Shown here: positions 1-64,000 of the stretch, piece by piece
How positions within the stretch are numbered: the first letter of the stretch is position 1
How the letters are laid out: the number at the start of each line of letters is the position of its first letter
From: Bacteroidetes bacterium UBA6221
GTDB taxonomy: Bacteria; Bacteroidota; Bacteroidia; Chitinophagales; Chitinophagaceae
NCBI GenBank assembly: GCA_002421685.1
Contig: DISB01000016.1
Location: 378,549 to 442,548 of the forward strand
DNA: 64,000 bases
Direction: 5' to 3'
The notes under the pieces: generated by a model
Databases searched by the model: none
What the model saw: the letters and a program-made list of their open reading frames with translations, nothing else
Told to the model about the DNA's origin: nothing
Made by a program: the position numbers and the translations under genes

Positions 1-21
1 TAATTATTAAATGACATGGTT

Positions 22-3000
22 TTAAGGTTTAGATTTAGGTGCAGCCTCCTCAAAGTCCCCAGGGTCTGTATTATCATAGCTTCCAAACTTCAAAAATCCC
101 TCAGCTTGGACATTTAAACCCAAACCAAGCTTCGACCCAATACTTAAACCATGCTTCCTTATTTTTGTTCTTGCATTAAAGTCTTTCTCATCGCTTATCT
201 GATAGGAAATCCCCGGTATTCCCACTGAAAATAATGTAGTTGTTTCTACTTTTCTTTCGAAACCGTTTTCATCAACATATTCTTTTCTCTCAAACCCTCC
301 TCCAAGAAATAGGTCCCCATAAAGTGTGGTAGTAAACAAACGGGAATGCCCATCCGTGTTCCTGGACATACCTTCAACGTTCACTGCTTCAGTTCCCAAA
401 TTAAACCCTAAAACTGGTGTTTCTTTATATGCTCCACCTACCGAAAGACTTTTAAACCCAAAATGGAGTGATGGGCCAGCAGCTATACGGGCTGAACCCT
501 GAATACCCATACCATAGTCTTCTGTTTGTGGTATGTATTTGTACTTTGATTCTGTCTTCGATGCAGTTTGAGATTGTGGTGTTTGGGCTGCTTGTTTTTG
601 AATATCGCGAGAAATCCTTAACTGAACTACACTAATTCCATAATAAGCCGCTTCTGCCTTATCAGAAATAAACTCTAAACCTTCTAAATCTTTACCATCT
701 ATCACTCTATTCTCAGCAAAAGCATATGTACTGTTCCATGGATAAGACGCAGCTAAAGGATCAACACTCCAGAACCTTGCAATCCTGGTATCGTATTCCC
801 TGAATTTGTACTGGTAATGTACATTATACTTGCCCAGGTCTGCAGACTTTGATTTGTATATATCCTGCTCAGCCCTTTGAGTGTTATAGCCATATTTACC
901 GGGGTTGTCGTTATTCAGTATACGGCCAGGCATCTTCATGCCAAAAGGGTAATAATCGCTGACATCGGCCAGGTTGGGCTGCCAGTAGTCATACAAAGTG
1001 TCGCCGGAATTGGCCAGGTGCCCGCTTTTTCGGTCCTGTAGAGATACCAGCACATTACCGAGATGGTCCGTAATATGGAAGTGTTTCACACCTATTTTAC
1101 GGCCTGTGTAGCGTTCACCACTATACATATTGCCCCAGGGCTCGGATGCACCGGGGTATGTAAATACCAGGTCACCCAATCCCCTGCTATACCAGGGAAT
1201 ACGGGTAGTCAGTGCCCGATGTGGAGGCACATCTGGGTCATGGTGATAAGTATTCATTATACTGTCTGCAAGCCCATAGTTTTTCACGGCAAGTTTATCA
1301 GAGCCATAAATATGGTGCTCCGCCAGCATCAACGTATCTTCAGCCAGGGGCACATAACCGGGGCCATAAGCCGTGAGTTGGCCAAGCGTGCTATGTTGCA
1401 CAATTGCTTCAGCATAAGCAATGGGGTCTATACCTTCGGTATTGCAAATAGCTTTATCCAGTGTTGCAGCCGGGTCAGACGCATTGTTTACAAAATCAGT
1501 CAACACAACTCCTTTTAAGGCATTGTACAGTATAGTCAATTGTTCCAGCAATGTAACGTTATTATTGAGCAATGTAGGGCCATTAATCCACTGGTTGAAG
1601 AAGTCGAACACAGGGCCGGGGTGATTAGTATTGTACAGCGCGTTCAGAATCGCCTCTTCGAACACGGTAAACGGCCCTATGCTGTTAGGTGTAGGAGTCC
1701 TGAGGTTAGGTGATGAAAAAATAACAGGGTCAAATACAACCGCGTTCAGGAAATTCGCCGACATATTTTTGGGAGGCGGTTCATTATTAACAATTTGCAG
1801 TATCCTGTTTATGGCTTGTATTTCCTGGCCAGGCATCTGGCTTTCAATAGATGCAACATATGTTGCCATGTTAGTTGAATACGCCCCGCCAAGTCCTACA
1901 TCAGTCCACAAGTCCTGAAGTTCTGTAGGGCCCATTGTTTTAAAATAATGTTCAAATAGTTTCATGCGTTCACCTGAATAATCGAATATCTGATCCAGGA
2001 AAGGCATGAGGTTGCTATTCATCAGAGCAGCGGCAAACAGGTGCTCTGAGCTTTGCCCTACAGTCATATTCATGTCGAAAACCGCCATGTCATCCAGGTA
2101 ATCAACCGTTGCGAACAGCAGCCTGTGGAATACATCATTATCGTGCTGCATGTAGAAACCAGCGCCATAAGAGCCGGTAATATTAACCGCCCATGCATTT
2201 TCATTGGCTATTGCCAGGTCAATAAAGTTGGTGGCGAAGCTGCCATATATGTCTACGTTATCCAGGATGAACTGTATAAAATCCGGTTCGCCGTACAAAC
2301 CTTCATTGGCTTTTTTGATATACATGCATGGTGAAAGGTTGGTCTTTATATTGTAAGCAGTAAGGAGATTCCCTGAAGCATCGTACACATAATACTCGCC
2401 TTTATTTACAATCAGTTCCGCGCTTACAGTATCTATCACGTCTTTGCGCACCCTGTTGCCCAATCCGTCGTAATCATAATGTATGATAGTATTGGTAACA
2501 GTGTCTACGATATCGGTAATCTTGCCCAGGTGGTTCCATGAAACTTTCTGATTACCATAGTAATTACGTACCATATTCCCGGTATTGTCATATTCGTAAT
2601 TGATACTGTTAGCAGGTGTGTAAGGCTCCTGTTCCAGGTCGTGCGGAGCAGAAGTGTACCCGGCAATATTTTCATCAACTATATTCAGCCTGTTGGTACC
2701 CGATTCATAAGTATAGGTGAGACTATCCATATGATAGCTATAGTTATCATACCTGTTTAGTTCGGTTATATTACCGAGGGCATCATAATTATAGGTGTTT
2801 TTGAAAATATTGGACGGACTTGCAACTGACAAAAGGTCTTCGTCTACTTCAGCATATGCGGCTAACTTCAACCGCTGAACCTGGTCGTAACGGTAGTCGC
2901 GCTGGAGATTACCTACGGTATTCAACGATAGCGTTTGCCTGGGGATGTTGCCATTGTACATGCTCTTATTACCTTCGGGCAAGTACGTAGCAGCCACTGT

Positions 3001-6000
3001 GTTATCAATCGGCCTGTAATCATTATTATAATAATTAAGCGCCATGGCCATAACATCCCTTGCATAACTCAGGTCTCCGGGCAGGCCGTTTTGGCCCATA
3101 TCTTTGTCGGGCCTTAAAATGTCGCCGTTTACGGCTTTCAACCATCCCTGTATAGTGTACGCATAGTCGAGGCTTTGCAACTGGTCGTCACCCAGCTTCA
3201 GGTTTGCCAGCGGGCCGTGCTTATAGTAAGTATATTCCGCATCACGGTTCCATATCATACCGTCGTTACTGGTATATACTTCTTTTACGCGGTTATCAGC
3301 ATCGTAAACATATTTATGATAGAACTGGTCTGCCCCGCCCCTGTTATAGGTAAGCATATTTACCTTGCCGCTCACCTGGTCATAATCATAGTCTACACGT
3401 TTGTATTTCTGTTTAATGCCAATCAGCCTGCTGGAACTATATGTTACTGTTTTAACATTGCCCTGCATATCGTAACTGTAATAAATGCCAAAGTACGGCT
3501 CCACAAAAGGTGTCCAGAGATCGGTACTTTTAGATTCGTAGTATGTAATGGCTGATACCCTGCCCAGCAGGTTTTCCTGCCTGCTCAATGTATAACCACT
3601 CTGAACACTCAAGTCAAGCGGCTCCTCGTCATAGTAAGTGCGCACAACTTCTTCTCTGTTTTGATTGCGTATATATACCAGCATGTCGTATGCGGAATAT
3701 TCAGTTGCATTGGTAATATAAGGGCAACCGGAACTGCAATCGATTTCCACCTGGCCGGTCTCCACTACCCTGCCCTGGTTGTCGTATAGAGTATAAGAGT
3801 ATTTGTCGTCCACCTGTTGCTTGCTATTCTGGGAGAACACTACCCTACCGGCCCTGTCATAATAGAACCTGGTGATACCTCCGTCCGGTGTTTCCTGGGA
3901 AACGGGTTTGTTCGAGGAATTATAATGATATACCGTCTCTTTTTCAACAGCAAAGGGATTGCTGCCGGTAGGAGGCGGCACAGTCTTAACAAGGTTACCT
4001 GCCAGGTCATGATAATATCTCATTATATGGTTCTTCTGCGCCTGGGTACAAAGCCTCAGAGAGTCGTTGGCATTGTTTACCAGGAACGAAAGCATATCAT
4101 CAGTTATAGCATTTGTTGTGGAGTCATAATACTGCAGGTACCTTATTTTCCCTGCATGAATTGCATCCTGCAACATCCAGTATTCGCAGTCTATCTTATC
4201 CAGGCAATGGTCCAGGCCGGGCTGTGTATGCAGAATCACATTTTCCACTTTGCGCCCGTAGCCAACAACGAAATCAGCATAACCACGACATTCAAACGCA
4301 ACGGAGCTGATAGAAGGGAAGTGCATGTAAGCCGTAAACATGTAAATGCTATCAACACCGGGACCTATTTTTATTGAGTCGAGATCCAGCATGTGGATAT
4401 CAAAAATCGGATTTTCAGGCGGTGCCAGGTATACATTGTACATCACGTTATTATTATCGAAGTACCGGTACCAATGTACACCATTCGCTTTCCTGAATAC
4501 GGTAAGTGATGTGTCAGAATTATATACTGCAAGGTCGTCTTCTTCCAGGAACAGTTGGTCTGTACTTAAAACACTTTGTACACCTGTGAGAATTGTATTT
4601 TCAAGTAAGGTCTGGCCCCAATGCCCGCTTTGCGCACCATTATACACATAAAGGTCGGTTTTGCGTTTTGAGCAATTCGCATCCTTATAGCTTAATGTAT
4701 TACCTGCATAAGCGGTAATTCTTTGCTTAAGGTTTGAAGTGCTGATTGAATCGATGATGGCGTCTCCCGTAATAGCAGTAAGGCCACTGATATAATTAAG
4801 ATAATCCTGCTTATCCGAAGTAGCATAATCCGCGCTCCTGAACACCGCTATGTCCGGCGAAGTAAATGAACCTACACATTGCTGGGTATAAGTTGACAAT
4901 CCCTCCACCATGTCTGCATGCTGTTTTGGTGTGGAGTAGCTACCGCTGAAAGCATACATATTATAAGCGTATTGCTTGTTATTAATGTAAACCGTAACAG
5001 CGTTAGAGCTGTATGGCGTCATATATGTGGACAGCGATGTGCCGGGGGAACAGCTTGTTCTATCGAATACTGTAAGAGGCTTATCGGACAAATAAGTGAA
5101 ATTACCGGGAGCTACAAGGCTTGCAATAAAGTTCTTATATGCCAATAATGAATTATCAGGAACCGTGCTGAGGTCGATACCAAATTTGGTTTGACCATTT
5201 CCATATAAAATTCTTGATTCAATGATATTGCGTGTTGTATAACCTTTGATAGCCTGTATAAAGGTGGCTGTATCTGTGGTACATGTCACTTCTATAGTGG
5301 CAAAATGGTTCTTCAGTTCCGTAAGATCGGTAACCGCGCAACCTGCCATTAATGCATTATAATCAGCATAGCTGTGATTTTTGCGGAATTTGTAATTCAA
5401 GTAATTGGTTATAGTTGTTTGGTATAACGGATGATTAAAAGCATCATCATAACCATAGGTAGCTTTGTCAGATTTGAAATCGTCAATAGCGTTCTTTATA
5501 TCTATGCATGTAATGGCGCCGGCTATAGATTCGTCTGAAACGGGTTCCATTATATTAATGCCATTGCTCCACACATAATACCTGTTAGTAGTACCGCCAC
5601 CATTTATATACATATCCACCACTGCCGAACTTCTTGCCACATAACCAATATACGCTGCTTCGTTATCTTCGTTAATACATGATACAGCATCGGTTTGTAC
5701 AGATGAAGCGCCATCGAGATAAGGCGAAGAACTGTACTTCTTTTTAATATATAACTTAACAGTATCACTACTGCTTGCAGAATATATTTTCAGCTTTATG
5801 TATTTCTTTACTACAATATTTGTAGGGTTGCCCGGCTCAGGATACCGGATGGTATCTATAAATCCTTTGACAAATACTGAAGCAGAGGAAGAGATACCCA
5901 GTTCTGCCGCAATTTTATTTTCATACACATTAGTACTGCTAAGATTAAACGTATAAGCACTGCTACCCGTAAGTATGGCATTTTTAATGGCACTTTCTAT

Positions 6001-9000
6001 CTCTGTACGATTTAGCAAATCTTTTATTCCGGTATATATATCCGCCTTGGCGCAAACAAAAGGCACTTCTTTTTCACTTGCAAAATCATAAGTAGTATAG
6101 CCAAACAAGAACGGATGACAGAGGTCGTTTAATGATAAGTTAGCACCCGATGGATTCGTGATTGCATTTATAACCACCTGGGGGGTAAGGGCAGCAAAGC
6201 CATTGGAAATACAATATGCATTAATCTCAGAACGAATGTCATTCAATTTAGAACCAACGGTGGTACAGTTATTCAGCTTATCCATTACGAAGTCCATCAT
6301 TGCACCCACTTCTGCAACTCTCCAACTGTCTGCAGAGTCCTGTATTTGAACTGGTGGAGGATTGAGGCTTGAATGATCAGAGTTAGGGTCGTTTACATCT
6401 GTATATACGTCTTTTATCCATTGAGGCACATCGGCAGAATCTAACAAAGGGTATAATACTGATGTGTCCTGTATATTAGGCGGATAAGGATCAAATACGG
6501 GTGTGCCGGTAAGCCATATATAAGCATCCTCACCATCCCAGCCTATACGGGGGCAAAAACAATTATACTTTGCATACCCTGCATCCCAAAAGGCTTCTTT
6601 TTCGTCATAAATAGATGCGATATACTTTGACCTATTCATGAGGTAGAATGACTTCAACAACTCATAATACGCCTGTTTAACATTATCATCAATAAATGTC
6701 ATATTGAGTATTTGCTGTGCATACAAAAATTTCGCTACAGCCACTTCTTCTTCCATATTGCCTGCATGGGCGTAAGCCAACTCTATTGCGATAGAATCGA
6801 TACGTTTATTATAATTTACAAAACGAATCAACTTATCTTTAATAAGCGGCTTATCAGTTGATGATGCATTTTTATAAACCGGGTCGTTAGCTAATATAGA
6901 ATCGAGGATAAAACGATTATTATACTCCGCTTGCAGAAAGGTTGTGTAACCTCTCAGCTCATTCTCATACTCCTCCAGGCTACCGTCACAAAGCAACAGC
7001 TTACAATATTCAGGGTGCAAAGGCAGTAATGCTTCAGCAATGGTATCATTAAATATGTAAATAAATGTATCTAAAGACAAACACTCAAGGTTAGTGTACT
7101 GCACACCATTTTTCCAAACAGAAGCTGGCAGGTGTACTAAGCCAGATGTGTCCTGGTATGGATGAACATAATAAAGTGGATAATCCGGAAAGGTTCTATA
7201 ACTACAGGAGTTGTTTTGAGGATAACCTTGAACACCAAAATCCATAGCACGGAATATTGAATTACTATCAGCTTTATCCGCCCGAAAAGACCTACTACTT
7301 GGACCATAACTATTCATAGTTGAATTAGCCCAACCACCATTGGCCATATATTCTGCTACACTGCCATACATGCCATACTTACCGCCGGGAGATAGGTCGT
7401 CCATCATTTGCCTTTTTTTGGCGGCGCAAGGATTAGTAGTATCTGCATACTTCAAATCTTTACAAGGAAATTCTGCCGCCACTACGGTCTTCCTTACAAA
7501 ATAATGTTCATCATTATAACAATCCGGCTCGTTATCCTTTACAAACTGGCGGACAGTATTATTTATCTCCGGACGTGAAAAACTCAACGTTTTACTTGCC
7601 AGGTATTTCCCTTTCTGCAGCCAGCTTTGTACAGCCGCCCCGGACAAGTCCATAGCTACATTGCTGTTTAACACGCTATCACTACCTATAACACCTGATG
7701 TGGCCGGTATCTGCGGTGCTCCACAATCGTCCGTTGCAGAATATATATAGTATGCTTTCGCCCACAGGTACTTACCATTGCACCCTGTTCTATACGCAGG
7801 AATATTTACTTTATATTGCAGGCTATATATACCATTTTTTTCACCATAAAAAGGGCTTTCAATAAAAAGAGAGTTGGAGGTTTTATTCTGATCAGAAAAA
7901 GCGATAGAGAAACAATCAGCAAAACCTGTATCGTAATCAGGCAATACATCAATAGGTGTTTCCAGGGTATCTGGTATGCCGATAAGGCCTGATGCTATAG
8001 TCTGGCCTTTAGGATTATGAATTGTAAAGCTTGTCTGGCCATTCGGGTCTGTTATTACCTGCTTCGGATAATGTACAAAATTACCGGCTTCACCACTAAA
8101 CAGGCTATTCAACTCAGACTGAGTCGCCCTCACATATTCGTAACGTGTGCCATGGCCGTTCCACAGTTGGTTTTCATAACCAGCACCACCTTGCCACAGC
8201 AACAAGTTGTCAGGAGAATAAACACTTTGAATAAAGGGATAGCCTTTTGCATCAGGTACGAACCGCTCGTAAATACCTTTATCAGGATTGAGTGGTGAAT
8301 AATACTTTTTAGCCCATGCCGAATTGGACAGCGGTGCTATTGAATCAGGCGTGGAGCAGGAGAGGTTATCAAAATCATTACTTCTGTACGGATTACCAGT
8401 GGTTTCGTGCAAAGTCACATCAGGGTTATAATATAAAGCACCTTGCTTAATTGGTATGGGTAAGGTCTGAATAGAAGCCCTACCTTCCTTATCGTATATC
8501 TTGTCAACGGCTAGAACATAATCAATATCGGTATTTATTTTTGTTTGAGATTGCCTGTCCCTGAGCGTACCGTCGAAATAATTGATGACATGTTTATATT
8601 TACCCTCTTCAGCAAAGTTGATTGTGTATTGCCAGTTAAGACTATCGCTGTTATGCGGGGTTGAAATAAAATAGGCATGGCATTGATGACTCAGGTTTAC
8701 CGTACCGGCATCCTGTAAATTCCAACCACCGTAAATTGCTGTTTTATAATCGTTAGAATAATCAGGCCTTATAGCCCTAACCCTATATATTATCGCTCCA
8801 TGCTCATATATTAACGGGATGTCAAAAGAATTTTCAGTAAGCCTTACCCGTGTGCTATTTTTTTTAAAATCGTATGCTACATTACTGCTAGCGCCAAAGG
8901 AATATCCGGGAGTTCCGGCAACTCCATTGTTATAGACATTATAAGTATAATCATCTATATATAACCATTCCAGTTCAAACTCAATTGGTTTAAAATTATT

Positions 9001-9678
9001 GGTAGTAACGCTATTTGTACAACCCAACGAGGAATTGGTAGATGTGCCCCAGGTAACATTCAGTGTTTTATTGTTAGTCACCGTGCCCCAGGGATATATA
9101 GTAAAGGGCACATTATCATATCGCTCCACAACCACGGATGACATTATATAAAAATTCTTGGGCAGGTCGGATCTTAATATCATATTATTTGAAGTGTCCT
9201 TTATACTGGTCACTTCTACAAGAAGCTTTTGGTAACCTGAAAACTTGTAGACATTCGCATCTACATAAGACACTCCGGAATCCGGATCATACGAAACCTG
9301 CAGGGTAATATTTTTTGACGTCGGAGTTCCCGGGCTTGCATAGTTAAAACACCAAATCGTCAGCTCAATATTATACAAATATGGCGATGTAACTACAACA
9401 TTCGTATCATGGTTCACACCAACGAAAATGTAATTTTGTACGCTTTTGGTGAAAAAATCAGTCAAGCTGGGATTGCTTACTAACAAATCGTATTCATTGC
9501 TTTTAGTAACAGGCAATGAGTCGCTATAAGCATTATTAGGCTTGTAACTTCCGTTATCTTTAATATCATAGCTATAAAGCCTTTCGCTTTTTTCATCAGG
9601 CAGATACTGAAAAACCTGTGCAACTGATGACAAGGAAATCATGATTCCAATGCAGAGAAATAATATTCGGTTATACAT
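22..9678 (-). CDS. Giant (3218 aa) secreted RHS/YD-repeat polymorphic-toxin-type protein. It has a signal peptide, an ~1880-aa non-YD N-terminal region, a YD-repeat shell with RHS-associated core, and a 216-aa variable C-terminal tip.
   Basis: Uninterrupted 9.66-kb ORF. The N-terminus MYNRILFLCIGIMISLSSVAQ looks like a Sec signal peptide. YD-type repeats are readable from YYHDLAGNLVKTV onward (YYDRAGRVVFSQ, YTLYDNQGRVVETG, YDYDQVSGKVNMLTY, YVYDADNRVKEVY, YNYDALGNITEL, YEYDNTGNMV, YDYDGLGNRVRK, YVYDASGNLL). RHS core hallmarks are present: ITDHLGNV, YYPFGM, FREYDTRIARFWSVDPL...IDGKDLEGLE. Confidence 0.92.
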   Translation of the reverse strand: MYNRILFLCIGIMISLSSVAQVFQYLPDEKSERLYSYDIKDNGSYKPNNAYSDSLPVTKSNEYDLLVSNPSLTDFFTKSVQNYIFVGVNHDTNVVVTSPYLYNIELTIWCFNYASPGTPTSKNITLQVSYDPDSGVSYVDANVYKFSGYQKLLVEVTSIKDTSNNMILRSDLPKNFYIMSSVVVERYDNVPFTIYPWGTVTNNKTLNVTWGTSTNSSLGCTNSVTTNNFKPIEFELEWLYIDDYTYNVYNNGVAGTPGYSFGASSNVAYDFKKNSTRVRLTENSFDIPLIYEHGAIIYRVRAIRPDYSNDYKTAIYGGWNLQDAGTVNLSHQCHAYFISTPHNSDSLNWQYTINFAEEGKYKHVINYFDGTLRDRQSQTKINTDIDYVLAVDKIYDKEGRASIQTLPIPIKQGALYYNPDVTLHETTGNPYRSNDFDNLSCSTPDSIAPLSNSAWAKKYYSPLNPDKGIYERFVPDAKGYPFIQSVYSPDNLLLWQGGAGYENQLWNGHGTRYEYVRATQSELNSLFSGEAGNFVHYPKQVITDPNGQTSFTIHNPKGQTIASGLIGIPDTLETPIDVLPDYDTGFADCFSIAFSDQNKTSNSLFIESPFYGEKNGIYSLQYKVNIPAYRTGCNGKYLWAKAYYIYSATDDCGAPQIPATSGVIGSDSVLNSNVAMDLSGAAVQSWLQKGKYLASKTLSFSRPEINNTVRQFVKDNEPDCYNDEHYFVRKTVVAAEFPCKDLKYADTTNPCAAKKRQMMDDLSPGGKYGMYGSVAEYMANGGWANSTMNSYGPSSRSFRADKADSNSIFRAMDFGVQGYPQNNSCSYRTFPDYPLYYVHPYQDTSGLVHLPASVWKNGVQYTNLECLSLDTFIYIFNDTIAEALLPLHPEYCKLLLCDGSLEEYENELRGYTTFLQAEYNNRFILDSILANDPVYKNASSTDKPLIKDKLIRFVNYNKRIDSIAIELAYAHAGNMEEEVAVAKFLYAQQILNMTFIDDNVKQAYYELLKSFYLMNRSKYIASIYDEKEAFWDAGYAKYNCFCPRIGWDGEDAYIWLTGTPVFDPYPPNIQDTSVLYPLLDSADVPQWIKDVYTDVNDPNSDHSSLNPPPVQIQDSADSWRVAEVGAMMDFVMDKLNNCTTVGSKLNDIRSEINAYCISNGFAALTPQVVINAITNPSGANLSLNDLCHPFLFGYTTYDFASEKEVPFVCAKADIYTGIKDLLNRTEIESAIKNAILTGSSAYTFNLSSTNVYENKIAAELGISSSASVFVKGFIDTIRYPEPGNPTNIVVKKYIKLKIYSASSSDTVKLYIKKKYSSSPYLDGASSVQTDAVSCINEDNEAAYIGYVARSSAVVDMYINGGGTTNRYYVWSNGINIMEPVSDESIAGAITCIDIKNAIDDFKSDKATYGYDDAFNHPLYQTTITNYLNYKFRKNHSYADYNALMAGCAVTDLTELKNHFATIEVTCTTDTATFIQAIKGYTTRNIIESRILYGNGQTKFGIDLSTVPDNSLLAYKNFIASLVAPGNFTYLSDKPLTVFDRTSCSPGTSLSTYMTPYSSNAVTVYINNKQYAYNMYAFSGSYSTPKQHADMVEGLSTYTQQCVGSFTSPDIAVFRSADYATSDKQDYLNYISGLTAITGDAIIDSISTSNLKQRITAYAGNTLSYKDANCSKRKTDLYVYNGAQSGHWGQTLLENTILTGVQSVLSTDQLFLEEDDLAVYNSDTSLTVFRKANGVHWYRYFDNNNVMYNVYLAPPENPIFDIHMLDLDSIKIGPGVDSIYMFTAYMHFPSISSVAFECRGYADFVVGYGRKVENVILHTQPGLDHCLDKIDCEYWMLQDAIHAGKIRYLQYYDSTTNAITDDMLSFLVNNANDSLRLCTQAQKNHIMRYYHDLAGNLVKTVPPPTGSNPFAVEKETVYHYNSSNKPVSQETPDGGITRFYYDRAGRVVFSQNSKQQVDDKYSYTLYDNQGRVVETGQVEIDCSSGCPYITNATEYSAYDMLVYIRNQNREEVVRTYYDEEPLDLSVQSGYTLSRQENLLGRVSAITYYESKSTDLWTPFVEPYFGIYYSYDMQGNVKTVTYSSSRLIGIKQKYKRVDYDYDQVSGKVNMLTYNRGGADQFYHKYVYDADNRVKEVYTSNDGMIWNRDAEYTYYKHGPLANLKLGDDQLQSLDYAYTIQGWLKAVNGDILRPDKDMGQNGLPGDLSYARDVMAMALNYYNNDYRPIDNTVAATYLPEGNKSMYNGNIPRQTLSLNTVGNLQRDYRYDQVQRLKLAAYAEVDEDLLSVASPSNIFKNTYNYDALGNITELNRYDNYSYHMDSLTYTYESGTNRLNIVDENIAGYTSAPHDLEQEPYTPANSINYEYDNTGNMVRNYYGNQKVSWNHLGKITDIVDTVTNTIIHYDYDGLGNRVRKDVIDTVSAELIVNKGEYYVYDASGNLLTAYNIKTNLSPCMYIKKANEGLYGEPDFIQFILDNVDIYGSFATNFIDLAIANENAWAVNITGSYGAGFYMQHDNDVFHRLLFATVDYLDDMAVFDMNMTVGQSSEHLFAAALMNSNLMPFLDQIFDYSGERMKLFEHYFKTMGPTELQDLWTDVGLGGAYSTNMATYVASIESQMPGQEIQAINRILQIVNNEPPPKNMSANFLNAVVFDPVIFSSPNLRTPTPNSIGPFTVFEEAILNALYNTNHPGPVFDFFNQWINGPTLLNNNVTLLEQLTILYNALKGVVLTDFVNNASDPAATLDKAICNTEGIDPIAYAEAIVQHSTLGQLTAYGPGYVPLAEDTLMLAEHHIYGSDKLAVKNYGLADSIMNTYHHDPDVPPHRALTTRIPWYSRGLGDLVFTYPGASEPWGNMYSGERYTGRKIGVKHFHITDHLGNVLVSLQDRKSGHLANSGDTLYDYWQPNLADVSDYYPFGMKMPGRILNNDNPGKYGYNTQRAEQDIYKSKSADLGKYNVHYQYKFREYDTRIARFWSVDPLAASYPWNSTYAFAENRVIDGKDLEGLEFISDKAEAAYYGISVVQLRISRDIQKQAAQTPQSQTASKTESKYKYIPQTEDYGMGIQGSARIAAGPSLHFGFKSLSVGGAYKETPVLGFNLGTEAVNVEGMSRNTDGHSRLFTTTLYGDLFLGGGFERKEYVDENGFERKVETTTLFSVGIPGISYQISDEKDFNARTKIRKHGLSIGSKLGLGLNVQAEGFLKFGSYDNTDPGDFEEAAPKSKP
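25..672 (-). other. Variable C-terminal tip (216 aa) downstream of the RHS core. It is Gly-rich and beta-strand-like, with no recognisable enzymatic toxin motif.
   Basis: The sequence FISDKAEAAYYG...GLSIGSKLGLGLNVQAEGFLKFGSYDNTDPGDFEEAAPKSKP follows DLEGLE. Sampled lines of coding DNA here are about 37-38% GC, against about 48-58% in sampled lines of the adjacent core. Confidence 0.7.
673..4020 (-). other. YD-repeat / RHS-core coding portion of the 3218-aa gene (about aa 1887-3002), ending in a DPxGL-like DLEGLE motif
   Basis: The first clear YD repeat (YYHDLAGNLVKTV) is encoded at ~3980-4018. The last core residues (DGKDLEGLE) are encoded at 673-699. I mapped both by reverse-complementing the nucleotide sequence. 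Confidence 0.8.
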
Positions 9679-9690
9679 ATTATGTCAGCT

Positions 9691-10404
9691 TTATTCGGTT
9701 ATTGTTAGTAGGTGATATCTTGCATATTTATGAGCTAATGAAAATTTTTCGTTTTCATGTTTAAAAAACCTGTCAGTCAAGATTTTTGACTTGTCAAATT
9801 GGTATTTAAAATCAGTAATACGGTAGATGCGGCTATAGCCAGCATTTTCTCCAAATTTATTTTTCTCCTCAACTTCAAACTCTATGCTTTTGATTAATAA
9901 AGTTTGTTTTTCAATTTCAACTGTAAACCCGGCGAAGTCGTGATTTCTGAAAACCACATCTATTTTGTGGTTCCCGTTTGGCAATATCTTAGAGCTGAAC
10001 GTGCCATGCTGCGCAATAATTGAATCGGATATATCTATAATATTGGGTTGAATTATATCGGAGGAAGATAAACCGAGCTTTTCCTTAAGTACTTCAATCG
10101 TCGAAACGGTTATTGTCCGGGATGGCATGTCTACTTTGCAGTAGTATTTCTTATTTACTATTGATATGGACGATGCATTACTGTCTATATAACCATCTGC
10201 ATTTTTGTAATACTGCCCGACTATGCTATCCTCAATCTTATTTTCAACTACATTTTTCAGGAACACTTTATAATTATATGCAAGAACAGGCTTGTCATTC
10301 GATTTTTTGATTTTATCGAATAAACTACTGGTAAATGTCTGTGCAGTCATATACTGAACACCCGACATAGCGATTAAACTGAGCAATAAGAGGTATTTTT
10401 TCAT
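9691..10404 (-). CDS. Secreted 237-aa protein of unknown function, encoded between the two giant genes
   Basis: ORF with signal-peptide-like N-terminus MKKYLLLLSLIAMSGVQYMTAQ. It starts 7 nt after the upstream stop and ends 12 nt before the RHS gene start. Confidence 0.8.
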   Translation of the reverse strand: MKKYLLLLSLIAMSGVQYMTAQTFTSSLFDKIKKSNDKPVLAYNYKVFLKNVVENKIEDSIVGQYYKNADGYIDSNASSISIVNKKYYCKVDMPSRTITVSTIEVLKEKLGLSSSDIIQPNIIDISDSIIAQHGTFSSKILPNGNHKIDVVFRNHDFAGFTVEIEKQTLLIKSIEFEVEEKNKFGENAGYSRIYRITDFKYQFDKSKILTDRFFKHENEKFSLAHKYARYHLLTITE

Positions 10405-10411
10405 GCTGTCA

Positions 10412-13400
10412 CTATTTTTTCTGGTTCGAGCGCCTGCTTTCGCTTATAGTTACAATGCCCTGCTCTGTTTCTTTTTTCACCCTGATTAATAAGCCCTGCT
10501 GATCGTACTCATAAAAAGTTGAAAAATTATTCTCATCCTGCTCTGCAATCAATTTGAAAGAAGCCGGGTCATACACAAATGACTTTACAGTTGCATCTAT
10601 CGGAACAAATCGGATATCGTCAAAATAAGCTCCGGCCGGCAACCTGATAGCAACTCCTGTCCATACACCTGCCATATTTATTTCACATTCTGCCTTATAC
10701 CACCCATCTATGTTTCCTGTTTTTAACTGGAAAGGGTATTGATTACCTCCGAGTATCATTTTTGTATTCGAAGCTACTGTTGCCGCGCTGCCTGATGTCG
10801 CCTTCAGCCAAAGGCTTACAATATATTTCCTGGCCCCGTCCAACGAAAAGTTCTTCGTGTTTACCCAAGGTGTCGGCGAGTTATATCCGGCATCTTTTAT
10901 TTCGGGCGATATGCTCCTGACATTTATATCAAAATCCTGGTTGTTGCTGCAATACAATGAGTAGGTACCTGTATGACTTTCACTGGATGTAATAGTGTTA
11001 CCGGATGAGGCAGTGAGATTCAACCTCACATAGTCCTGCTTATAACGGGTAACAGTACTCTGCACGCTATTGAATGCCTTTGCAAAAGGAGTAAAGTAGT
11101 AATATGAGCCCTGGTATAGTCCGCGAAGGTATTTAGGCACCATAATATTATAATCCTCAAACCCTTCAAAACAGAAACCTTTTTGCCTTACATTAGAGCC
11201 TACGGCTACCGGCAATGATTTGTTATAGCCATACTGGGCACTTGAATATTTACCCGTAGCATCCACTTCTTCTATTGCATTACTAAAGACATCATACTTC
11301 AGAATCTTACTCTGTGCAATCCATTTTGATGTATTATCCGGTACGATTCCGTCAATTACGGTTCTGTTTGCCACCAGGTAGCTCCAGAATTCATTGCCAG
11401 AAATACTGTACGTACCATCCTCGCTAATATTACCTTGGGAATAGTCCCTGTTTGCATTGTAAGCGTAACTTTTAACAGGCCTGTAATTACCCTTATGGCC
11501 TAAAACATATCGGTTCATAATCTTCATATCCTTATCGGTAACCGACACAGGGTATATATACGGATTATAAACACCATACGTTATAAGTTGAGAGTCTCCG
11601 TAATCAGAACTATACGGAGCTGCCACGTCTGAGAACTCTGTTACCGAAAGGTTCAACACTTTACCGTATGCAGCATTAGCGTCAATAAGTCCGCTAACAC
11701 TTGTAGTATAAGGGTTAGATGTCAATGTAGCGGATTGTACATGCTGATCGAGGTTATTACGACGGCCTGAACGTAAAACTTTAACGAATACGTCATTTAC
11801 CTTGCTACCCGTCGTTAAGCCGCCAGGCCAGAGCACATTTCCGTTTGCATCTTTCAAAGCCCTTAATACCACCTGCCTGAATGGTTGTGTCTGAACATAA
11901 TCAACCGAATCAACAGTATCGCACTGCACCCTGTTACGTGGATATGGTTCATAATAAGAGTAGCAATAAAATCCCGGTGGTAAGAAAGGCTGTATAGACG
12001 GTGTATTATTGACCGGGTTATGGGCTTTCCAATTATCTTCATCGTCCACCACCCACGCTTTTACTTTGTGTGTAACACTATTTTCTGTATAGGTCAACAG
12101 TAGTTCGTCCCCCGGCGTAAACCTGTCCCTGTTAAGGAACAGCCGCCCGTAATAAGAATCATACAACTGGTGTCTTTCGATAACGAGTGAATCAGCCTTT
12201 TCTTCATAACCTATATTTGTATAAGCAGGCTGCATGCCCTCATATGCCCAGTATGCCGGGATATTTAGATTATAATTCCCCTTAAACTGGCTGCCTGAAC
12301 TATATTCGTTATTAGTACGGGTGAGCAATACCGCCCCTGTTTCGCTATCATACAGCAAATTTTCAGTCTTAATTTTTGCACCATGGTCATATGTTTCTAT
12401 AGAATTGAGTATACCATATTTCTGTATGATTTTAGTTGAAACCATTGACCTGAATATTGTTTTCTCCTCTTTATCAGGGAAAAAGGCAGTGGGTATAGGT
12501 ATAGGAACAAAAACGAACAAAACCACATTGACATTTATATCAACATTTCGACGGTACGCCCTTATATCCCTTTCCCTGCTGTCTATTGTGAAGTCCATTT
12601 CTTCTCCAAGTCTAATGGGCTGAACAGTATATCCTCCGGCAGTACCCCTTGTCCGTACTACTGCATTTACCTGGTTATCAAGCTTACCTTTACTATCAAT
12701 CTGATATTTGTAAGTCATACCCGACACTTTTTCCCTTTTAACATTAGAGCCGTCTGTATGAATGATATAATAACTTGTCTCTTTAGGTTTACCGTGCATG
12801 TCATTAAACTTCAGCACATACCCCTGCATGGCTTTTACTTCTTCGTACTTTTTTCGCAGTGTTTTGGTTTTAACAGGAGATGGGGCGTCTTTCTCCGTAT
12901 AATCTACCTCAATCGGGAACTCCTTGGCTGTGTAAAAGGTATGTTCTTCCTCAGACTGGGCAGAACGTGCGTTGCCAATGTGTATACTTCTGACTGTTAT
13001 CTTGCTATAGCCCACAACCGGCGGCGGGAAAAATGATTCTCCAAAAGGTTCTTCCTGGAAAAACTTTATAGCTGGTAATAGTCGCCCTGCGCTGCCTGTA
13101 TAGGGAACAGGAGCTTTGAACGGATTTTCATCACCACCTATCATCGGCTCATAACTCGCAACACCGGTGCTGACATTTTTATCCCATTTACTGTCCCATT
13201 CTGTATAGTCATATGTTTTGCCATAGCTGGCATCTGCACCACCGGCAAGTACACTCCAATTATCATTAAGTGTCAGTTCTTTAACCCTGAGCCCACCGCC
13301 ATCTTTTGTGAGCCCGGGCACATTTAGCCTCACCCACGATTTAGACGTAATAATGCTCCTGGCTTTTTTGTCTTTTTCTACAAATCTGACTATAGGATTC

Positions 13401-16400
13401 TTAGCTATTGTCAATAGCTCTGTGGCCGAGGCTTTTAATCCCTGCAATATTTGTATTGCGCCACCACCTCCACTATAACCGGGATAGATAATATGTGGCA
13501 GATAATGCCGGCCAATATTGAGTCCGTATATAGTAGCAGGGTGTAACAGATGATTGCTATTGCTTCCCGGACGCTCGCGTTTCAATCTTACGTAACCATA
13601 ATTATTGTCGTTGGAACATATGCCTACTTCTTCTATTTCCGCATATCCCTTTATGTGCTCGTACTTACCTTTGCCTGTTATATCCAGGTTAAAGCTATAA
13701 TATAATGTGTTTGTATTTTCAAGGTAATTGTCTTTCATAGACAGTGCCGAATTTTCACGGTCTATTCTTCTTTTGAAATAGACGTAGTTATTTACCTTGC
13801 TTACACTTTCATATAAATTCGCTTTTTGTTCAAAGTTTGCAGTATTACCCACGCCCTCAACTTTAAACATTTGCATACTCCGCTTGTTCTGAACATATGA
13901 ATAATCATCACTTTCATACTCTACGTGTATTTTACCTCCTGAGGGCAACTTTATATCAGTGAGCGACCACGCTCCCACATTAGCATCAGCACTACCATCC
14001 TGATTGACATATGGATACTCAAAACTGCCTAACCCTGAAAATAAAGGTTGATAATTACCCCACCTGTCTTTTAAAGCAAAATTGTATTGCGGATTTAACC
14101 CATTATATGAAAAGACGTATGGGCTGAGTAGATTCTTATTTGAACTTCCATATTTTATATAAATTCTTTCAAGAGTAAGCTTCCCGCCATCATAAGTATT
14201 CGCCTCGTTGCTATTAGGTGAAAAGGAGTTGGGTATCCCCTTACATAACCTGTAAGAATACCTGAAAATAACAGTTTTAATCGGTACTGCTGAATTACCG
14301 GACTCGTTTATATACCGGTCATGTTTATTGTACAACTTGATTGAGTCAAGTTTATACGAGCGTTGGTTTTCGGAACTTGACCCGGCATACATACCTCCTA
14401 CATCTACTGTACTACCTGATGGTAATATAGCGGCGGTCACACCCTTGCCATCTTCACGTTCAGAAGTATAGAACTCAGCGACATAGTTTTTTGTTTCGAT
14501 AGAGCGTATATGCCATATCTGCTTTGATCCAGCGATATAGCTCCCCTTATCATCATCTCCATCAGACCAAAAACCGGGATTGTATTGTGCAGAATCGGAA
14601 TTATACGGCGCACGCCACCTGTAATCATCGTGAGCACGTGTGTAATTTATCTTTGTAAAACTTCCCAGGTCATCATCAGTGGGCCCATCTCCCAATACAT
14701 CTACATAATCTTTAGAGAGTACTGAAGTCAGCAGGTAGCTATATGCGTATGCGGGTTTACCGGTATGAGAATAAAAATTCTCCTTACCCTTACTATTATT
14801 TTTCGTATCGTCTCCGTTATCAATCTTTACTAAACCATTAGCAAGGTTAGCGTTGCCTGATGACACATTGAAAGACACCTCGCGGGTAACATGGTTTAAA
14901 GCCGGAATACCGTAGATATACCGGCGTCCGTCCGGCAATGTCTGGGTAAACTCGGTAAGATGATGCGCCTTTGCCTGGTTAGCATTTGTACCATATCTAT
15001 TTTCTTCGGTAACAGCAGGATTGGAAAAAGGCTGTGACACTCCGTCACTAAAGCTGATGATTTTTTTATGCTGTGCAACGTCGTTCACATCAGCTTCGGC
15101 TGAAGTGATGAAAGAGAGTAAATTGGCCCTGGTTGTCCTATCTGTTGCACTACCTGTATATACATAACTATTCCCAAACTTTCCGGGCATTGAGCCGGCC
15201 CCTGCTCTCCCCTTTGTATACAAAGTATTTTCGTTTTCACCCAAGTAAAGTGCCTTCTCGTTAAACAGGCTGGTTGTCAGTTGTTGATTATTATAGGTCA
15301 ATTCACCTGCTTGCTTAAAATACACCTTTTCATATAAGCTACCGGTATCCTTTGCACGAAAAGGTAACATCTTCCAGGGGCCGGATTTATTCTCATTATC
15401 ATAAAAAGTCAAGTCAGTACCCAGCTCAAACAAGTTACCCAGACCGGCTTCTATTTTAACATCAAAACTTGTGCTTTTAGGAGGGTTAACAAACGGGTCG
15501 AAAACGGTGCCAATATCATTTCGGTATGGGCGGAACATGCCGCCTGTGCCCTGTCCGCTTATTGAATACACGTCGTATGTCATTGATGAAAGGGGGAGAT
15601 TTTTCAATGTATTATTGTAATACCCGTCATTATCACGGCTAAAATCCATAATACCTTCTTTAGGCGCATTTTCAGAATATAAGTACCCATACGCCTGCCT
15701 TGAACCATCTTGCCCGTACTTCAGCGTAGACTTCATAATACTTAAGTGTACATTAGGGAAAGCATAGAATATCTCTCCACCAAAACGTGTTTGAAACTGG
15801 AATGTTTTTTGCACACTTTCATTAGTAATCACCGGCACATAGTTCTGTAAACCTATAGGTATTGAAGAACCAAAAGACGCGCCTGCAATGCTCTGAGAGT
15901 GATACTTCCTCTCTACCTTATTAGTCTTCTCATTAAATCTTTCTCTCTTATATGATTGCGAGGCGCTGGCATTTATTCCGAATGACAAGTCTTTCAAACC
16001 CGTTCTTGAGTTGAAGCCTGTTCCTCCTGAAATTCCAATACCGGCTCCTACATCTTCGGTAATGGTCATAGGAATGCTCAACCCTGCATTCACGTCAATA
16101 TCAGCGCCCGACTGAGACCCGAGTCCGATATCAACACCGGCACTAGCAACAGGAGTAGATACAGTAACACCTGCATTAACACCCACACTCACCCCCTTGT
16201 AATTATTGAATGCGATATAGTTGCCTACACCAATAGATAAATTAATACCGTATTGGTTGGGATTGAAGCCAAACAACTCTGCAGAAACATTTGCACCAAC
16301 TGCTATGCGCCAATCAGTTTCTTCATTAATATTCAGTGTTTTTTCGACAGTTTCTCCATTATAATCATCTGGTAGGCCCCTTACAGAACGATTTATTTCT

Positions 16401-16693
16401 CCTGGATTGATATTCCAGCCTAAACCTACCCAACTTGCCTCTTGTTCTATTCCAACACCCGCATGATATGAAATATTAATCGGGAAACCCTCAACATCCA
16501 TTAACGGTATATTGTATGTGAAGTCCCCAGAAAACATATCTACCATATCCGTGGTACCTACAGGCTCAAAGCTTTGTACTTCCGGCGTAGACGGGCCACT
16601 GGTAAGCGCCAGTGCGTAATTAGGGAAAAACAATTGGTAGGTGAATGAAAGAAAAAGCACTTTTGCTGTTGTCTTTATGAGGGTCGTTTTCAT
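10412..16693 (-). CDS. Giant (2093 aa) secreted protein with an SpvB/TcB-type N-terminal domain, a Gly-rich segment, degenerate YD-like repeats and a C-terminal jelly-roll-like region plus a final YD repeat
   Basis: Signal-like N-terminus. FSGDFTYNIPLMDVEGFPINISYHAGVGIEQEASWVGLGWNINPGEINRSVRGLPDDYNGE matches the SpvB N-terminal consensus (GxxxYxIPI...LxLxY...GxGWxL...I.R....G.P.Y). Scattered YD-like repeats are present: TYKYQIDSKGKLDNQ, LLYDSETGAVLLT, LKYDVFSNAIEEVDATGKY, FYEYDQQGLLIRV. YFDDIRFVP lies near the C-terminus. Confidence 0.88.
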   Translation of the reverse strand: MKTTLIKTTAKVLFLSFTYQLFFPNYALALTSGPSTPEVQSFEPVGTTDMVDMFSGDFTYNIPLMDVEGFPINISYHAGVGIEQEASWVGLGWNINPGEINRSVRGLPDDYNGETVEKTLNINEETDWRIAVGANVSAELFGFNPNQYGINLSIGVGNYIAFNNYKGVSVGVNAGVTVSTPVASAGVDIGLGSQSGADIDVNAGLSIPMTITEDVGAGIGISGGTGFNSRTGLKDLSFGINASASQSYKRERFNEKTNKVERKYHSQSIAGASFGSSIPIGLQNYVPVITNESVQKTFQFQTRFGGEIFYAFPNVHLSIMKSTLKYGQDGSRQAYGYLYSENAPKEGIMDFSRDNDGYYNNTLKNLPLSSMTYDVYSISGQGTGGMFRPYRNDIGTVFDPFVNPPKSTSFDVKIEAGLGNLFELGTDLTFYDNENKSGPWKMLPFRAKDTGSLYEKVYFKQAGELTYNNQQLTTSLFNEKALYLGENENTLYTKGRAGAGSMPGKFGNSYVYTGSATDRTTRANLLSFITSAEADVNDVAQHKKIISFSDGVSQPFSNPAVTEENRYGTNANQAKAHHLTEFTQTLPDGRRYIYGIPALNHVTREVSFNVSSGNANLANGLVKIDNGDDTKNNSKGKENFYSHTGKPAYAYSYLLTSVLSKDYVDVLGDGPTDDDLGSFTKINYTRAHDDYRWRAPYNSDSAQYNPGFWSDGDDDKGSYIAGSKQIWHIRSIETKNYVAEFYTSEREDGKGVTAAILPSGSTVDVGGMYAGSSSENQRSYKLDSIKLYNKHDRYINESGNSAVPIKTVIFRYSYRLCKGIPNSFSPNSNEANTYDGGKLTLERIYIKYGSSNKNLLSPYVFSYNGLNPQYNFALKDRWGNYQPLFSGLGSFEYPYVNQDGSADANVGAWSLTDIKLPSGGKIHVEYESDDYSYVQNKRSMQMFKVEGVGNTANFEQKANLYESVSKVNNYVYFKRRIDRENSALSMKDNYLENTNTLYYSFNLDITGKGKYEHIKGYAEIEEVGICSNDNNYGYVRLKRERPGSNSNHLLHPATIYGLNIGRHYLPHIIYPGYSGGGGAIQILQGLKASATELLTIAKNPIVRFVEKDKKARSIITSKSWVRLNVPGLTKDGGGLRVKELTLNDNWSVLAGGADASYGKTYDYTEWDSKWDKNVSTGVASYEPMIGGDENPFKAPVPYTGSAGRLLPAIKFFQEEPFGESFFPPPVVGYSKITVRSIHIGNARSAQSEEEHTFYTAKEFPIEVDYTEKDAPSPVKTKTLRKKYEEVKAMQGYVLKFNDMHGKPKETSYYIIHTDGSNVKREKVSGMTYKYQIDSKGKLDNQVNAVVRTRGTAGGYTVQPIRLGEEMDFTIDSRERDIRAYRRNVDINVNVVLFVFVPIPIPTAFFPDKEEKTIFRSMVSTKIIQKYGILNSIETYDHGAKIKTENLLYDSETGAVLLTRTNNEYSSGSQFKGNYNLNIPAYWAYEGMQPAYTNIGYEEKADSLVIERHQLYDSYYGRLFLNRDRFTPGDELLLTYTENSVTHKVKAWVVDDEDNWKAHNPVNNTPSIQPFLPPGFYCYSYYEPYPRNRVQCDTVDSVDYVQTQPFRQVVLRALKDANGNVLWPGGLTTGSKVNDVFVKVLRSGRRNNLDQHVQSATLTSNPYTTSVSGLIDANAAYGKVLNLSVTEFSDVAAPYSSDYGDSQLITYGVYNPYIYPVSVTDKDMKIMNRYVLGHKGNYRPVKSYAYNANRDYSQGNISEDGTYSISGNEFWSYLVANRTVIDGIVPDNTSKWIAQSKILKYDVFSNAIEEVDATGKYSSAQYGYNKSLPVAVGSNVRQKGFCFEGFEDYNIMVPKYLRGLYQGSYYYFTPFAKAFNSVQSTVTRYKQDYVRLNLTASSGNTITSSESHTGTYSLYCSNNQDFDINVRSISPEIKDAGYNSPTPWVNTKNFSLDGARKYIVSLWLKATSGSAATVASNTKMILGGNQYPFQLKTGNIDGWYKAECEINMAGVWTGVAIRLPAGAYFDDIRFVPIDATVKSFVYDPASFKLIAEQDENNFSTFYEYDQQGLLIRVKKETEQGIVTISESRRSNQKK
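16363..16606 (-). other. SpvB/TcB-like N-terminal domain coding segment of the 2093-aa gene (about aa 30-110)
   Basis: Motif match described for the parent CDS. Coordinates were derived from the amino-acid index. Confidence 0.7.
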
Positions 16694-16700
16694 ACGGCTG

Positions 16701-17303
16701 CTATTTTATCACTAACGTGGGTAAATTTTTTAAAGTTTTTTTTGAATAAGTCGCTTGTATATATGGATTGTCATTGTACCGGTCATTAAAAACCAGTTTC
16801 AGGCCAGACTGTAATTCCGGCAGTTGAAAGCCCACCACAATGGTATTATATGGTGCAAGACCATAGTTATCTTCATAATGATATGTGGCAGGAAAAAACT
16901 GCTGTTCATCGCAGAAAAGCGATATGTCATTTGCTGCTAATGACTGGTAATACATTATCATTTCACCTGCTTTTTGCTTCTTCTGAATATCGTCAATCAC
17001 ACTTCCGCCAAGGTCATTTTTGGATACATTAATGATGAAAAAAATGTGCCCCTCTAATTCATTAATCCTGCTCTTTAATAGCTCTGTATTTGTATCTTGT
17101 AGTTGTTCACTATATTCTCTGCATGCCATGTAGTCAGCTGTAGCCAGCTGTATGATATACTCCGTATTTCCACTAATGATAGTCTGCCGGGTTGAGTTAT
17201 TGCTCTCCATGTATCTGAGATATTTTGCCGGCTGCAAATCACCACTTGTATTGCAGCTGAACAAATACATACATAAAAGCAGTAGTTTAATTACCTTTTG
17301 CAT
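16701..17303 (-). CDS. Lipoprotein (200 aa), unknown function
   Basis: Lipobox-like N-terminus MQKVIKLLLLCMYLFSC. The start overlaps the upstream Skp-like gene by 17 nt, and the stop lies 7 nt before the 2093-aa gene start. Confidence 0.8.
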   Translation of the reverse strand: MQKVIKLLLLCMYLFSCNTSGDLQPAKYLRYMESNNSTRQTIISGNTEYIIQLATADYMACREYSEQLQDTNTELLKSRINELEGHIFFIINVSKNDLGGSVIDDIQKKQKAGEMIMYYQSLAANDISLFCDEQQFFPATYHYEDNYGLAPYNTIVVGFQLPELQSGLKLVFNDRYNDNPYIQATYSKKTLKNLPTLVIK

Positions 17304-17793
17304 ATTTTTTGTTTACATAATCAGTTAAATCATCAGTCAGATCGCGCTTTTCATCTGCATATAACAATGATCCTGCACCATTAGCGCCAATTAGCAGCAT
17401 CAACTGTTTATCTTTCCCATATTGTTCAATAACTGGATTAAGTCTTTCCCAAATTTTTACGTTTATTTCCTTGTTCGACTTGGCATAATAGTCATTGAAA
17501 ACCTGCTGTGCATATATTACCTGGCTATCCAGGTGCGCATTATTCCCGACAACCTTTTGTAACATCTTCAGGCTATCTATGGCTTCACGTATTTTATATA
17601 GATTCTGGGCTGCGGCATTTTCGAGGTCTTTTTTGAATTCATAATTTTCGGCCAACCTGCCAATATCAATGTATGCTACGTCTTTTTTAGACATAAAATT
17701 CCCGATTGCATAAATTGCGAGCAGCAATACAGCTACGCATATTAAGTACAATAGCGCTTTATCCAGTTTATTAAATTTTACAGATTGGGTCAT
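17287..17793 (-). CDS. OmpH/Skp-family periplasmic chaperone-like protein (168 aa) with an N-terminal membrane anchor or uncleaved signal
   Basis: Hydrophobic segment ALLYLICVAVLLLAIYAIGNF. This is followed by VAYIDIGRL..., a long helical middle, and LMLLIGANGAGSLLYADEKRDLTDDLTDYVNKKY, which is typical of Bacteroidota OmpH-family C-termini (..vL......lLYad...DiT..v...lN). Confidence 0.75.
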   Translation of the reverse strand: MTQSVKFNKLDKALLYLICVAVLLLAIYAIGNFMSKKDVAYIDIGRLAENYEFKKDLENAAAQNLYKIREAIDSLKMLQKVVGNNAHLDSQVIYAQQVFNDYYAKSNKEINVKIWERLNPVIEQYGKDKQLMLLIGANGAGSLLYADEKRDLTDDLTDYVNKKYAKGN

Positions 17794-18932
17794 CTTACAA
17801 ATAATGGATTATAGTACATAAATGGAACGATAAATAACTCACCTTTTCTTGTTCTGATTTCTAGTTCATATTTAGACGTATGCTTAAGGTTTACACGATC
17901 ATGAAGTTTAATAGTAAACCAATTATAGCCATTCTTCATAGGCATTAGATTATCTTTCACAGGCACTTCATCTCCTTTTTCATTTAGTATCCTGATTGCC
18001 AATGTGTCGTTTGGTATATCACTCCTGTACTTCAATTTTATTTCCCCGGTTGCATTTAGCCGGGTGTCCCCAATGTGATTTTCAAACTCGTAATATGACT
18101 GATTTGCAACTACTTCTTTCAATAAAGTATCCTCAATAATTGTAAACCTCCATGGTTCGGCGCCACCTAGAAGTATATTTTTATAGTATGCATCCACAGT
18201 CCACACATAGGGTTGATATTTTTTCAAACTTCTTGCAGTAACAGGATACATCAGGCTGTATCCAATCAATCCTTTTTCCTGAAATATGGGATTGTTTCGT
18301 GTAATTGCTGAGATATTGTTCTGGTTTTCCTTGAGCTCTACAAGCCTTAGTTTGTAGTTTAATTGTGATGCAATAGGATGATTTACTACCCACGACAGCA
18401 TCGGGTTCATTTCATATATTTTTGCGTTATCTTCAGGATCAATCAGGTTAATAAGAAAGATATCACCTACCGTCTGGTATATACAACCGTCAAATAATGA
18501 TTCATTGTGGTTTTCAGAGTGTAATGTATTCAAGTCAATTTCTACACAATACTCATAAGTTCCCTGCGGCAATTTTTTGTGATATAAAAACAACTCTTTA
18601 AAAGCATTATCAGAAAAACTCCATTGGGGGCTATTAGCCTTTTCCTTTGACATCCTATTTACCCCGGGCTCTATAGTTGTCCTGTACGTGTAAGCAAAAC
18701 GTAACGACATATTTTTGTACTTTAGAGAACCTCTTACAACTGCCTCAATTCTTCGATTGCTGTTGTTCATTAACTGATAATTAAAGACGTTGTCCGGCGT
18801 TATCTCGAGCCCGTCCAGCAATGTCAAATCAACGACAATATTATATTGAGCTTCAGACCTGTATGGCAGACTACACAAAATCAGTGCATACAATAAAAAC
18901 TTTTTGCACCGGGATACAAGCAGAGTATTCAT
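17790..18932 (-). CDS. Secreted 380-aa protein, unknown function. It shares a beta-sandwich-like motif with the N-terminus of the 937-aa protein.
   Basis: Signal-like N-terminus MNTLLVSRCKKFLLYALILCSLPYRSEAQ. The stop overlaps the Skp-like start by 4 nt (ATGA). The motif AFKELFLYHKKLPQGTYEYCVEI resembles SFFELLKSTGEVPPGTYHMHVAL in the 937-aa protein. Confidence 0.8.
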   Translation of the reverse strand: MNTLLVSRCKKFLLYALILCSLPYRSEAQYNIVVDLTLLDGLEITPDNVFNYQLMNNSNRRIEAVVRGSLKYKNMSLRFAYTYRTTIEPGVNRMSKEKANSPQWSFSDNAFKELFLYHKKLPQGTYEYCVEIDLNTLHSENHNESLFDGCIYQTVGDIFLINLIDPEDNAKIYEMNPMLSWVVNHPIASQLNYKLRLVELKENQNNISAITRNNPIFQEKGLIGYSLMYPVTARSLKKYQPYVWTVDAYYKNILLGGAEPWRFTIIEDTLLKEVVANQSYYEFENHIGDTRLNATGEIKLKYRSDIPNDTLAIRILNEKGDEVPVKDNLMPMKNGYNWFTIKLHDRVNLKHTSKYELEIRTRKGELFIVPFMYYNPLFVR

Positions 18933-18955
18933 AAGATAATTTTTTAGGTCATTAA

Positions 18956-21769
18956 CTATTTAATTTTTTCACAATCTCTTTTCATCTTGAAATGCCAATC
19001 TATGCCTACCAAACCTGCCCATAAATTGTTCTTATCAGAATATAGATTGTGTGTAAAGTGAGTGTACCTGAACTGTAGTCTCAGCCCTATAGGTTTCGTT
19101 TCAAACAAGTATGCTAATCCGGCTGTTACAGATAACTTTTCTACACCGGTTTTACTCCATGCAATATCCGGTCCTCCGTTAACAGTAATATTCTTATTGA
19201 TGCTTTTACTAATGCTGTTATTGATAAAGTATAGGTCGCCGCTTAGGGAACTATCATTTGCAGGAATGCTCATCCAACCTGCATTTAGGCTGGTCATGTT
19301 CATTCCAGAGCTATATATATACCCCAACTGAACGGTTTTACTTTCGTAACTAACCAGTTCAGCGGTATTCTTGTTGTGGTTATACATGAGCATGAAACGA
19401 TGAGCTGATCTGCCTTTTCTAACCTGGTAAGTCAACCTGGATGTAGTAACCTCACCTATAATAGGCCTTTGCGAAATTGAAAAAGTATCATTAAATGCTC
19501 TGAAAGTAGTGAACGGCTTATACGACATGTATAAATTTGGATATCTCTTGAAATTAGTTTTAACATCGAAACCCCACCTCTTGTTATATCCTGTTGATGC
19601 AAATGAAGATTGTTTAATAAAGTTATATTGTACACCAAGAACAATTAAAGACTTGACAATAGTTGCATTAGCTCCTAAAGTGTACCTTTCTGTCGCGTTG
19701 CGTTTAATAGGCATGGCGCTATTCTCAAATAACTTTCCCATATGCTCCCACTCGCCCCTTATGGAAGAATTGACAGGTTTTACCAAGTATTCTGCGCCTA
19801 TTTTCGCCGCCGTTGTCTCTTTACCTGTTTGCCTTAGTTCCGACATTTTATTATAAGAGGTTGCCCCCTCTGATTGGATTAATAAATTATCACCAAATCG
19901 GCCGTTGTAAACAAATGACAAGACATGGACGGGCTCCATGAAAGATTGAGGGATAACGTCTTGTTTAAAATTTTCGCTTTTCAAAATGCTTTTTGCAGGC
20001 GAGTAGGTATAATATATTAAACCAACATTCTGCTGTTCATAAATTCTGGAATCGGCACGCAACATGTATGAATTATAAGCGTCAACATTGCCGTCCCGGG
20101 ATATATACTCAGTTTTACCAATGGTAGCGCGTGTTTTAACAAACCCAAAGTCATATCCCAATCCACCACCTTTCAGAACTTGCCCTGACATGGTATAATC
20201 GGATTCATACTGATTTAGAATCCCGATATCAAAATTAGTTACCCCCCTGATAAATTTTGATGTTTCGCTTTCAGGAAGCAAGTCCGATGTGGCATTAGCA
20301 AGTTCTTTATAGGAAGGATTGCGATTATTCAATTCATTCAACTTAGCATATGTAATGGCAGAATCGAGATACATTTTATTATTGTATTGCTCGAGTATTT
20401 TTGAATACTTTTCTATTCTTTGTTTGTTCTTTTCATATTTTTCGTACTGCTCTCTTGCTTTGGCCCTTTCATCATCAGCCAGACCAGACTTGACTACGTC
20501 AATACCAGGTAAAAGACGCTCACCATTCATTGTTTCGATATCAAAACCATACTTTTTCTGAAACAGGCTACGGATTGAGTAATTTTCAGAGTTCAGGCTA
20601 CTGATTAAATGTGTATACGAATCTCCCGCACCCATATTTTTTGTCTCGTTGTATTTTGCTTTGAAAACGGTAATTTTTTCCTGCAATCGGCTCTTAGACT
20701 CTTCAACATCATAATGTACTCTTATATAGCTCGCCTTTGCTTGTCTTCCTATATCCTGCGTGGTATAATAACCCTCCAGCACAACAGGTACATTTTTGAT
20801 TGTAGTATGTACAATCCCGCTTACCTCTTGATAAAAATTATCCTGTTGAGAGTTAGGTTCTTGTCCATTCCCAAAACCGGTTGAGAAGCCCAAATCACCA
20901 CGTGTTTCCTGATCGCAGTTGTCTTTCTTATAAAGTTTTTTTGTCCGGGAACTGATAGACGTGAAATTAGACAGGCTATTATCTTCTATCGAAAAGGCTT
21001 TGTTTTTCAAACTGGTTCTTTCATCTTCAATCTTATATTTCATTCCTGTTCCGGGTTTGACTTCGTACCTGCCTAAAAACCATTTATCAAAATACAAGGC
21101 ACTATAGGCTTTGTCATCTGTCATTTCAGGAACCGCAATCACACCTTTTTTATTCCCTATCTTTCTATTGATATGTGTGTTTATTCTTGTCAACTCCTCT
21201 TTTGACAGCCCATCTTTTTTTGCATTTCTGTTATTAATTCTTATACGTCCTTTTTTATGAGATGGCGCAAGAAGATTATTTATCCTGTTTCTTATATCTG
21301 AATTGTAGGATAATGTACTATCTATACCAACTGTAAAATCTTCAACATGAAATAAATCGCCGTACAAAGTAAATAGTGCGACATGCATGTGATAGGTACC
21401 CGGCGGTACTTCACCAGTACTTTTCAACAGTTCAAAAAAGGAATGATTTTTATATCTGGTAGTGTCGCTTTTTTCAAACTTAAGGGTTACAGAGTTTGCT
21501 CCGTTGTGAAATAATAACCTTTCAAAAAACAGGTGATACAATTCAACACTATCAGCGGTTCTCAGTTGGTAACATTGCACGCTTACATTCAGCCTAATTG
21601 TAGTGTCTAACTGATAACTGATTTTTTGAAAAATCTCATCATCTTCAATAAAGGGAATCTCAAGAGAAAAGATATGTGCATCATTCCTGCCTTGCCCAAA
21701 ACCCTTATGTACTGTTACAATGAGGCTAAGAGTAAAAATGGTGATGTATATATGTAATAGTTTTTTCAA
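18956..21769 (-). CDS. First gene of the operon: 937-aa signal-peptide protein with an N-terminal beta-sandwich-like domain, a central coiled coil and a beta-rich C-terminal half (putative outer-membrane barrel)
   Basis: N-terminus MKKLLHIYITIFTLSLIVTVHKGFGQ. Charged heptad-like stretch DDERAKAREQYEKYEKNKQRIEKYSKILEQYNNKMY. The C-terminal ~430 aa show alternating hydrophobic patterns with Y/F/W girdle-like residues (LSVTAGLAYLFETKPIGLRLQFRYTHF...WAGLVGIDWHF). Confidence 0.8.
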   Translation of the reverse strand: MKKLLHIYITIFTLSLIVTVHKGFGQGRNDAHIFSLEIPFIEDDEIFQKISYQLDTTIRLNVSVQCYQLRTADSVELYHLFFERLLFHNGANSVTLKFEKSDTTRYKNHSFFELLKSTGEVPPGTYHMHVALFTLYGDLFHVEDFTVGIDSTLSYNSDIRNRINNLLAPSHKKGRIRINNRNAKKDGLSKEELTRINTHINRKIGNKKGVIAVPEMTDDKAYSALYFDKWFLGRYEVKPGTGMKYKIEDERTSLKNKAFSIEDNSLSNFTSISSRTKKLYKKDNCDQETRGDLGFSTGFGNGQEPNSQQDNFYQEVSGIVHTTIKNVPVVLEGYYTTQDIGRQAKASYIRVHYDVEESKSRLQEKITVFKAKYNETKNMGAGDSYTHLISSLNSENYSIRSLFQKKYGFDIETMNGERLLPGIDVVKSGLADDERAKAREQYEKYEKNKQRIEKYSKILEQYNNKMYLDSAITYAKLNELNNRNPSYKELANATSDLLPESETSKFIRGVTNFDIGILNQYESDYTMSGQVLKGGGLGYDFGFVKTRATIGKTEYISRDGNVDAYNSYMLRADSRIYEQQNVGLIYYTYSPAKSILKSENFKQDVIPQSFMEPVHVLSFVYNGRFGDNLLIQSEGATSYNKMSELRQTGKETTAAKIGAEYLVKPVNSSIRGEWEHMGKLFENSAMPIKRNATERYTLGANATIVKSLIVLGVQYNFIKQSSFASTGYNKRWGFDVKTNFKRYPNLYMSYKPFTTFRAFNDTFSISQRPIIGEVTTSRLTYQVRKGRSAHRFMLMYNHNKNTAELVSYESKTVQLGYIYSSGMNMTSLNAGWMSIPANDSSLSGDLYFINNSISKSINKNITVNGGPDIAWSKTGVEKLSVTAGLAYLFETKPIGLRLQFRYTHFTHNLYSDKNNLWAGLVGIDWHFKMKRDCEKIK

Positions 21770-22133
21770 GTAATGATAAGTGGTTTGGTGTTATTAATTC
21801 AACTAAATTATTTATTTGTTTTTGTTTTGCAAACTTTTAACAAAAAAAATGGAGAAATTACATGACTTATATTATACAGAATAATCTCCCTATTTATCTC
21901 CCACTAAAAAAATGCATTAACAGGAGGCTTAATTAAGTTCTATTTTTCTGTCTTATTATTTGCGAACTTGACTATACATCAAATAACCTATATGCCCAAG
22001 ATGCCGGAATTGGACCATGCTGAATTTATTCAGCGAGAAACACAAGTTTGGTACTTAATATACCAAGCTCATTTGGCCACCCTTAGAAGTTCAGTGCAAT
22101 TTTTAGTGCAAGTAGAAATATGTCGAAATAAAT

Positions 22134-22163
22134 AAGGAGTTATACATGTGTGTATAACTCCTT
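22134..22163 (-). terminator. Perfect 13-bp-stem hairpin immediately 3' of tRNA-Leu, followed on the minus strand by ATTTATTTCG. Probable tRNA terminator.
   Basis: aaggagttataca-tgtg-tgtataactcctt read directly from the sequence. Confidence 0.55.
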
Positions 22164-22174
22164 GTAAGTCATTG

Positions 22175-22258
22175 TGCCCAGAACAGGAATCGAACCTGCA
22201 CTCCCTTGCGAGAACCAGATTTTGAGTCTAGCGCGTCTACCAATTCCGCCATCTGGGC
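22175..22258 (-). tRNA. tRNA-Leu (anticodon CAA), class II with a long variable arm. CCA is not encoded.
   Basis: The reverse complement reads GCCCAGATGGCGGAATTGGTAGACGCGCTAGACTCAAAATCTGG...GGTTCGATTCCTGTTCTGGGCA. The acceptor GCCCAGA pairs with TCTGGGC. The anticodon loop is CTCAAAA. Confidence 0.9.
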
Positions 22259-22302
22259 AGGGTAGACACCGAAACCGTCAATCACTTACTATTGACCTGA
22301 AT

Positions 22303-22833
22303 TCAGCGGGTTGCAAAACTATTCATTCTTTCCTGAATGCGCAACAGATATTTTTTCCTGAAATACTGTTCTTTTATCTGCCGCAAAAGGTCTTTTCCGT
22401 GGTCGCCGGTCTCATATTTTTCGGTCATGGAACGGGTTTCTTCTTCCCACTCCCGAAGGGCGTCAGCCAGCATTTTTCTGGCCTTGTCTAGCGTCTCTGT
22501 ATCGCCGCCATCCATTTCATAGTCGCTTAGCATCTCGTTCAGGTCCATCATCTCCACCAGGAAGGCGGGTGGCAGGGTGTATTTTTCTTCATTTTCCAGT
22601 ACGCCCTCCAGTCGCAGCACATATGCCATAGTAGCATCTGGATTGTTCAGGGTTTTCCAGGCCTGGTTATTAACTGAAGACTGCTGTAGCGCTTCTGCCT
22701 GCTCTCCAGCTCCCGCCATAGTAAAACGGTCGGGGTGGCACTTGCGGCTCAGCTCATAATATTTACTCTTAACGATAACAGGGTCGGGATGGAAACTAAC
22801 AGGCAAGCCGTACAATTCGAAATAGTTGACCAT
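22303..22833 (-). CDS. hscB: J-domain co-chaperone, HscB-like (176 aa)
   Basis: MVNYFELYGLPVSF...YYELSRKCHPDRF contains the HPD motif. SSVNNQAWKTLNNPDATMAYVL parallels E. coli HscB [24 protein letters not shown]. Confidence 0.75.
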   Translation of the reverse strand: MVNYFELYGLPVSFHPDPVIVKSKYYELSRKCHPDRFTMAGAGEQAEALQQSSVNNQAWKTLNNPDATMAYVLRLEGVLENEEKYTLPPAFLVEMMDLNEMLSDYEMDGGDTETLDKARKMLADALREWEEETRSMTEKYETGDHGKDLLRQIKEQYFRKKYLLRIQERMNSFATR

Positions 22834-22879
22834 GGGGCAAAGTTCTGCATGTTATCTTTACCAACAAAATGGCTGACAG

Positions 22880-24085
22880 ATGACTAAAATAGGAGTGATA
22901 AAAGAAAGGAAAACGCCGGAGGACAACAGGGTGATATTTACACCCGTGCAGTGCAGGCATATCATGGCTAAATACCCCGGTGTAGAGATATTGGTGGAAC
23001 CCTCGGAAGTGCGGTGCTACAAAGACGATGAGTACAGTGCCGAAGGCATCAGGGTGACGGAAGACCTAAGCGGCTGCGATATCCTGTTGGGCGTGAAGGA
23101 GGTGCCGGCGGAATACCTTATACCGGGCAAGACCTATTTTTTCTTTTCGCACACCAAAAAGAAACAACCGCACAACCGGCACCTGATGCATGCGCTGATA
23201 CAAAAGCGCATCCGCATGATAGATTACGAGTGCCTGACGTTCCAGGATGAGCAACGGATATTGGGTTTTGGGCTGTTTGCGGGTATCGTAGGCGCGCACA
23301 ATGGCCTGCTTACCTACGGCAAAAAATTCGGACTGTATGAACTGCCCCCGGCACATATGGTAGATGATTTTCCCGCACTCATCAATACTTACCGAAAAAA
23401 CCGCCTGCCTGCTATAAAAATCGCCGTCACAGGTTCGGGCCGCGTGGCCGCGGGGGTAGTAGAGGTGATGACACACCTGGATATAGAATCGGTAGAGCCC
23501 GAAGACTACCTGACGCACCAGTACGATTATCCCGTATACACCCACCTGAAGGGTAGCCACCTGTATGCACGCAAAGACAACAACCTGTTCTTCCGCGATG
23601 ATTTTCATGCCAACCCGCAGATGTACAAATGCCTCTTCAGCAACTATATTGCCCAGACCGATATACTGATGAACGGTATATACTGGGACACGGACATAGC
23701 ACGGTTGTTTGAGAAAGAAGACGTCCGTCGCAAAGACTGGCGCATCAGTGTAATATCCGATATCACCTGCGATGTAGATGGTTCAGTACCTATCAACGTA
23801 GGCGCCAGCACCATTGCCGAGCCTGTGTATGGCATCAGCCGCAGCAGCTTTGAGCAGGTAGCACCTTACCAAAATACGATGGACACCATTGACGTAATGG
23901 CGGTAGACAACCTCCCCAACGAATTGCCCAAAGACGCATCGCACTACTTCGGTTCGCATTTTGAAAAATATGTGCTGAAAGAACTGCTGGAGGGGGATAG
24001 CGACATCATACGCCGTGCAACAATATGTGAAGGAGGAAAACTGACGCCTGAGTACGAGTACCTGGCGGACTATGCTTACCCATAA
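22880..24085 (+). CDS. AlaDH/PNT-family NAD(P)-dependent dehydrogenase (saccharopine / lysine-ketoglutarate reductase-like), 401 aa
   Basis: N-terminal IGVIKERKTPEDNRV and a central dinucleotide-binding segment IAVTGSGRVAAGVVEV. Family-level call only. Confidence 0.6.
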   Translation: MTKIGVIKERKTPEDNRVIFTPVQCRHIMAKYPGVEILVEPSEVRCYKDDEYSAEGIRVTEDLSGCDILLGVKEVPAEYLIPGKTYFFFSHTKKKQPHNRHLMHALIQKRIRMIDYECLTFQDEQRILGFGLFAGIVGAHNGLLTYGKKFGLYELPPAHMVDDFPALINTYRKNRLPAIKIAVTGSGRVAAGVVEVMTHLDIESVEPEDYLTHQYDYPVYTHLKGSHLYARKDNNLFFRDDFHANPQMYKCLFSNYIAQTDILMNGIYWDTDIARLFEKEDVRRKDWRISVISDITCDVDGSVPINVGASTIAEPVYGISRSSFEQVAPYQNTMDTIDVMAVDNLPNELPKDASHYFGSHFEKYVLKELLEGDSDIIRRATICEGGKLTPEYEYLADYAYP

Positions 24086-24091
24086 AGGGGA

Positions 24092-25021
24092 TTATTTTTT
24101 CTTTTTTGCCAGCAGGTCTTTTACAGCAGTTTCAATATCACGGAAATCGAACTTGAAACCTTTTTCCGTTATCTTTTCTGAACTGACCGTGCAGCTTTTC
24201 AATACCTCGGCACTCATCTCGCCCAATACCGGTTTCAGCAAAAAGGCGGGTATGGATATGGGAATCTTCAGGCCTTTCTTTTGCCTTGTCATAGCCTGTA
24301 TAATGAGTATATGGTTCGCGGGCAGGGGCGCCACGGCGTTATAAATGCCTGTTACCTCCACGCGTTCTATAGCAAATCTTATCATGCGCGCCAGGTCGCG
24401 GATATGTATCCAGCTCACCACCTGTTCGCCCGAACCAAGCACGGGCAATATGCCAAACCTCATAGGCTTGTAAAACTGGTAGAAATAGCCGCCGTCTTTT
24501 GCCAGCACGATGCCAAACCTTAGTATTACCCGCCGGAGGAATTCTTCTGCTTTCTCAGAAGCCTTTTCCCATTCAGCGCAGGTACGTCCCAGGAAATCAT
24601 TTGCAGGGCCGTCACTTTCTGTAAACGGTTGATCGTTGTTGTCGGGGCCGTAGTAGCCCGCAGCTGCAGAGGCGTTTACCAGTACTTTACAGCCGGGTGC
24701 GTGTATTCTTAACTGTTCGGTAAGGAAACGTGTACCGATGACCCGGCTTTCTAAAATCTCTGTTTTTCTCTGTTCTGTCCATCGCTTGTCGGCTATACCC
24801 TCGCCCGCAAGGTTGACCATTGCATCTACCTTGGCCAGTTGTTCTTTGTCTATTTTGTTCCTGATGGGGTCGAACAGGGCGTAAATGGTGTTTTTTATGT
24901 ATTTCCTGTTCTTTTCAGGTTTTCGGGTAAAAACGATTATTTCATAGCCATCATCGGCAAGCAGCTTCGACAAATATCTGCCCGTCAGGCCTGTTCCGCC
25001 GGCTATGCCAATGATTTTCAT
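24092..25021 (-). CDS. SDR-type epimerase family protein (YfcH / TIGR01777-like), 309 aa
   Basis: N-terminal Rossmann motif MKIIGIAGGTGLTGRYL. The length and C-terminal extension are typical of the family. Confidence 0.7.
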   Translation of the reverse strand: MKIIGIAGGTGLTGRYLSKLLADDGYEIIVFTRKPEKNRKYIKNTIYALFDPIRNKIDKEQLAKVDAMVNLAGEGIADKRWTEQRKTEILESRVIGTRFLTEQLRIHAPGCKVLVNASAAAGYYGPDNNDQPFTESDGPANDFLGRTCAEWEKASEKAEEFLRRVILRFGIVLAKDGGYFYQFYKPMRFGILPVLGSGEQVVSWIHIRDLARMIRFAIERVEVTGIYNAVAPLPANHILIIQAMTRQKKGLKIPISIPAFLLKPVLGEMSAEVLKSCTVSSEKITEKGFKFDFRDIETAVKDLLAKKKK

Positions 25022-25181
25022 CTATGTTACAGTTGAATGGTCGAATTAAAAATAAATTAAAACCTCAATATCCCAAATTAAGGATTATTTTCTATTAAAA
25101 TTTTAGAAAATATTTTTTTCGGCTTATGCAATAAAGATAATACCCTTGCGTTCTTTCAGTATAAAATCCAATTCTTTTTCT

Positions 25182-25379
25182 ATGAGCAAAACTTTACTTG
25201 AACATTTTACGGTAATTCACCCATTACAAAAGCAGCCCGCAGAGCGGAAGGATATGCAGTATGATAGTTTGCAGGGGTTGGTGAGCGAATTGAAGTATGT
25301 ACTCTGCCATGCAGAGAAAGAATTGCTCTCGCCCAGGGCCGAGGCAATAGAGCAACTACTGAAGAAAGCGCTAAACTAA
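25182..25379 (+). CDS. Small hypothetical protein (65 aa from the ATG at 25182; the ORF track starts at a TTG at 25146)
   Basis: ORF only. It overlaps the 3' end of the convergent metallophosphoesterase gene by 9 nt. Confidence 0.3.
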   Translation: MSKTLLEHFTVIHPLQKQPAERKDMQYDSLQGLVSELKYVLCHAEKELLSPRAEAIEQLLKKALN

Positions 25380-26633
25380 TTCGATAACCGTGATCTCGGG
25401 CAGGATACCCAGCCTGCCGGGATAGCCGAGGAAGCCAAATCCACGGTTGACGTACAGGTATTGCTGCTCTTTTTGATAAATGCCTGCCCAGTTCTTATAC
25501 ACATATTTTACAGGGCTCCATTTAAAGCCGGGTATCTCGATGCCGAACTGCATACCATGGGTATGCCCGCTGAACGTTATGTCTATATCCCGAAACTCTT
25601 TTACTACCTGGTTGTCCCAATGCGATGGGTCGTGCGAGAGCAGCATTTTGAAAGGTATGTTCTTGTCTTTCAATCCCTCGTAGGCTTTATGCATGTCGCC
25701 ATATTTCGGGAAACCTGCTTTGGCGCCCCAGTTCTCAATACCCACTACTGCTATCTTATCTTCACCACGCTCCAGCACCACGTGCTCGTTCATCATTAGC
25801 TTCCAGCCCATTTCAGCATGGGTTTCTTTCAGCCATTCCAGATTCTGCTTTTTGGCCTCTTTGCTGGGCCATTGTATATAGTCGCCATAGTCGTGGTTGC
25901 CCAAGGTGGAATATACACCCAGGGGGGCTGATAATTGCGAAAAGATATTTTTGTAGGGCTGTACCTCGTCCGTTTTATAATTCACCAGGTCGCCGGTAAA
26001 GAAGATGATATCCGGCTTCTCGCCCATGACCTTTTCCACACCCTTTGCCACTGCGTGGTGGTCGTCAAAGCTGCCCGAATGTATATCCGATATCTGGACG
26101 ATCTTCAACCCCCTGAAAGCAGCGGGCAGGTTCGCAAAGCTTAATTGCATTCGCCGCACCTGGTAGTTGTACCGGTTGCTTAGGCCATAAATGAAACCAC
26201 CCAAAGCTGTACCGCCCAGTACCAATGCCACTTGTTTCAGGAAAACAGAACGGGTGATGCCGCCCCCGATGCCGCCTGCCGCATCTATATTTTCTTTAGA
26301 TGAACCGACGCTAAAGATGAGACCTGCCAGCCACATTACCAGGCGGCGGATATCGTCTATGGCCATGATGGCGCCTACCAATATCTTACCCACCCAAAGG
26401 CCCATGGTAAAGGCAATGAAAATATTCCTTACTGCCAGGGGAATAGACTCCCAGTTGTGCGCTCGAAAAAGGATAAAGCCCAGCCAGGTAGCTACCGTAG
26501 CAAATATGTACAATCCCATCAGCCCGTACTTCCAGAAGTTGGGCATGGATTTCAGCGCCGAGCGTACAGCGATAAAACTGTATATCTCAGCCAGCGCAAC
26601 TACAGTCAGGAAAATAAAAAGACGTGTCTTCAT
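25371..26633 (-). CDS. Membrane-anchored metallophosphoesterase (YkuE-like), 420 aa
   Basis: Several N-terminal hydrophobic helices, then calcineurin-like motifs QISDIHSG, TGDLVNY, GNHDY and SGHTHG. Confidence 0.85.
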   Translation of the reverse strand: MKTRLFIFLTVVALAEIYSFIAVRSALKSMPNFWKYGLMGLYIFATVATWLGFILFRAHNWESIPLAVRNIFIAFTMGLWVGKILVGAIMAIDDIRRLVMWLAGLIFSVGSSKENIDAAGGIGGGITRSVFLKQVALVLGGTALGGFIYGLSNRYNYQVRRMQLSFANLPAAFRGLKIVQISDIHSGSFDDHHAVAKGVEKVMGEKPDIIFFTGDLVNYKTDEVQPYKNIFSQLSAPLGVYSTLGNHDYGDYIQWPSKEAKKQNLEWLKETHAEMGWKLMMNEHVVLERGEDKIAVVGIENWGAKAGFPKYGDMHKAYEGLKDKNIPFKMLLSHDPSHWDNQVVKEFRDIDITFSGHTHGMQFGIEIPGFKWSPVKYVYKNWAGIYQKEQQYLYVNRGFGFLGYPGRLGILPEITVIELV

Positions 26634-26648
26634 TACAGGACTGCAAAG

Positions 26649-27152
26649 TTAAAACATTAAAAATTCATCTATCTGGTTATGAATAAGTTTAACAGTTTCT
26701 TCTTTCAGAAGGTTGCCGTCTTTATCTATTTCTTCGCTGATGCGACTGAGGGGTATTTTATTGTACAACACGTTTACTTTCAGGTAATTAAGTACGCCTG
26801 TAAGATGGTCCATACCGCGCAGGTTGCCCGCCCGTCCGTCTGCTACGCCGGTCATCATAGCCTTTTTGTGCCACCAGCACCTGCGTATGTCACTGTTATC
26901 CATCATCAGTTTAAGGATACCGGGAAAACTGCCATTGTATTCAGGAATGACGAACACAAACCTATTTGAGGGTATTAATAAGCGTTGCTCTGCCTCTTTC
27001 AGTTTGCCATGTTTGTCCCATACGTTCATCCCCTCCAGCGACAAAAGATGCACTTCGTCATCTGATTTCTGCTGCAGCAGGCGGGTGTACAATGCCGCTA
27101 CCCGTAGTGTCATACTGTCGTTCCTGTCTGTGCCTGAAATTACCGTTATCAT
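26649..27152 (-). CDS. NAD(P)H-dependent FMN reductase family oxidoreductase, 167 aa
   Basis: MITVISGTDRNDSMTLRVA... and VFVIPEYNGSFPGILK are typical of the flavodoxin-like FMN reductase fold. Confidence 0.7.
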   Translation of the reverse strand: MITVISGTDRNDSMTLRVAALYTRLLQQKSDDEVHLLSLEGMNVWDKHGKLKEAEQRLLIPSNRFVFVIPEYNGSFPGILKLMMDNSDIRRCWWHKKAMMTGVADGRAGNLRGMDHLTGVLNYLKVNVLYNKIPLSRISEEIDKDGNLLKEETVKLIHNQIDEFLMF

Positions 27153-27248
27153 ATTGCTGCATGTAAAGGTACAAGCTTTGGCGGGCAGTTTATATTGCGA
27201 ATGATTAATCGTAAATCAGGCCAATTGATAATGTATTTGTAACCCTGT

Positions 27249-27710
27249 TCAGAGAATCTTGTCTATAGTGAAGGTCTTCCCGTTCAGCACAAATATATCG
27301 CCCGCCTGTTTACCCCTTAGCTGGCCGCCTATGGGCGATGAAACGGACACAGCGTAATACTTCGTTCCCCCAACAGTAAAATGTCCTGCGCTGATGGCTA
27401 TGTAAAAGTTGCCGTTGCTGCACTGCACCAGGCTACCCGGCACTACTGCCGGCGATGAGAGTTTGGGGTTGATACTTTGCAATATGGCTTCATCAGCTTT
27501 TACTTTGTTCAGCCGCTCCATGTTCATATTGATGTCCTGCTGCAGCATCTCGCGGGTGGTTTCGTACTTGTCGCCCATGCTGCTCTTGGTCTCGTTGCGT
27601 ATGGCCTCGCGCCTGTCGGTTATAGCAGCCTCTATCTCGTTAATGCTGTCCGCGATATACTTCCGGCACAGATTGTATAGTTCAAGCTTCAGGTCTTTCA
27701 TATCAGGCAT
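27249..27710 (-). CDS. GreA/GreB-family (Gre-like) protein, 153 aa
   Basis: The N-terminal coiled coil has GDKYETTRE (compare GreA GDLSENAEY; the D-x-x-E spacing is retained). The C-terminal SPIGGQLRGKQAGDIF resembles GreA SPIGRALLGKKVGD. Confidence 0.65.
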   Translation of the reverse strand: MPDMKDLKLELYNLCRKYIADSINEIEAAITDRREAIRNETKSSMGDKYETTREMLQQDINMNMERLNKVKADEAILQSINPKLSSPAVVPGSLVQCSNGNFYIAISAGHFTVGGTKYYAVSVSSPIGGQLRGKQAGDIFVLNGKTFTIDKIL

Positions 27711-28155
27711 CCATTTCCATCTGGTACAAGTGCAGGCCCTTACCCCAGTAGTCGTCTTTGGTGAACATCAGTTGAAAACCGAATTTTTCGTAAAACTTAT
27801 CGGTAAGCTGCGATGTGCGTACACGTATCCTTTTTATGTGCCGATGTTCGCGCAGCCGGTCCAGGTTGTATTGCACCAGCATGGCGCCTGCACCTTTGCC
27901 CATATAGCCGGCGTCCGTCATATACCAGGATAATATGCCCGTGTCCTCACCATCAAAATTATGCCCGCCGCAACCAATTACTTTGTCACCTTCCTTACAT
28001 ACATAAAAGTCCTGCGCATGATTATCTAAAAATATGATAAGGTCTTTCTCCTCATGCTCCGCAAAGAATGTGGGCACATGCTGCCAAAAGATAGTCAGCA
28101 GGCTGTTCCTGTAATTATCGTTATACCGATCTACGTTATATATGGATGTCCCCAT
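27703..28155 (-). CDS. GNAT-family N-acetyltransferase, 150 aa
   Basis: YMGKGAGAMLVQYNLDRL resembles the acetyl-CoA-binding motif A (Q/RxxGxG/A). The size is typical. Confidence 0.75.
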   Translation of the reverse strand: MGTSIYNVDRYNDNYRNSLLTIFWQHVPTFFAEHEEKDLIIFLDNHAQDFYVCKEGDKVIGCGGHNFDGEDTGILSWYMTDAGYMGKGAGAMLVQYNLDRLREHRHIKRIRVRTSQLTDKFYEKFGFQLMFTKDDYWGKGLHLYQMEMDA

Positions 28156-28163
28156 AAGGCCTG

Positions 28164-28430
28164 TTAATCAAAAGTAATATCCGCCACAAAGAACAATATT
28201 ATCAACAAAAGCATAACTATAAAAATACCCTGAAAAACGAAGCTTATATGGTTATTCCGGCGACGCCCGGACGCATCTTTCGACCTTTGTGCATGCCATG
28301 AAAATACATATGCCGCTATAAATGAACCCGGTAAAATAACAACTATCGCAATCACCAGTAAAAATCCTGCGGCCATGGCTGCTTGTAGGAGAATTGTATT
28401 AATGTTTAACATGAACATCTCCTTGAGCAA
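28164..28430 (-). CDS. Small membrane protein (up to 88 aa; the true start may be an internal Met)
   Basis: Two hydrophobic helices (AAMAAGFLLVIAIVVILPGSFIAAYVF, FQGIFIVMLLLIILFFV). The annotated start overlaps the OsmC gene end by 32 nt. Confidence 0.45.
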   Translation of the reverse strand: MLKEMFMLNINTILLQAAMAAGFLLVIAIVVILPGSFIAAYVFSWHAQRSKDASGRRRNNHISFVFQGIFIVMLLLIILFFVADITFD

Positions 28431-28896
28431 TACTTATTTTACACACCGGCTCATGCTTCACCGGGAAATTAACCGAAGCGGCTATAAAACATTTATCGTG
28501 CGCCGCATCGTGCAGGCTGTTGGCCAGTTCTGTTTTGGATGCATCTGTAATAGTGACTACAGGGTGCAAAACCACTTCAGTAAAACGCGCACCGCCGGGA
28601 GCATCCATATCTAATACGCCCCTAGCGTTATCTGTATATTCCGTCACAACTATACCAGCATCGGCGCACAGGTGCAGGTACCACAGCATATGGCAACTGG
28701 AGAGTGAATACACCAGCATATCCTCGGGATTGTGTTTGCTACCATCTCCCCTGAAAGGTGTATCTGACGAACAAAGGATATCTATCTTTCCCTCAACAGA
28801 AAAAGTATGTGCCCGTTCATATTCATCGTACCGGCTGGTACCCGTTCCTTTATTACCTGTCCAGGTTACTGTTGTTGCGTAGTGGTGTTTGCTCAT
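28399..28896 (-). CDS. OsmC/Ohr-family peroxiredoxin-like protein, 165 aa
   Basis: YATTVTWTGNKGTGT...HNPEDMLVYSLSSCHMLWYLHLC...FTEVVLHPVVTI is the characteristic OsmC layout with two conserved Cys regions. Confidence 0.8.
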   Translation of the reverse strand: MSKHHYATTVTWTGNKGTGTSRYDEYERAHTFSVEGKIDILCSSDTPFRGDGSKHNPEDMLVYSLSSCHMLWYLHLCADAGIVVTEYTDNARGVLDMDAPGGARFTEVVLHPVVTITDASKTELANSLHDAAHDKCFIAASVNFPVKHEPVCKISIAQGDVHVKH

Positions 28897-29081
28897 AGTT
28901 TATCTTCCTCCTTCTTCTCCCTCCTCGGCCTTCTTACCAATTCACCGCCGCAGTTAGGACAAGTATTCTCAAGTTTAATGGTGCATTCTTCGCAGTAGGT
29001 GCATTCATAGCTGCATATATAGGCCAGGCCGTCCTGCTGGAGTTCCTTATGGCACTTTTCACATTTGGGTTTCATTTCCAT
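28893..29081 (-). CDS. DUF1272-type zinc-ribbon protein, 62 aa
   Basis: Four Cys pairs: CEKCHKEL...ICSYECTYCEECT...CPNCGGELVRRP. Confidence 0.7.
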   Translation of the reverse strand: MEMKPKCEKCHKELQQDGLAYICSYECTYCEECTIKLENTCPNCGGELVRRPRREKKEEDKL

Positions 29082-29691
29082 AATATGAAGTTACCATTTT
29101 TACCCGCTCATTAGCCTGCGCCATTACTTCTTCCACCATTCCTTTATCAATTGCAGTAAACGCCACCGGCAATGGCGGCTCAATACCATGCTCATCCAGG
29201 AACAACTGCATCCATATATTACTATGCCAGCTTCCCAGTTTGTAACCAATATTAGTGAACATACCTATATCCTCAAAACCCATCGCCCGGTGAAACGCCA
29301 GGCTGCCAACATTGGTAGATAGTATGCTTACGTATATGCTCTTATACCTCTGCTCTTTCATCAATGCAAACAAGGCATTGTATAAAACGCGTGCTATACC
29401 CCTGCGGTGGTGCGCTGCCGATAAATATACCGTCGTCTCTGCGCACCAGCTATAGCCCATCCTTTCGCGGTGGGTGCTGCCGTATGCATAGCCGATTATT
29501 TCACCATTGCATTCGCATACCAGGTAGGGATATCGTGCGCTGATTTTTACTATTCTGCCCCGGAACTCATCCACAGTCGGCACATCGTATTCAAAAGTAC
29601 TGGCGGTTTGCAGCACATAAGGTGTATAAACTTTCAACACTTGCTCCGCGTCGTTTACGGTAGCTAACCGTATTCTGTATTCGTTCATCAT
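29059..29691 (-). CDS. GNAT acetyltransferase, phosphinothricin/L-amino-acid N-acetyltransferase-like, 210 aa
   Basis: IRLATVNDAEQVLKVYTPYVLQTASTFEYDVPTVDEFRGRI and HRRGIARVLYNAL fit the PAT-like subfamily pattern. Confidence 0.75.
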   Translation of the reverse strand: MMNEYRIRLATVNDAEQVLKVYTPYVLQTASTFEYDVPTVDEFRGRIVKISARYPYLVCECNGEIIGYAYGSTHRERMGYSWCAETTVYLSAAHHRRGIARVLYNALFALMKEQRYKSIYVSILSTNVGSLAFHRAMGFEDIGMFTNIGYKLGSWHSNIWMQLFLDEHGIEPPLPVAFTAIDKGMVEEVMAQANERVKMVTSYYGNETQM

Positions 29692-29698
29692 TACTATA

Positions 29699-29727
29699 AT
29701 TTAAAAACCCCGCCATGCGGCAGGGTT
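29699..29727 (-). terminator. Rho-independent terminator downstream of the GSIII gene
   Basis: The minus strand reads AACCCTGCC-GCAT-GGCGGGGTT followed by TTTTTAAATT. Confidence 0.6.
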
Positions 29728-29735
29728 CGTTGTGT

Positions 29736-31928
29736 TTATCTTAAGAACAACAGTTCGCGGTACTTAGGCAGCGGCCACAGTTTGTCGTCCACTATCAGTT
29801 CCAGTTTATCTACATGGTAGCGTATTTTATCAAAGTGTGGCTTCACGTCGTTGCAATACAGGTCGGCGCGTTTGTGACTGTCAGCCACTTTGTTCGCCTT
29901 CTTGCGTGCGTCTATCATGCTCTCCACGTTGTCATTGATGTTCTGTATATGCCTGCTCACCACCTGCACCAGGTTCAGTTGCGCTTTGTAGCTGTCTTCA
30001 CCCAGTCCCAGGTCTTTCAGGCCGCGTACATTTTCTATCAGCCTGTTCTGGTAGGCTATAGCTGCAGGCAATATGTGGTTGGTAGCTATGTAACCTAATA
30101 TGCGGGCTTCTATCTGCACTTTTTTGATGTACTCTTCCAGCATTATCTCCACGCGGGCTTCCAGTTCGCGCTCGCTGTATATATTGTTATCGAAGAACAG
30201 CTTTTTGGCGTTTTCTGTCAGGTACGCGTTCAGCGCTTCGGGCGTGGTCTTCATATTGCTCAGGCCACGCTTCTCGGCTTCTTTTGCCCACTCATCGCTG
30301 TAGTTATCACCTTCAAAGCGTATCTTCTTCGACTCGGCAATGTACCTGCGCAGCACCTGCATAATGGCTATTTCTTTCTTGTCGCCCTTCTCTATCAGGC
30401 CATCCACTTCCGCCTTGAACTTCTTCAATGAATCGGCCATAATGGTATTGATAATCATCAGCGGCGAACCACAGTTGGCGGCAGAACCCACAGCGCGGAA
30501 CTCGAACTTGTTACCCGTGAATGCAAACGGACTGGTACGGTTGCGGTCTGTATTGTCCATCAGCAGCTCGGGTATCTGCTTGTGTATATCCAGCTTCAGT
30601 ATCACTTCGTCCTGCTCGCTGAATTTTTCTTTCACGCGCTCTTCCACTTCGTTCAGCACCTGTGTCAGGTACTGGCCTATATATACTGATATGATAGCCG
30701 GAGGCGCTTCGTTGGCGCCCAGGCGGTGGTCGTTACCGGCAGATGCTATGGCGGCACGCAGCAGGTCGGCGTTATCGTGCACAGCTTTGATGATGTTCAC
30801 GAAGAAAGTCAGGAACATCAGGTTGGTACGCGGTGTTTTACCGGGCGACAGCAGGTTGACACCTGTATCGGTGGCCAGGCTCCAGTTGTTGTGTTTACCG
30901 CTACCATTCACACCCGCAAAAGGTTTTTCGTGAAACAGTACCTTCAGCCTGTGCCGCTTGGCTACTTTATTCATCACGTCCATCAGCAGGCTGTTGTGGT
31001 CCACAGCTATGTTCGCTTCTTCAAATATCGGTGCGCATTCAAACTGGCCGGGCGCTACCTCGTTGTGGCGGGTACGCAACGGTATGCCCAGTTTGTACGA
31101 CTCCTGCTCAAAGTCCTGCATAAAGGCGAAGAGGCGTTCAGGTATGGTACCAAAGTAGTGGTCTTCCAGCTGCTGGCCTTTGGCGGGTGCGTGGCCTACC
31201 AGTGTACGGCCACACAGCACCAGGTCGGGGCGGGCGTTGGCCATCACTTCATCCACCACAAAGTATTCCTGCTCCCAACCCAGGGTAGCGGTTACCTTGG
31301 TTACATTTTTATCAAAGTAGTGGCATACATCTACCGCCGCCTTGTTCAGCTCGTGTATCGACTTCAGCAACGGAGCCTTATAGTCAAGGCTCTCGCCGTT
31401 GTAGGCTATAAATATGGTAGGGATGCAAAGCGTCTTACCCTGCCCGCTTTCTATAATGAATGCGGGAGAAGATGGGTCCCAAGCTGTATAGCCGCGTGCT
31501 TCGAAAGTAGCACGTATACCACCATTAGGGAAGCTTGATGCATCGGGCTCCTGCTGTATCAGCGCGTCACCATCAAATTTTTCAATGGCAGTGCCATCGC
31601 TTTTTATGGTAAAGAAAGAATCGTGTTTCTCGGCGGTAGTACCCGTCAGCGGCTGAAACCAGTGCGAAAAGTGGGTAACATTGTGCGACTCCGCCCATGC
31701 CTTCATACCTGCAGCCACCTGGTCGGCCATGCGGCGGTCCAGTTTTTCACCTGCTTTTATTGAGGCCATCAGGCTTTTGTAAGCCTCATCGCTCAGGTAC
31801 TCGCGCATGGCGCGCTCAGTAAATACATTGCTGCCAAAGATGGAAGTGATTTTTTTACCGGCGTAGTGGCCGATTTTTTTCTCCTCCCTGGCAAGTTCTT
31901 GTAATGCGAGATAACGTAAAGAAGACAT
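29736..31928 (-). CDS. glnN: Glutamine synthetase type III (about 730 aa). The start is set at the ATG at 31928 rather than the upstream TTG at 31946.
   Basis: The length and the N-terminus MSSLRYLALQELAREE...FGSNVFTERAMREYL are typical of Bacteroidota GSIII. The EVAPGQFE catalytic-domain motif is present. Confidence 0.88.
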   Translation of the reverse strand: MSSLRYLALQELAREEKKIGHYAGKKITSIFGSNVFTERAMREYLSDEAYKSLMASIKAGEKLDRRMADQVAAGMKAWAESHNVTHFSHWFQPLTGTTAEKHDSFFTIKSDGTAIEKFDGDALIQQEPDASSFPNGGIRATFEARGYTAWDPSSPAFIIESGQGKTLCIPTIFIAYNGESLDYKAPLLKSIHELNKAAVDVCHYFDKNVTKVTATLGWEQEYFVVDEVMANARPDLVLCGRTLVGHAPAKGQQLEDHYFGTIPERLFAFMQDFEQESYKLGIPLRTRHNEVAPGQFECAPIFEEANIAVDHNSLLMDVMNKVAKRHRLKVLFHEKPFAGVNGSGKHNNWSLATDTGVNLLSPGKTPRTNLMFLTFFVNIIKAVHDNADLLRAAIASAGNDHRLGANEAPPAIISVYIGQYLTQVLNEVEERVKEKFSEQDEVILKLDIHKQIPELLMDNTDRNRTSPFAFTGNKFEFRAVGSAANCGSPLMIINTIMADSLKKFKAEVDGLIEKGDKKEIAIMQVLRRYIAESKKIRFEGDNYSDEWAKEAEKRGLSNMKTTPEALNAYLTENAKKLFFDNNIYSERELEARVEIMLEEYIKKVQIEARILGYIATNHILPAAIAYQNRLIENVRGLKDLGLGEDSYKAQLNLVQVVSRHIQNINDNVESMIDARKKANKVADSHKRADLYCNDVKPHFDKIRYHVDKLELIVDDKLWPLPKYRELLFLR

Positions 31929-32026
31929 TAGATTAATTTTTCGCAAATTTAAATTAATTCCGAAAAAACATCCAAATTTTTTACGAAAAACGATAAAAAA
32001 TCAATATTGTAAAAATATTTACTTTG

Positions 32027-32668
32027 TCAAAATGAAGGATGGATGATGTCTTCGTGCACTACAAAAGCACACGCAAAGTCTTCTTTTACAAGGCCTTGTG
32101 CCTGTATATGCATTTTTGGGTTGGTAAGTTGCAGGTATATATTAAATTCATGCCTATATTCATTTTCTGCGTATTTTTCTATCGGCAGGTGGTCTATGAA
32201 TTCCACCCCGCGCCTGCCCTGCCATTTATAGGCCGCCTCTTTAGCGCTCCATGCCAGGGTAATCAGCTTGGGGTCGTTGACGAAAAACACCTGCTCCTGC
32301 TCCGAGAGGAATTTGTTTTGCAACGCCTCCATGCGCGGGTGCCAGCATTGTATATCTATGCCGCATTCTACGTATGGACTCACCACCGCCGCCACGTATG
32401 GCCAGGAGTGCGATATAGAAAAATAATAGTGGTTATTATCTATACGCGGTTTGTCGTGCTCGTCGGGCCGGATATTTAATAGAGGAAAGTCTTCTTTTAA
32501 GTGCTTCAGCAGGAAGCGGCCCGCCAGCCTTTCTATACGTCGTTTGTCGCTCTTAATATCAGGCGCGGGCATAGCGGTGCGCTCTATAAAAAAGCTTTCC
32601 GGCTCTTCTATCTTCCATATAGCCGCCAGGCTATACGCATCGCTGCTCCATTCTCTGTACAGACCCAT
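32027..32668 (-). CDS. 4'-phosphopantetheinyl transferase (Sfp-type), 213 aa
   Basis: FSISHSWPYVAAVVS...GIDIQ and WSAKEAAYKW are PPTase motifs. Confidence 0.8.
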   Translation of the reverse strand: MGLYREWSSDAYSLAAIWKIEEPESFFIERTAMPAPDIKSDKRRIERLAGRFLLKHLKEDFPLLNIRPDEHDKPRIDNNHYYFSISHSWPYVAAVVSPYVECGIDIQCWHPRMEALQNKFLSEQEQVFFVNDPKLITLAWSAKEAAYKWQGRRGVEFIDHLPIEKYAENEYRHEFNIYLQLTNPKMHIQAQGLVKEDFACAFVVHEDIIHPSF

Positions 32669-32773
32669 CGTGTAAAATTAGCTGATTAGCCGATAGTGCA
32701 GCAATTAACAAGATACAAACATTAGCTAATCAGCTAATCACCACATCAGCTAATTGATATTATATTTGCGCCT

Positions 32774-33310
32774 ATGATACTCTCCGACAAGCGCATACTG
32801 GAAGAAATGGAAAAAGGTACTATCAAAATAGACCCTTACAATCGTGCAGACCTGGGCAGCAACAGCTACGATGTGCACCTGGGGCCTACACTGGCTACCT
32901 ACCGCAACCATATACTGGATGCCAGGGAGCATAACCTGATAGATGTGTTTGAAATACCGGAGGAGGGCTTTGTACTGTACCCGCATATCTTTTACCTGGG
33001 GGTAACGGCCGAGTACACCGAAACACATGCGCACGTACCTTTCCTGGAGGGCAAGTCCAGCACCGGGCGCCTGGGTATAGATATACATGCCACAGCCGGC
33101 AAAGGGGATGTGGGCTTCTGCGGCAACTGGACGCTGGAAATCTCCGTAAAACAACCCGTAAAAATATATAAGGGCATGCCTATCGGGCAATTGATATACT
33201 TCCCCGTAGATGGCGAGATAGAAGTGAAATACAACCAGAAGAAAAACGCCAAATACAGCAACCAGCACAATATGCCCGTTGAGAGCATGATGTGGAAGAA
33301 TAAGTTTTAG
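32774..33310 (+). CDS. dcd: dCTP deaminase, 178 aa
   Basis: MILSDKRILEEMEKGTIKIDPY...GSNSYDVHLG...EGKSSTGRLGI are canonical Dcd motifs. Confidence 0.88.
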   Translation: MILSDKRILEEMEKGTIKIDPYNRADLGSNSYDVHLGPTLATYRNHILDAREHNLIDVFEIPEEGFVLYPHIFYLGVTAEYTETHAHVPFLEGKSSTGRLGIDIHATAGKGDVGFCGNWTLEISVKQPVKIYKGMPIGQLIYFPVDGEIEVKYNQKKNAKYSNQHNMPVESMMWKNKF

Positions 33311-33403
33311 GGGGAGTATTGAGGCCTCTTGTACACAGTAAGCAGTCTAATTCATTAGACTAAGGCATGTTTTCTTTTATATTTGCCTACAAAGAATACC
33401 AAT

Positions 33404-35122
33404 ATGAAAACCTATACTCAAATATTCTCCTTGTTAGTGGTTACGAATTGTTGCTATGCTCAAACACCCTATGTATTTACAGATTTCCCTCTTAACGATG
33501 AAGGGAATATCCATGATATGCATCCTGAAAATTTCTGCGTTTATAATGGCAGATTAATCTTCAGTGCATATGGGAAAAATTTTGGTGCCGAACTGTGGTC
33601 GACCGACGGGACCTCAGCAGGTACGTATATGATTAAGGATATAAACCCTACTGCACCCGGGTCATTTGGAGGTGGTAGTAATCCCGGTGGTTTTACTGAA
33701 ATTGATGAGAAGCTAATTTTTGTCGCCACAACAGACGAATTAGGGAGAGAATTATGGATAACTGACGGCACTAAATCAAATACCAAAATTCTAAAAGACA
33801 TTTTCACAGGCCCTGGGCCTTCTAACCCAGGTGGTTTTACAAGACTGGGAAATAAAATATTGTTCAGGGCAAAAACGTCGAGTACAAATAATGAATTATG
33901 GGTGACAGACGGGACTGCATCAGGAACCATGTTGCTTAAAGACATCAGACCGGGAGACGCTGGCTCAGACCCAAATTTATTCACGCTTTTTAATGGCAAA
34001 GTATATTTTGCGGCAAATGATGGCGTAAATGGAACAGAACTATGGGTTTCAGATGGTACTACACCGGGCACATATATGGTAAAGGACATAGACAGTGGCA
34101 GGAGAGATTCAAATCCGGCATCTTTTACGGTACTATCAGGCAAAATATACTTCTACGCTAAAACTGTCAAATATGGTTCTGAGCTATGGACAACTGACGG
34201 AACGGCTAATGGCACACATATGGTCAAAGACATTTACCCAGGGTATGAAAACGGTGTTATATCCCATTCAACAAACCCAATTCCCGAAAGATTTGCTGTA
34301 TATAATAACAAACTTTATTTCTCAGCTAATGACTCTATCAACGGGTATGAGCTATGGTGTAGTGATGGTACAAACCCCGGAACCTATATGGTTAAGGATA
34401 TAAACAAAGGAATAGAAAGCTCTCAATCAGTTCACCAGTATGCTGTTTATAAGAATAAACTCTATTTCACCGCATATGACGGGATGCATGGAAGTGAATT
34501 ATGGGTAACAGATGGTAGCAATGCGGGTACACAATTAGTAGTAGATTTATCGCCGGGTTCGTCATACTCAGTACCCTCATATTTTATCATGTTTGATGAC
34601 CACTTATATTATAGAGGTAGAAAATCAACTGATCAATTTAATTTTCAACTAATACAGACTGATGGCACAGCAGCCGGTACAAAAGTCATGAATAATCCTG
34701 CTGAAAAATGGCATGAGCCTTTATTAGCTACAAGAGAATTTATAGTCTACGACTCTGCACTTTATTTTGCTGCCTCTTATGATGACCATGGAAATGAACT
34801 GTGGTCGTTCAGTGACACTACAGGACGTTCAATATCACCTCGTGGCGAAGAGAACAATGATAGCATTAACAATAATACACATCTGTCAATTAGTTTATAC
34901 CCCAATCCAAACGATGGCAGATTCACCCTGGAATGTAGTAGTGACTACTTTATTGGAAGCACAGCGCTTATTATTGATATGCTTGGCAGAGAGGTCTCCC
35001 AAAGAAGTATAGATTCTGTCAAAACAAAAATTGAAGTTTCTAACCTGGCGCAAGGTGCATATAAAGCTGTTATTCATTTAGATAAAAAAACATACTCGAA
35101 AACATTTGTAAAATTTGAGTAG
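33404..35122 (+). CDS. ELWxxDG-repeat (beta-propeller-like) secreted protein with a T9SS type-A C-terminal sorting domain
   Basis: Nine repeats spaced at ~48-50 aa: AELWSTDGT, RELWITDGT, NELWVTDGT, TELWVSDGT, SELWTTDGT, YELWCSDGT, SELWVTDGS, FQLIQTDGT, NELWSFSDT. The C-terminus LYPNPNDGRFTLE...GAYKAVIHL is a T9SS CTD. The ATG at 33404 is preferred over the TTG at 33383. Confidence 0.85.
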   Translation: MKTYTQIFSLLVVTNCCYAQTPYVFTDFPLNDEGNIHDMHPENFCVYNGRLIFSAYGKNFGAELWSTDGTSAGTYMIKDINPTAPGSFGGGSNPGGFTEIDEKLIFVATTDELGRELWITDGTKSNTKILKDIFTGPGPSNPGGFTRLGNKILFRAKTSSTNNELWVTDGTASGTMLLKDIRPGDAGSDPNLFTLFNGKVYFAANDGVNGTELWVSDGTTPGTYMVKDIDSGRRDSNPASFTVLSGKIYFYAKTVKYGSELWTTDGTANGTHMVKDIYPGYENGVISHSTNPIPERFAVYNNKLYFSANDSINGYELWCSDGTNPGTYMVKDINKGIESSQSVHQYAVYKNKLYFTAYDGMHGSELWVTDGSNAGTQLVVDLSPGSSYSVPSYFIMFDDHLYYRGRKSTDQFNFQLIQTDGTAAGTKVMNNPAEKWHEPLLATREFIVYDSALYFAASYDDHGNELWSFSDTTGRSISPRGEENNDSINNNTHLSISLYPNPNDGRFTLECSSDYFIGSTALIIDMLGREVSQRSIDSVKTKIEVSNLAQGAYKAVIHLDKKTYSKTFVKFE

Positions 35123-35134
35123 TAGCTAATTTGC

Positions 35135-35201
35135 AAAAAAGGGGTTCCGGGTAGGCATAGACAGAGTCTACCTCTACCCGGCAGCAAGTCTCTCGACTTG
35201 C
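35135..35201. terminator. Hairpin cluster in the gap between convergent genes (possible bidirectional terminator)
   Basis: ccgggtag...ctacccgg is an 8-bp stem at 35147-35181, preceded by an A6 run (T6 on the minus strand). gcaagtc-tctc-gacttgc is a 7-bp stem at 35184-35201. Confidence 0.35.
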
Positions 35202-35215
35202 GACAACCCATACAA

Positions 35216-35890
35216 CTATTTACCCAATATATACCCAACTGATACCTGCGCCTGCAAGGCCACAGCCCATTCCGTGCCCAACCGGCTTTCAATCACATGA
35301 ATATTAGGGTGACGGAAGTAAGCATATTCAGAGGGGTTAGTTCTGCCGCGCTGACTTGTAAACATCACCTTGGGGCCTATACCAATAGACATATCAATAT
35401 CGAACCGCTTACAAATGTAATGGTGACCGCCAAACTGTAGCGCGCAGCCTATGGTACTTTTTATCAAAAGGTATTCATCCTTTTCTTCGGTGTACAATTC
35501 CCAATCCAGCGAATCGCCGAAATACTCTACATGCGGATACTTAAACCAGTTGTAAAACAACCCTAAACCAAAATACACTCCTGAATGGTCAGGGGTGTAG
35601 TTATGCAGCCTGCCATCAAACCTCAGTGTAAAACCTGTTGCCGTACCACGTATTGTGTTGTCAATATTATAACACTTAGGCAATACAAAACCTGTACCTG
35701 CCAGCCAGCTATACTTATTCCAGCGGTGTTCGTACCCGAGTTGTACCACAGGGATCAGCACACTTACAGTCGTTGCACCAAGTTTAACCGCATTATATGG
35801 TTCGTTAGGGCGCGCTGTGCGCACAGTATCTGTAGCATTGGCGGAAGCACAAAAGACAGTGGAGAGCAACAGCAGGTATATAAGTTTCAT
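35216..35890 (-). CDS. Putative outer-membrane beta-barrel protein (224 aa from the ATG at 35890)
   Basis: Signal peptide MKLIYLLLLSTVFCASANA. Alternating beta-strand pattern with an aromatic-rich C-terminal strand (ALQAQVSVGYILGK). Confidence 0.6.
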   Translation of the reverse strand: MKLIYLLLLSTVFCASANATDTVRTARPNEPYNAVKLGATTVSVLIPVVQLGYEHRWNKYSWLAGTGFVLPKCYNIDNTIRGTATGFTLRFDGRLHNYTPDHSGVYFGLGLFYNWFKYPHVEYFGDSLDWELYTEEKDEYLLIKSTIGCALQFGGHHYICKRFDIDMSIGIGPKVMFTSQRGRTNPSEYAYFRHPNIHVIESRLGTEWAVALQAQVSVGYILGK

Positions 35891-35990
35891 AAGTAGAAGG
35901 TTGAGTTGGTATTTCTTCTGCAAATATGCTGCCAAAGTAATAGACACTATGACCCAGAAACCCCCGCCTTAGTTAGTCACCCGGCAATTC

Positions 35991-36830
35991 CTATTGTTTC
36001 AGGAAGAATAAAGTCTGCCTCTTATCACCGTTTGCTATATTCAGAAAATAGTTCCCTTCCGAAAGCCCTATTAAAGACAAAGGGATATTGCCGGGAGCGT
36101 ATAAGGCGGCAGTACGCTGAACTGCTACTTTACCGTTGATATTATACAGTGTCAACATATAGGTTCCAGCCTCCCGCAACGAAATGTATAGTATGTCGCG
36201 TGCCGGATTTGGATATAGGTGTAATGCCAGGGTATTGTCAAATTCATTAACATGGCTGGTACTCTCGGCTAATGTCAGGTTAAAAGGAGCGCTTACCACG
36301 TCGCCAATAGCGGAGCCGGTGCCATCTACAGCGTTGATAATGCCATAGAATGTTACATCACTGCTACCTGCAGCAGGCGCTTTCCAATCAAATTGTACTG
36401 TATAGTCATTGCCTGTCCTGGATAAAGTATGGTGATGTTCTACAAACGTTACGCCTGATAAAACCATCGTATGTTTATCGTTCCCCAGGTTGCTGAATGT
36501 ACCTGCTTGTGTCGAGTCCTGTTTCAGGGCCATAAGCTGAAAACCGAATTTAGGATTGGCGTGGGTACCATTAACGGTTAAAGTGTAAGTTTCTCCGGGT
36601 AAATATTTCCCATTGGCAGGGCTATTGTCCGACTTCTTTTTTAGCACGATACCAGTTCCTGTTACTACCCCGCTGCCGCCGCTATGACAACCGGCGCAAG
36701 TACCCCCGCCGCTGCCGGGCCCACCTGTACCATTAATATTGCCCAGGATGGCCGGGCCGTCGCTATAGCTGTTCAAAGTAATAATCGCCAAAGCAGTCAA
36801 AAAGGTAAATAGTATAAATGTCTTTCCCAT
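35991..36830 (-). CDS. T9SS-sorted secreted protein (279 aa from the ATG at 36830) with an N-terminal CxxCH motif
   Basis: Signal MGKTFILFTFLTALAII. GGGTCAGCHSGG, with CAGCH encoded at 36684-36698. C-terminal T9SS CTD LHLYPNPARDILYISL...GNYFLNI. Confidence 0.8.
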   Translation of the reverse strand: MGKTFILFTFLTALAIITLNSYSDGPAILGNINGTGGPGSGGGTCAGCHSGGSGVVTGTGIVLKKKSDNSPANGKYLPGETYTLTVNGTHANPKFGFQLMALKQDSTQAGTFSNLGNDKHTMVLSGVTFVEHHHTLSRTGNDYTVQFDWKAPAAGSSDVTFYGIINAVDGTGSAIGDVVSAPFNLTLAESTSHVNEFDNTLALHLYPNPARDILYISLREAGTYMLTLYNINGKVAVQRTAALYAPGNIPLSLIGLSEGNYFLNIANGDKRQTLFFLKQ

Positions 36831-37302
36831 AAGTACGTTTTTGTTTATAAAGCTACGACCGGGCAACAAGCAGGTAGTTATGAAAAAGGCATTTATAGTT
36901 ATAAATCTCCGCCGTTGTGGTAGCTTTGACCCACAACCCCGTTATGCGCAGACTTTATATGTCTTACCCAGCGGCAAGTCTCCCAAATTGCGATACCGCT
37001 GTTGTTGGTCGCCCGACCAACGACCCTCTTACGGGATGATGTTGCCACTCCAAATATTAACTTGTAAAACACAACAAAATTACGTAAATTTACATTTAAT
37101 AATACCTACTCACTAAGCCGGGTATCGAAGCTCTTTGACATGAAAACATACTGCGCGCGGTTGTTACAAACGGTTACAGTTACGGACATTTTTATTCCCA
37201 ATTTCGAGGCATCAACTGAGCGAAGCGACTTCAACGAGGCCGTTGAAATCACATCAATAATCGAGTTACCACCCCGAACGCAGTGAGCTCGAGGAAGCAA
37301 TT

Positions 37303-37645
37303 GAAAAAACCTAAATCCCGGCATCATTTTGGAACAAAAATCAAAAAATTCCCCTCCTGTTTTTAGGAGGGATATTGGTGAATGCCTTTAGGGCATGAGC
37401 CAATCGGGGTGGTTGACTCGGGCCGGACTAATTTCAAATAATATTGTTCCAATTTTTAAAAAGCAAAATCCCGGCATCATTTTGGAACAAAAATCAAAAA
37501 ATTCCCCTCCTGTTTTTAGGAGGGGATATTGGCGAATGCCTTTAGGGCATGAGCCAATCGGGGTGGTTGACCCGCGCCGGACTAATTTCAAATAATATTG
37601 TTCCAATTTTTAAAACCTAAATCCGGGCATCATTTTGGAGCCCAA
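37303..37645. repeat. Tandem direct repeat, 153-bp unit, about 2.2 copies. Each full unit carries an 8-bp-stem GC hairpin flanked by an A/T run.
   Basis: The anchor TCCCGGCATCATTTTGGA recurs at 37316, 37469 and 37622 (the third copy has a C-to-G change). The two full units differ at roughly half a dozen positions. The hairpin is cccctcct-gttttt-aggagggg. Confidence 0.9.
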
Positions 37646-37743
37646 TTATTAACTATAAGTAATTTTTTTAAATTATACCCTAAATCGGTCTATGAACGTG
37701 ATAATTATATTAATTTTATCATACAAAAACTAACAATACGAAA

Positions 37744-39789
37744 ATGAAACAGTTTATCTATTCACTTGTATTTTTCATGCTCTTACTGCTTGCAGTGCAT
37801 GATGTAAGGGCACAATTTCTGTATAACATGCCAATTACTATTACCAACAATGAAAATAAAACAGTTGTTGGCTGGCAAGTTCCCTTATACATTAATACCG
37901 CAGCCCTGGTAACTGCAGGCCATATGCAGACAGATGGCAGGGACATCAGGTTCAGCAAAGACTGCGCCGGAACGAAGATGCTCAATTTTTTCATTGACTC
38001 CGGCATGAACAGTACCAAGACAAAGATATGGGTAAAGATAGACACCCTCTACCCGATGGCGGACAGGTTGATCTATATGCTGTATGGCAATACAACTGTA
38101 ACAACAGCCTCAACCTACGCTACTTTTAACGGGCCGTATTCGGCAACGGATAGCGTAGTACCCGCCAACACCAATACTGTATCCGATTGCCAGCGTGGTA
38201 TGAAGTTTAGAGCGACCAGGGATATTATAGTTTCGAGGTTTGGCAAATTTACACCGGATAACACCACCCGTTGGGTGACGCTGTTCGACTTTACCACGCA
38301 AGCTAAACTGGAACAAATACAGGTGTCGGGGCCAGCGGCCACATACAGCTACCAGTCGCTTTCCAACCATCTGTGGATAAAAGCTAATGTTGACTATATA
38401 CTTGCCCTGCACAACGCATCGGGCCATATGTACTACTATACTGCACCGGGCCAGGGCGGTCCTTACATACAATATGGTGACATGAGGTACTGCAATAGTT
38501 GCAACCAGAATACATTTCCTACCACTGTACTTTCAAACAATATGTACGGTGTCCCCGACTTCGAATATTATACCGTAGACACCAACAACATTACGAACAT
38601 CCCTACCTATAGCCTGTCCGGTTCCGGTACAGGAAATGCCGAAATCACACTGGGTGATATGCCCTATATCTGCCCCGGCGAGACGCAGGCCCTGGTACCT
38701 TACTCATCTACCATAGGCAATCCGCAATCATACGACATAACCTGGAGCGCAGCGGCAAATTCAGCAGGCTTTATTAATACGTCTAACGAGCCTCTTGCCC
38801 CTCAAAATATTGTCATCAATACGCCGGGTAGCCTGGCATTGGGCACATATACCGGCACATTAACCATCAACAATATCTGCGGTGCCGGCAAATCATACCC
38901 GGTGCAGGTAATTGTAGGCGGCAACGTAAATATCAAAACCCAGGGGCACCCGGAGGATACAGTTGTGTGCCCGCGCGACCCCGCAGCCTTTACAGTAAAC
39001 GCCACCGGCCCCGGTCTATCGTACCAGTGGCAGGGTTTGCTATCAGGCGTATGGACTGATATTACTAATGGCGGAAATTATTCCGGTGCAAACACCCCAT
39101 TGCTCCAGATATCGCAGGCTCAGAACAGTGACAATAATAATGAGTACCGTTGTATTGTGTCCAGCAATTGCGCTTCCCCGGTTACGTCTTCTGCCGGCAT
39201 ACTAAAAGTAAATGTGGATCCAATAGTGAGCACAGACCCGGCAGACGTGGTGGCGACACCGGGCCAGACCGTTACATTTACAGTTGCCATACAGGGAAAT
39301 GCGCGGTACCAGTGGCAGGCAGCCGTGCCCGGCGGGGTTTTCTCCAACATCAATGATGGCGCTATATACAATGGAGTAAAAACAAATAAATTGACGGTAA
39401 CAGGTGTCGCTATCGTACAGGATAACTATAGTTTCCGTTGTGTATTGTATAATGCGGGCAATTGTATAGCTCCGGGAGATACCAGTAATGCGGCTATCCT
39501 TACCGTAGTTCCGCCTGAAACGGTGAGCTCCATCCATCAGCAGGAATTGACCGTAGTGTACCCTAACCCTGTAACCGGGGCGGAGTTGTATATAAGAACG
39601 GGCAAATCCGGCAAGGGTATAGAGTACAGGATAACCGATAAAGCAGGCAGGATCGTTGGCCGGGGTAATATCAATGCGGGTGGTGTTACTACTGCAGATG
39701 TAAGGCAACTGGCGCCAGGTATATATTTTGCTGAAATCCTGGACAGCGATGGAAACCGGGTGACAAATACAAAATTTACAAAGCAATAA
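37744..39789 (+). CDS. T9SS-sorted secreted multidomain protein (681 aa) with a DUF2341-like N-terminal domain, a DUF4082-like domain, Ig-like repeats and a T9SS CTD
   Basis: Signal MKQFIYSLVFFMLLLLAVHDVRAQ. GRDIRFSKD...TKIWVKIDTL is DUF2341-like and GMKFRATRDIIVSRFGKF is DUF4082-like. Repeated modules (YQWQGL..., YQWQAAV...). The C-terminus VVYPNPVTGAELYI...GIYFAEILD is a T9SS CTD. Confidence 0.82.
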   Translation: MKQFIYSLVFFMLLLLAVHDVRAQFLYNMPITITNNENKTVVGWQVPLYINTAALVTAGHMQTDGRDIRFSKDCAGTKMLNFFIDSGMNSTKTKIWVKIDTLYPMADRLIYMLYGNTTVTTASTYATFNGPYSATDSVVPANTNTVSDCQRGMKFRATRDIIVSRFGKFTPDNTTRWVTLFDFTTQAKLEQIQVSGPAATYSYQSLSNHLWIKANVDYILALHNASGHMYYYTAPGQGGPYIQYGDMRYCNSCNQNTFPTTVLSNNMYGVPDFEYYTVDTNNITNIPTYSLSGSGTGNAEITLGDMPYICPGETQALVPYSSTIGNPQSYDITWSAAANSAGFINTSNEPLAPQNIVINTPGSLALGTYTGTLTINNICGAGKSYPVQVIVGGNVNIKTQGHPEDTVVCPRDPAAFTVNATGPGLSYQWQGLLSGVWTDITNGGNYSGANTPLLQISQAQNSDNNNEYRCIVSSNCASPVTSSAGILKVNVDPIVSTDPADVVATPGQTVTFTVAIQGNARYQWQAAVPGGVFSNINDGAIYNGVKTNKLTVTGVAIVQDNYSFRCVLYNAGNCIAPGDTSNAAILTVVPPETVSSIHQQELTVVYPNPVTGAELYIRTGKSGKGIEYRITDKAGRIVGRGNINAGGVTTADVRQLAPGIYFAEILDSDGNRVTNTKFTKQ

Positions 39790-39813
39790 TATATCCTTAA
39801 AATATGGTTGGGT

Positions 39814-39848
39814 ATCAGGCGCCGTTAGAAATGGCGCCTGATATTTTA
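39814..39848 (+). terminator. Rho-independent terminator after the 681-aa gene
   Basis: atcaggcgcc-gttagaaat-ggcgcctgat followed by attttat. Confidence 0.75.
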
Positions 39849-39995
39849 TATATGGCGATGGTGTAGCGTCCTGTTGTCCGAAGGCGCGGTTACCAGTTCA
39901 GCATGACAATTTTGCCAATGAACCAGAAAACTATGAACCAAATCATAAATTTTTGTCATAACTCCGCCGGGTTTCCAATCATGCGCTGAATACAG

Positions 39996-40003
39996 TATTT
40001 TTG
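39996..40003 (+). promoter_or_regulatory. Possible Bacteroidota -7 promoter element (TAnnTTTG) upstream of korB
   Basis: tatttttg matches TAnnTTTG and lies 17 nt upstream of the ATG at 40020. This is a single short motif, so the call is weak. Confidence 0.3.
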
Positions 40004-40019
40004 CTTAATATTTTTAGTT

Positions 40020-41087
40020 ATGAGTGATGTTGTAATGAATGCTGTGACGGAAGGACTGGAACCCAAAAAGGAAAATGCCCCGCTGACCGCAAAAGACTTT
40101 GCCACCGACCAGGAGGTACGCTGGTGCCCCGGCTGCGGCGATTATTCTATATTAAAGCAGGTACAAACCATATTGCCCCAAACGGGTATCCCCCGCGAGG
40201 ACATTGTGATCATATCGGGTATTGGCTGTAGCTCGCGCTTCCCGTATTATATGAACACTTTCGGGATGCACTCGATACACGGGCGTGCTACGGCTATCGC
40301 TTCGGGATTGAAAGCCACCCGTCCCGACCTGAGCGTATGGATAGTGACCGGCGACGGCGACAGCCTGAGCATCGGTGGCAACCATACCATACACTTGCTG
40401 CGCAGGAACTTCAATGTGAACATACTGCTCTTCAACAACCAGATATATGGCCTGACCAAAGGACAATATTCCCCTACGTCAGAAGAGCATAAGGTCACCA
40501 AGTCAACACCGTTTGGCAGTATAGACCATCCCTTCAATCCACTAGCACTGGCTATGGGTGCTGATGCATCGTTTGTAGCCCGCTCGCTGGACCGCGACCC
40601 CAAACACCTGCAGGAGATGCTGCTGCGCTCGCATGCGCACCACGGCACATCGCTGCTGGAGATATACCAGAACTGCAATATCTTCAATGATGGCGCGTTT
40701 GAAATATTTACAGATAAGAAAACCAGGGTGGATGAAGTGCTGACACTGGAGCAGGGCAAGCCGCTGATATATGGTGCGCAAAGCGATAAAGGCATAGTGC
40801 TGGATGGCTACAAGCCCAAAGTAGTGAGCCTGAATGAAGGTCATAGCACAGATGACCTGTGGGTACACGATGAGGGAGACTTCTATAAAGCGCAGATACT
40901 TACCCGTTTCTTCGACAACCCGGCTAATGAAGGGCACCTGCCCCGCCCGATAGGTGTGTTCTTTGCCAGGGAAAGGCCTACCTACGAAGATGCTATGAGC
41001 TTGCAGATGGAAGATGCACTGGCGCAGAAAGGCAAAGGCGACCTGGACAAGCTGCTGCACGGCAGGGAAACCTGGGTGATAGAATAA
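40020..41087 (+). CDS. korB: 2-oxoglutarate/2-oxoacid:ferredoxin oxidoreductase beta (TPP-binding) subunit, 355 aa
   Basis: QEVRWCPGCGDYSILK, GIGCSSRF, VTGDGDSLSIGGNH and NNQIYGLTKGQ are canonical KorB motifs. Confidence 0.88.
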   Translation: MSDVVMNAVTEGLEPKKENAPLTAKDFATDQEVRWCPGCGDYSILKQVQTILPQTGIPREDIVIISGIGCSSRFPYYMNTFGMHSIHGRATAIASGLKATRPDLSVWIVTGDGDSLSIGGNHTIHLLRRNFNVNILLFNNQIYGLTKGQYSPTSEEHKVTKSTPFGSIDHPFNPLALAMGADASFVARSLDRDPKHLQEMLLRSHAHHGTSLLEIYQNCNIFNDGAFEIFTDKKTRVDEVLTLEQGKPLIYGAQSDKGIVLDGYKPKVVSLNEGHSTDDLWVHDEGDFYKAQILTRFFDNPANEGHLPRPIGVFFARERPTYEDAMSLQMEDALAQKGKGDLDKLLHGRETWVIE

Positions 41088-41132
41088 GTTTGCAGCAGCC
41101 AGTTTACAGCAGACCATTATCTTTATGGCCTC

Positions 41133-42638
41133 ATGTCAATAAAACGTTTAGCAAGTCATACAATGTGGTACGGGCTCAGCAGCATTGTAGCCCGCTTCCT
41201 CAGCTATTTGCTCACGCCCTACCTGACAGACCCCGACCACCTGAGCGTACTGGAATATGGTAAGATGAGCATGATATTCTCTACCATACCATTCATGAGC
41301 GCGTTGTTCACCTATGGGTTTGAGATTACATTTTTCAGGTATAGCAATAAGGACGAGGATGAGCGGGTGGTATTCAATACCGCTTCTCTATCCATTATCA
41401 TCACTACACTTATTTTTACGAGTGTATTACTGATGTTCAGCGAACCGATTGCGGTATTCCTGCAAGTACCCGATAATCCTGAATTCATTACATGGACTGC
41501 CCTGATCATAGCTATCGACACACTGGCTGTGATACCTTTTGCCAAACTGCGACAGATAAACAGGCCGAGGAAGTACGCACTCATCAGGATAGCCGCCATA
41601 TTGATGACGATTGCCGCAACCGTATTCTTTTATACCTACCTGCCGCGCATCGCAGCAGAACGGCCGGATTCATTTATCGCATCCTGGTACGACCCGCAGA
41701 TGGGCGTAGGCTATTATATCATCGCTACGCTCATTGCGTCTATCCTCACGCTGGTGTTGCTGGCACCCGAAGTATTGTCCATCCGTTTCCAAGGGAGTTT
41801 CCGGTTGTGGAAAGAGATGCTCTTGTATTCGCTGCCGCTGATGATAGCGGGTTTTGCGGGTGTGATCAACGAAACCTTTGACCGCATACTGTTAGGTAAG
41901 CTTACGCCCAAAGATGCGGCAGTGTCAGGCGTGGTGCTGGCAGGTATATACGGTGCCTGCTACAAGTTATCCCTGCTCATCAATATATTCATCCAGGCTT
42001 TCAGGATGGGTGCCGAACCCTTCTTCTTTTCAGAGTCGAAAAACAAGAACGCACCTGAAACATACGCCCGTGTGATGAAGTACATCGTTATAGTCATGAC
42101 CAGCATGTTCCTTTTTGTAACACTGTACATCGACTACTGGAAGCATTTTATACAGAACGAAGAAATGTGGGTGGGCCTGAACGTGGTGCCTATACTGCTG
42201 ATAGCCAATATGAGCCTGGGTGCCTACTATACACTCTCCTTCTGGTACAAGCTGTCGCAAAAGACTTATGCGGCGTTAGTGATTACTTTTATTGGCGCGG
42301 CTATTACACTGCTGGTCAACTTCCTGTTTATACCCAAGTATGGTTATATGGCATCGGCATGGGCCACGCTGGGTTGCTACGGGGGGATGATGATCATTTC
42401 TTACCTGTGGGGCAGGAAGGTATATCCTGTACCTTATGAAGTGGGCAAGCTGGGCAGGTTCTTCATTATGATGCTGGCTTTATACTTCCTCAACAGTATC
42501 GCCGGCAGCTATATAGATAACCTGGTGCTGCGTACCATAATAGCAACCGTACTCATGCTGGTGTACCTGGCATATATATTCCGCACTGAGAAAGATGATT
42601 TGAAAAGCCTGCCCATTATTGGGAAACTGGTGCGTTAG
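41133..42638 (+). CDS. MOP-superfamily polysaccharide/oligosaccharide flippase (Wzx-like), 501 aa
   Basis: About 12-14 hydrophobic helices. The N-terminal LASHTMWYGLSSIVARFLSYLLTPYLT is typical of polysaccharide biosynthesis protein family members. Confidence 0.75.
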   Translation: MSIKRLASHTMWYGLSSIVARFLSYLLTPYLTDPDHLSVLEYGKMSMIFSTIPFMSALFTYGFEITFFRYSNKDEDERVVFNTASLSIIITTLIFTSVLLMFSEPIAVFLQVPDNPEFITWTALIIAIDTLAVIPFAKLRQINRPRKYALIRIAAILMTIAATVFFYTYLPRIAAERPDSFIASWYDPQMGVGYYIIATLIASILTLVLLAPEVLSIRFQGSFRLWKEMLLYSLPLMIAGFAGVINETFDRILLGKLTPKDAAVSGVVLAGIYGACYKLSLLINIFIQAFRMGAEPFFFSESKNKNAPETYARVMKYIVIVMTSMFLFVTLYIDYWKHFIQNEEMWVGLNVVPILLIANMSLGAYYTLSFWYKLSQKTYAALVITFIGAAITLLVNFLFIPKYGYMASAWATLGCYGGMMIISYLWGRKVYPVPYEVGKLGRFFIMMLALYFLNSIAGSYIDNLVLRTIIATVLMLVYLAYIFRTEKDDLKSLPIIGKLVR

Positions 42639-43495
42639 GCCAGCAGCTCACAGGGCTTCATACCCGTGGCCTTTTTGAACGCCGTGCTGAAATGCGATAT
42701 ACTGCTATAGCCCAATGAGTTCGCAACATCTGATACAGATACACCATCCTGCTTCAACAAGTCTTTGGCTTTGGCTATGCGCAACTCCTGCGTGTACTCG
42801 TGTATGGTTTTGCCCGTCAAGGCTTTGAAGCCCTTTTTCAGGTAGCACTCGTTCATAGCCACCTTGCGGGAAAGTTCCTTAATGGTCAGTGGATTGTCGA
42901 GGTTTTCCCTGATAACCATTTGCGCGGTAATCACTTTCTCCCGCTCCGTATCATGCGCCAGGAAGCTACAGGCCGGCACGGGGCAAGCCGTGAATGGCAC
43001 CGTGATACACTCCATGGCCCTGCGCAGCAGGTGGGTGGCCGTTTCGGTGCGCTGCAATATCTGGGTGAACTCCGTAGGCTCTACCGCCCCTTTCAGTTGC
43101 TCCAGCAGGTTTTCGCTCTGCGTGCAGATACAGAACTGCTGCTCCGTTACTTTATCGAAGCGGAAAGGCATATCGGCCGTTATAGCGCTCATGGGGTATT
43201 GGTCGAAGAACCCGGGCTGAAACTCCAGCCGGCAAATGCGGCCTGTTTCCTGCTGGTCATCTACCTGCAGGTAGAGCAGTTGCACGCAAAAGCGCTCGTC
43301 GGCTATGGGGAAGAGGTGGAGCCGGGCGTGTTCTTCAGGCCAGGTATTTTCGGGGTAGCTTACCTCGATATACTCGGCCTGGATGAAGTTGTTGACCCGC
43401 AGCGGTGTACGCCCCAGCACCTGGACCTGCTGGCCCAGTATGCGCTCTATAGGCGCTACCTGCTTTTGCATACCTTTTACTGCTACCCTTGCCAC
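42635..43495 (-). CDS. AraC-family transcriptional regulator, 286 aa
   Basis: C-terminal double HTH: IKELSRKVAMNECYLKKGFKALTGKTIHEYTQELRIAKAKDLL...VSDVANSLGYSSISHFSTAFKKATGMKP. Confidence 0.85.
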   Translation of the reverse strand: MARVAVKGMQKQVAPIERILGQQVQVLGRTPLRVNNFIQAEYIEVSYPENTWPEEHARLHLFPIADERFCVQLLYLQVDDQQETGRICRLEFQPGFFDQYPMSAITADMPFRFDKVTEQQFCICTQSENLLEQLKGAVEPTEFTQILQRTETATHLLRRAMECITVPFTACPVPACSFLAHDTEREKVITAQMVIRENLDNPLTIKELSRKVAMNECYLKKGFKALTGKTIHEYTQELRIAKAKDLLKQDGVSVSDVANSLGYSSISHFSTAFKKATGMKPCELLA

Positions 43496-43571
43496 GGCTG
43501 CAAATATAGGTTATTCTCGCTAGTCCCATGTTAAGGCTGCTTCGGGCGGCTTATAATTACAATCTATATCT

Positions 43572-43802
43572 TTGGGCGTGGTTGATTTCCTCTTTGAAGT
43601 TGTATTAGGCAGCTTTTTTCAATTTCTGCGGTGGATATACTTCAGATTAAGGTATCCTGATAAACTTGTGCGTGCCAGGAAATTGGCTGAGTATAAGGAC
43701 AGCATGCCACTGATAAACAAGGTGTTTGGTTGGTTTTTAATATGTAGCTTGTTACTTATACTCCTACTCTTGTTTTATAAGTTAACAGGTATTTTTGAAT
43801 AG
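43572..43802 (+). CDS. Small hypothetical membrane protein (76 aa, TTG start in the ORF track)
   Basis: ORF with two hydrophobic segments. There is no other support. Confidence 0.35.
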   Translation: MGVVDFLFEVVLGSFFQFLRWIYFRLRYPDKLVRARKLAEYKDSMPLINKVFGWFLICSLLLILLLLFYKLTGIFE

Positions 43803-43834
43803 TGCTTATTCTTCCATCCTATCTTTGCCACTGT

Positions 43835-44278
43835 ATGAGGTACTATATAGCAGCCATATTAATATTGTTCTTAGCAGCGTGCGCTAACCCCCGCCAGTTG
43901 GAATACCAGGATGTAAAGAACTTCCGCCTGCTGGAGCTGAGCCTGCAGCCTACCGTGGGTATGGATGTGCAGTTTTACAATCCCAACACCTTTGGCATGA
44001 CCATGAAGGACGCCAATATAGACCTGTACCTGAACGGCAAGCTGGTGGGCAAAGCCACCCTGGCCGAGAGCTACCAGGTGCCGGGGCTGGATACCTTCTT
44101 ACTCCCCGTAAATCTCAAAGCCGACCTGCAACAGGTGCTGCCCAACGCACTGGCCATACTTGCCAATAATAAGATAGACGTAGAACTGAAAGGCTATGTA
44201 AAAGCCGGCAGGGGTGTGTTCATCAATGTGCCGATTAACTACAAGGGGACGCAGGAGTTGAATGTAACGGGGTTTTAA
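43835..44278 (+). CDS. LEA_2 / NDR1-HIN1-like (water-stress) family lipoprotein, 147 aa from the ATG at 43835
   Basis: Lipobox ILFLAAC. VQFYNPNTFGMTMKDANIDLYLNGKLVGKATL is typical of LEA type 2 repeats. Confidence 0.65.
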   Translation: MRYYIAAILILFLAACANPRQLEYQDVKNFRLLELSLQPTVGMDVQFYNPNTFGMTMKDANIDLYLNGKLVGKATLAESYQVPGLDTFLLPVNLKADLQQVLPNALAILANNKIDVELKGYVKAGRGVFINVPINYKGTQELNVTGF

Positions 44279-44320
44279 GGCGTTGTTTGCAACCAAAAAC
44301 TTCCTAATTTTACCTCATTA

Positions 44321-44393
44321 GCGGGAATAGCTCAGTTGGTAGAGCATCAGCTTCCCAAGCTGAGGGTCGCGGGTTCGAGTCTCGTTTCCCGCT
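44321..44393 (+). tRNA. tRNA-Gly (anticodon CCC). CCA is not encoded.
   Basis: GCGGGAATAGCTCAGTTGGTAGAGCATCAGCTTCCCAAGCTGAGGGTCGCGGGTTCGAGTCTCGTTTCCCGCT. The acceptor GCGGGAA pairs with TTCCCGC. The anticodon loop is TTCCCAA. Confidence 0.9.
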
Positions 44394-44572
44394 CATTTTT
44401 TCTTCCGGTTTATTCTGTTACCAACCGAACATCGGGTAGCATATCATGTATACAGTTGCCTCCTGTATCTATTTATCCTGCGAGAAAAGAACCGTATTTG
44501 GTGATATCCGGGAGATGTATAACTCTCGCAGCCGGGATAGAGAAAGCGTCCGCTTAACCATATCTTTGCACC

Positions 44573-45967
44573 ATGATGAACTGGGCCAATTTATACAGCA
44601 CGGCACGTACCGGCGATGGCAACCAAAAAAGAACGGATAAAGACAAGGTGCGCACATCTTTTCAGCGCGACTACGACCGTATTATCTTTTCTTCCGCCTT
44701 CCGCCGCCTGCAAAACAAAACCCAGGTCTTCCCACTGCCGGGAGCTGTGTTTGTACACAACCGTCTCACCCACAGCCTGGAGGTAGCCTCGGTGGGCCGC
44801 TCGCTGGGCAAGTTTGCAGGTGATGCCATTGCAGATAAATACCCCGGTGAAAGTGAGGAATTCCGGGACTTTTACCGTTACGAATTACCATCGGTGATAG
44901 CGGCAGCCTGCCTGGCGCATGACATAGGCAATCCCCCTTTCGGGCATTCCGGTGAAGACGCCATCCGTACTTTTTTTTCGGGATTGGAAGGTGAGGCGGG
45001 AAAGATCATCTATGATGAATTGTCACCCGCACAACTGAAAGACCTGCAACTGTTCGAGGGCAACTCGAATGCATTGCGGGTGCTTACGCACAATTTCAAC
45101 AACCAGTCGGAAGGCGGGTATAAACTCACCTACACCACCCTGGCGTCCATCGTCAAATATCCCTGTGGCTCTGCAGAAGGTTTTAATAACTCCACCGGCC
45201 TTATTGCTACCAAAAAGTCGGGCTTCTTCAGCGCCGAATACGATACTTACATGGCGATAGCGGCGGAACTGGGCATACCAAAGAAGGATGGCTATGAAAC
45301 AGTGCACGTTCGTCACCCTTTTGTTTATCTCACCGAAGCGGCGGACGACATCTGCTACCGCATCATAGATATGGAAGATGCACACCGCCTGGGTATTGTG
45401 AGCATCGATAAAATTAAAGAACTCTTTCTGCCGTTTTTTGAAAATACAGGCACCTACCTCACGAGGGAATATGTGCAAGGCAAACTTGACAAACTAAGCG
45501 ACCCCAACCGGCAGGTAGAATATATCCGCGCAGTATGGATAGGCCTGATGACAGAGAAACTGGCCAAAGCCTTCATAGAGAACGAAGCTGCACTACTGGA
45601 AGGCACGCTGGAACAAGACCTGATGAAATGCCTGCCGACGCGCGAGCGGGAACTAATTCGAGCCATCAATGACTTTTCATACAAATACATTTACAATTAC
45701 AAATCGGTAGTGGAGATAGAGCTGGCAGGTTACAACGTGATTGGCGGACTGCTCAGGGAGTTTATCCATGCAGTATTGTACCCGGAAGAAAGCAAGTCTT
45801 TCAAGATGCTGCAATTAGTGTCTAAGCAATTCCCCATCAACGGGGAAAGAAAAGACCTTTACGGCGATATTCAGTCGGTAGTTGACTTTATTTCCGGCAT
45901 GACCGATCTGTATGCCATAGATATGTACCGCAAAATAACCGGCATCACCATACCTGAAATACGATAA
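44573..45967 (+). CDS. dgt: dGTP triphosphohydrolase (HD-domain dNTPase), 464 aa
   Basis: FQRDYDRIIFSSAFRRLQNKTQVF...HNRLTHSLEV...AHDIGNPPFGH. Confidence 0.88.
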   Translation: MMNWANLYSTARTGDGNQKRTDKDKVRTSFQRDYDRIIFSSAFRRLQNKTQVFPLPGAVFVHNRLTHSLEVASVGRSLGKFAGDAIADKYPGESEEFRDFYRYELPSVIAAACLAHDIGNPPFGHSGEDAIRTFFSGLEGEAGKIIYDELSPAQLKDLQLFEGNSNALRVLTHNFNNQSEGGYKLTYTTLASIVKYPCGSAEGFNNSTGLIATKKSGFFSAEYDTYMAIAAELGIPKKDGYETVHVRHPFVYLTEAADDICYRIIDMEDAHRLGIVSIDKIKELFLPFFENTGTYLTREYVQGKLDKLSDPNRQVEYIRAVWIGLMTEKLAKAFIENEAALLEGTLEQDLMKCLPTRERELIRAINDFSYKYIYNYKSVVEIELAGYNVIGGLLREFIHAVLYPEESKSFKMLQLVSKQFPINGERKDLYGDIQSVVDFISGMTDLYAIDMYRKITGITIPEIR

Positions 45968-45968
45968 G

Positions 45969-47177
45969 ATGCACCCAAAGGATTTAAAGATAGAGGATTA
46001 TACATACGAACTACCCGATGAGCGCATTGCTAAATATCCATTAGCCGAACGTGATGCATCCAAACTGCTGGTATATAACAAGGGGACGCTTTCAGAAGAC
46101 AGTTACCGCAATATCGCCGAATACATACCTAAGGGCACACTGATGGTCTTCAACCGCACCAAAGTGGTGCAGGCCAGACTGCTGTTTAAAAAAGAGACCG
46201 GTGGCGTTATAGAAGTATTTTGCCTGGAGCCGCATGAGCAATATGGCGATGTACAAACCGCGATGCTGCAAACACACAGTGTATTGTGGAACTGCATAAT
46301 AGGCGGGGCCAGCAAATGGAAACACGGCCTGGTGCTGGAGCAAAAGCACGAAGGATTTACGCTGAAGGCGGCTATAGCCAACCGGGGCGAAGGCTATTTT
46401 ACCATAGAACTGATATGGGACACAGACCTGAGTTTCGCCGAAGTGCTGCACATTGCGGGCAAAGTGCCGTTGCCACCATACCTGCACCGCGATGCAGACC
46501 TAAGCGACGAAGAACGCTATCAGACCATTTATGCCAAAGAAAAAGGAAGCGTAGCGGCACCCACTGCGGGTTTGCATTTTACGGAGCACATTATGGGGAA
46601 TTTACAACAAAGAGGCATTGATACCGCTTTTGTAAACCTGCACGTTGGCGCGGGTACATTCATGCCGGTGAAAGCCGAAACCATGCAGGGCCATACCATG
46701 CATGCCGAATGGATTCATGTAGACGTGGATACAATACAGCAGTTGATAGCACACCTGGACACCGGCATCGTAGCAGTAGGTACTACCACTATGCGCACGC
46801 TGGAAAGCCTGTACTGGATAGGCGCGAAGTTGCTTAACCATATCGTTCCGGATTTTACAGGTTATGCAGTGAACCAGTGGGACCCCTACGAAATAGAGAC
46901 AACCGTAGATACAAAAACCGCCCTGGCTGCCCTGGCCGATTACCTGTTGCAGAACAAACAGTCATCGCTGGTTACCAAAACCCAGGTACTCATCGCTCCC
47001 GGTTATAGCAACCGGGTGGTGAAGGGGCTCGTCACCAACTTTCACCAGCCGCAGAGTACACTGCTGTTATTGGTGGCTTCCATGCTGGGGGATGACTGGC
47101 GCAGACTGTACAATTACGCCTTGCAACATGATTACCGATTCCTCAGTTACGGCGACGGATGCCTGTTGTGGCCGTAA
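45969..47177 (+). CDS. queA: S-adenosylmethionine:tRNA ribosyltransferase-isomerase, 402 aa
   Basis: DYTYELPDERIAKYPLAERDASKLLV...APTAGLHFT...VGTTTMRTLES. Confidence 0.9.
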   Translation: MHPKDLKIEDYTYELPDERIAKYPLAERDASKLLVYNKGTLSEDSYRNIAEYIPKGTLMVFNRTKVVQARLLFKKETGGVIEVFCLEPHEQYGDVQTAMLQTHSVLWNCIIGGASKWKHGLVLEQKHEGFTLKAAIANRGEGYFTIELIWDTDLSFAEVLHIAGKVPLPPYLHRDADLSDEERYQTIYAKEKGSVAAPTAGLHFTEHIMGNLQQRGIDTAFVNLHVGAGTFMPVKAETMQGHTMHAEWIHVDVDTIQQLIAHLDTGIVAVGTTTMRTLESLYWIGAKLLNHIVPDFTGYAVNQWDPYEIETTVDTKTALAALADYLLQNKQSSLVTKTQVLIAPGYSNRVVKGLVTNFHQPQSTLLLLVASMLGDDWRRLYNYALQHDYRFLSYGDGCLLWP

Positions 47178-47275
47178 AATCTCTATGAAAGGTATCATAT
47201 CCTGGAGTTAAGAAATAGTTACATCTCCGCAGTACGTAATGTATTTAGTAGTTTTGCAGGCATTAAACAAAACTT

Positions 47276-48115
47276 GTGACCAATACAGAATTCATAGCCG
47301 CGGCATTAGAAGAAGATATCCGCGAAGGCGACCACTCCACGCTTGCGTGTATAGCACCCGATGCTGCGGGCAAGGCCGTGCTGAAAATAAAAGAGAACGG
47401 TATCATAGCAGGCATCAGGCTGGCACAGGAAATTTTCCATTATCTCGAACCCGGGACAGAGTTTACTTTATACAAAAACGACGGTGACAAGGTAGACAAT
47501 GGTGAAACGGCCTTCGATGTAACCGCCAAAGTACACACCATACTACAGGCAGAACGACTGGCGCTGAACTGTATGCAACGCATGAGTGGCATAGCCACGC
47601 TCACGCACCAGTATGCTGACAGGATAAAAAGTTACGCTACCAAAATATTAGACACACGCAAAACGACGCCGTTGTTCCGTGCATACGAGAAGGAAGCTGT
47701 GCGGATAGGAGGCGGTTATAACCACCGTATGGGCCTCTACGATATGATCATGCTTAAGGATAACCATATTGATTTTTGCGGTGGTATCGAAAAGGCGATC
47801 GATAAGGTAAATGATTACCTCGACTCAACAGGCTACAACCTGAAAATTGAAATTGAAACAAGGACCATCGATGATGTACGCCGCGTGATCGCACATGGGG
47901 GTGTTCATCGCATAATGCTGGACAACTATACTCCCGAACAACTTGAGGAAGCCATTAACCTGATAGACGGTAAATATGAAACCGAGGCGTCAGGAGGGAT
48001 AACATTGGAGACAATCGAGAATTATGCACGTACGGGAGTGGACTTCATTTCGGTAGGCGCTATCATTCACCATGCCGTGAGTATGGACCTCAGCCTCAAA
48101 GCCCAACTGGCATAA
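47276..48115 (+). CDS. nadC: Nicotinate-nucleotide (quinolinate) pyrophosphorylase, 279 aa, GTG start
   Basis: AALEEDIREGDHST...ILQAERLALNCMQRMSGIAT...TRKTTP...MLKDNHI...IMLDN. Confidence 0.88.
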   Translation: MTNTEFIAAALEEDIREGDHSTLACIAPDAAGKAVLKIKENGIIAGIRLAQEIFHYLEPGTEFTLYKNDGDKVDNGETAFDVTAKVHTILQAERLALNCMQRMSGIATLTHQYADRIKSYATKILDTRKTTPLFRAYEKEAVRIGGGYNHRMGLYDMIMLKDNHIDFCGGIEKAIDKVNDYLDSTGYNLKIEIETRTIDDVRRVIAHGGVHRIMLDNYTPEQLEEAINLIDGKYETEASGGITLETIENYARTGVDFISVGAIIHHAVSMDLSLKAQLA

Positions 48116-48987
48116 TGAAGCACCTCGTGTTCATCATCAACCCGAAAAGTGGTGTCGTACGGCAGAAAGCTATCCAGCAGGCCATTGACACAAAACTCGA
48201 CGCGGCACAATTCACTTACGAAATAAAGCATACCGAATACGCCAGGCATGGCACGCAACTGGCTAAGGATGCGGCAGCTAAAGGCGCTTACGCAGTGGTA
48301 GCCGTTGGCGGCGATGGCTCGGTGAATGACATCGTGGCCGGACTAATCGGAACGAATACTGCATTGGCCATTATACCCAAAGGGAGCGGCAACGGTATGG
48401 CACGAACGATGGAGATACCGCTACAAGAGGAAGCTGCCATCGAGGTCATCAACCGTGGAAAAACAGCCATGATGGACATAGGCTACGCCAACGACAGGCC
48501 ATTTATCAGCAATGCGGGCGTGGCTTTCGATGCGCTGATATCCCGGAAATTTGCCAAAAGCCAACGCCGCGGCTTTGCCATGTATAGCTGGCTGGTTACC
48601 CGCTATATGTGGACCTACAAAGAATGGGAATGGGATATTACCATAGACGGCCAACATTTAAAAGAGAAAGCGTTCATCATCAGTATAGCCAGCGGCAAAC
48701 AATTCGGGTACAATTTCCAGATAGCGCCAAACGCCATCTGGAACGATGGCATTTTCGATGTCATCATCATTAAGCGTTTCCCCAAAGTATTGGGTGGCAT
48801 GCTGGTGCTGCGTGCCATGAATGGCACCATCACCGATAGCCCCTTTGTCGACCATTACCGGGCAAAGGAAATAACCATTTACCACCCAAAACTGCGACTG
48901 ATGCAAACCGATGGCGACGCACACGAATGTGCGGATACTGTTCACTTCAGGATAGAGAAAGGGAAGCAGAAAGTAATAGTGCCTTAA
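48115..48987 (+). CDS. Diacylglycerol/lipid kinase family protein (YegS/BmrU-like), 290 aa
   Basis: FIINPKSG...VVAVGGDGSVNDIV...IIPKGSGNG. The ATG overlaps the nadC stop (TAATG). Confidence 0.85.
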   Translation: MKHLVFIINPKSGVVRQKAIQQAIDTKLDAAQFTYEIKHTEYARHGTQLAKDAAAKGAYAVVAVGGDGSVNDIVAGLIGTNTALAIIPKGSGNGMARTMEIPLQEEAAIEVINRGKTAMMDIGYANDRPFISNAGVAFDALISRKFAKSQRRGFAMYSWLVTRYMWTYKEWEWDITIDGQHLKEKAFIISIASGKQFGYNFQIAPNAIWNDGIFDVIIIKRFPKVLGGMLVLRAMNGTITDSPFVDHYRAKEITIYHPKLRLMQTDGDAHECADTVHFRIEKGKQKVIVP

Positions 48988-49000
48988 TTGTTAAAATTGA

Positions 49001-49582
49001 ATGCAAATGAAAGCTGAATATTTTGATGGGCAGACCTTTGAAAATATTGATTTCACCGAAACCTCTTTTGCAAAGGGGGAATACGACCGCTGTACTTTTA
49101 TCAATTGCGCCCTGGCGGGCATAGACCTATCCGGCTGCTTGTTCCTCGATTGCAGTTTTACAAGCTGTAACCTGAGCATGGTTAATCTATCGGATACTGC
49201 GTTTCGCGATGTAGCCTTCAATGGCTGCAAAATGCTTGGGCTGCAATTTAGCCGCTGCAATAAATTTAGTATTATTTTCAGTTTTGACGATTGTAACCTG
49301 ACCCACTCGTCTTTTATTGAGTTAAAGTTGAAAAAAACTTCTTTTAGAAATACTATACTGCATGAAGTTGACTTTACGGCCAGCGACCTCAGCGGGTCGG
49401 CTTTTGACAACTGCGATTTATCGGGGGCAATATTTGACAATACCGACCTGACCCAGTCTGACTTGAGAACGGCGTACGGCTATTCAATAGATCCTGATAT
49501 TAACCGGGTAAAGAATGCTAAAGTCTCTTCAAGCGGGCTTTCCGGTTTTTTAAATAAATATAACCTGGATATAGAACCTTAG
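49001..49582 (+). CDS. Pentapeptide-repeat protein (Qnr/McbG-like size), 193 aa
   Basis: Continuous A(D/N)LXX-type pentads: CTFINCALAGIDLSGCLFLDCSFTSCNLSMVNLSDTAFRDVAFNGCKMLGLQF... Confidence 0.85.
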   Translation: MQMKAEYFDGQTFENIDFTETSFAKGEYDRCTFINCALAGIDLSGCLFLDCSFTSCNLSMVNLSDTAFRDVAFNGCKMLGLQFSRCNKFSIIFSFDDCNLTHSSFIELKLKKTSFRNTILHEVDFTASDLSGSAFDNCDLSGAIFDNTDLTQSDLRTAYGYSIDPDINRVKNAKVSSSGLSGFLNKYNLDIEP

Positions 49583-50436
49583 CGGCTGTGCTTCCAGCGA
49601 TTGTGCGTCCACATCCAGTTTTCAGGCTGTGCCTTTATTTGCTCTTCCATAAAGTGCACGTAAGCCTGCATCATCTCCCCTTTTGCTAAGGTGGTGGCAT
49701 CATCTGTAAATCTTTCCAGCACAATTTCATAATAGCCGCGTCTCAATTTCTTTATACCGGCAAATACAATTGCTGCTTTTGCTTTCCTGGCCAATACTTC
49801 GGGCCCGTTGAAAAAAGGCGCTTCCCTGTTCATAAAGTCATACCATGTCGCTGCTTTCACCACAGGCGGGTTCTGGTCGGCTATAAGGCCCACTATATAC
49901 CTTACGCCTTCCAGTTTCTGAAATCCCCGCTTGGCCTTCATTGATATCTGCCATGCACCACTGCGGCTGCGTATCTTAATTAATAGCTTGTCGGCAGCCT
50001 TATTCTTTTGCGGCATGTACACCCCCGCAAATTGCTGTTGGCAATTGTACTGGCAGGCAACATTCGCCCACTCCCAGTTGAAGGTATGCCCCAGCAGGGC
50101 ATAAGTATTTCTTCCCTCGCTGTAGAGTTGATGAAATACATCCCAGTTACCTCTTATGCGCCTGTTCAGTTCTTCTTTCGACATCGATAACAACTTCAGC
50201 GTTTCTATCCATTGGTCACAAAAGTTGCGGTAGAATTTTTTGCATATAAATTGTATTTCCTGTTCTGTTTTTTTGGGGAAGGCATGGCGAAGATTGTCTG
50301 CCACTAACTGCTTCCTGTACCTGAAGCAATAATACAACAGCAAGTACATCCCGTCGGATATAACATACAGTACCCTCAATGGCAACAATGACAAAGGATA
50401 TAAAATAAAAAGCAGCAGATAGTACATCTGCTGCAA
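49579..50436 (-). CDS. LpxL/HtrB-family lysophospholipid / lipid A acyltransferase, 285 aa
   Basis: N-terminal membrane helix. LGHTFNWEW resembles the HX4D/E acyltransferase motif region. The length is typical. Confidence 0.7.
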   Translation of the reverse strand: MQQMYYLLLFILYPLSLLPLRVLYVISDGMYLLLYYCFRYRKQLVADNLRHAFPKKTEQEIQFICKKFYRNFCDQWIETLKLLSMSKEELNRRIRGNWDVFHQLYSEGRNTYALLGHTFNWEWANVACQYNCQQQFAGVYMPQKNKAADKLLIKIRSRSGAWQISMKAKRGFQKLEGVRYIVGLIADQNPPVVKAATWYDFMNREAPFFNGPEVLARKAKAAIVFAGIKKLRRGYYEIVLERFTDDATTLAKGEMMQAYVHFMEEQIKAQPENWMWTHNRWKHSR

Positions 50437-50463
50437 AAATATTCATTTATCGGCTATTACAGT

Positions 50464-51120
50464 TTAGGTGTGATGCTGCAACTCACCGGTCAGGTCATAT
50501 ATTTCCTGTATCCGCTTCAACATGCCTTCAAAGTCTATTTGCAGGTCTTTCAACACACCCGTATTCAGGTCGAATACCCAGCCATGCACTACCGGGAAGC
50601 GGTTTTCTATATAGCTGCGCTGCACGGCAACAGTCTTAATAACGTTAAAACACTGTTCCTCCACATTCAGCTCTACCAGCCTGTCATATTTCTTATGCTC
50701 ATCGGTTATTGCATTCAGTTCCTCCCTGTGCAAACGATACACATCGCGTATATTCCTCAGCCAGGGATTGAGTATGCCCATGTCTTTGGGCTGCATAGCG
50801 GCCTGTACGCCCCCACACCCATAGTGGCCGCACACTACTACATGCTTTACCTTCAGCACGTTCACCGCGTAGTTGATACAAGACATTACATTAAGATCAA
50901 CATTGTTCACCAGGTTAGCCACATTCCTGTGCACGAACACATCGCCCGGTTCCAGACCCATTATTTCATTGGCCGGCACGCGGCTGTCAGAACATCCTAT
51001 GTAGAAATAGTCAGGCGTCTGGTCCTGCGCCAGTTTCGCAAAGAAATCAGCGTCTTCAGCCAGGTGTTCAGCCACCCATCTTTTATTATGTTCAAAAATT
51101 TCCTCGTAAGTAACTGCCAT
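50464..51120 (-). CDS. can: Beta-class carbonic anhydrase (218 aa from the ATG at 51120)
   Basis: IGCSDSRVPANEIMGLEPGDVFVHRNVANLV and VVCGHYGCGGVQAA are near-identical to the corresponding E. coli Can motifs. Confidence 0.9.
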   Translation of the reverse strand: MAVTYEEIFEHNKRWVAEHLAEDADFFAKLAQDQTPDYFYIGCSDSRVPANEIMGLEPGDVFVHRNVANLVNNVDLNVMSCINYAVNVLKVKHVVVCGHYGCGGVQAAMQPKDMGILNPWLRNIRDVYRLHREELNAITDEHKKYDRLVELNVEEQCFNVIKTVAVQRSYIENRFPVVHGWVFDLNTGVLKDLQIDFEGMLKRIQEIYDLTGELQHHT

Positions 51121-51257
51121 ACGAATTGCATTTGGTTTCGTGCAATAATAAAGATTAATAAAACACAAACCATGAAATAACGGTTATACCCATATAAAGG
51201 TTCGTAAAACCATACATAACTGCTATTTTTACATCCTCAAAAAAATATTAAGGGCTT

Positions 51258-52271
51258 ATGAAACTGGTAACATATGCAAAGCAAGGACTGGAACAACTGG
51301 CGTTGCTGGTAAACGGCGAACTCTATGACACAAGCGTGGTAAGCAACAGGCTCCCCCGCACTATGAGGGAAATGCTGGACAATTGGGAAGAATTTTCTGA
51401 AATAGCACGTGAGGCCGAAGCCGATATCAAAAGCGGAAAGATAAGTGCGGAAGGGTTTGCTTATGACACCGCTGAAATAATGGCGCCTGTGCCGCATCCC
51501 ACATCATGCCGCGACGGATACGCCTTCCGCCAGCACGTAGCCTCCGCCCGGCGCAACCGCAGGGTAGATATGATACCCGAGTTCGACCAATACCCCATCT
51601 TTTACTTCACCAATCATAATGCCATACAGGGCCCCGGCGAAATACGCTGCATGCCCGATCATTTTCAGAAGCTGGACTTTGAACTGGAAGCCTGTATAGT
51701 ATTGGGCAAAAAAGGCAGGAATATCAAAGCAGCGGAGGCGGATAAATACATTGCAGGTTATATGATAATGAACGATATGAGCGCCCGCACCCTGCAGATG
51801 GAAGAAATGCTGCTGAACCTCGGACCAGCCAAAGGCAAGGACTTTAGTACCGTAATAGGCCCTATGCTGGTAACGCCCGATGAACTGGAACCCTATAAGA
51901 TGCCGGCCAAAGAAGGGCATACGGGCAATAGTTATAATTTGAAAATGAAGTGCTGGGTGAATGGCCAACTCCTGAGCGAGGGCAGCATGGGCGATATGGA
52001 CTGGACGTTCGCCGAAATAATCGAGCGTTGCGCCTATGGCGTGGATGTACTGACCGGCGATGTAATAGGCAGCGGCACCGTAGGTACGGGCTGCCTGCTG
52101 GAACTGAACGGAACCGGCCTGCTGAACGACCCCAGCTACAAACCGCAATGGCTGCAGCCTGGGGACGTAGTAGAAATGGAGATAGAAGGACTGGGCAGGC
52201 TGAAGAATACTATAGTAAAAGAGGATACAGACTTCAGCCTCTTTGCATTGAAGAAGCATGTAGCGAAGTAA
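51258..52271 (+). CDS. Fumarylacetoacetate hydrolase (FAH) family protein, 337 aa
   Basis: LDFELEACIVLGK...NDMSARTLQ...GPAKGKDF...GDVIGSGT are FAH-fold metal and substrate motifs. Confidence 0.8.
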   Translation: MKLVTYAKQGLEQLALLVNGELYDTSVVSNRLPRTMREMLDNWEEFSEIAREAEADIKSGKISAEGFAYDTAEIMAPVPHPTSCRDGYAFRQHVASARRNRRVDMIPEFDQYPIFYFTNHNAIQGPGEIRCMPDHFQKLDFELEACIVLGKKGRNIKAAEADKYIAGYMIMNDMSARTLQMEEMLLNLGPAKGKDFSTVIGPMLVTPDELEPYKMPAKEGHTGNSYNLKMKCWVNGQLLSEGSMGDMDWTFAEIIERCAYGVDVLTGDVIGSGTVGTGCLLELNGTGLLNDPSYKPQWLQPGDVVEMEIEGLGRLKNTIVKEDTDFSLFALKKHVAK

Positions 52272-52273
52272 GG

Positions 52274-52669
52274 ATGGCGGTATCTATACAGCAGATAAAA
52301 GAAATAGTAACAAAATTGGCGCGTGAGATAGACGCGCCAATTGAATTTTTACCTGCCATTGGGACAACTCCTTATGATGCCGAGCCACACATAGAAATAC
52401 GCAATGGCGAATTGCATTATGTGGTGGTAGAAAGAGGCAAAGAGATAAGGAGAGATAAAACAACCAAACTTGATGATCTGCTATATCTCATTTTTGAGAC
52501 CATAACTTTTGATATGGCGTGCAGGTATCTGATACGTTTGCGGACTGACACCACAGACCAAAGGCTAATAATATTTTCCAGGCAGGAAGAGCTATTGGGC
52601 ATACTCAGCGAGGAATGGAAAATTAGAGTGCAAAAAGAACACACTGAAAAATTACGTCAATACCCTTGA
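52274..52669 (+). CDS. Hypothetical cytoplasmic protein, 131 aa
   Basis: The ATG lies 2 nt after the FAH stop. The ORF-track entry (51950..52669) begins inside the FAH gene in another frame, so the internal Met (MAVSIQQIKEI...) was chosen. Confidence 0.55.
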   Translation: MAVSIQQIKEIVTKLAREIDAPIEFLPAIGTTPYDAEPHIEIRNGELHYVVVERGKEIRRDKTTKLDDLLYLIFETITFDMACRYLIRLRTDTTDQRLIIFSRQEELLGILSEEWKIRVQKEHTEKLRQYP

Positions 52670-52763
52670 TAGCTATCAAAAGGTCTTGCCCACTTTCCGT
52701 CCATTTATAAAGATAAATTATGTATATTTAATAATATATTCTTTATCTCAAAACCCAAACGAT

Positions 52764-53486
52764 ATGAAAAAGTTACTACCGGCTATCCTTGCCCTCGGCA
52801 CTTTTGTCTCATGCAGTAAAGAGGGAGGCCCTCCCCGCCAGGATGTAAAGCTATGGGTATGCCCTACCTGCGTACAAGTCCCCGAAGCCAGACCCGAACA
52901 TAATTTCAAGAGTTCAGGAGTGTACAAAGGTATATTGGTGGGCCTGGGTGCCAGCGGCGCTATGACCGTAACCTTACACAATACCGGCGCGGAGAAAAAA
53001 GCCTTGATGAAGCTGAACGGCATATCTGCCGAACTCACAACCAATTCATTGTCTTCATGGCAGCCGGGACAGGCAATCGACACCGCCCTTTTTACAGGCA
53101 CCTGGAACGGCCAGCCTGTAGAGATGCGCTTCTCCGTAGATACCAACGGTTTCAACTCCGAGGTTCAGTTCGATATACCCGGGAAAAGCATACTTCCCTT
53201 CATCTTTAAAGAGTCTTCCGATGTGGTAATTGAGAGTTTTGAAGGCGACTATACCGGCGATGCCGAAGGTGTGTTCAACATTGCAACCAATGGCAATGAC
53301 ATCGGAATTATCTTTTCAGGTGTAGACGTACCCATGCTGTCGCGACTGGAGCATGGAAAAATTGACTTTAAAAGCGAGACCGGCATGGTGATCAAAGGCA
53401 ATTTCTATGACGACGAAGCGGGCGGCACCTGGCAAAACCTTGTTACCGGTAAATCAGGTGGATGGAAAGCATTGAGGACCCAGTAG
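52764..53486 (+). CDS. Lipoprotein, unknown function (240 aa from the ATG at 52764)
   Basis: MKKLLPAILALGTFVSCSKEG contains a lipobox. Confidence 0.7.
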   Translation: MKKLLPAILALGTFVSCSKEGGPPRQDVKLWVCPTCVQVPEARPEHNFKSSGVYKGILVGLGASGAMTVTLHNTGAEKKALMKLNGISAELTTNSLSSWQPGQAIDTALFTGTWNGQPVEMRFSVDTNGFNSEVQFDIPGKSILPFIFKESSDVVIESFEGDYTGDAEGVFNIATNGNDIGIIFSGVDVPMLSRLEHGKIDFKSETGMVIKGNFYDDEAGGTWQNLVTGKSGGWKALRTQ

Positions 53487-53587
53487 CTGCGTGCAGACAT
53501 CGCAGTATTGTTGTGTATTTCGTCAAAAATCTGCCGTTGCCGATATTCCGGTGATTGTTTCCTATTTTTGGGGTTTATTGAAGAACT

Positions 53588-54679
53588 ATGGCCGGAACGA
53601 TAGCCCCCAAAGCGGGGATGTTTGAGCAGGAAAAGAAATCGGCGCTGGACGCTATATCACAAGCTCAGTTTATTGCATTTGCTCCTTATATATTCAATGC
53701 ATCGGTGATATTGAGAGATAGCGGCATTTTAGCCGCTGTAGAAAAGTCGCGGCAGGAAGGTATTACTCTGGAAGATGTCACAAAGGGCGTAGATATGTCG
53801 CCCTATGGTGTGCGTATATTGCTGGAGGCCGCATTAGGCATTGGGCTGGTGCTAAGGAGGGATGACAGGTATTACCTGTCCAAAACGGGGCATTTCTTCC
53901 TGAACGATGCCATGACTAAGGTAAACACCGACTTTATGCGCGACGTGTGCTACGAAGGCGCCAAAGAACTGGAGAAATCTATACAGCATGGCAAACCCGA
54001 AGGCTTGAAATATTTGGGCGATTGGCCCACTATCTACCAGGGGTTATCGGTACTACCGGAACCCGCCAAAACAAGCTGGTTCAATTTCGACCATTATTAC
54101 AGCGATCACACCTTTCCCGAGGCTATGCCTATGATATTTGCCCATGAACCCCGAAAAATCATGGACATAGGCGCCAATACGGGCAAATTTTCGCTGCATT
54201 GCCTGAACTACAATAAAGATGTGGAACTTGGCCTGGTGGACCTGGGCATACAACTGAAAGTGGCCGAACAGAATATCAACGATGCCGGTTTTGCCAACCG
54301 TGTGCAATATCATGAACGTAATGTCCTGGATAAAAATTCGGAACTGCCTGCAGGCTACGATATTATCTGGATGAGCCAGTTCCTGGATTGTTTTTCGGAT
54401 GATGAAATTGTGTTCATACTGGAAAAATGCCACCGTGCGCTGAACGAGGGAGGCCGGATATTCATCAACGAACTGTTTTGGGACCGGCAGAAGTTCGAGG
54501 CTTCGGCCTTTGCGCTGCAGATGACCTCCTTATATTTTACCACTATGGCCAATGGCAACAGCCAGATGTACGACAGCAAAGTGTTTCTGCAACTGGTAGA
54601 CAAAGCCGGGTTTGCCATTGAAGAACAAAAAGACAATATAGGCCAGGTACATACCATACTTGAATTGAAAAAGAAATAA
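53588..54679 (+). CDS. Class I SAM-dependent (O-)methyltransferase with an N-terminal winged-helix/dimerisation region, 363 aa
   Basis: IMDIGANTGKFS is SAM motif I. The downstream acidic motifs and overall architecture resemble small-molecule O-methyltransferases. Confidence 0.75.
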   Translation: MAGTIAPKAGMFEQEKKSALDAISQAQFIAFAPYIFNASVILRDSGILAAVEKSRQEGITLEDVTKGVDMSPYGVRILLEAALGIGLVLRRDDRYYLSKTGHFFLNDAMTKVNTDFMRDVCYEGAKELEKSIQHGKPEGLKYLGDWPTIYQGLSVLPEPAKTSWFNFDHYYSDHTFPEAMPMIFAHEPRKIMDIGANTGKFSLHCLNYNKDVELGLVDLGIQLKVAEQNINDAGFANRVQYHERNVLDKNSELPAGYDIIWMSQFLDCFSDDEIVFILEKCHRALNEGGRIFINELFWDRQKFEASAFALQMTSLYFTTMANGNSQMYDSKVFLQLVDKAGFAIEEQKDNIGQVHTILELKKK

Positions 54680-54708
54680 AGCCGTTTTATACTATACATT
54701 ACATACTT

Positions 54709-55956
54709 ATGAGCATTAACAAGGAAGTAGATGTGTTGGTGATTGGCGCAGGCCCTTCAGGAACTATCGCAGCATCTATTATTAAGCAGGCAGGCCTGTC
54801 GGTACAGATAGTCGAGAAAATGCAGTTTCCACGCTTTGTAATTGGCGAAAGCCTGCTGCCGCGCTGTATGGAGGCGCTGGAAGAAGCGAAATTTTTAGAC
54901 GCGGTAAAAGCAAAAGGTTTCCAGCAAAAAGATGGGGCCAAGTTTGTAATGGATGGCAAGGTCTGCGATTTTACCTTCGCCCAGCAGCATACCCAGGGTT
55001 GGGGCTGGACATGGCAGGTGCCCCGTGCAGACTTTGATAAAACACTGGCCGATGAATGCGAAAAAATGGGTATACCCGTACACTATCAGACAGAAGTAAC
55101 GGGCATCGAATTTTTTGACGGCTATTCATTGACCACGATAAAGACGGCAGACGGCGCTACAGAAACAATAAAGGCGAAATTTATAGTAGATGGCAGCGGC
55201 TATGGCAGGGTAATACCACGATTGTTCGGACTGGAAAAAGATTCGAAGCAGGCGCCGCGCAAGACGCTTTTCTGTCACCTGACAGACCCCAAGCGACATA
55301 CTGTGTTCGAGCCAAACCGTATTACGGCAATAGTGTACGACCCCATCACCTGGATATGGGTAATACCCTTCTCCAACGGGTTGACATCTGTAGGCTATGT
55401 GGGCAGTCCTGAATTTTTCGATCAGTTCCCGGGAACTCCGGCAGAACAGTTTCGCGCTTTGCTGAATGCGCAGCCTGACCTCGCAGCCCGGTTTGATGAA
55501 TCGGAAATGGCATGGGAGCCCCGCACCCTGCAAAGCTGGAGCGCGACAACGGAAACTTTCTACGGCGATGGCTTTGTGCTGACAGGGAATGTTACAGAAT
55601 TTCTCGACCCAGTGTTTTCATCAGGAGTAACGCTGGCATCGGTATCTGCTCAAAAAGCGGCCAACCTGGTAATCAAACACCTGGCCGGCGAACAGGTGGA
55701 CTGGGAAGCAGAATATATGCAGCCCATGCAGCAGGGCATAGACGTGTTCCGCACATACGTGGATAAATGGTATGACGGAACCCTGTACAAAATATTCTTC
55801 AGCGAAGAAAAGCAACCAGAGATAATCGGGCAGATATGCTCGGTGCTCGCGGGTTATGTGTGGGATGAGAGCAACCCATATGTAGGCAAAAGAGAAAAGA
55901 ACCTGCCTGTACTGGCACGGTATTTAGAAAACCTGAACAAAGCGACAACATCGTAG
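54709..55956 (+). CDS. FAD-dependent halogenase-like oxidoreductase, 415 aa
   Basis: VLVIGAGPSGTIAA is the GxGxxG motif. WIWVIP, encoded at 55351-55368, matches the WxWxIP signature of flavin-dependent halogenases. Confidence 0.7.
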   Translation: MSINKEVDVLVIGAGPSGTIAASIIKQAGLSVQIVEKMQFPRFVIGESLLPRCMEALEEAKFLDAVKAKGFQQKDGAKFVMDGKVCDFTFAQQHTQGWGWTWQVPRADFDKTLADECEKMGIPVHYQTEVTGIEFFDGYSLTTIKTADGATETIKAKFIVDGSGYGRVIPRLFGLEKDSKQAPRKTLFCHLTDPKRHTVFEPNRITAIVYDPITWIWVIPFSNGLTSVGYVGSPEFFDQFPGTPAEQFRALLNAQPDLAARFDESEMAWEPRTLQSWSATTETFYGDGFVLTGNVTEFLDPVFSSGVTLASVSAQKAANLVIKHLAGEQVDWEAEYMQPMQQGIDVFRTYVDKWYDGTLYKIFFSEEKQPEIIGQICSVLAGYVWDESNPYVGKREKNLPVLARYLENLNKATTS

Positions 55957-55973
55957 AGGTAAAATATACTGGC

Positions 55974-56582
55974 TTGAATTTATCGATCGATCATTGGATA
56001 CATTTCAAGAATGAAAAGGCACTAAAGGACGGAATACCTTTTTTGCCGGAGAACTATACAACGGTACAGGAACCACAGGACCTGTACCGTTTGCTGTCGT
56101 ATAGCTACATGAAGTTCTTCAAGATGGACCTGTTGTGCAAGTGGGCATGGCTGGGAGCAGAAACACTGCTGGCAGGCAAGGATGAGAACTTACATGATAG
56201 TATTGATAAGGATAAAATAGCCGTGGTGCTGATGACGTCTCACGGGTGTATGGATGTGGACAAGAAATACCTGTCCACTATGAGCGAAATACCCAGCCCG
56301 GCGCTGTTCGTATATACCTTGCCGAATATTATGCTGGGCGAAATCAGTATCAGGCATGGCTTTAAGGGCGAACAATTATGCCTGGTAAGCGAAAACTTTG
56401 ATGCCAGGGAACTGTTCTTTTGGGTGCACGACCTGCTGAACAACCGAGGCATGGAAGCCTGCCTGTGCGGCTGGGCCGATGCATACAACAACAGCAGGGA
56501 CGTTTGTTTTTTCTGGGTGACCCGGCAGGAAAACGGAATAGTTTTTTCTAAAGATAAACTGGACGAACTGTATAAACTGTAG
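55974..56582 (+). CDS. Short ketosynthase-N-terminal-like protein (202 aa, TTG start in the ORF track), as seen in aryl-polyene/flexirubin loci
   Basis: PALFVYTLPNIMLGEISIRHGFKGE resembles the KS N-terminal segment. No catalytic Cys context is visible. Confidence 0.55.
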   Translation: MNLSIDHWIHFKNEKALKDGIPFLPENYTTVQEPQDLYRLLSYSYMKFFKMDLLCKWAWLGAETLLAGKDENLHDSIDKDKIAVVLMTSHGCMDVDKKYLSTMSEIPSPALFVYTLPNIMLGEISIRHGFKGEQLCLVSENFDARELFFWVHDLLNNRGMEACLCGWADAYNNSRDVCFFWVTRQENGIVFSKDKLDELYKL

Positions 56583-56585
56583 CGA

Positions 56586-57779
56586 ATGAGCAAGGCCCAC
56601 GTGGTACATACCGGGATAATCACAGCCATCGGCAACGATACTGCGGCTTGCCTGCAATCGTTACTGGAAGGTAAGTCAGGCATCGGCAAGGCCGAAATAC
56701 TGAAAACCCATTGGCAGGATGAATTGCCCGTAGCAGAAGTAAAACTTAGCAATGAAGAACTGGCAGGCAAGACAGGCGTAAGCCCTGACTGGCCCAGGAC
56801 TGCCCTGCTGAGCGCCATAGCAGTGCAGGAAGCATGGGAACCCTATAAGGAAAAAGCTAAAGGGTTGAGGACAAGTTTCTTTTCTGCCAATACGGTAGGC
56901 GGTATGGACCTGACAGAAAATGTTTACAAAGATTTTATTACCGATGTGCAATCGGTAGCACTAAAGCAGATAATCAACCATGAGTGCGGGGCTATCACTG
57001 AGATAGTGGCAGCGCATTTTGGTATCGGCGATTTTGTCACCACTATCAGCACCGCTTGTTCATCATCGGCCAACAGCATTATGATGGCGGCACAGATGAT
57101 AGAGGCCGGTATGCTGGATATTGCCATAGCCGGCGGAGCGGATAGCCTGTCGAAATTTACGCTGAATGGTTTCCACACCCTGATGATACTGGACAAGCAA
57201 CCCTGCCAGCCTTTCGATAATAACCGCCGTGGACTGAACCTGGGCGAAGGTGCGGGATATGTATTGCTGATGAGTGAAAAGGCTATGCAGCAATGCGGCG
57301 CACAAGCTATATGTACTGTTAGCGGATATGCCAATGCTAACGACGCCTACCACCAGACAGCCTCCTCACCGGACGGTATAGGCAATAAACTGGCCATGGG
57401 CAATGCGTTGAAAAAAGCGGGACTAAAACCTGCAGACATCAGCTACATCAACCTGCACGGCACTGGCACGGCCAACAACGACAGCTCTGAAGGCAAAGCT
57501 GTGGAAGCGATATTTGAAGGGAGGGTACCGATGGCATCATCAACCAAGGCATTTACCGGGCATACATTGGGAGCAGCAGGCGGGGTGGAGGCAGTGTTCA
57601 GCGCATTAAGCATTAAAGAAGGGGTTGTATTTCCGAATATGCGGTGGCAAACACAAATGGAAGATATTAACTGGCAGGTGGAAACAAAACTAAAGACAGG
57701 TCAGGATATAAGCCATGTATTGTCCAATTCATTTGGTTTCGGCGGCAATTGTTCATCACTGATATTTTCCTCATGCTAA
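56586..57779 (+). CDS. Beta-ketoacyl-ACP synthase (FabF/FabB-like KS), 397 aa
   Basis: Active-site TISTACSSSANS (Cys), DAYHQTA (His), NLHGTGT (His), and C-terminal SNSFGFGGNC. Confidence 0.88.
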   Translation: MSKAHVVHTGIITAIGNDTAACLQSLLEGKSGIGKAEILKTHWQDELPVAEVKLSNEELAGKTGVSPDWPRTALLSAIAVQEAWEPYKEKAKGLRTSFFSANTVGGMDLTENVYKDFITDVQSVALKQIINHECGAITEIVAAHFGIGDFVTTISTACSSSANSIMMAAQMIEAGMLDIAIAGGADSLSKFTLNGFHTLMILDKQPCQPFDNNRRGLNLGEGAGYVLLMSEKAMQQCGAQAICTVSGYANANDAYHQTASSPDGIGNKLAMGNALKKAGLKPADISYINLHGTGTANNDSSEGKAVEAIFEGRVPMASSTKAFTGHTLGAAGGVEAVFSALSIKEGVVFPNMRWQTQMEDINWQVETKLKTGQDISHVLSNSFGFGGNCSSLIFSSC

Positions 57780-58792
57780 ACATAGACCTATATATCAATA
57801 GCGCGGGTATCATCAGCGGTGCGGGTAATAATATGAACGGCAATTTTTTGCAGAATATACCGCAATATTCCGCTAACGCGCTACCGGCCGTAGAGCCCGA
57901 TTACAAGGAATACATTCCGGTGATGCAACTGCGACGTATGAGCCGTGCCGTGCGCATGGGTGTGGTAGCTGCAAAAACTGCGATGCAACAGGCAGGCATA
58001 GAAAAGCCCGATGCGATGTGTGTAGGCTCCGCCTACGGATGCCTGCAGGATACTGAAACTTTTTTGGGCAAAATGACGGAACAGGATGAACAGATGCTGA
58101 CACCTACGGCGTTCATTCAGTCTACACACAATACCGTCGCAGGGCAAATAGCATTGCTCGCAAACTGCAATGGCCACAACCTGACCTATGTGCACCGCGG
58201 CCATTCTTTTGAACACGCCATCATTGACGCAAAACTATATCTTCAGCAACATCCCGGGGAACACCTGTTGGTGGGGGCGATAGAAGAGCAGACCGCCAAC
58301 AGTATAAAAGCACTGCAATACGCGGGCGCTACCGCAAAAGAACACTACGCACCTGGAGATGTAATGGCAGGCAGCCTGCATGCACCCGTTTGCGGCGAAG
58401 GGGCGGCTTTCTTTTCTATTACGCAACAGCCCTTATCAGAAAAGTCTATACACATAGCGGGACTGGATATATTCAGGGCAGACGAACAAACAGCGTTTGA
58501 GAAAATAAGCACATTTGCGAACAATAACAGCCCGTTCGATGTTTTTGTGTCAGGCATGAATGGCGAAAAAAGAAACCACGCGTTTTACCGGCGTCTTGGT
58601 GAAGAGATTTTCAAATATACCCCCCGCACAACGTTCAAACAGTTTTGCGGCGAATATCCTGTAGCCGCTTCATTCGCAACAGGTATGCTGTTCCACAGAA
58701 TTTTTCCGGGAATAGATGCATCCCGTGTAAAAAATATAGTTTTGGTGAATAACCATTGTGAATATTACAGTTGCTGGAAGTTCACGCTGTAA
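57773..58792 (+). CDS. KS-like chain-length-factor-type protein lacking the active-site Cys context (339 aa from the ATG at 57773)
   Basis: KS-fold N-terminal similarity (RRMSRAVRMGVVAAKTAMQQAG). The position equivalent to the catalytic Cys reads GSAYGCLQDT. The ATG overlaps the upstream stop (ATGCTAA). Confidence 0.7.
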   Translation: MLNIDLYINSAGIISGAGNNMNGNFLQNIPQYSANALPAVEPDYKEYIPVMQLRRMSRAVRMGVVAAKTAMQQAGIEKPDAMCVGSAYGCLQDTETFLGKMTEQDEQMLTPTAFIQSTHNTVAGQIALLANCNGHNLTYVHRGHSFEHAIIDAKLYLQQHPGEHLLVGAIEEQTANSIKALQYAGATAKEHYAPGDVMAGSLHAPVCGEGAAFFSITQQPLSEKSIHIAGLDIFRADEQTAFEKISTFANNNSPFDVFVSGMNGEKRNHAFYRRLGEEIFKYTPRTTFKQFCGEYPVAASFATGMLFHRIFPGIDASRVKNIVLVNNHCEYYSCWKFTL

Positions 58793-58832
58793 CTGCCGGC
58801 AGCATATTTTTTATTTGTAATTAAGGTATGCT

Positions 58833-60611
58833 ATGCGGAAACATATTTACGAATCGGGGATCATAGGTAACTGTTCATTCATGGCGCATGTGCATAAAAA
58901 CACGAATATAACATGGATGTGTTGGCCACGATTCGACAGCAGTTTTATATTCGGTTCCCTGCTCGATGAAAAAAAAGGCGGTGAGTTTTCCATACTGCCC
59001 CGGCAGGATTTCACTTCTTACCAATACTATATAGACAATACAAATGTGCTGGTAACCGAAATTACCTGCCCCGATGGCAAATACAGGATAACCGACTTTG
59101 CTCCCAGGTTTTTATTATACGAGCGTTACTATAAACCCCTGATGCTCATCAGGAAGATAGAACCGTTGAGCGGCAATCCTCATGTCAAAGTATCATGCAG
59201 GCCTACGGGACATTACGGGGAACTTCAATTAAGACCCGCGCCCGGCAGCAACCATCTGGAATTTCTGGGGCTGGAGCGATCAGTCAGACTAACAACGAAC
59301 GTATCACTCAATTACATACAGGACGAGCAGTTTTTTGTGTTGAATGAGGTCAAGTATTGTATCCTTACTTATGAAAAACCGTTGGAAGCCCCGCTGGAGC
59401 ATACAGGTGAAGATTTCCTAACCAGGACTATCAACTATTGGCAGCACTGGATCAAAAATACGGGCATCAGCAACCTCTACCAGAAAGAGGTCATCCGCTC
59501 TGCATTGGCGCTTAAGATACACCAGTATGAAGACACCGGCGCCATAATAGCCGCCAGCACTACCAGCCTGCCGGAATTTGATGGCAGCGGCCGTACCTGG
59601 GATTATCGCTTCTGCTGGCTGCGTGACGCATACTATATATTGAACGCATTGAACAACCTCGGGCATTTTGAAGAGGCGGAACATTATTTCCAGTTTATAG
59701 CCAATATCACTGAACTGGAAACCGGGCGTTATTCTCCACTGTACACGGTAACGGGGAAAAATGAGTTTGTGGAGACCATTATTGACCTGGACGGATACAA
59801 AGGAAATAAACCGGTGCGCATCGGCAACCAGGCTGTAGAGCACATACAAAATGACATTTACGGGCAGGTACTGCTATCGCTGATACCATTGTATGTGGAC
59901 CGTCGCTGTATCTACCAGCGAAGGCTGGACCCATCCGCTTTCATCAACGACATACTGGACAAAATAGCCATGACCATAGATGAAAGCGATGCTGGTATAT
60001 GGGAATTCAGGAATATCGCACAGAAACATTGTTATACCAACCTGTTTCAATGGGCGGGCTGCCAGGCGGCCATCAAGGTGGCAGGACATGTAGGCGATGA
60101 AACGTTGCTGAAAAAAGCAAAAATGTTGCGCGATAAAGCGACACAAAATATTGAAGCCTGCTACGACCCGGAACGTAAAGTTTACACGCAGGCGGTGGGT
60201 ACCGAACATCTTGATGCCAGTACATTGCAACTGATAATGATGCGCTACCTGGACCCTGCATCGCAACGCGCGCGCGACCACCTGGCAGCCGTAGAAAAAG
60301 AGCTGAAGGCTGATAACGGGTTATTTTACCGTTATGTGCATAAAGACGATTTTGGTAAGCCTAAGACTACATTTCTCATTACAGCCTTCTGGTATGTAGA
60401 AGCATTGGCCTGCGTGGGCAGGATAGAGGAAGCCGTAAATAATTTTGACCACCTGGTGAAGTTCTCCAACCACCTTGGGCTGCTGAGCGAAGATGTGGCC
60501 GCGGAGGATGGCAGCCAATGGGGAAACTTCCCGCAAGCATACAGCCATGTGGGACTAATGAACGCCGCCTACCGCATAGCTAAGAAACTGGACCTTCCTG
60601 TTTTCGTGTAG
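58833..60611 (+). CDS. Glycoside hydrolase family 15 (glucoamylase/trehalase-like), 592 aa
   Basis: WDYRFCWLRDA and AAEDGSQWGNFPQAYSHVGLMNAA are GH15 catalytic-domain motifs. Confidence 0.85.
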   Translation: MRKHIYESGIIGNCSFMAHVHKNTNITWMCWPRFDSSFIFGSLLDEKKGGEFSILPRQDFTSYQYYIDNTNVLVTEITCPDGKYRITDFAPRFLLYERYYKPLMLIRKIEPLSGNPHVKVSCRPTGHYGELQLRPAPGSNHLEFLGLERSVRLTTNVSLNYIQDEQFFVLNEVKYCILTYEKPLEAPLEHTGEDFLTRTINYWQHWIKNTGISNLYQKEVIRSALALKIHQYEDTGAIIAASTTSLPEFDGSGRTWDYRFCWLRDAYYILNALNNLGHFEEAEHYFQFIANITELETGRYSPLYTVTGKNEFVETIIDLDGYKGNKPVRIGNQAVEHIQNDIYGQVLLSLIPLYVDRRCIYQRRLDPSAFINDILDKIAMTIDESDAGIWEFRNIAQKHCYTNLFQWAGCQAAIKVAGHVGDETLLKKAKMLRDKATQNIEACYDPERKVYTQAVGTEHLDASTLQLIMMRYLDPASQRARDHLAAVEKELKADNGLFYRYVHKDDFGKPKTTFLITAFWYVEALACVGRIEEAVNNFDHLVKFSNHLGLLSEDVAAEDGSQWGNFPQAYSHVGLMNAAYRIAKKLDLPVFV

Positions 60612-62847
60612 AACGTGGCAGGGACTTTTTCAACTTATACCCGTCCTGCCTGCCCGCCGGACGGGTATTACATAATTCAGCCAATAGTTTGCGCACCGCC
60701 TCGTGATTGTTGAGATGATACCGGGCTGCCGACATTTTCTCCCCTACTTTTATGGTTATCGCACCTTCGGGCATTGCCTTAAACACATCTTCATCAGTGG
60801 TATCGTCGCCTATGGCCAGGATGAAGTCGTACTTATCCCCTTCCAGCCAGCGGGCCGAAGCGATGCCTTTGTTGATAACGGCGCTCTTTACCTCTATCAC
60901 CTTATCGCCTTGCAATATCTGCAGGTTATGCTCATAGGTAAAATGTTTCAGGTCGTTGATAAGCTGCTGCGCGCGCAGGGCTCCCAGCCCAGGCTCTACT
61001 TTGCGGTAGTGCCATGCCAGTGAATAACTCTTTTCTTCTATAAATGTCCCGGGTGTCCTATCGGTATGGAGGGCCATAATGCCCTGTATGTCTTTATACC
61101 AACTGTTATTGAGGCCCATCACATGGTTCCAGCGCCGGTTGCCGTTCTTATGCCAGACCCCATGTTCCGCCACCATATCCACGTCCAGTCCACCCAGCCA
61201 TTCTTCCAGCGTTTTGTGGTCGCGTCCGCTTATGATCAGTATCTTATTGGCAGTGTCTTCAGCCAGTTTTTTTAGCAGGCCAATGATCTCTGCATCAGGC
61301 ACCGCCTGGCTGGCGTGCGGTTTAAAAGGTACTAACGTCCCGTCATAATCCAGCAGCAGCAGTCGTTTCGAACTGTACCGGTAACGGATATTTACCTTTT
61401 CCCTTAGTGATTCTGTAAGTGCTTTGGTCTGTTGATTGTTTTGTTTTTCTTTCACTTCTTCCAGTTTGCTTCTAAAGTTCCTTACCCAGGTATGTATGTC
61501 AAATTTGGCTACGGTCTGCTGCATTTGTATCATGCGGTATGTCCTTTCCTGCTCCGGCATGGTGAGCGCTTCGTGTATTTTATCCGCGAATGTCCATATG
61601 TCGTTAGGATTGATGATAATAGCTTCGGATAGCTCAATAGAGGCGCCAGCCGTTTCGCTAAGTATCAGCACACCTTTTTTGTTAACCTGGCTGGCGACAT
61701 ATTCTTTGCTCACCAGGTTCATACCATCGCGCATGGGCGTCACCAATGCCACATCGGCCGCCTTGTATAATGCCGAGAGCAAATAAGGCGGAAAGGACCG
61801 GTAAAAATATTGTATGGGCTGCCAGTCAAGGGTAGAATAGGCGCCGTTTATCTCGCTGATGAGTTTATTCATTTCCTCCTTCAGTTCCTTATACTTGGTT
61901 ACCGAATCGCGGGAGGGAACTACAAGGTGTATATAGGTTACTTTCTCGTGAAACTCAGGATATTTCTCCAGGAAAAGCCCGTACGCCTTCAGCCGTTGTG
62001 TAATGCCTTTACTATAGTCCAGCCTGTCTATCGACACCATGAGCTTGATATTGTGGCCCACCATTTCGCGTATCTTCTTTTCGTTGCGTTGTGCCTGTTC
62101 GCTGGCGGCCATGCTTGAATACTTCTCGTAGTCGATACTGATGGGAAAAGCATCCGCCACCACCACTCTGCCGTCAACGTTTATTTCGTGAGAAGTAGTT
62201 TCGAGTTTTGTTATCCTATTGACAGCGCTTAAAAAGTGCCGTACATCGTCATAAGTGTGAAAACCTATCAGGTCGGAGCCCAGCAGGCCCTGCAGTATTT
62301 CCTCCCGCCATGGCAACAAGCGGAATAACTCCTGCGATGGGAACGGGATGTGCTGAAAAAATCCTATTTCAGCCTCGGGCAATGCCTTGCGTACCATTTG
62401 CGGCACCAGCATCAACTGGTAGTCGTGTATCCATATCGTGTCCTGCGCATTGGCTATATTGATGATGGCTTCTGCATATTTCCTGTTTACCTCCTGGTAG
62501 CTTATCCAGCAGTCATAATCGTAGTTGGCATAACTGGGGAAAGAGTGAAACAGGGGCCATAGCGTTTCGTTAGAGAATCCTTTATAGAAGCTATCTATTT
62601 CATCCTGCGATAGGAACAAAGGCATCAGGTTTTCCTCGGCCAGGAATTCTGTAACCTCTCTTTTGTGCTCATCCTTTATGACTGTGCCCGGCCATCCCAG
62701 CCATACATTAGCGCCTACCTGGTATATACTACCTAACCCCGTGGCCAATCCACCTTCACTTTTTTTATAGTCAAGCTGGTTATCCTTCTCGACTATCGTG
62801 ACCGGCAACCGGTTAGATACAATAATTGTCTTCTTATCTCCACTCAT
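60580..62847 (-). CDS. Bifunctional trehalose-6-phosphate synthase (GT20) / trehalose-6-phosphate phosphatase fusion (755 aa from the ATG at 62847)
   Basis: N-terminal IIVSNRLPV...GGLATGL...WIHDYQLMLVP is OtsA-like. C-terminal LLLLDYDGTLVPF...ILAIGDDTTDEDVF is an OtsB-like HAD domain. Confidence 0.88.
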   Translation of the reverse strand: MSGDKKTIIVSNRLPVTIVEKDNQLDYKKSEGGLATGLGSIYQVGANVWLGWPGTVIKDEHKREVTEFLAEENLMPLFLSQDEIDSFYKGFSNETLWPLFHSFPSYANYDYDCWISYQEVNRKYAEAIINIANAQDTIWIHDYQLMLVPQMVRKALPEAEIGFFQHIPFPSQELFRLLPWREEILQGLLGSDLIGFHTYDDVRHFLSAVNRITKLETTSHEINVDGRVVVADAFPISIDYEKYSSMAASEQAQRNEKKIREMVGHNIKLMVSIDRLDYSKGITQRLKAYGLFLEKYPEFHEKVTYIHLVVPSRDSVTKYKELKEEMNKLISEINGAYSTLDWQPIQYFYRSFPPYLLSALYKAADVALVTPMRDGMNLVSKEYVASQVNKKGVLILSETAGASIELSEAIIINPNDIWTFADKIHEALTMPEQERTYRMIQMQQTVAKFDIHTWVRNFRSKLEEVKEKQNNQQTKALTESLREKVNIRYRYSSKRLLLLDYDGTLVPFKPHASQAVPDAEIIGLLKKLAEDTANKILIISGRDHKTLEEWLGGLDVDMVAEHGVWHKNGNRRWNHVMGLNNSWYKDIQGIMALHTDRTPGTFIEEKSYSLAWHYRKVEPGLGALRAQQLINDLKHFTYEHNLQILQGDKVIEVKSAVINKGIASARWLEGDKYDFILAIGDDTTDEDVFKAMPEGAITIKVGEKMSAARYHLNNHEAVRKLLAELCNTRPAGRQDGYKLKKSLPRSTRKQEGPVS

Positions 62848-63001
62848 GGCTAAAATATTACTGTGCAATATGGGCGACGCAAGTACGGCGGGTTACCACA
62901 CTTGTAATATTAGTAACAGTTCATAAGGGCAATAGTTGACAGCAATTAACACTCAAGCGTAAAAAATTAACGCAAAAACAAAAGTAATATATTTTTATGT
63001 A

Positions 63002-63718
63002 TCAGCCATAGAGCTCCATGTGGATGGATTTCTTATCGTAACCGAGGCACTGAATGCGCATCTTGGCCTCGTCCACCATCACCTTCCACCCGCAAAGCAT
63101 AAACTGTGCTGGCTGGTGGCCTTCGCAAAGCCGTTCGTATACGGCATGTACATAACCGGTATCATTATCCCAGGTTTCGCGCGATAGTACCGGGAAATAT
63201 GAAAATTCGGGTATCTGCTGCTCCAGTTCACGCATTTCGTCGTAATACAGCAGGTCTTCTTTGCGGCGGGTGCCGAATACCAGGTTCAGCCTGCGGTGGG
63301 GAATATTGTGCTCGTTGATATAATGCAGCATGCTGCGAAAAGGGGCGATACCCGTTCCGGTGCAGATGAAAAACATATCTTCATCTACCTGGTCGGGCAA
63401 TACAAAGACACCCTGTGGACCGCGCAGCACCAACTCTGCGCCCACCTCCACGTTGTTAAACAGGTATTCCGTTCCCAGCCCGCCGTCCAGGTGCACTATT
63501 ACCAGTTCTATTACATTGCTGCCGTCGGGCATAGAGGCTATGCTGTAGCTGCGCCAGCGTTTGTTGCGCTTCTCGTGTATGGGCAGGTCCAGGGTAACGA
63601 ACTGCCCCGGTTTGAAATCGAACCGTTCCGTTTCCGGCAATTGCAGCCAATAGCGGCGTGTATTGGGCGTTGCCTGCTCAATGCGTATCACTATCGCCTT
63701 TTGCCATTCGGGTAACAT
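63002..63718 (-). CDS. Ferredoxin-NADP reductase-family FAD/NAD(P)-binding oxidoreductase, 238 aa
   Basis: RSYSIAS is the RxYS FAD motif. FICTGTGIAPF is the NAD(P) motif. CGWKVMVDE lies at the C-terminus. Confidence 0.8.
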   Translation of the reverse strand: MLPEWQKAIVIRIEQATPNTRRYWLQLPETERFDFKPGQFVTLDLPIHEKRNKRWRSYSIASMPDGSNVIELVIVHLDGGLGTEYLFNNVEVGAELVLRGPQGVFVLPDQVDEDMFFICTGTGIAPFRSMLHYINEHNIPHRRLNLVFGTRRKEDLLYYDEMRELEQQIPEFSYFPVLSRETWDNDTGYVHAVYERLCEGHQPAQFMLCGWKVMVDEAKMRIQCLGYDKKSIHMELYG

Positions 63719-63758
63719 AAATTAAAGTTAGTCAAAAATTAATTGGCGCTTGTCATAA

Positions 63759-64000
63759 TCATTTTTCCGGCACCATTTGTTCGTCTATCTTTGGCAATCC
63801 CGTGGTATCTATCATCTTCAGCCATTGGCGGTAGTGGTCGCGTATCCACATCTTCATTTCCAGGTCGGTAGCTGTGCGGGCGTAATCATAAGGCATGGGG
63901 TAAGCGTTCATAAAATGCGCCAGGCTGTCGCCCTCCAGGCCTGTCATTTCGTACACCAGGTCGGTAGTGTACCGGGTATCAATAAATTTCTGGTCTTCCC
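63759..64000 (-). CDS. 3' end of an unidentified CDS that continues beyond the window edge
   Basis: The frame stays open from nt 64000 (...EDQKFIDTRYTTDLVYEMTGLEGDSL...) to the stop at 63759. The GTG at 63956 used in the ORF track is probably internal. Confidence 0.55.
   Translation of the reverse strand, partial: EDQKFIDTRYTTDLVYEMTGLEGDSLAHFMNAYPMPYDYARTATDLEMKMWIRDHYRQWLKMIDTTGLPKIDEQMVPEK

What the first reader, a model, noticed from the sequence alone, without database searches (positions are those of the whole stretch)
22..21769. Seven-gene operon coupling two giant SpvB-N/YD-repeat proteins to a private envelope module: candidate undescribed RHS/Tc-like toxin export or delivery system
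Seen directly: seven same-strand ORFs fill 21.7 kb. Junctions in transcription order are a 23-nt gap, a 4-nt overlap, a 17-nt overlap, then gaps of 7, 7 and 12 nt, so this is almost certainly one transcript with translational coupling. The order is:
- 937-aa signal-peptide protein (coiled coil plus beta-rich C-terminal half)
- 380-aa secreted protein
- Skp/OmpH-like chaperone
- lipoprotein
- 2093-aa protein with an SpvB/TcB-type N-terminal domain and degenerate YD repeats
- 237-aa secreted protein
- 3218-aa RHS protein with core and variable tip

Every product has a Sec-type signal, an anchor or a lipobox. Neither giant protein ends in a T9SS sorting domain, although three T9SS cargo proteins elsewhere in the window show that the organism uses T9SS. 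By eye I find no Hcp/VgrG/PAAR/TssBC, no TcA-like translocator, and no obvious POTRA/TpsB.

Inference: the SpvB-N plus YD protein followed by an RHS-core protein resembles a TcB/TcC cocoon pair. The upstream beta-rich protein, Skp-like chaperone and lipoproteins could be a dedicated route for moving or anchoring it at the outer membrane. That combination is not a described secretion or delivery system as far as I know.
Basis: partly seen in the sequence, partly recalled or inferred. Interest (0 to 1): 0.9.

Follow-up and report, generated by a model that had tools for sequence, protein, structure and literature searches.

The report
RHS toxin operon with envelope module
This is a seven-gene operon, conserved across the phylum Bacteroidota and apparently not described, in which a giant swappable-tip RHS toxin is always encoded with its own set of outer-membrane and periplasmic helper proteins; it may show how these bacteria export such toxins, which is still an open question.

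Summary
The seven minus-strand ORFs and their junctions are exactly as reported.

**The toxin.** The last gene (3218 aa) is a real RHS polymorphic toxin:
- It has YD repeats and an RHS core.
- Its family profile hits the solved structures Tse5, YenC2 and RhsA.
- The tip after residue ~3005 is swapped even in an ortholog that is 81% identical.
- A small two-TM immunity-like ORF lies just beyond the window.

**Conservation.** Relatives of the 2093-aa protein occur in at least 588 loci from Bacteroidota species genomes. In the 80 loci fetched, the block 380 / Skp-like / lipoprotein / 2093 / LolA-like / RHS stays colinear.

**What did not hold.** The TcB/TcC reading fails. The 2093-aa protein has no SpvB, TcB or RHS-shell signal by HMM, profile or Foldseek. 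Its model shows a 12-strand membrane-type β-barrel after an ultra-conserved N-terminal motif. It also has a CBM-like module and a single terminal YD hairpin.

**The other parts.**
- The 937-aa protein models as a 22–26-strand outer-membrane barrel.
- The 168-aa protein is Skp-like.
- The 237-aa protein belongs to the uncharacterised LolA3 family.
- No product has a T9SS sorting domain.

**New lead.** Sister loci that lack the 937-type barrel carry a co-operonic secretin/T2SS-like block in the same position.

**Best reading.** A dedicated Sec-dependent export or surface-display pathway for an antibacterial RHS toxin. This is inferred, not demonstrated.

The parts
18956..21769 (-). Gene 1. 937-aa Sec-signal protein, predicted to be a large outer-membrane beta-barrel. 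Layout: N-terminal beta-sandwich (aa 32-149, nt 21323-21676), 4 strands (aa 288-353), coiled-coil helices (aa 355-509, nt 20243-20707), then 22 strands (aa 510-930, nt 18980-20242).
   Evidence: The AF2 model has mean pLDDT 70. Foldseek against PDB gives 291 hits at E<=1e-3 (the 50 listed are nearly all outer-membrane barrels): TonB-dependent transporters, MtrB 6r2q_B (TMt 0.44), LptD and the usher. There is no Pfam or NCBIfam hit. A homolog is present in 37 of 54 sister loci that have enough upstream sequence.
17790..18932 (-). Gene 2. 380-aa secreted Ig-like/beta-sandwich protein with an invariant Cys pair (C129, C150).
   Evidence: Alignment of 32 homologs. Weak Ig-domain hits in 8 of 32 members. 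Its N-terminus resembles the N-terminus of the 937-aa protein by hhalign (prob 85%, E 6e-6, signal peptide included). Present in 58 of 64 evaluable loci.
17287..17793 (-). Gene 3. 168-aa membrane-anchored Skp/OmpH-like chaperone.
   Evidence: Pfam OmpH 33.6 bits against a cut-off of 32.4. The family profile hits E. coli Skp 1sg2 at 8e-8 and 1u2m at 3e-7, nearly full length. Present in 39 of 64 loci.
16701..17303 (-). Gene 4. 200-aa lipoprotein with lipobox LFSC (Cys17). It overlaps gene 3 by 17 nt.
   Evidence: Cys17 is the only invariant column in 30 homologs. No family or PDB match. Present in 49 of 64 loci.
10412..16693 (-). Gene 5. 2093-aa giant protein. Layout: signal peptide; ultra-conserved motif (aa 30-112, nt 16358-16606); predicted 12-strand amphipathic beta-barrel (aa 112-326, nt 15716-16360); large beta-rich region; CBM_4_9-like module (aa ~1901-2030, nt 10604-10993); terminal YD-like hairpin (aa 2036-2085, nt 10439-10588).
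   Evidence: More than 3444 homologs, all annotated 'hypothetical'. AF2 model of aa 1-1190 has pTM 0.70. Foldseek finds no TcB or Rhs match; the best (weak) hits are transmembrane barrels. The strands show strong dyad amphipathicity, 2.65 against 1.15 in control strands. CBM_4_9 is detected in 3 of 20 homologs and maps to aa 1901-2018. The YD hairpin comes from hhalign.
9691..10404 (-). Gene 6. 237-aa periplasmic LolA-like protein of the LolA3 family.
   Evidence: NCBIfam LolA3_fam gives a full-length match at 41.9 bits, below the cut-off of 83. 31 of 33 operon-linked homologs hit the model, best E 5.7e-59. Present in 58 of 63 loci. The function of LolA3 (Fjoh_0605) is unknown (PMC11885536).
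4099..9678 (-). Gene 7, N-terminal part. Signal peptide (aa 1-21) plus a ~1840-aa conserved region of unknown fold with 15 invariant cysteines.
   Evidence: Translation. Alignment A9 shows invariant Cys at 441, 633, 652, 720, 739, 751, 892, 897, 1040, 1042, 1138, 1187, 1391, 1447 and 1831. No PDB or Pfam match to this part.
664..4098 (-). Gene 7, RHS shell (aa ~1861-2904) and RHS-associated core (aa ~2905-3005, nt 664-966, ending ...VIDGKDLEGLE).
   Evidence: Eight YD motifs between aa 1917 and 2430. The family profile hits Tse5 at 1.6e-5, the YenC2 core at 1.7e-5, RhsA at 1e-3 and Tre23. The core aligns with 13 homologs. On the window protein alone, TIGR03696 scores 20.9 bits and PF05593 scores 16.1 bits, both below threshold.
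25..663 (-). Gene 7, polymorphic C-terminal tip (aa 3006-3218). Putative toxin domain of no known family.
   Evidence: BLASTP to the 81%-identical ortholog stops at ~aa 3005. Column identity falls from 0.44 to 0.09 at aa 3001. Tips of 13 homologs are unrelated. Only 2 relatives exist among 1.84 billion representatives.
22174..22258 (-). tRNA-Leu(CAA) immediately upstream of the operon. It marks the 5' boundary. The 404-nt AT-rich spacer (21770-22173) presumably holds the promoter.
   Evidence: ARAGORN and the sequence itself. Operon GC is 0.35-0.45 against 0.45-0.50 in the rest of the window.

Best explanation
The block is a Bacteroidota-specific, Sec-dependent RHS polymorphic-toxin system with its own envelope machinery.

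**Shown**
- The 3218-aa protein is an Rhs-type cocoon toxin with an exchangeable C-terminal tip, followed by a small immunity-like gene.
- It is almost always encoded with a 2093-aa giant protein, a LolA3-family periplasmic protein and a 380-aa Ig-like protein.
- It is usually also encoded with a Skp-like chaperone, a lipoprotein and a large outer-membrane barrel.

**Inferred mechanism**
1. All products cross the inner membrane through Sec.
2. The anchored Skp-like chaperone and LolA3 hold or escort the giant polypeptides and/or the lipoprotein across the periplasm.
3. The 937-aa 22-26-strand barrel is the outer-membrane conduit. Other lineages have a secretin/T2SS-like block in the same position.
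4. The 2093-aa protein is anchored in the outer membrane by its N-terminal 12-strand barrel. It displays a large surface region with a carbohydrate-binding-like module, and it docks or presents the RHS toxin to neighbouring cells.
5. The tip is then delivered as an antibacterial effector, and the producer is protected by the downstream two-TM protein.
For: **Operon structure**
- Seven same-strand ORFs with tight junctions.

**Conservation**
- At least 588 related loci in species-representative Bacteroidota genomes.
- The order is colinear in 80 fetched loci.
- Per-gene frequency: RHS 61/63, LolA3 58/63, 380-like 58/64, lipoprotein 49/64, Skp-like 39/64.

**RHS identity and polymorphism**
- Profile hits to Tse5, YenC2 and RhsA, a conserved core with unrelated tips, and a tip swap in an 81%-identical ortholog.
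- Homolog tips carry lysozyme, Hydrolase_2, Amidase_3, WHH, Colicin-DNase, Tox-REase-5 and Tox-MPTase3 domains.
- A small same-strand ORF starts within -3 to +17 nt of the RHS stop in 9 of 11 loci. In this organism it is an 89-aa two-TM protein.

**Envelope location**
- Signal peptides and a lipobox.
- Invariant cysteines in the RHS N-terminal region and in the 380-aa protein.
- The 937-aa model matches outer-membrane barrels.
- Skp homology.
- LolA3 family membership.
- A predicted amphipathic 12-strand barrel in the 2093-aa protein and a CBM_4_9-like module.

**Link to secretion**
- Of 54 evaluable loci, 37 have the 937-type barrel, 8 have a contiguous T2SSF/prepilin/T2SSE/secretin block instead, and none has both.

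**No known route fits**
- No T9SS C-terminal domain, PAAR/VgrG, TPS or Tc domains, although the T9SS domain model detects three other window proteins.

**Published background**
- Deleting lolA3 in F. johnsoniae affects neither gliding nor T9SS (PMC11885536). That fits a specialised role.
Against: - There is no experimental evidence for secretion, surface exposure or toxicity.
- Both AF2 models are only moderately confident (mean pLDDT ~70).
- The Foldseek matches for the 2093-aa barrel are weak (best E 6e-3). The matches for the 937-aa barrel are generic (TM 0.2-0.44).
- The 937-type loci encode no energy source or inner-membrane component.
- The barrel and the Skp-like and lipoprotein genes are missing from a sizeable minority of loci, so they are not strictly required.
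- The mutual exclusion of barrel and T2SS block is confounded by phylogeny and by the 10-kb flank limit.
- The window protein itself scores below the curated thresholds for RHS_repeat, Rhs_assc_core and LolA3_fam.
- The core motif reads DLEGLE rather than DPxGL, so autoproteolysis is not assured.
- The tip has no known toxin family, so its activity is unknown.
Confidence: 0.6

Rival explanations
1. Tc-toxin-like system. The 2093-aa protein would be a TcB-like half-cocoon with an SpvB N-terminal domain that pairs with the TcC-like RHS protein. The upstream barrel would stand in for TcA.
For: - The RHS core region aligns with the TcC protein YenC2.
- The N-terminal motif of the 2093-aa protein (FEPV...GDF.Y.IPL...Y.....G.GW.....I.R...G.P) resembles by eye the pattern at the start of SpvB/DUF6531 domains. 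One of 15 members gives DUF6531 at E=0.11.
- The 2093-aa protein ends in a YD-like hairpin.
- Apibacter Rhs proteins with SpvB/TcdB domains have been reported (PMC8125069).
Against: - No PF03534, TcdB_mid or RHS hit in the 2093-aa protein or in 20 homologs.
- No SpvB hit even at E<=10 on the isolated motif.
- No PDB TcB hit for the family profile (E<=1) or the motif profile (E<=10).
- Foldseek of aa 1-1190 finds no TcB, Rhs or teneurin structure.
- hhalign against the RHS family matches only the last 40 residues.
- The 3218-aa protein has a full-length shell of its own (~1100 aa).
- No TcA-like protein is present.
Confidence: 0.06
2. The RHS toxin leaves the cell by a general pathway encoded elsewhere: T9SS with a non-canonical signal, a T2SS, or outer-membrane vesicles. 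On this view the operon's accessory proteins are only folding, stabilising or anchoring factors and not a translocon.
For: - The organism has T9SS cargo.
- The literature speculates that Sec-dependent Bacteroidota toxins use T9SS (PMC7073777, PMC8125069).
- 937-type loci encode no ATPase or inner-membrane part.
- The barrel, Skp-like and lipoprotein genes are dispensable in some lineages.
- A Skp homolog appears in a solved F. johnsoniae complex that I recall to be the T9SS translocon (PDB 8gl8_G, hit).
- T2SS genes are co-operonic in some loci.
Against: - No T9SS C-terminal domain in either giant, although the model works on three neighbouring proteins.
- Strict colinearity and translational coupling of the accessory genes with the RHS gene across orders of Bacteroidota.
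- Two predicted outer-membrane barrels in the operon.
- The 937-type barrel and the secretin block occupy the same position and never co-occur.
Confidence: 0.22
3. The system is not primarily a toxin-delivery system. It would be a cell-surface adhesion, kin-recognition or envelope-architecture module built from giant teneurin-like/YD proteins, with tip variation serving recognition.
For: - A CBM-like module, and FN3/PA14 annotations in 2093-aa homologs.
- The window's tip has no toxin family and almost no relatives.
- Deleting lolA3 gave no gliding or T9SS phenotype in F. johnsoniae (PMC11885536).
Against: - Homolog tips are bona fide toxin or lytic domains: lysozyme, amidase, HNH/WHH and colicin DNases, metallopeptidase.
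- Tightly coupled small downstream ORFs in 9 of 11 loci.
- A classic RHS core boundary for tip exchange.
Confidence: 0.08
4. The seven genes are a fortuitous juxtaposition, or a recently acquired island whose genes are functionally unrelated.
For: The block has lower GC than its flanks and sits directly 3' of tRNA-Leu.
Against: - The same order occurs in dozens of genomes from different orders.
- Gene junctions are overlapping or at most 23 nt.
- No integrase, and no tRNA-derived repeat at the far end.
Confidence: 0.02

Closest known systems
Rhs/YD-repeat polymorphic toxins (T6SS effectors such as P. aeruginosa Tse5, P. protegens RhsA, Photorhabdus Tre23)
   Same: YD-repeat shell, an RHS-associated core marking the boundary to an exchangeable C-terminal toxin, and a downstream immunity gene. 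The family profile hits these structures.
   Different: - A Sec signal peptide replaces PAAR/VgrG-linked N-termini.
- A ~1840-aa cysteine-rich N-terminal region of unknown fold.
- No T6SS genes in the operon.
- A conserved set of envelope accessory genes.
Tc toxin TcB-TcC cocoon (e.g. YenB/YenC2, TcdB2-TccC3)
   Same: The RHS core of the 3218-aa protein aligns with YenC2. Two giant proteins are encoded close together.
   Different: - The 2093-aa protein lacks the SpvB, TcdB_mid, beta-propeller and RHS shell.
- There is no TcA.
- All proteins are Sec-exported. To my knowledge, Tc subunits lack signal peptides.
Two-partner secretion / contact-dependent inhibition (CdiB-CdiA, T5b)
   Same: The logic is the same: a Sec-exported giant polymorphic toxin, a dedicated outer-membrane barrel encoded next to it, an immunity gene downstream, and reliance on periplasmic chaperones.
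   Different: - No Omp85/POTRA barrel, TPS domain or FHA repeats.
- The barrel is far larger (22-26 strands).
- Additional giant protein, LolA-like protein and lipoprotein.
TANFOR-domain polymorphic toxins of Bacteroidetes (Jana, Salomon & Bosis 2020, PMC7073777)
   Same: Large Sec-signal polymorphic toxins in Bacteroidetes whose export route is unknown.
   Different: - No TANFOR-type hit in the NCBIfam or Pfam scans.
- TANFOR neighbourhoods are enriched in T9SS/SprB genes, not in this accessory module.
Type II secretion / type IV pilus-like machines (secretin, GspE/PilB ATPase, GspF/PilC platform, pseudopilins)
   Same: In 8 sister loci such a block is contiguous with the Skp-like/lipoprotein/giant/LolA3/RHS genes, in the position that the 937-aa barrel gene occupies here.
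   Different: No such genes occur anywhere in this 64-kb window. The 937-aa protein is a monomeric-type barrel, not a secretin.
Inverse autotransporters (T5e, intimin/invasin)
   Same: The predicted topology of the 2093-aa protein: signal peptide, N-terminal 12-strand barrel, then a very large C-terminal region with adhesin-like modules.
   Different: - No IAT_beta or LysM sequence signal.
- An 80-aa ultra-conserved motif precedes the barrel.
- The barrel assignment rests on a moderate-confidence model.
LolA3 (Fjoh_0605) and Skp
   Same: The 237-aa family matches NCBIfam LolA3_fam. The 168-aa family matches Skp structures.
   Different: Both are private, operon-embedded paralogs. LolA3 has no assigned function, and its deletion has no gliding or T9SS phenotype (PMC11885536). 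The Skp-like protein keeps an N-terminal membrane anchor.

Membership tests
Rhs/YD polymorphic toxin (3218-aa protein) | YD/RHS repeats forming a shell | tested here: met
   - Eight YD motifs at aa 1917-2430.
- Family profile hits Tse5 1.6e-5, RhsA 1e-3, Tre23 1.3e-3.
- Many homologs carry PF05593.
- The window protein alone scores only 16.1 bits against GA 22.
Rhs/YD polymorphic toxin (3218-aa protein) | RHS-associated core (TIGR03696) with the DPxGL-type cleavage motif | tested here: inconclusive
   - The core aligns with 13 homologs and with the YenC2 core at 1.7e-5.
- TIGR03696 scores 20.9 bits, below the cut-off of 32.5.
- The motif reads DGKDLEGLE, not DPxGL.
Rhs/YD polymorphic toxin (3218-aa protein) | Variable C-terminal toxin after the core, with a cognate immunity gene downstream | tested here: met
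   - Tip swap at aa ~3005.
- Toxin Pfams in homolog tips.
- A small coupled ORF in 9 of 11 loci; here it is an 89-aa two-TM ORF.
- Toxicity and immunity were not tested.
Tc toxin TcB (2093-aa protein) | SpvB N-terminal domain (PF03534) | tested here: not met
   - No hit at E<=0.1 on the protein or at E<=0.01 on 20 homologs.
- No hit at E<=10 on the isolated motif of 15 members.
- No PDB TcB hit at E<=10.
Tc toxin TcB (2093-aa protein) | TcdB middle domains, beta-propeller and an RHS half-shell | tested here: not met
   - No Pfam hit.
- Foldseek of aa 1-1190 finds no Tc, Rhs or teneurin structure.
- hhalign against the RHS family matches only aa 2029-2072.
- aa 1190-2093 was not modelled.
Tc toxin complex | TcA translocator encoded with TcB and TcC | tested here: not met
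   None of the seven products matches any Tc family in Pfam or NCBIfam.
T9SS cargo | C-terminal sorting domain (PF18962 / TIGR04183 / type B) | tested here: not met
   No hit in any of the seven proteins at E<=0.1. As a positive control, three other window proteins score 32.9-40.5 bits.
T6SS Rhs effector | PAAR/VgrG/Hcp-linked N-terminus or adjacent T6SS genes | tested here: not met
   No such domains in the operon products, and all have Sec signals. The rest of the genome is not available.
Two-partner secretion (T5b/CDI) | Omp85-type TpsB barrel with POTRA domains, and a TPS domain in the cargo | tested here: not met
   No Bac_surface_Ag, ShlB, POTRA or Haemagg_act hits. None of the 13 homologs of the 937-aa protein has any Pfam domain.
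Outer-membrane beta-barrel (937-aa protein) | Closed antiparallel barrel of membrane-spanning strands | tested here: inconclusive
   - 22-26 strands in an AF2 model of pLDDT 70.
- Foldseek finds 291 hits at E<=1e-3, with barrels dominating the list but at low TM (0.2-0.44).
- A dyad-hydrophobicity test did not discriminate.
Inverse autotransporter (T5e) (2093-aa protein) | N-terminal 12-strand IAT beta-barrel followed by a passenger | tested here: inconclusive
   - 12 hairpin strands at aa 112-326 with strong dyad amphipathicity.
- Weak Foldseek hits to OmpT and autotransporter barrels, best E 6e-3.
- No IAT_beta Pfam hit.
Skp/OmpH chaperone (168-aa protein) | OmpH domain (PF03938) and similarity to solved Skp | tested here: met
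   33.6 bits against GA 32.4. The family profile against 1sg2 gives 8e-8 over aa 30-159.
LolA3 family (NF053579) (237-aa protein) | Full-length match above the curated cut-off | tested here: inconclusive
   The window protein scores 41.9 bits against a cut-off of 83, but the match is full length (1-232 of 232). 31 of 33 operon-linked homologs match, best E 5.7e-59.
Type II secretion system | Secretin, GspE-type ATPase, GspF platform and pseudopilins | tested here: not met
   Absent from the whole window. Present and contiguous in 8 sister loci.

The most novel reading that the evidence does not exclude
The accessory genes make up a previously unrecognised, Bacteroidota-specific outer-membrane export and delivery pathway for Sec-dependent Rhs toxins. 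Its core would be the 380-like protein, the 2093-aa barrel-anchored giant and LolA3. It would have two interchangeable outer-membrane gates in different lineages: a 22-26-strand monomeric barrel or a secretin/T2SS-like machine. In effect it would be a new secretion-system type, and it would give the orphan LolA3 paralog its function.
Probability: 0.4. Interest if true: 0.9.

Novelty: new variant of a known kind. Interest (0 to 1): 0.75.

Why it matters
- **An open question becomes testable.** How Sec-dependent Rhs and other polymorphic toxins of Bacteroidota leave the cell is not known. The held literature only speculates about T9SS (PMC7073777, PMC8125069). This operon names concrete candidate parts: two outer-membrane barrels, a private Skp, LolA3, a lipoprotein and an Ig-like protein. 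These are conserved with the toxin in hundreds of species, so deletion and competition assays can address the question directly.
- **LolA3 gets a context.** It gives a genomic context, and therefore a hypothesis, for LolA3. That protein has been named and deleted in F. johnsoniae, and a paralog has been crystallised in P. gingivalis, but no function has been assigned (PMC11885536, PMC13103446).
- **Possible new role for T2SS-like machines.** The secretin/T2SS-like block in sister loci hints at an unrecognised role for these machines in Bacteroidota interbacterial antagonism.
- **Large uncharacterised families.** The 2093-aa family has more than 3400 members, all annotated 'hypothetical'. Together with the 1840-aa RHS N-terminal region, it is sequence space with no solved relative.

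Tried and rejected
**SpvB/TcB identity of the 2093-aa protein: rejected**
- Pfam and NCBIfam on the protein and on 20 homologs.
- The isolated motif at E<=10.
- PDB profile searches.
- AF2 plus Foldseek.
- hhalign against the RHS family.
- At most, a motif-level resemblance remains.

**PDB profile searches for the small proteins**
- The 237-, 380- and 200-aa families gave nothing significant.

**TANFOR class**
- Considered and set aside. There is no hit, and TANFOR neighbourhoods are different.

**Genomic-island hypothesis**
- tRNA-Leu adjacency and low GC were noted, but there is no tRNA-derived repeat at the far end and no integrase.

**Dyad-hydrophobicity test on the 937-aa barrel**
- It did not discriminate barrel strands from beta-sandwich strands. 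I therefore treat the same test on the 2093-aa barrel as supportive only.

**Toxin tip**
- The whole-library search found only 2 relatives, so no toxin class could be assigned.

**Promoters and terminators**
- The sigma-70 and terminator scan was uninformative: counts were near shuffle expectation, and Bacteroidota promoters are not covered.

**Literature**
- No paper was found for Fjoh_0601-0606 other than lolA3, for DUF6443, or for any Rhs-Skp-LolA-secretin link.
- Kharade & McBride 2015 could not be retrieved by DOI or PMID.

**'380-like' expansions of 700-1290 aa in some loci**
- I checked whether they are fusions with the 937-aa barrel. They are not.

Full report

The ORF listing returns seven minus-strand ORFs at exactly the coordinates given:

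| Gene | Coordinates | Length |
|---|---|---|
| 1 | 18956-21769 | 937 aa, TTG start |
| 2 | 17790-18932 | 380 aa |
| 3 | 17287-17793 | 168 aa |
| 4 | 16701-17303 | 200 aa |
| 5 | 10412-16693 | 2093 aa |
| 6 | 9691-10404 | 237 aa |
| 7 | 22-9678 | 3218 aa |

The junctions (+23, -4, -17, +7, +7, +12 nt) follow from these coordinates. Independent gene calls on metagenome contigs that carry the identical proteins give the same genes. The only difference is that some callers start the lipoprotein 11 codons later.

The N-termini read as Sec signals. The 168-aa protein has an uncleaved hydrophobic anchor. The 200-aa protein has the lipobox LFSC, and Cys17 is the only invariant column among 30 homologs, which favours the longer, overlapping start.

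GC is 0.35-0.45 in the block against 0.45-0.50 in the rest of the window. A tRNA-Leu(CAA) gene (22174-22258, minus strand) lies directly upstream.

**2. The RHS protein**

Alone, the 3218-aa protein scores below threshold for RHS_repeat (16.1 bits against 22) and for the Rhs-associated core (20.9 bits against 32.5). The family evidence is clear:
- Eight YD motifs lie between aa 1917 and 2430.
- A 20-sequence family profile hits the solved Rhs proteins Tse5 (1.6e-5), RhsA (1e-3) and Tre23 (1.3e-3). It also hits the core of the TcC protein YenC2 (1.7e-5).
- In an alignment with 13 complete homologs, the core (DYYPFG...YRFGFNG...RFWSVDPL...NxPIxxxDxDGxE) is conserved and everything after it is unrelated.
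- BLASTP against an ortholog that is 81% identical over 2997 columns stops at about residue 3005.
- Mean column identity falls from 0.44 to 0.09 at that point.

Homolog tips carry phage lysozyme, Hydrolase_2, Amidase_3, PT-HINT, WHH, Colicin-DNase, Tox-REase-5 and Tox-MPTase3 domains. That repertoire is mostly antibacterial.

A small same-strand ORF begins within -3 to +17 nt of the RHS stop in 9 of the 11 loci with room to see it. For this organism, a longer contig shows an 89-aa protein with two hydrophobic segments 36 nt downstream, just outside the window. It is followed by a convergent miaA.

The window's own tip (aa 3006-3218) has only two relatives among 1.84 billion representative proteins, so its activity is unknown.

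The 1840-aa N-terminal region has no Pfam or PDB relative. It has 15 invariant cysteines, which fits folding outside the cytoplasm.

**3. The 2093-aa protein is not TcB-like**

It has more than 3444 homologs, all unannotated, and the tests for Tc or RHS identity all failed:
- No Pfam or NCBIfam hit.
- A family profile finds nothing in the PDB at E<=1.
Even so, 15 isolated copies give no SpvB hit at E<=10. They give only one DUF6531 hit at E=0.11, and no PDB hit at E<=10.
- An AF2 model of aa 1-1190 (64-sequence alignment, pTM 0.70, mean pLDDT 69.7) matches no Tc, Rhs or teneurin structure.

What the model does show:
- That same motif is modelled with pLDDT below 50.
- Twelve long hairpin-connected strands follow at aa 112-326, then a well-predicted beta-rich region.
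- No Foldseek hit reaches E<=1e-3. The best are transmembrane barrels: a designed 10-strand barrel (prob 0.99), OmpT/Pla, the autotransporter beta-domains EspP, BrkA and Hbp, OmpG and KdgM.
- The strands at aa 125-228 have a strong alternating hydrophobic/polar pattern across the family. The mean face difference is 2.65 Kyte-Doolittle units, against 1.15 for later strands.

Elsewhere in the protein:
- hhalign against the RHS family matches only aa 2029-2072, a single YD-like hairpin (E 0.05-0.3).
- Three of 20 homologs carry CBM_4_9 (32.3 bits). The domain maps to aa 1901-2018 of the window protein, just before the DDIRFVP motif.
- Database names of two homologs mention FN3 and PA14 domains.

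My reading is an outer-membrane-anchored giant surface protein with an adhesin-like C-terminal part. The barrel assignment is an inference from a moderate-confidence model.

**4. The smaller products**

*937-aa protein.* The AF2 model (13 sequences, pLDDT 70) shows:
- an N-terminal beta-sandwich (aa 32-149);
- four strands (aa 288-353);
- long helices (aa 355-509);
- 22 strands (aa 510-930).

Foldseek gives 291 PDB hits at E<=1e-3; the 50 listed are nearly all outer-membrane barrels. They include 22-strand TonB-dependent transporters, 26-strand MtrB (TMt 0.44) and LptD, and the usher. The TM-scores are low. It has no POTRA, Omp85, FadL, PorV or secretin signature.

*380-aa protein.* It is Ig-like: 8 of 32 homologs weakly hit an Ig domain, and it has an invariant Cys pair. 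Its N-terminus resembles that of the 937-aa protein (hhalign 85%, E 6e-6, signal peptide included).

*168-aa protein.* This family is Skp: Pfam is at threshold, and the profile hits E. coli Skp at 8e-8 over nearly the full length. It also hits the Skp chain of entry 8gl8, which I recall to be a F. johnsoniae T9SS complex.

*237-aa protein.* This family is NCBI's LolA3 family: 31 of 33 operon-linked members hit it, best E 5.7e-59. The window protein scores 41.9 bits, full length but below the cut-off. LolA3 is Fjoh_0605 of F. johnsoniae. Its deletion affects neither gliding nor T9SS, and its role is unknown (PMC11885536). The P. gingivalis 'LolA3' does not bind LolB (PMC13103446).

*200-aa lipoprotein.* It has no relatives outside these loci.

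**5. Conservation**

They span Chitinophagales, Sphingobacteriales, Flavobacteriales and Bacteroidales.

In the 80 fetched loci I called ORFs and searched them with phmmer and iterated HMMs. The order 937 - 380 - 168 - 200 - 2093 - 237 - 3218 is kept. Frequencies among evaluable loci:

| Gene | Present in |
|---|---|
| RHS | 61/63 |
| LolA3 | 58/63 |
| 380-like | 58/64 |
| Lipoprotein | 49/64 |
| Skp-like | 39/64 |

In some lineages the 2093-aa gene is split or followed by a second giant gene. In some, the 380-like gene is expanded to 700-1290 aa by inserted domains rather than by fusion with the barrel.

**6. An unexpected link to secretion**

In Tenacibaculum (L069), the genes immediately upstream of the Skp-like gene lie on the same strand with a 1-nt gap. 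They encode:
- a GspF/PilC-type platform protein (140 bits);
- a prepilin-type protein (MKRNKVKGYTILELL...);
- a GspE/PilB-type ATPase (403 bits);
- a secretin with an STN domain (121 bits);
- three small bitopic proteins.

The same block occurs in 8 of the 54 loci that have at least 8 kb of upstream sequence. Another 37 have the 937-type barrel instead, none has both, and 9 show neither within reach. The window contains no such genes.

So the 937-aa barrel gene occupies the position where other lineages have a complete secretin-based machine. This is the strongest indirect argument that it is an outer-membrane gate. Phylogenetic non-independence and the 10-kb flank limit weaken the statistics.

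**7. What it most likely is**

*Shown.* This is a phylum-wide operon that couples a Sec-dependent RHS polymorphic toxin, with an immunity-like gene, to a fixed set of envelope proteins.

*Inferred mechanism* (overall confidence about 0.6):
1. All products are exported through Sec.
2. The anchored Skp-like protein and LolA3 chaperone them across the periplasm.
3. They pass or dock at an outer-membrane gate. Here that is the 937-aa barrel; elsewhere it is a secretin.
4. The barrel-anchored 2093-aa protein displays or docks the toxin at the surface.
5. The tip is delivered to neighbouring bacteria.

*Rivals.*
- Export by a general pathway, with the accessory genes acting only as helpers (0.22).
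- An adhesion or recognition role (0.08).
- The Tc model (0.06).
- Chance juxtaposition (0.02).

**8. Comparison with known systems, and novelty**

The toxin is a new member of the Rhs family. The system follows the logic of CDI/two-partner secretion or T6SS-Rhs loci: a giant polymorphic toxin, an immunity gene and dedicated export parts. It shares none of their defining components (see the membership table).

Searches of the held literature found no description of this gene set. Two papers explicitly leave the export route of Sec-dependent Bacteroidota toxins open and speculate about T9SS (PMC7073777, PMC8125069). The operon proteins lack the T9SS sorting domain, although the same model detects three other proteins in this window.

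I therefore rate it a new variant of a known kind. I give a 0.4 chance that it is a genuinely new outer-membrane export pathway.

**Limits**
- No experiment has been done.
- Both structure models are of moderate confidence.
- aa 1190-2093 of the 2093-aa protein and the RHS N-terminal region were not modelled.
- Only 80 of at least 588 loci were examined, with 10-kb flanks.
- The rest of this organism's genome is not available.

Noticed in passing
L087:15693-15962 (just beyond window position 1, downstream of the RHS stop): An eighth gene: an 89-aa ORF 36 nt after the RHS stop, with two hydrophobic segments. It is a candidate immunity protein and is followed by a convergent miaA. The window cuts the operon one gene short.
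   Followed up: partly
L069:651-8674, and L027, L044, L045, L063, L081, L082, L083: In 8 sister loci a T2SS/T4P-like block sits directly upstream of, and contiguous with, the Skp-like/lipoprotein/giant/LolA3/RHS genes. The block contains a GspF-type platform, a prepilin-type protein, a GspE-type ATPase, an STN-secretin and three bitopic proteins. It never co-occurs with the 937-type barrel.
   Followed up: partly
window 22174-22258 (-) and 21770-22173: tRNA-Leu(CAA) lies immediately 5' of the operon, and a hairpin follows the tRNA. The 21.7-kb block has lower GC than its flanks (0.35-0.45 against 0.45-0.50). No tRNA-derived direct repeat was found at the far end, and no integrase.
   Followed up: partly
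window 33383-35122 (+), 35991-36869 (-), 37744-39789 (+): Three proteins with a Por_Secre_tail T9SS sorting domain. One also has a Reeler domain and one has DUF2341 plus an Ig domain. They confirm that the organism uses T9SS, and they served as the positive control.
   Followed up: yes
window 16358-16606 (aa 30-112 of the 2093-aa protein): This stretch has 80% column identity across the family and defined the patterns that retrieved all 588 loci. It is nevertheless modelled with pLDDT below 50. It may be a partner-binding segment. Its partner is unknown.
   Followed up: partly
L005:12567-14913 (metagenome contig SRR33371500_111883): A near-identical operon from another sample carries a 3200-aa RHS variant with an Amidase_3 hit in place of the window's tip. 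This is a within-species example of tip exchange.
   Followed up: no
L049:26489-27160: A second, short RHS-like fragment lies downstream of the complete RHS gene and its small ORF. It looks like an orphan tip/immunity cassette, as in classical rhs loci.
   Followed up: no
L075:15657-23192, L069:16126-19602: In Flavobacteriaceae-type loci a second giant gene (up to ~2500 aa) lies between the first giant and LolA3. It resembles only the C-terminal part of the 2093-aa protein.
   Followed up: no
window 1000-2400 (aa ~2440-2880 of the RHS protein): A ~430-aa, helix-looking, poorly conserved insertion (column identity 0.18-0.20) interrupts the RHS shell between the last YD repeats and the core. Its position, inside or outside the cocoon, is unknown.
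   Followed up: no
window 58833-62868: A GH15/trehalase-like gene lies next to a fused trehalose-6-phosphate synthase/phosphatase gene. A type III glutamine synthetase is at 29736-31946. These are ordinary housekeeping context.
   Followed up: no

What the first reader, a model, noticed from the sequence alone, without database searches (positions are those of the whole stretch)
25..672. The RHS C-terminal tip looks like a Gly-rich beta/pore-type domain rather than an enzyme toxin
After the DPxGL-like core end ([10 protein letters not shown]) there are 216 aa with no nuclease, deaminase, ADP-ribosyltransferase or peptidase motif that I can recognise. A polar linker (QKQAAQTPQSQTASKTESKYKY) is followed by Gly-rich stretches of alternating hydrophobic and polar residues. 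Examples are GIQGSARIAAGPSLHFGFKSLSVGGAYKETPVLGFNLGTEAVNV, LFTTTLYGDLFLGGGF, TLFSVGIPGISYQIS and GLSIGSKLGLGLNVQAEGFLKFG. These resemble amphipathic beta-hairpins of membrane-inserting beta domains. The payload could therefore be a pore-former or a membrane anchor.
Basis: partly seen in the sequence, partly recalled or inferred. Interest (0 to 1): 0.65.

Follow-up and report, generated by a model that had tools for sequence, protein, structure and literature searches.

The report
Orphan RHS toxin tip with membrane immunity
The last 216 residues of a giant RHS protein from a Chitinophagaceae-like bacterium are a swappable antibacterial toxin cassette of a rare, uncharacterised family. It is always paired with a tiny two-helix membrane immunity protein, which suggests it attacks the target cell's membrane, but this is not proven.

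Summary
The RHS core ends at residue 3001 (DLEGL). The 216-residue tip matches nothing in Pfam, NCBIfam or PDB. Gly is 12% in the tip against 6.1% in the rest of the protein. Its beta-type (period-2) amphipathicity exceeds column shuffles (z=3.45) and every other 156-aa stretch of the protein.

The tip is a polymorphic toxin slot. In 50 related RHS loci, similarity stops exactly at the core end. The 72%-identical ortholog carries a HExxH-type tip instead.

Only three other occurrences of this tip family were found among about 1.8 billion representative proteins and the fetched contigs. Each one, like the window's copy, is followed within 36 bases or less by an 87-89-aa protein with two transmembrane segments. 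That protein co-diverges with the tip and also occurs as toxin-less orphan copies, so it is a cognate immunity protein. It lies just outside the window.

A polytopic membrane immunity protein favours a membrane-acting toxin, as with Tse5/Tsi5. However, ColM-type enzymes also have such immunity proteins. Structure prediction failed (pLDDT 32-36), so "beta pore-former" remains plausible but unproven (about 0.45). "Membrane anchor" is rejected. This is a new toxin/immunity family within a well-known kind of system.

The parts
22..9678 (-). RHS/YD-repeat polymorphic toxin gene, 3218 aa
   Evidence: ORF. TIGR03696 Rhs core matches aa 2909-3001 and RHS/YD repeats match weakly. Fifty homologous RHS loci were found in Bacteroidota genomes.
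9616..9678 (-). Predicted Sec signal peptide (MYNRILFLCIGIMISLSSVAQ)
   Evidence: Read directly from the translation. This is inference from the n/h/c-region pattern; no signal-peptide predictor was run.
676..954 (-). RHS-associated core end (aa 2909-3001), with the two Asp positions of the RHS aspartyl protease: D2973 in SVDP and D2997 in DLEGL, 24 residues apart
   Evidence: TIGR03696 aligns over 1-76/76. In Tse5 the corresponding residues are D1141 and D1164 and the toxin starts at residue 1169 (PMC10684867). Cleavage after L3001 is inferred by that analogy.
25..672 (-).
   Evidence: Homology of all 50 related loci ends at query residue about 403-406, which is protein residue about 3002-3005.
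538..672 (-). Lineage-specific polar linker or pre-toxin segment (tip residues 1-45)
   Evidence: It is not conserved between the two tip subfamilies in the four-sequence alignment A3.
70..537 (-). Conserved toxin domain (tip residues 46-201; 156 aa, 16.9 kDa, 15% Gly, no Cys or Trp)
   Evidence: This region matched P0001 (E=3e-12, 33% identity). In alignment A3, 41 columns are invariant, including 12 of 24 Gly.
25..69 (-). Non-conserved charged tail (TDPGDFEEAAPKSKP)
   Evidence: It is absent from the P0001/L060 subfamily, whose proteins end at ...GGFDNK.
1..21 (-). First 21 bases of the 35-base spacer between the RHS stop codon and the immunity gene. The immunity gene (89 aa, two transmembrane segments) starts 15 bases beyond the left edge of the window (locus L001 19693-19962).
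   Evidence: The flanking DNA was recovered via the exact-protein contig lookup. No terminator lies between the two genes. All family members have two hydrophobic 19-residue segments with Kyte-Doolittle (KD) hydropathy above 1.6.
9691..21769 (-). Six co-directional upstream genes, all with N-terminal signal sequences. In gene order from the upstream end towards the RHS gene: a 937-aa protein, a 380-aa protein, a 168-aa Skp/OmpH-like protein, a 200-aa lipoprotein-like protein, a 2093-aa YD-like protein and a 237-aa LolA3-like protein.
   Evidence: ORFs are. OmpH matches at E=5.5e-8. LolA3_fam matches at E=8e-11 over its full length but below the curated cut-off. The link to delivery of the RHS protein is inferred from gene order only.

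Best explanation
Window 25..672 encodes the exchangeable toxin cassette (CT) of a Sec-exported RHS polymorphic toxin from a Chitinophagaceae-like Bacteroidota bacterium.

By analogy with solved RHS proteins, the tip is probably cut off after L3001 by the RHS aspartyl protease (D2973/D2997) and held, largely unfolded, inside the YD-repeat shell until delivery.

Its conserved 156-residue domain founds a rare, previously undescribed family. The family is Gly-rich and predicted to be all-beta and strongly amphipathic.

The producer is protected by a cognate 89-aa protein with two transmembrane segments. It is encoded 35 bases downstream, just outside the window.

Because the immunity protein is almost entirely membrane-embedded, the toxin most likely acts in or at the target's cytoplasmic membrane. 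The most probable mechanism is insertion of amphipathic Gly-rich segments to form ion-conducting pores that collapse the membrane potential. The immunity protein would intercept the toxin within the bilayer.

Shown: the domain boundary, the polymorphism of the slot, toxin-immunity co-occurrence and co-divergence, and the membrane nature of the immunity protein.
Inferred: autoproteolysis, toxicity, the membrane target and pore formation.

My probabilities: toxin/immunity cassette about 0.9; membrane-acting about 0.65; pore-former about 0.45.
For: 1. Boundary. TIGR03696 ends at aa 3001. All 50 related RHS loci lose similarity at query residue about 403-406.

2. Polymorphism. Orthologs carry unrelated tips. 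L004 (72% identity in the core) has HEVGHTLGLEH, L014 has a GxSxG lipase-like motif, and L005 has a hydrophobic Gly-rich tip. Each has a different downstream small gene.

3. GC content falls from 0.46-0.49 in the core to 0.39 in the tip and 0.29-0.32 in the immunity gene. This is typical of a horizontally exchanged cassette.

4. Rarity. An exhaustive HMMER scan of 1.84 billion representative proteins found one true relative, P0001. Profile searches added none.

5. Toxin-immunity linkage. In all four independent tip occurrences, a homolog of the two-transmembrane-segment protein follows within 36 bases or less. These are the window/L001, L055, L002-3 and L060-62. Tip and immunity protein fall into the same two subfamilies. 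Tips are 81% or about 31% identical, and immunity proteins are 72% or about 41% identical.

6. In L003 the cassette sits as an orphan module behind another RHS tip/immunity pair. In L060 it is fused to a truncated RHS C-terminal fragment.

7. Toxin-less orphan immunity homologs occur in unrelated contexts (L054, L056-59, L063).

8. All immunity family members have two segments with KD hydropathy above 1.6, flanking a conserved 38-residue loop.

9. Precedent. For the Rhs protein Tse5, a membrane target was hypothesised from the same two clues, namely no predicted enzyme activity and a two-TM inner-membrane immunity protein. It was then shown to form depolarising pores (PMC9637101; PMC10684867).

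10. The amphipathic beta signal is significant. Gly is the best-conserved residue class, with 12 of 24 invariant against 41 of 156 overall.
Against: - There is no direct evidence of toxicity or of membrane activity.
- The tip has no stretch hydrophobic enough for a transmembrane helix (maximum 19-residue KD 0.77). It is therefore unlike Tse5-CT or colicin-type pore formers.
- No outer-membrane or pore-forming-toxin family matched.
- The AlphaFold2 models are unusable (pLDDT 35.6 and 31.9), and Foldseek gave TM-scores of about 0.1.
- Amphipathic beta strands are also normal in soluble beta-sandwich proteins.
- Polytopic membrane immunity proteins are documented for enzymes too. Examples are the ColM-family lipid II-degrading toxins (PmiA with 4 TMH, BmiA with 3 TMH) and a peptidoglycan endopeptidase (PMC5821083).
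- Acidic residues are conserved above average (E 5/11, D 3/7) and one His is invariant. This would also suit a catalytic site.
- The family has only two subfamilies, so conservation analysis is weak.
Confidence: 0.5

Rival explanations
1. The tip is an enzyme that destroys a membrane-bound substrate at the cytoplasmic membrane, such as lipid II, undecaprenyl phosphate or phospholipid. The membrane immunity protein shields that substrate or binds the enzyme at the bilayer surface.
For: ColM-family lipid II-degrading toxins are protected by 3-4-TMH immunity proteins, and a peptidoglycan endopeptidase bacteriocin by 2- or 4-TMH proteins (PMC5821083). The tip has conserved acidic residues and an invariant R-x-H-G. 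It is not hydrophobic overall (GRAVY hydropathy index -0.48).
Against: There is no similarity to ColM, phospholipase, phosphatase or any other enzyme family, even at E<=10. The very high and conserved Gly content and the long amphipathic strands are unusual for a compact enzyme.
Confidence: 0.17
2. The tip is a divergent cytoplasm-acting enzyme, for example an R-S-E-type ADP-ribosyltransferase or an RNase. Its Gly-rich amphipathic parts serve only to carry it across the target's inner membrane.
For: All four family members keep R62 ... T144-x-T146 ... [Q/E]189-A-E191 in that order. From my own knowledge, the spacing (82 and 43 residues) resembles the R / S-T-S / [QE]-x-E signature of ADP-ribosylating toxins. 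A glycine-zipper motif is needed for membrane translocation of the T6SS DNase Tde1 (PMC10240207, abstract).
Against: No ART, RNase or other enzyme profile matched. Short motifs of this kind are expected by chance roughly once per sequence. No aromatic residue precedes the Arg, and Gly follows the Glu. Immunity proteins of cytosolic enzyme toxins are normally soluble, whereas here only a 38-residue loop lies outside the bilayer.
Confidence: 0.13
3. The tip is not a toxin. It is a beta-barrel-type membrane anchor, or a structural plug, that fixes the RHS protein in the producer's outer membrane.
For: The amphipathic Gly-rich strands and the ...GFLKFG segment resemble a terminal strand of an outer-membrane protein. 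The RHS protein has a Sec signal peptide, and its neighbours are Skp-like and LolA-like chaperone genes.
Against: The position is hypervariable among orthologs, which carry peptidase-like and lipase-like tips. The tip travels with a co-diverging small membrane protein, and that protein also occurs as orphan cassettes and orphan copies. No outer-membrane-protein family matched. The aromatic strand is not C-terminal in the window's protein.
Confidence: 0.03

Closest known systems
Tse5 (RhsP1, PA2684) / Tsi5 of Pseudomonas aeruginosa: an Rhs protein whose C-terminal fragment forms depolarising pores
   Same: Both have an RHS shell followed by a roughly 16-17 kDa C-terminal toxin with no predicted enzyme activity. 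The two Asp residues of the C-terminal autoprotease are present in both. The immunity protein has two predicted transmembrane regions (PMC9637101; PMC10684867).
   Different: There is no detectable sequence similarity; no PDB chain matched. Tse5-CT has predicted transmembrane and amphipathic helices, whereas this tip has no helix-length hydrophobic segment and is predicted beta-rich. Tse5 is a PAAR-like T6SS effector. This protein has a Sec signal peptide and no T6SS genes nearby.
Pore-forming colicins and the CdiA-CT(EC93)/CdiI pair, with small polytopic inner-membrane immunity proteins (from my own knowledge)
   Same: A polymorphic antibacterial toxin is paired with a small immunity protein of 2-4 transmembrane helices, encoded immediately downstream.
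   Different: Those toxins are alpha-helical and have a hydrophobic hairpin. There is no sequence relationship, and the delivery scaffold is different.
ColM-family toxins with PmiA/BmiA immunity proteins
   Same: Polymorphic toxins whose immunity proteins are polytopic membrane proteins (PMC5821083).
   Different: The ColM domain (PF14859) did not match the tip. ColM toxins are enzymes with a defined catalytic motif.
Glycine-zipper membrane toxins of T7SS LXG effectors (TelE, EsxX)
   Same: Gly-rich C-terminal toxin domains that depolarise membranes and have membrane immunity proteins (abstracts of PMC10434224 and PMC12744356).
   Different: In those toxins the Gly zipper lies in a hydrophobic helix. 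Here GxxxGxxxG (GLSIGSKLG) occurs in the window's subfamily only and is not in register in the P0001 subfamily. The surrounding sequence is amphipathic rather than hydrophobic.

Membership tests
RHS polymorphic toxin C-terminal toxin (CT) / immunity cassette | Lies directly after the RHS-associated core, which ends in the PxxxxDPxGL-type motif | tested here: met
   TIGR03696 matches 1-76/76 on aa 2909-3001 (E=3.8e-4, below the curated cut-off). The motif variant is DLEGL, and homologs show DPDG, DIDGL, DLDGM and ELEGL at the same place.
RHS polymorphic toxin C-terminal toxin (CT) / immunity cassette | The tip is hypervariable among otherwise homologous RHS proteins | tested here: met
   In all 50 loci the similarity stops at query residue about 403-406. 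The tips of L004-L016 are mutually unrelated.
RHS polymorphic toxin C-terminal toxin (CT) / immunity cassette | A cognate immunity gene lies immediately downstream and co-varies with the tip | tested here: met
   An 87-89-aa homolog follows all four tip occurrences and falls into the same two subfamilies as the tips. Orphan copies also exist.
RHS polymorphic toxin C-terminal toxin (CT) / immunity cassette | Autoproteolytic release of the tip, toxicity of the tip, and neutralisation by the immunity protein | not testable with these tools
   Only the two Asp positions (D2973, D2997) can be seen. This needs expression and mass spectrometry.
Tse5-CT-like helical pore-forming toxin | Sequence homology to Tse5-CT, and hydrophobic transmembrane helices | tested here: not met
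   No PDB chain matched at E<=10 apart from chance hits. The maximum 19-residue KD hydropathy is 0.77.
Tse5-CT-like helical pore-forming toxin | A two-transmembrane-helix inner-membrane immunity protein | tested here: met
   All family members have two segments with KD above 1.6. Inner-membrane location itself is inferred.
Outer-membrane beta-barrel (OMP_b-brl / OmpA-like / autotransporter) domain | A profile match to an outer-membrane-protein family, and a C-terminal aromatic beta-signal at the very end of the protein | tested here: not met
   No Pfam or NCBIfam hit. FLKFG is followed by 20 more residues in the window's protein and by GFDNK in the other subfamily.
Outer-membrane beta-barrel (OMP_b-brl / OmpA-like / autotransporter) domain | A confident barrel-shaped structure model | tested here: inconclusive
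   AlphaFold2 gave pLDDT 35.6 and 31.9. The models are all-beta hairpins but unreliable. Foldseek gave no hit with E<=0.001.
R-S-E ADP-ribosyltransferase toxins | The Arg / Ser-Thr-Ser / [QE]-x-E triad within an ART fold | tested here: inconclusive
   R62, T144-x-T146 and [QE]189-A-E191 are conserved in all four sequences. No ART profile or structure match was found. The fold could not be tested.
T9SS cargo C-terminal sorting domain | A match to PF18962 / TIGR04183 / TIGR04131 at the C-terminus | tested here: not met
   The tip gave no hit. Two other proteins in the same window do hit PF18962.

The most novel reading that the evidence does not exclude
The tip is the first beta-structured (hairpin or barrel type) pore-forming antibacterial toxin carried inside an RHS cocoon. 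It would be neutralised within the bilayer by a two-helix immunity protein. It would be delivered by a Sec-dependent, T6SS- and T9SS-CTD-independent Bacteroidota apparatus encoded by the upstream operon (Skp-like, LolA3-like and a second 2093-aa YD protein).
Probability: 0.2. Interest if true: 0.7.

Novelty: new member of a known kind. Interest (0 to 1): 0.42.

Why it matters
RHS and other polymorphic toxins are a main source of new antibacterial activities. Few membrane-depolarising payloads are known, and the characterised ones (Tse5-CT, colicins, the glycine-zipper LXG toxins) are described as helical.

A beta-rich, Gly-rich payload with an 89-residue, almost wholly membrane-embedded immunity protein would be a compact system for two questions. 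One is how an unfolded toxin leaves an RHS shell and enters a bilayer. The other is how immunity can work inside the membrane.

The locus also points to an undescribed, Sec-dependent route for RHS toxin export in Chitinophagaceae.

If the tip instead proves to be an ordinary enzyme, it is simply one more uncharacterised polymorphic toxin domain.

Tried and rejected
- Word-indexed homology search with the tip alone found nothing. The profile of tip plus P0001 found only P0001.
- Two metagenome-contig scans with tip alignments found no confirmed locus.
- tblastn of the tip against the plasmid and phage collections found no match.
- Pfam, NCBIfam and PDB searches of the tip, of the four-member alignment, of the whole RHS protein and of the 937-aa and 2093-aa neighbours gave nothing informative. 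The best chance hits were a juvenile-hormone-binding protein at E=0.15, AfpX13 at E=0.35 and Ribosomal_L11_N at E=0.1.
- AlphaFold2 was run on the single sequence and on the two-sequence alignment. pLDDT was 35.6 and 31.9, so the models were not used. Foldseek on the better model gave TM-scores of about 0.1 and hot-dog-fold noise, and was discarded.
- P0002 (E=1.5e-4) is a repeat protein that matches a 29-residue low-complexity stretch six times. It was rejected as spurious.
- hhalign of the tip profile against the Gly-rich tips of L006 and L010 gave probability of about 0.1% or less, so they are unrelated.
- The terminator-like hairpin inside the tip coding region (L001 19550-19579) was judged to be chance.
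- The "membrane anchor" reading and the T9SS C-terminal-domain reading were both rejected (see the membership test).
Full report
**1. What is at the coordinates**

Window 22..9678 (minus strand) is one ORF of 3218 aa. It starts with a Sec-type signal sequence, MYNRILFLCIGIMISLSSVAQ.

The NCBIfam RHS-associated core model TIGR03696 aligns end to end with aa 2909-3001. It ends in ...[43 protein letters not shown]. D2973 and D2997 are 24 residues apart. They sit at the positions of the two catalytic Asp residues of the RHS C-terminal autoprotease. In Tse5 those are D1141 and D1164, and the toxin starts at residue 1169 (PMC10684867). Cleavage after L3001 is therefore inferred, not shown.

**2. Is the pattern more than chance?**

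- Gly is 12.0% in the tip against 6.1% in the other 3002 residues (P=8e-4).
- Gly is 15.4% in the conserved domain (P=3e-5).
- No other 216-aa window of the protein reaches 26 Gly.
- The period-2 (beta) hydrophobic moment of the family profile is 3.45 sd above column shuffles (1 in 2000 reach it).
- The single-sequence value exceeds every 156-aa window of the rest of this beta-rich protein.
- The tip has no Cys, no Trp and no helix-length hydrophobic stretch (maximum 19-residue KD hydropathy 0.77).

**3. No known family**

Pfam, NCBIfam, PDB sequence searches and PDB profile searches gave only chance-level hits. tblastn against plasmids and phages found nothing.

AlphaFold2 on the single sequence and on the two-sequence alignment gave all-beta hairpin models, but at pLDDT 35.6 and 31.9. 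Foldseek on the better model gave TM-scores of about 0.1. The fold is therefore unknown.

**4. The slot is polymorphic**

I scanned one genome per GTDB species with aa 2600-3218. The scan returned 50 RHS loci, mostly from Bacteroidota (Chitinophagaceae, Saprospiraceae, Flavobacteriales and Bacteroidales MAGs). In every one, similarity ends at query residue about 403-406, which is the core end.

| Locus | Relation to the window's RHS | Tip | Downstream gene |
|---|---|---|---|
| L004 (Flavipsychrobacter MAG) | closest ortholog, 72% identity over the core | 211 aa with HEVGHTLGLEH | 125-aa lipoprotein-like protein |
| L005 | related RHS | hydrophobic, Gly-rich | 143-aa protein with two hydrophobic segments |
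| L014 | related RHS | AHSQGG lipase-like motif | not examined |

None of the 50 loci contains this tip or its downstream gene.

GC content falls from 0.46-0.49 at the core end to 0.39 in the tip and 0.29-0.32 in the next gene. It then returns to 0.47-0.53.

**5. The family is tiny**

An exhaustive HMMER scan of 1.84 billion representative proteins found one true relative, P0001. It is 180 aa, E=3.3e-12, 33% identical, and covers tip residues 46-201. The second hit, P0002, is a repeat-protein artefact. Word-indexed searches and metagenome scans added nothing.

**6. The decisive context lies just outside the window**

The exact RHS protein occurs on a 211-kb contig (L001). There, 35 bases after the stop codon and 15 bases beyond the window's left edge, an 89-aa ORF follows. 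It has two strongly hydrophobic segments (residues about 2-27 and 66-88). These flank a 38-residue loop, EVSNNYDDYPYLKINLGLLTYYDKKVKEKDVPIKKIRN.

P0001 is likewise followed, 7 bases downstream, by an 87-aa protein that is 41% identical to it over the loop (E=5e-16).

A profile of these two proteins retrieved eight family members. Their contexts fall into two groups.

Tip-bearing loci:
- L055: an RHS end plus a tip 81% identical to the window's, followed by an immunity protein 72% identical.
- L060-62: a truncated RHS C-terminal fragment fused to a P0001-type tip, followed by its immunity protein and then another RHS fragment.
- L002/3: a P0001 cassette lying behind a complete RHS tip of another type and that tip's own 149-aa partner.

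Toxin-less immunity homologs: L054, L056-58, L059 and L063.

So all four independent tip occurrences have the small membrane protein next to them. Toxin and partner fall into the same two subfamilies, and orphan copies occur in other genomes. This is the signature of a polymorphic toxin and its cognate immunity protein.

**7. Anatomy of the tip** (alignment A3)

- Residues 1-45 are a lineage-specific polar linker.
- Residues 46-201 are the conserved domain (16.9 kDa). It has 41 invariant positions, 12 of them Gly. Half of all Gly are invariant, against 26% of positions overall.
- Glu (5/11) and Asp (3/7) are also conserved above average, and R-x-H-G is invariant.
- Residues 202-216 are a tail found only in the window's subfamily.
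- The size fits the roughly 15-16 kDa payloads of solved RHS shells, which are largely disordered inside the cavity (PMC10684867).

**8. Mechanism**

An immunity protein that is almost entirely membrane-embedded points to action in or at the cytoplasmic membrane. For Tse5 the same two clues were used: no predicted enzyme activity and a two-TM inner-membrane immunity protein. That led to the demonstration of depolarising, cation-selective pores (PMC9637101).

I therefore favour a membrane-inserting, depolarising toxin built from Gly-rich amphipathic beta segments.

The caveats are real:
- ColM-type lipid II-degrading enzymes have 3-4-TMH immunity proteins. [quoted passage not shown]
- A glycine-zipper motif can serve translocation rather than killing (PMC10240207, abstract).
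- The conserved R62 ... T144-x-T146 ... [QE]189-A-E191 pattern loosely recalls R-S-E ADP-ribosyltransferases. This is a lead from memory with no profile support.

My estimates:

| Claim | Probability |
|---|---|
| Toxin/immunity cassette | about 0.9 |
| Membrane-acting | about 0.65 |
| Pore-former | about 0.45 |
| Enzyme on a membrane-bound substrate | about 0.17 |
| Cytosolic enzyme | about 0.13 |
| Membrane anchor | about 0.03 |

**9. Delivery**

The RHS gene is the last of seven co-directional genes (window 22-21769). All seven products carry signal sequences. They include a Skp/OmpH-like chaperone, a LolA3-like protein (LolA3 of F. johnsoniae has no known role, PMC11885536), and a second giant YD-like protein of 2093 aa.

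No T6SS gene is present. The RHS protein lacks a T9SS C-terminal domain, although two T9SS cargo genes lie elsewhere in the window. The export route is unknown and I did not resolve it.

**10. Verdict**

"Not a recognisable enzyme, possibly membrane-acting" gains independent support from the immunity protein. "Beta pore" remains a hypothesis. "Membrane anchor" is rejected.
- As a system this is an ordinary RHS toxin/immunity cassette.
- As a domain it is a new, very rare toxin family with a new immunity family.

Noticed in passing
window 9691-21769 (-): Six genes upstream of and co-directional with the RHS gene all have signal sequences. They encode proteins of 937 aa, 380 aa, 168 aa (Skp/OmpH-like), 200 aa (lipoprotein-like), 2093 aa and 237 aa (LolA3-like). 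The 2093-aa protein starts ...GPSTPEVQSFEPVGTTDMVDMFSGDFTY and ends in a YD-like repeat. None has a PDB or Pfam match beyond the two chaperone-like hits. This may be an undescribed Sec-dependent export or delivery apparatus for RHS toxins in Chitinophagaceae.
   Followed up: partly
L063 434-6670: A truncated immunity homolog (P0010, 78 aa, lacking the first hydrophobic segment) sits just upstream of genes of 501, 1302 and more than 1092 aa. The 1302-aa protein resembles both ends of the window's 2093-aa protein (30% and 25% identity). A related operon therefore exists in another organism, with an orphan immunity gene beside it.
   Followed up: partly
L005 5200-6285 and L004 5220-6231: Orthologous RHS proteins carry other cassettes. 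L005 has a hydrophobic Gly-rich tip (GTFGSLLSGGTLAVGGSTATTIFAGLSLLASV) followed by a 143-aa protein with two hydrophobic segments. L004 has a HEVGHTLGLEH metallopeptidase-like tip followed by a 125-aa lipoprotein-like protein. The predicted location of the immunity protein seems to track the toxin type.
   Followed up: partly
L054 879-1148; L056/L057 10001-10264; L059 10001-10336: Toxin-less copies of the two-TM immunity protein lie among unrelated genes. In L054 the copy sits next to other small ORFs that could form an immunity-gene cluster. In L056-58 it lies beside a 93-aa multi-hydrophobic ORF. In L059 it follows glycosyltransferase genes.
   Followed up: partly
window 70-537 (-), tip residues 62, 144-146, 189-191: R62 ... 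T144-x-T146 ... [Q/E]189-A-E191 is conserved in all four tip sequences. The spacing is reminiscent of the R / S-T-S / [QE]-x-E signature of ADP-ribosylating toxins. No profile or structure search supports this.
   Followed up: partly
window 33383-35122 (+) and 37744-39789 (+): Two proteins have a C-terminal Por_Secre_tail (T9SS sorting) domain, so the organism has a type IX secretion system. The RHS protein shows no such domain.
   Followed up: no
L001 18800-20400 (window about 1-880 plus flank): GC content drops stepwise from 0.46-0.49 (RHS core end) to 0.39 (tip) and 0.29-0.32 (immunity gene and the 430-base spacer). It recovers to 0.47-0.53 in the flanking miaA-like gene.
   Followed up: yes
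window 58833-62868: A glycoside hydrolase family 15 / trehalase-like gene lies next to a fused trehalose-6-phosphate synthase/phosphatase gene on the opposite strand. This is ordinary housekeeping context.
   Followed up: no

Follow-up and report, generated by a model that had tools for sequence, protein, structure and literature searches.

A very distant TcB-like candidate partner of an RHS toxin in a conserved gene module of Bacteroidota

The 2093-amino-acid protein encoded by gene E is the conserved "second giant" of an RHS toxin module of Bacteroidota, and it can be read as a TcB-type protein that has diverged strongly and partners the neighbouring RHS toxin (gene G), the two forming an envelope-assembled, surface-held and contact-dependent weapon; we put the probability of this reading at roughly one half. 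A very distant relationship of E to the shell-forming B subunit of the insect Tc toxins is partly supported. An earlier, sequence-only reading had proposed a TcB-like partner, and of that proposal the N-terminal motif, a shell-like fold and the RHS neighbour stood, whereas the propeller and the full SpvB domain did not. Since the RHS partner is retained across loci and the model does show a shell-like fold, the findings that would have spoken outright against the proposal were not fully borne out.

Gene E (P0001) occupies positions 10412..16693 of the window, the 64,000-nucleotide stretch of Bacteroidetes bacterium UBA6221 that was analysed; all genes and features described here lie on its minus strand. 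The open reading frame list and the translation bear out both the frame and its Sec-type N-terminus. A signal peptide of roughly residues 1-30 (16604..16693), in which no lipobox cysteine was seen, was read from the sequence and is followed by an A-L-T-x-G-P junction conserved in 48 homologues; as judged from these residues, E is exported by Sec. The family is spread across Bacteroidota as thousands of unannotated proteins, with more than 3900 unnamed homologues of about 2000 aa and carriers in at least 469 species genomes. Pfam and NCBIfam searches detected neither an RHS core nor a toxin tip in E.

The gene belongs to a tightly spaced module (gaps of 7-23 nt or overlaps of 4-17 nt) with the order (A)-B-(C)-D-E-F-G, that is barrel protein, B, Skp-like chaperone, lipoprotein, E, LolA3 and RHS toxin, an order shared by 82 loci in many families of Bacteroidota. 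The same genome holds a second complete module (contig C7). Gene A (18956..21769; 54 of 82 loci) encodes 937 aa and has no match in Pfam, NCBIfam or the PDB; it ends in an aromatic motif resembling a beta-signal, then a 10-residue tail, and its C-terminal half is probably an outer-membrane beta-barrel, judged from sequence pattern only. Gene B (17790..18932; 68 loci) encodes a secreted protein of 380 aa with a domain in common with gene A, the B paralogue of the second module matching the A-family profile at 1e-34. The 168-aa product of gene C (17287..17793; 50 loci) is an OmpH/Skp-like chaperone whose N-terminus forms a hydrophobic anchor (Pfam OmpH E 5.5e-8, 33.6 bits, above cut-off), and gene D (16701..17303), found in 67 loci by iterated profile search, encodes a 200-aa lipoprotein with the lipobox L-F-S-C. 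Sec signals are thus carried by B, E, F and G, a lipobox by D and an anchor by C.

The two remaining genes agree with what had been described from the letters alone, namely a 237-aa secreted protein followed by an RHS gene. Gene F (9691..10404), which lies between the two giants and is present in 69 of the 82 loci, encodes a LolA3-like protein. Gene G (22..9678) encodes a 3218-aa RHS toxin with a Sec signal, the TcC-like partner, in which RHS_repeat (29.5 bits), DUF6443 (E 3.5e-4, residues 354-437) and, below threshold, Rhs_assc_core (E 3.8e-4, residues 2909-3001) were recognized. Its C-terminus is an exchangeable toxin tip; an RHS region of about 1100 aa, a length that could suffice for a complete cocoon and that counts against TcB membership of E, is accompanied by an extra N-terminal region of about 1880 aa. 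In all 68 informative loci, meaning related loci with enough downstream sequence to show the RHS partner, a homologue of G is encoded downstream of E; together with the second full copy in the genome, this answers the proposed check of co-conservation in favour of a retained partner.

The link between E and the SpvB/TcB proteins resides in a plug-type motif at residues 43-106 (16376..16567), which hhalign aligned to SpvB positions ~11-75 at 95.8% (E 6.9e-9, 57 columns) with 17 Pfam-positive SpvB domains as the reference, against 13% or less for all 21 shuffled or reversed controls. The profile-profile comparison and the low controls settle, at the level of sequence, that this segment and the opening ~65 positions of the SpvB/TcB N-domain share a common origin. 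The corresponding region of solved Rhs and Tc structures sits inside the RHS barrel as a plug or constriction (PMC8765631). The motif, over which the AF2 model is unreliable (pLDDT <45), is the best-conserved part of the E family and belongs to a strongly conserved stretch of acidic character (residues 29-116; 14 acidic, 2 basic). The motif and its homology had thus been recognized correctly, but the match had also been called close, and it is not: Pfam SpvB (PF03534, 287 positions) gave no match to E even at E<=10, and BLASTP against the true SpvB protein of the same genome returned only E 0.055. About 220 of the 287 SpvB positions have no counterpart in E, from which the rest of the domain is absent, and a genome-wide SpvB scan matched only another gene, on contig C21. 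Across 48 E-family N-termini, sub-threshold Pfam SpvB matches were obtained in nine (best E 0.0038) and weak DUF6531 matches in four.

The C-terminal half contributes the second line of evidence. An AF2 model of residues 1000-2093 (pLDDT 76) matched, by Foldseek, mosquito SGS1 (6e-9), TcdB2-TccC3 (9e-9), T6SS Rhs cores (~1e-6), YenB (1e-5) and teneurins, with TM-scores that are low (0.07-0.14) and aligned residues that the tool did not give. We infer that the RHS-cocoon match falls on residues ~1281-1850 (11144..12853), modelled as a long antiparallel, RHS-shell-like beta-sheet of degenerate YD-like repeats. The structural check suggested earlier, for a propeller and a shell, therefore returned a shell-like fold, albeit with low TM-scores, but no propeller by Pfam or Foldseek. 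That the YD repeats are degenerate was confirmed: Pfam RHS_repeat found no match in E, and hhalign against the YD region of the partner gave no sequence-level signal in the sheet.

Two further elements close the chain. A CBM-like jelly roll at residues ~1950-2036 (10586..10846), modelled with a pLDDT of ~90 and resembling the CBM-containing xylanase CtXyl5A (Foldseek probability 0.97), upholds the earlier suggestion of such a fold, as does the occurrence of PF02018 in two homologues; two others are named as FN3- or PA14-domain proteins, and the C-terminal ~540 residues are replaced in about one quarter of E homologues. It is followed by terminal YD hairpins (residues ~2037-2087; 10433..10585), identified by conservation and hhalign and nearly invariant family-wide. 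The last hairpin (residues 2058-2073) is the only part of E to align to the YD region of the partner, at the first YD repeat of that region (hhalign E 0.016), and the only part touched by TIGR01643, at 14.6 bits against a cut-off of 15.8; the terminal repeat described earlier is thus present, below the threshold. In other genomes this C-terminal module is a separate open reading frame (at least 14 loci).

A plug motif and a shell-like sheet on one chain that has no RHS core or toxin tip, with teneurins and SGS1 among its fold matches, could also describe an empty, teneurin-like closed cocoon that is plugged by its own N-terminal motif and serves as a scaffold that does not touch the cocoon of the RHS toxin. 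We regard this as very improbable, given that the motif and the RHS-like sheet are ~1170 residues apart, that the C-terminal module can be encoded by a gene of its own, and that the strict pairing of E with G points to a common function.

Between motif and sheet lie two regions of different character. Residues 117-330 (15704..16345) form a Gly/Ser/Val-rich beta-meander of ~12 strands predicted from AF2 secondary structure (pLDDT ~45-70), six of which (residues 125-228) are strongly amphipathic and nearly charge-free, with an even/odd hydropathy difference of 3.3-5.1 per strand. It is possible that the meander is a membrane-embedded barrel: its top Foldseek neighbours are transmembrane barrels, including autotransporter beta-domains, at E-values (>=4.7e-3) that are not significant, and Pfam OMP_b-brl matches 2 of 48 family members (best E 3e-5). 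The middle region (residues 331-1280; 12854..15703) contains many invariant residues and one GDGxxDDD loop and is modelled with a pLDDT of ~70-90 over residues ~530-1130. It has no Pfam match at E<=10; the model of residues 30-1229 found no Foldseek PDB match at E<=1e-3, leaving residues ~330-1130 free of structural relatives by Foldseek. Neither a beta-propeller gate nor the TcdB mid-N/mid-C domains were found in E by Pfam (E<=10) or Foldseek, and the sequence holds a single GDGxxDD loop.

The meander, the variable CBM-like module at the opposite end and the private Skp-like chaperone of the operon are what would be expected of a surface adhesin that works by itself in the manner of inverse autotransporters, in which an N-terminal barrel anchors E in the outer membrane of the producer and a passenger of ~1750 residues presents a lectin-like tip that binds target cells, so that E would bring cells together and form no joint cocoon with the RHS toxin. 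This alternative seems doubtful to us. The barrel signals are statistically weak and come from the least conserved part of the E N-terminus, and an adhesin leaves unexplained why the motif is homologous to a domain found inside RHS barrels and why the C-terminal half has an RHS-like fold.

The statement that the locus lacks a TcA component can be extended to the genome (100% complete by marker genes), in which the TcA domains PF18276 and PF03538 are both absent at Pfam sensitivity, the latter being the weaker half of the result since the PF03538 search matched no control genome. It is a reasonable inference that the E/G pair uses a docking partner other than TcA, as had been suggested, and the conserved envelope genes of the operon are the obvious candidates. 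A secretin was not found in this genome; SprA, of the type IX secretion system (T9SS), is present.

With regard to export, SprA was detected in 35 of 35 E carriers among 401 sampled genomes and E in 0 of 88 SprA-negative genomes, although 86 of those 88 come from one family and the co-occurrence carries little independent weight. Both giants of Flavobacterium johnsoniae reportedly appear in the T9SS secretome lists of Kharade and McBride 2015. These data would fit a scheme in which E and G are T9SS-dependent cargo or surface proteins, the small operon genes being merely folding or holding chaperones and the module not its own export route. We consider such a scheme unlikely: NCBIfam searches at E<=10 found no T9SS C-terminal sorting domain of type A or B in the whole of E or in its last 150-250 residues, no T9SS C-terminal domain was found by NCBIfam in G either, and the C-terminus of G is taken by the exchangeable toxin tip. 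In addition, deletion of lolA3 had no effect on T9SS-dependent amylase secretion or on gliding (PMC11885536). The scheme is about how E and G are exported and could hold alongside the TcB-type reading of E. The SprA co-occurrence counts against export by the operon itself, and export may rest on the T9SS and not on the barrel protein of the operon.

As a divergent TcB-type partner, E might act as follows. Its N-terminal motif would enter the RHS barrel of E itself or of the partner, and this motif or the open C-terminal YD edge would tie E to the RHS cocoon. As neither a propeller nor TcA was found, our proposal is that the private chaperones help to assemble the pair in the cell envelope and that it is held at the surface of the producer through the amphipathic segment, the barrel protein or both, while the variable lectin-like end of E would touch the target cell. 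The module would then constitute a contact-dependent antibacterial weapon as opposed to a free-floating injection complex. As an RHS cluster that has no known injection machine, it may use a delivery route for toxins that has yet to be studied.

Among known systems, LolA3 of F. johnsoniae (Fjoh_0605) and Porphyromonas gingivalis (PGN0947) bears on gene F. In five Flavobacteriia-type loci the gene at this position exceeds the NCBIfam equivalog cut-off (NF053579, LolA3_fam) with 99-188 bits, two others score 33 and 63 bits, and the copy in the window, at E 8e-11 and 41.9 bits, falls below the 83-bit cut-off; it is probably the LolA3 orthologue and is here termed LolA3-like. In the available portions of the two papers, LolA3 is described as an orphan paralogue with no gliding or T9SS secretion phenotype and no LolB binding, and an RHS context is not mentioned (PMC11885536; PMC13103446).

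The closest architectural parallel is provided by the BC components of Tc toxins (TcB-TcC; TcdB2-TccC3, PDB 4o9x; YenB-YenC2, 4igl), which likewise are encoded side by side: the leading gene opens with a motif of the SpvB-N type, and its neighbour supplies the RHS repeats, the RHS core and a C-terminal toxin that can be exchanged. The modelled C-terminal half of E resembles the TcdB2-TccC3 and YenB cocoons by fold and ends in an open YD hairpin. TcB itself finishes with shell strands that run on into TcC. The differences are considerable, as E has no propeller gate or TcdB mid-domains and matches only ~65 of the 287 SpvB positions, the genome has no TcA, and G carries its additional N-terminal region. 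Furthermore, Sec signals are found on both giants but not on Tc subunits, a LolA3 gene separates the two giants, an operon of envelope helpers surrounds them, and they come from an environmental member of the Bacteroidota.

In T6SS Rhs effectors such as Pseudomonas protegens RhsA (PDB 7q97), the RHS cocoon is plugged by an N-terminal domain homologous to that of TcB (PMC8765631). E approaches them in the weak DUF6531 matches of its family and in the fold matches to their cores, but carries no PAAR or VgrG-binding part, RHS core or toxin, and T6SS loading is ruled out as the delivery route of the pair by the Sec signals on both giants. WapA of Bacillus subtilis, the teneurins and mosquito SGS1 (PDB 8fjp) differ in being single-chain proteins that are not accompanied by a paired second giant, LolA3 or Skp-like or barrel helpers. 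They resemble E in being Sec-exported YD-shell proteins that act at the cell surface, and SGS1, its top fold match (6e-9), combines a shell with lectin-like domains.

The 2093-residue protein E is encoded at 10412-16693 on the minus strand by an open reading frame that is real and has exactly the coordinates assigned to it in the sequence-only reading. It belongs to a tight operon, entirely on that strand, in which adjacent genes are separated by 7-23 nt or overlap by 4-17 nt. Gene A (18956-21769, 937 aa, apparent start codon TTG) stands first, followed by genes B (17790-18932, 380 aa), C (17287-17793, 168 aa), D (16701-17303, 200 aa), E, F (9691-10404, 237 aa) and G (22-9678), the last encoding an RHS protein of 3218 aa. 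The G+C content of the operon, 0.35-0.41, is below the value of about 0.48 in its surroundings. A tRNA-Leu(CAA) gene lies some 400 nt past the operon head (22174-22258, minus strand) and coincides with a step in G+C from about 0.35 to about 0.48, an arrangement compatible with an island boundary. No large machine was visible in the ORF listing of the 11 kb just outside the window edge.

The smaller genes have the character of an envelope toolkit. The product of gene C matches OmpH/Skp above the Pfam cut-off and that of gene D carries a lipobox, while genes A and B share a common domain. From its sequence, the C-terminal half of A reads like an outer-membrane barrel, ending in an aromatic beta-signal-like motif that is followed by a basic tail of 10 residues. 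PDB searches with the proteins of genes A and F gave no match. Gene F itself scores 41.9 bits against the NCBIfam model LolA3_fam, below cut-off; it is nevertheless probably the LolA3 ortholog, because genes in the same position in five Flavobacteriia-type loci, including one Flavobacterium locus, score 99-188 bits. Earlier work on LolA3, in F. johnsoniae and P. gingivalis, treats it as an orphan paralog (PMC11885536, PMC13103446). Deletion of lolA3 in F. johnsoniae gave no gliding or T9SS secretion phenotype (PMC11885536), and P. gingivalis LolA3 did not bind LolB and was concluded to have a separate function (PMC13103446); an RHS context is not mentioned in the consulted passages of either paper. 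The conserved position of gene F between the two giant genes suggests that the client of LolA3 belongs to the RHS module.

E represents a large family that Pfam and NCBIfam do not cover. The whole protein and five pieces of it found no match in Pfam or NCBIfam at E<=10, and PDB sequence searches with E, a full-family profile and an N-terminal profile returned nothing. Its end-to-end matches nevertheless number more than 3900, all about 2000 residues long and either unnamed or annotated as "hypothetical." Homologs occur in Chitinophagaceae, Flavobacteriales, Saprospiraceae, Sphingobacteriales and Bacteroidales, and in an even sample of Bacteroidota E was present in 35 of 401 genomes (about 9%) and 27 of 179 genera. 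Its spread is patchy, and the sole sampled congener of the present genome lacks it. The genome studied here carries a second copy, of 2113 aa and 38% identical, within a second complete module of order A-B-C-D-E-F-G on contig C7 (about 153900-175000; loci L106 and L107). When 82 related loci were compared by tblastn and iterated profiles, the order (A)-B-(C)-D-E-F-G recurred throughout, with families B, D, F, C and A represented in 68, 67, 69, 50 and 54 loci, respectively. The genes of E and the RHS protein travel together: a homolog of the N-terminal, non-YD region of G was found in 68 of the 68 informative loci, i.e., those with more than about 1 kb of sequence downstream of E, and the 14 loci without G all end within about 1 kb of E. 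The two giants do not appear to be paralogs, as hhalign comparison of E with the N-terminal 1880 residues of G revealed no relation there. Literature searches turned up no description of the module.

At least 14 distant loci (L036, L039, L043, L048, L057, L062, L063, L065, L070, L079, and L081-L084) have two genes in place of E, with the break at about residues 1850-1900; the downstream ORF, of 350-940 aa, encodes the jelly-roll and YD end. This may be a true two-gene form or a frameshift. In about a quarter of homologs the C-terminal 540 or so residues are replaced; two such proteins carry PF02018, and two others are named as FN3- or PA14-domain proteins by their sources. Two short proteins, of 1111 and 1308 aa (L087:527-3862 and L086:765-4691, both minus strand), bear the N-terminal motif of E, with 42-49% identity over residues of about 31-116, and an RHS repeat at their ends, and so look like pared-down forms of E. 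They were considered as a transitive link to SpvB and rejected, since they have the terminal RHS repeat but no SpvB match.

The most conserved part of the family is residues 29-116 of E, which by count contain 14 acidic and 2 basic residues, and it is here that a close match to the SpvB/TcB N-terminal consensus had been proposed. The Pfam SpvB model does not match this block, and its only match in the whole genome is a different protein. That protein, on contig C21 (2142 aa, from 685028; L001:1381 onward, P0123), is a typical SpvB protein with many FG-GAP-type DxDGDG loops in a context unrelated to the operon, and it served as a yardstick. BLASTP of E against it placed the two motifs at equal distances from the signal peptide, at an E-value of only 0.055. 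When 48 N-termini of the family were scanned singly, SpvB was the most frequent match (9 of 48, all sub-threshold, best E 0.0038), DUF6531 appearing in 4 and OMP_b-brl in 2. Comparison of the E-family profile with a single SpvB protein by hhalign gave nothing, and a match appeared only with an SpvB alignment: against a profile built from 17 domains above the Pfam cut-off in other Bacteroidota genomes, the family N-terminus scored 95.8% probability (E 6.9e-9, 57 columns), aligning E residues 43-106 to SpvB positions of about 11-75. None of the controls, one reversed and 20 column-shuffled, exceeded 13% probability or a score of 24.7, whereas the real alignment scored 55.3. Because the match stands so far above these controls, the claimed homology holds for residues 43-106, but it extends over only about 65 of the 287 positions of the domain. 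The N-terminal domain of TcdB2 and YenB is homologous to the plug of the T6SS protein RhsA, and in Tc toxins it narrows the interior of the RHS barrel to a negatively charged constriction (PMC8765631). By analogy, we infer that the motif of E may serve in such a plug or constriction role.

Two AlphaFold2 models of E, each built from a 37-sequence alignment, bear on the remainder of the protein. That of residues 1000-2093 (pLDDT 76) gave 37 PDB matches at E<=1e-3 with Foldseek, mostly RHS cocoons, led by SGS1 (6e-9), TcdB2-TccC3 (9e-9), T6SS Rhs cores (about 1e-6), YenB (1e-5) and teneurins; several binary-toxin translocase pores, CDTb and iota Ib, were also matched (E about 1e-5 and weaker), as was the CBM-containing xylanase CtXyl5A, which fits the jelly-roll domain. 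As TM-scores are low (0.07-0.14) and the output does not report aligned residues, the modeled likeness to RHS proteins is one of fold class and not of a superimposable cocoon. In an unlikely rival reading E is an empty, self-plugged cocoon, its plug-like motif and RHS-like sheet lying in one chain. By sequence, YD content is minimal. Against a profile of the RHS region of G only residues 2058-2073 align (hhalign E 0.016), the YD model TIGR01643 reaches 14.6 bits at residues 2047-2071 against a cut-off of 15.8, and degenerate YD-like patterns are discernible by eye at about 1325-1470 and 1795-1835; the description of E as having only degenerate YD repeats was correct.

The model of residues 30-1229 (pLDDT 61) is less reliable, particularly in the SpvB-like motif, where pLDDT is below 45. 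It contains about 12 long strands at residues 112-326 and, after them, a mixed region with pLDDT of 70-90 over residues of about 530-1130. Foldseek of this model against the PDB found nothing at E<=1e-3, neither TcB nor a propeller, so that the TcB-like beta-propeller for which a search had been suggested did not materialize. The best of the weak matches (E 5e-3 and worse) were transmembrane barrels, namely a designed 10-strand barrel, Pla/OmpT, OmpG and autotransporter beta-domains. In six consecutive strands, at residues 125-228, hydrophobic residues alternate with small or polar ones; the even/odd hydropathy difference is 3.3-5.1 per strand, and the six together hold seven charged residues, of which four lie at the ends of the first. 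The long C-terminal-half sheet has three strands, all shorter, with so large a difference, and its mean is 1.8 versus 3.0. These barrel-like features would suit a rival in which E is an inverse-autotransporter-like adhesin, a reading to be weighed against the RHS-type matches of the C-terminal half and the SpvB homology of the N-terminal motif. They also permit a bolder and improbable scheme in which E replaces TcA, giving a Tc-like injection device on a beta-barrel conduit rather than the pentameric alpha-helical TcA syringe. Under that scheme the acidic SpvB-N-like motif would be the constriction where the unfolded RHS toxin exits the cocoon, and the adjoining amphipathic strands would form a beta-barrel channel through the outer membrane of either the producer or the target.

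The TcA domains PF18276 and PF03538 were not found in this genome, whose completeness by marker genes is 100%; at Pfam sensitivity, the lack of a TcA gene, first remarked for the locus, thus holds genome-wide. Nor does the genome contain a secretin (PF00263), yet it has two modules, so a link between the module and a T2SS-like machine cannot be general. The T9SS translocon SprA is encoded on contig C21. A further rival makes E and G T9SS-dependent cargo and the small genes mere chaperones. SprA was present in all 35 E carriers of the sample and E in none of the 88 SprA-negative genomes; however, this pattern is compatible with T9SS dependence without being evidence for it, because 86 of those 88 genomes belong to one family. 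NCBIfam searches of E revealed no T9SS sorting domain.

We give a probability of roughly one half to the reading in which E and the RHS toxin act jointly at the cell envelope, where private chaperones and the barrel protein would make up for the missing TcA context. The RHS toxins that are well understood are those carried on T6SS spikes or docked on TcA syringes. The E family, with thousands of members and neither a Pfam nor an NCBIfam model, is an invariant companion of the Sec-exported RHS giants of Bacteroidota, and the retention of a TcB-type plug motif and an RHS-like sheet where propeller and TcA are missing makes it testable how these giants get past the outer membrane and to a target. 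Genetic tools already exist for F. johnsoniae, and the position of the LolA3 gene between the giants offers a candidate client for this "orphan" chaperone. Should the module turn out to be an independent delivery route, it would constitute a new way of delivering interbacterial toxins in a major phylum of environmental and host-associated bacteria.

We read E as a very divergent partner of the TcB type. It retains the plug motif, a sheet resembling RHS shells in fold class and an open YD end, whereas the propeller, an accompanying TcA and the greater part of the SpvB domain are missing. Its additions are a Sec signal, an amphipathic segment of membrane style, a large region of unmatched fold and a lectin-like end.
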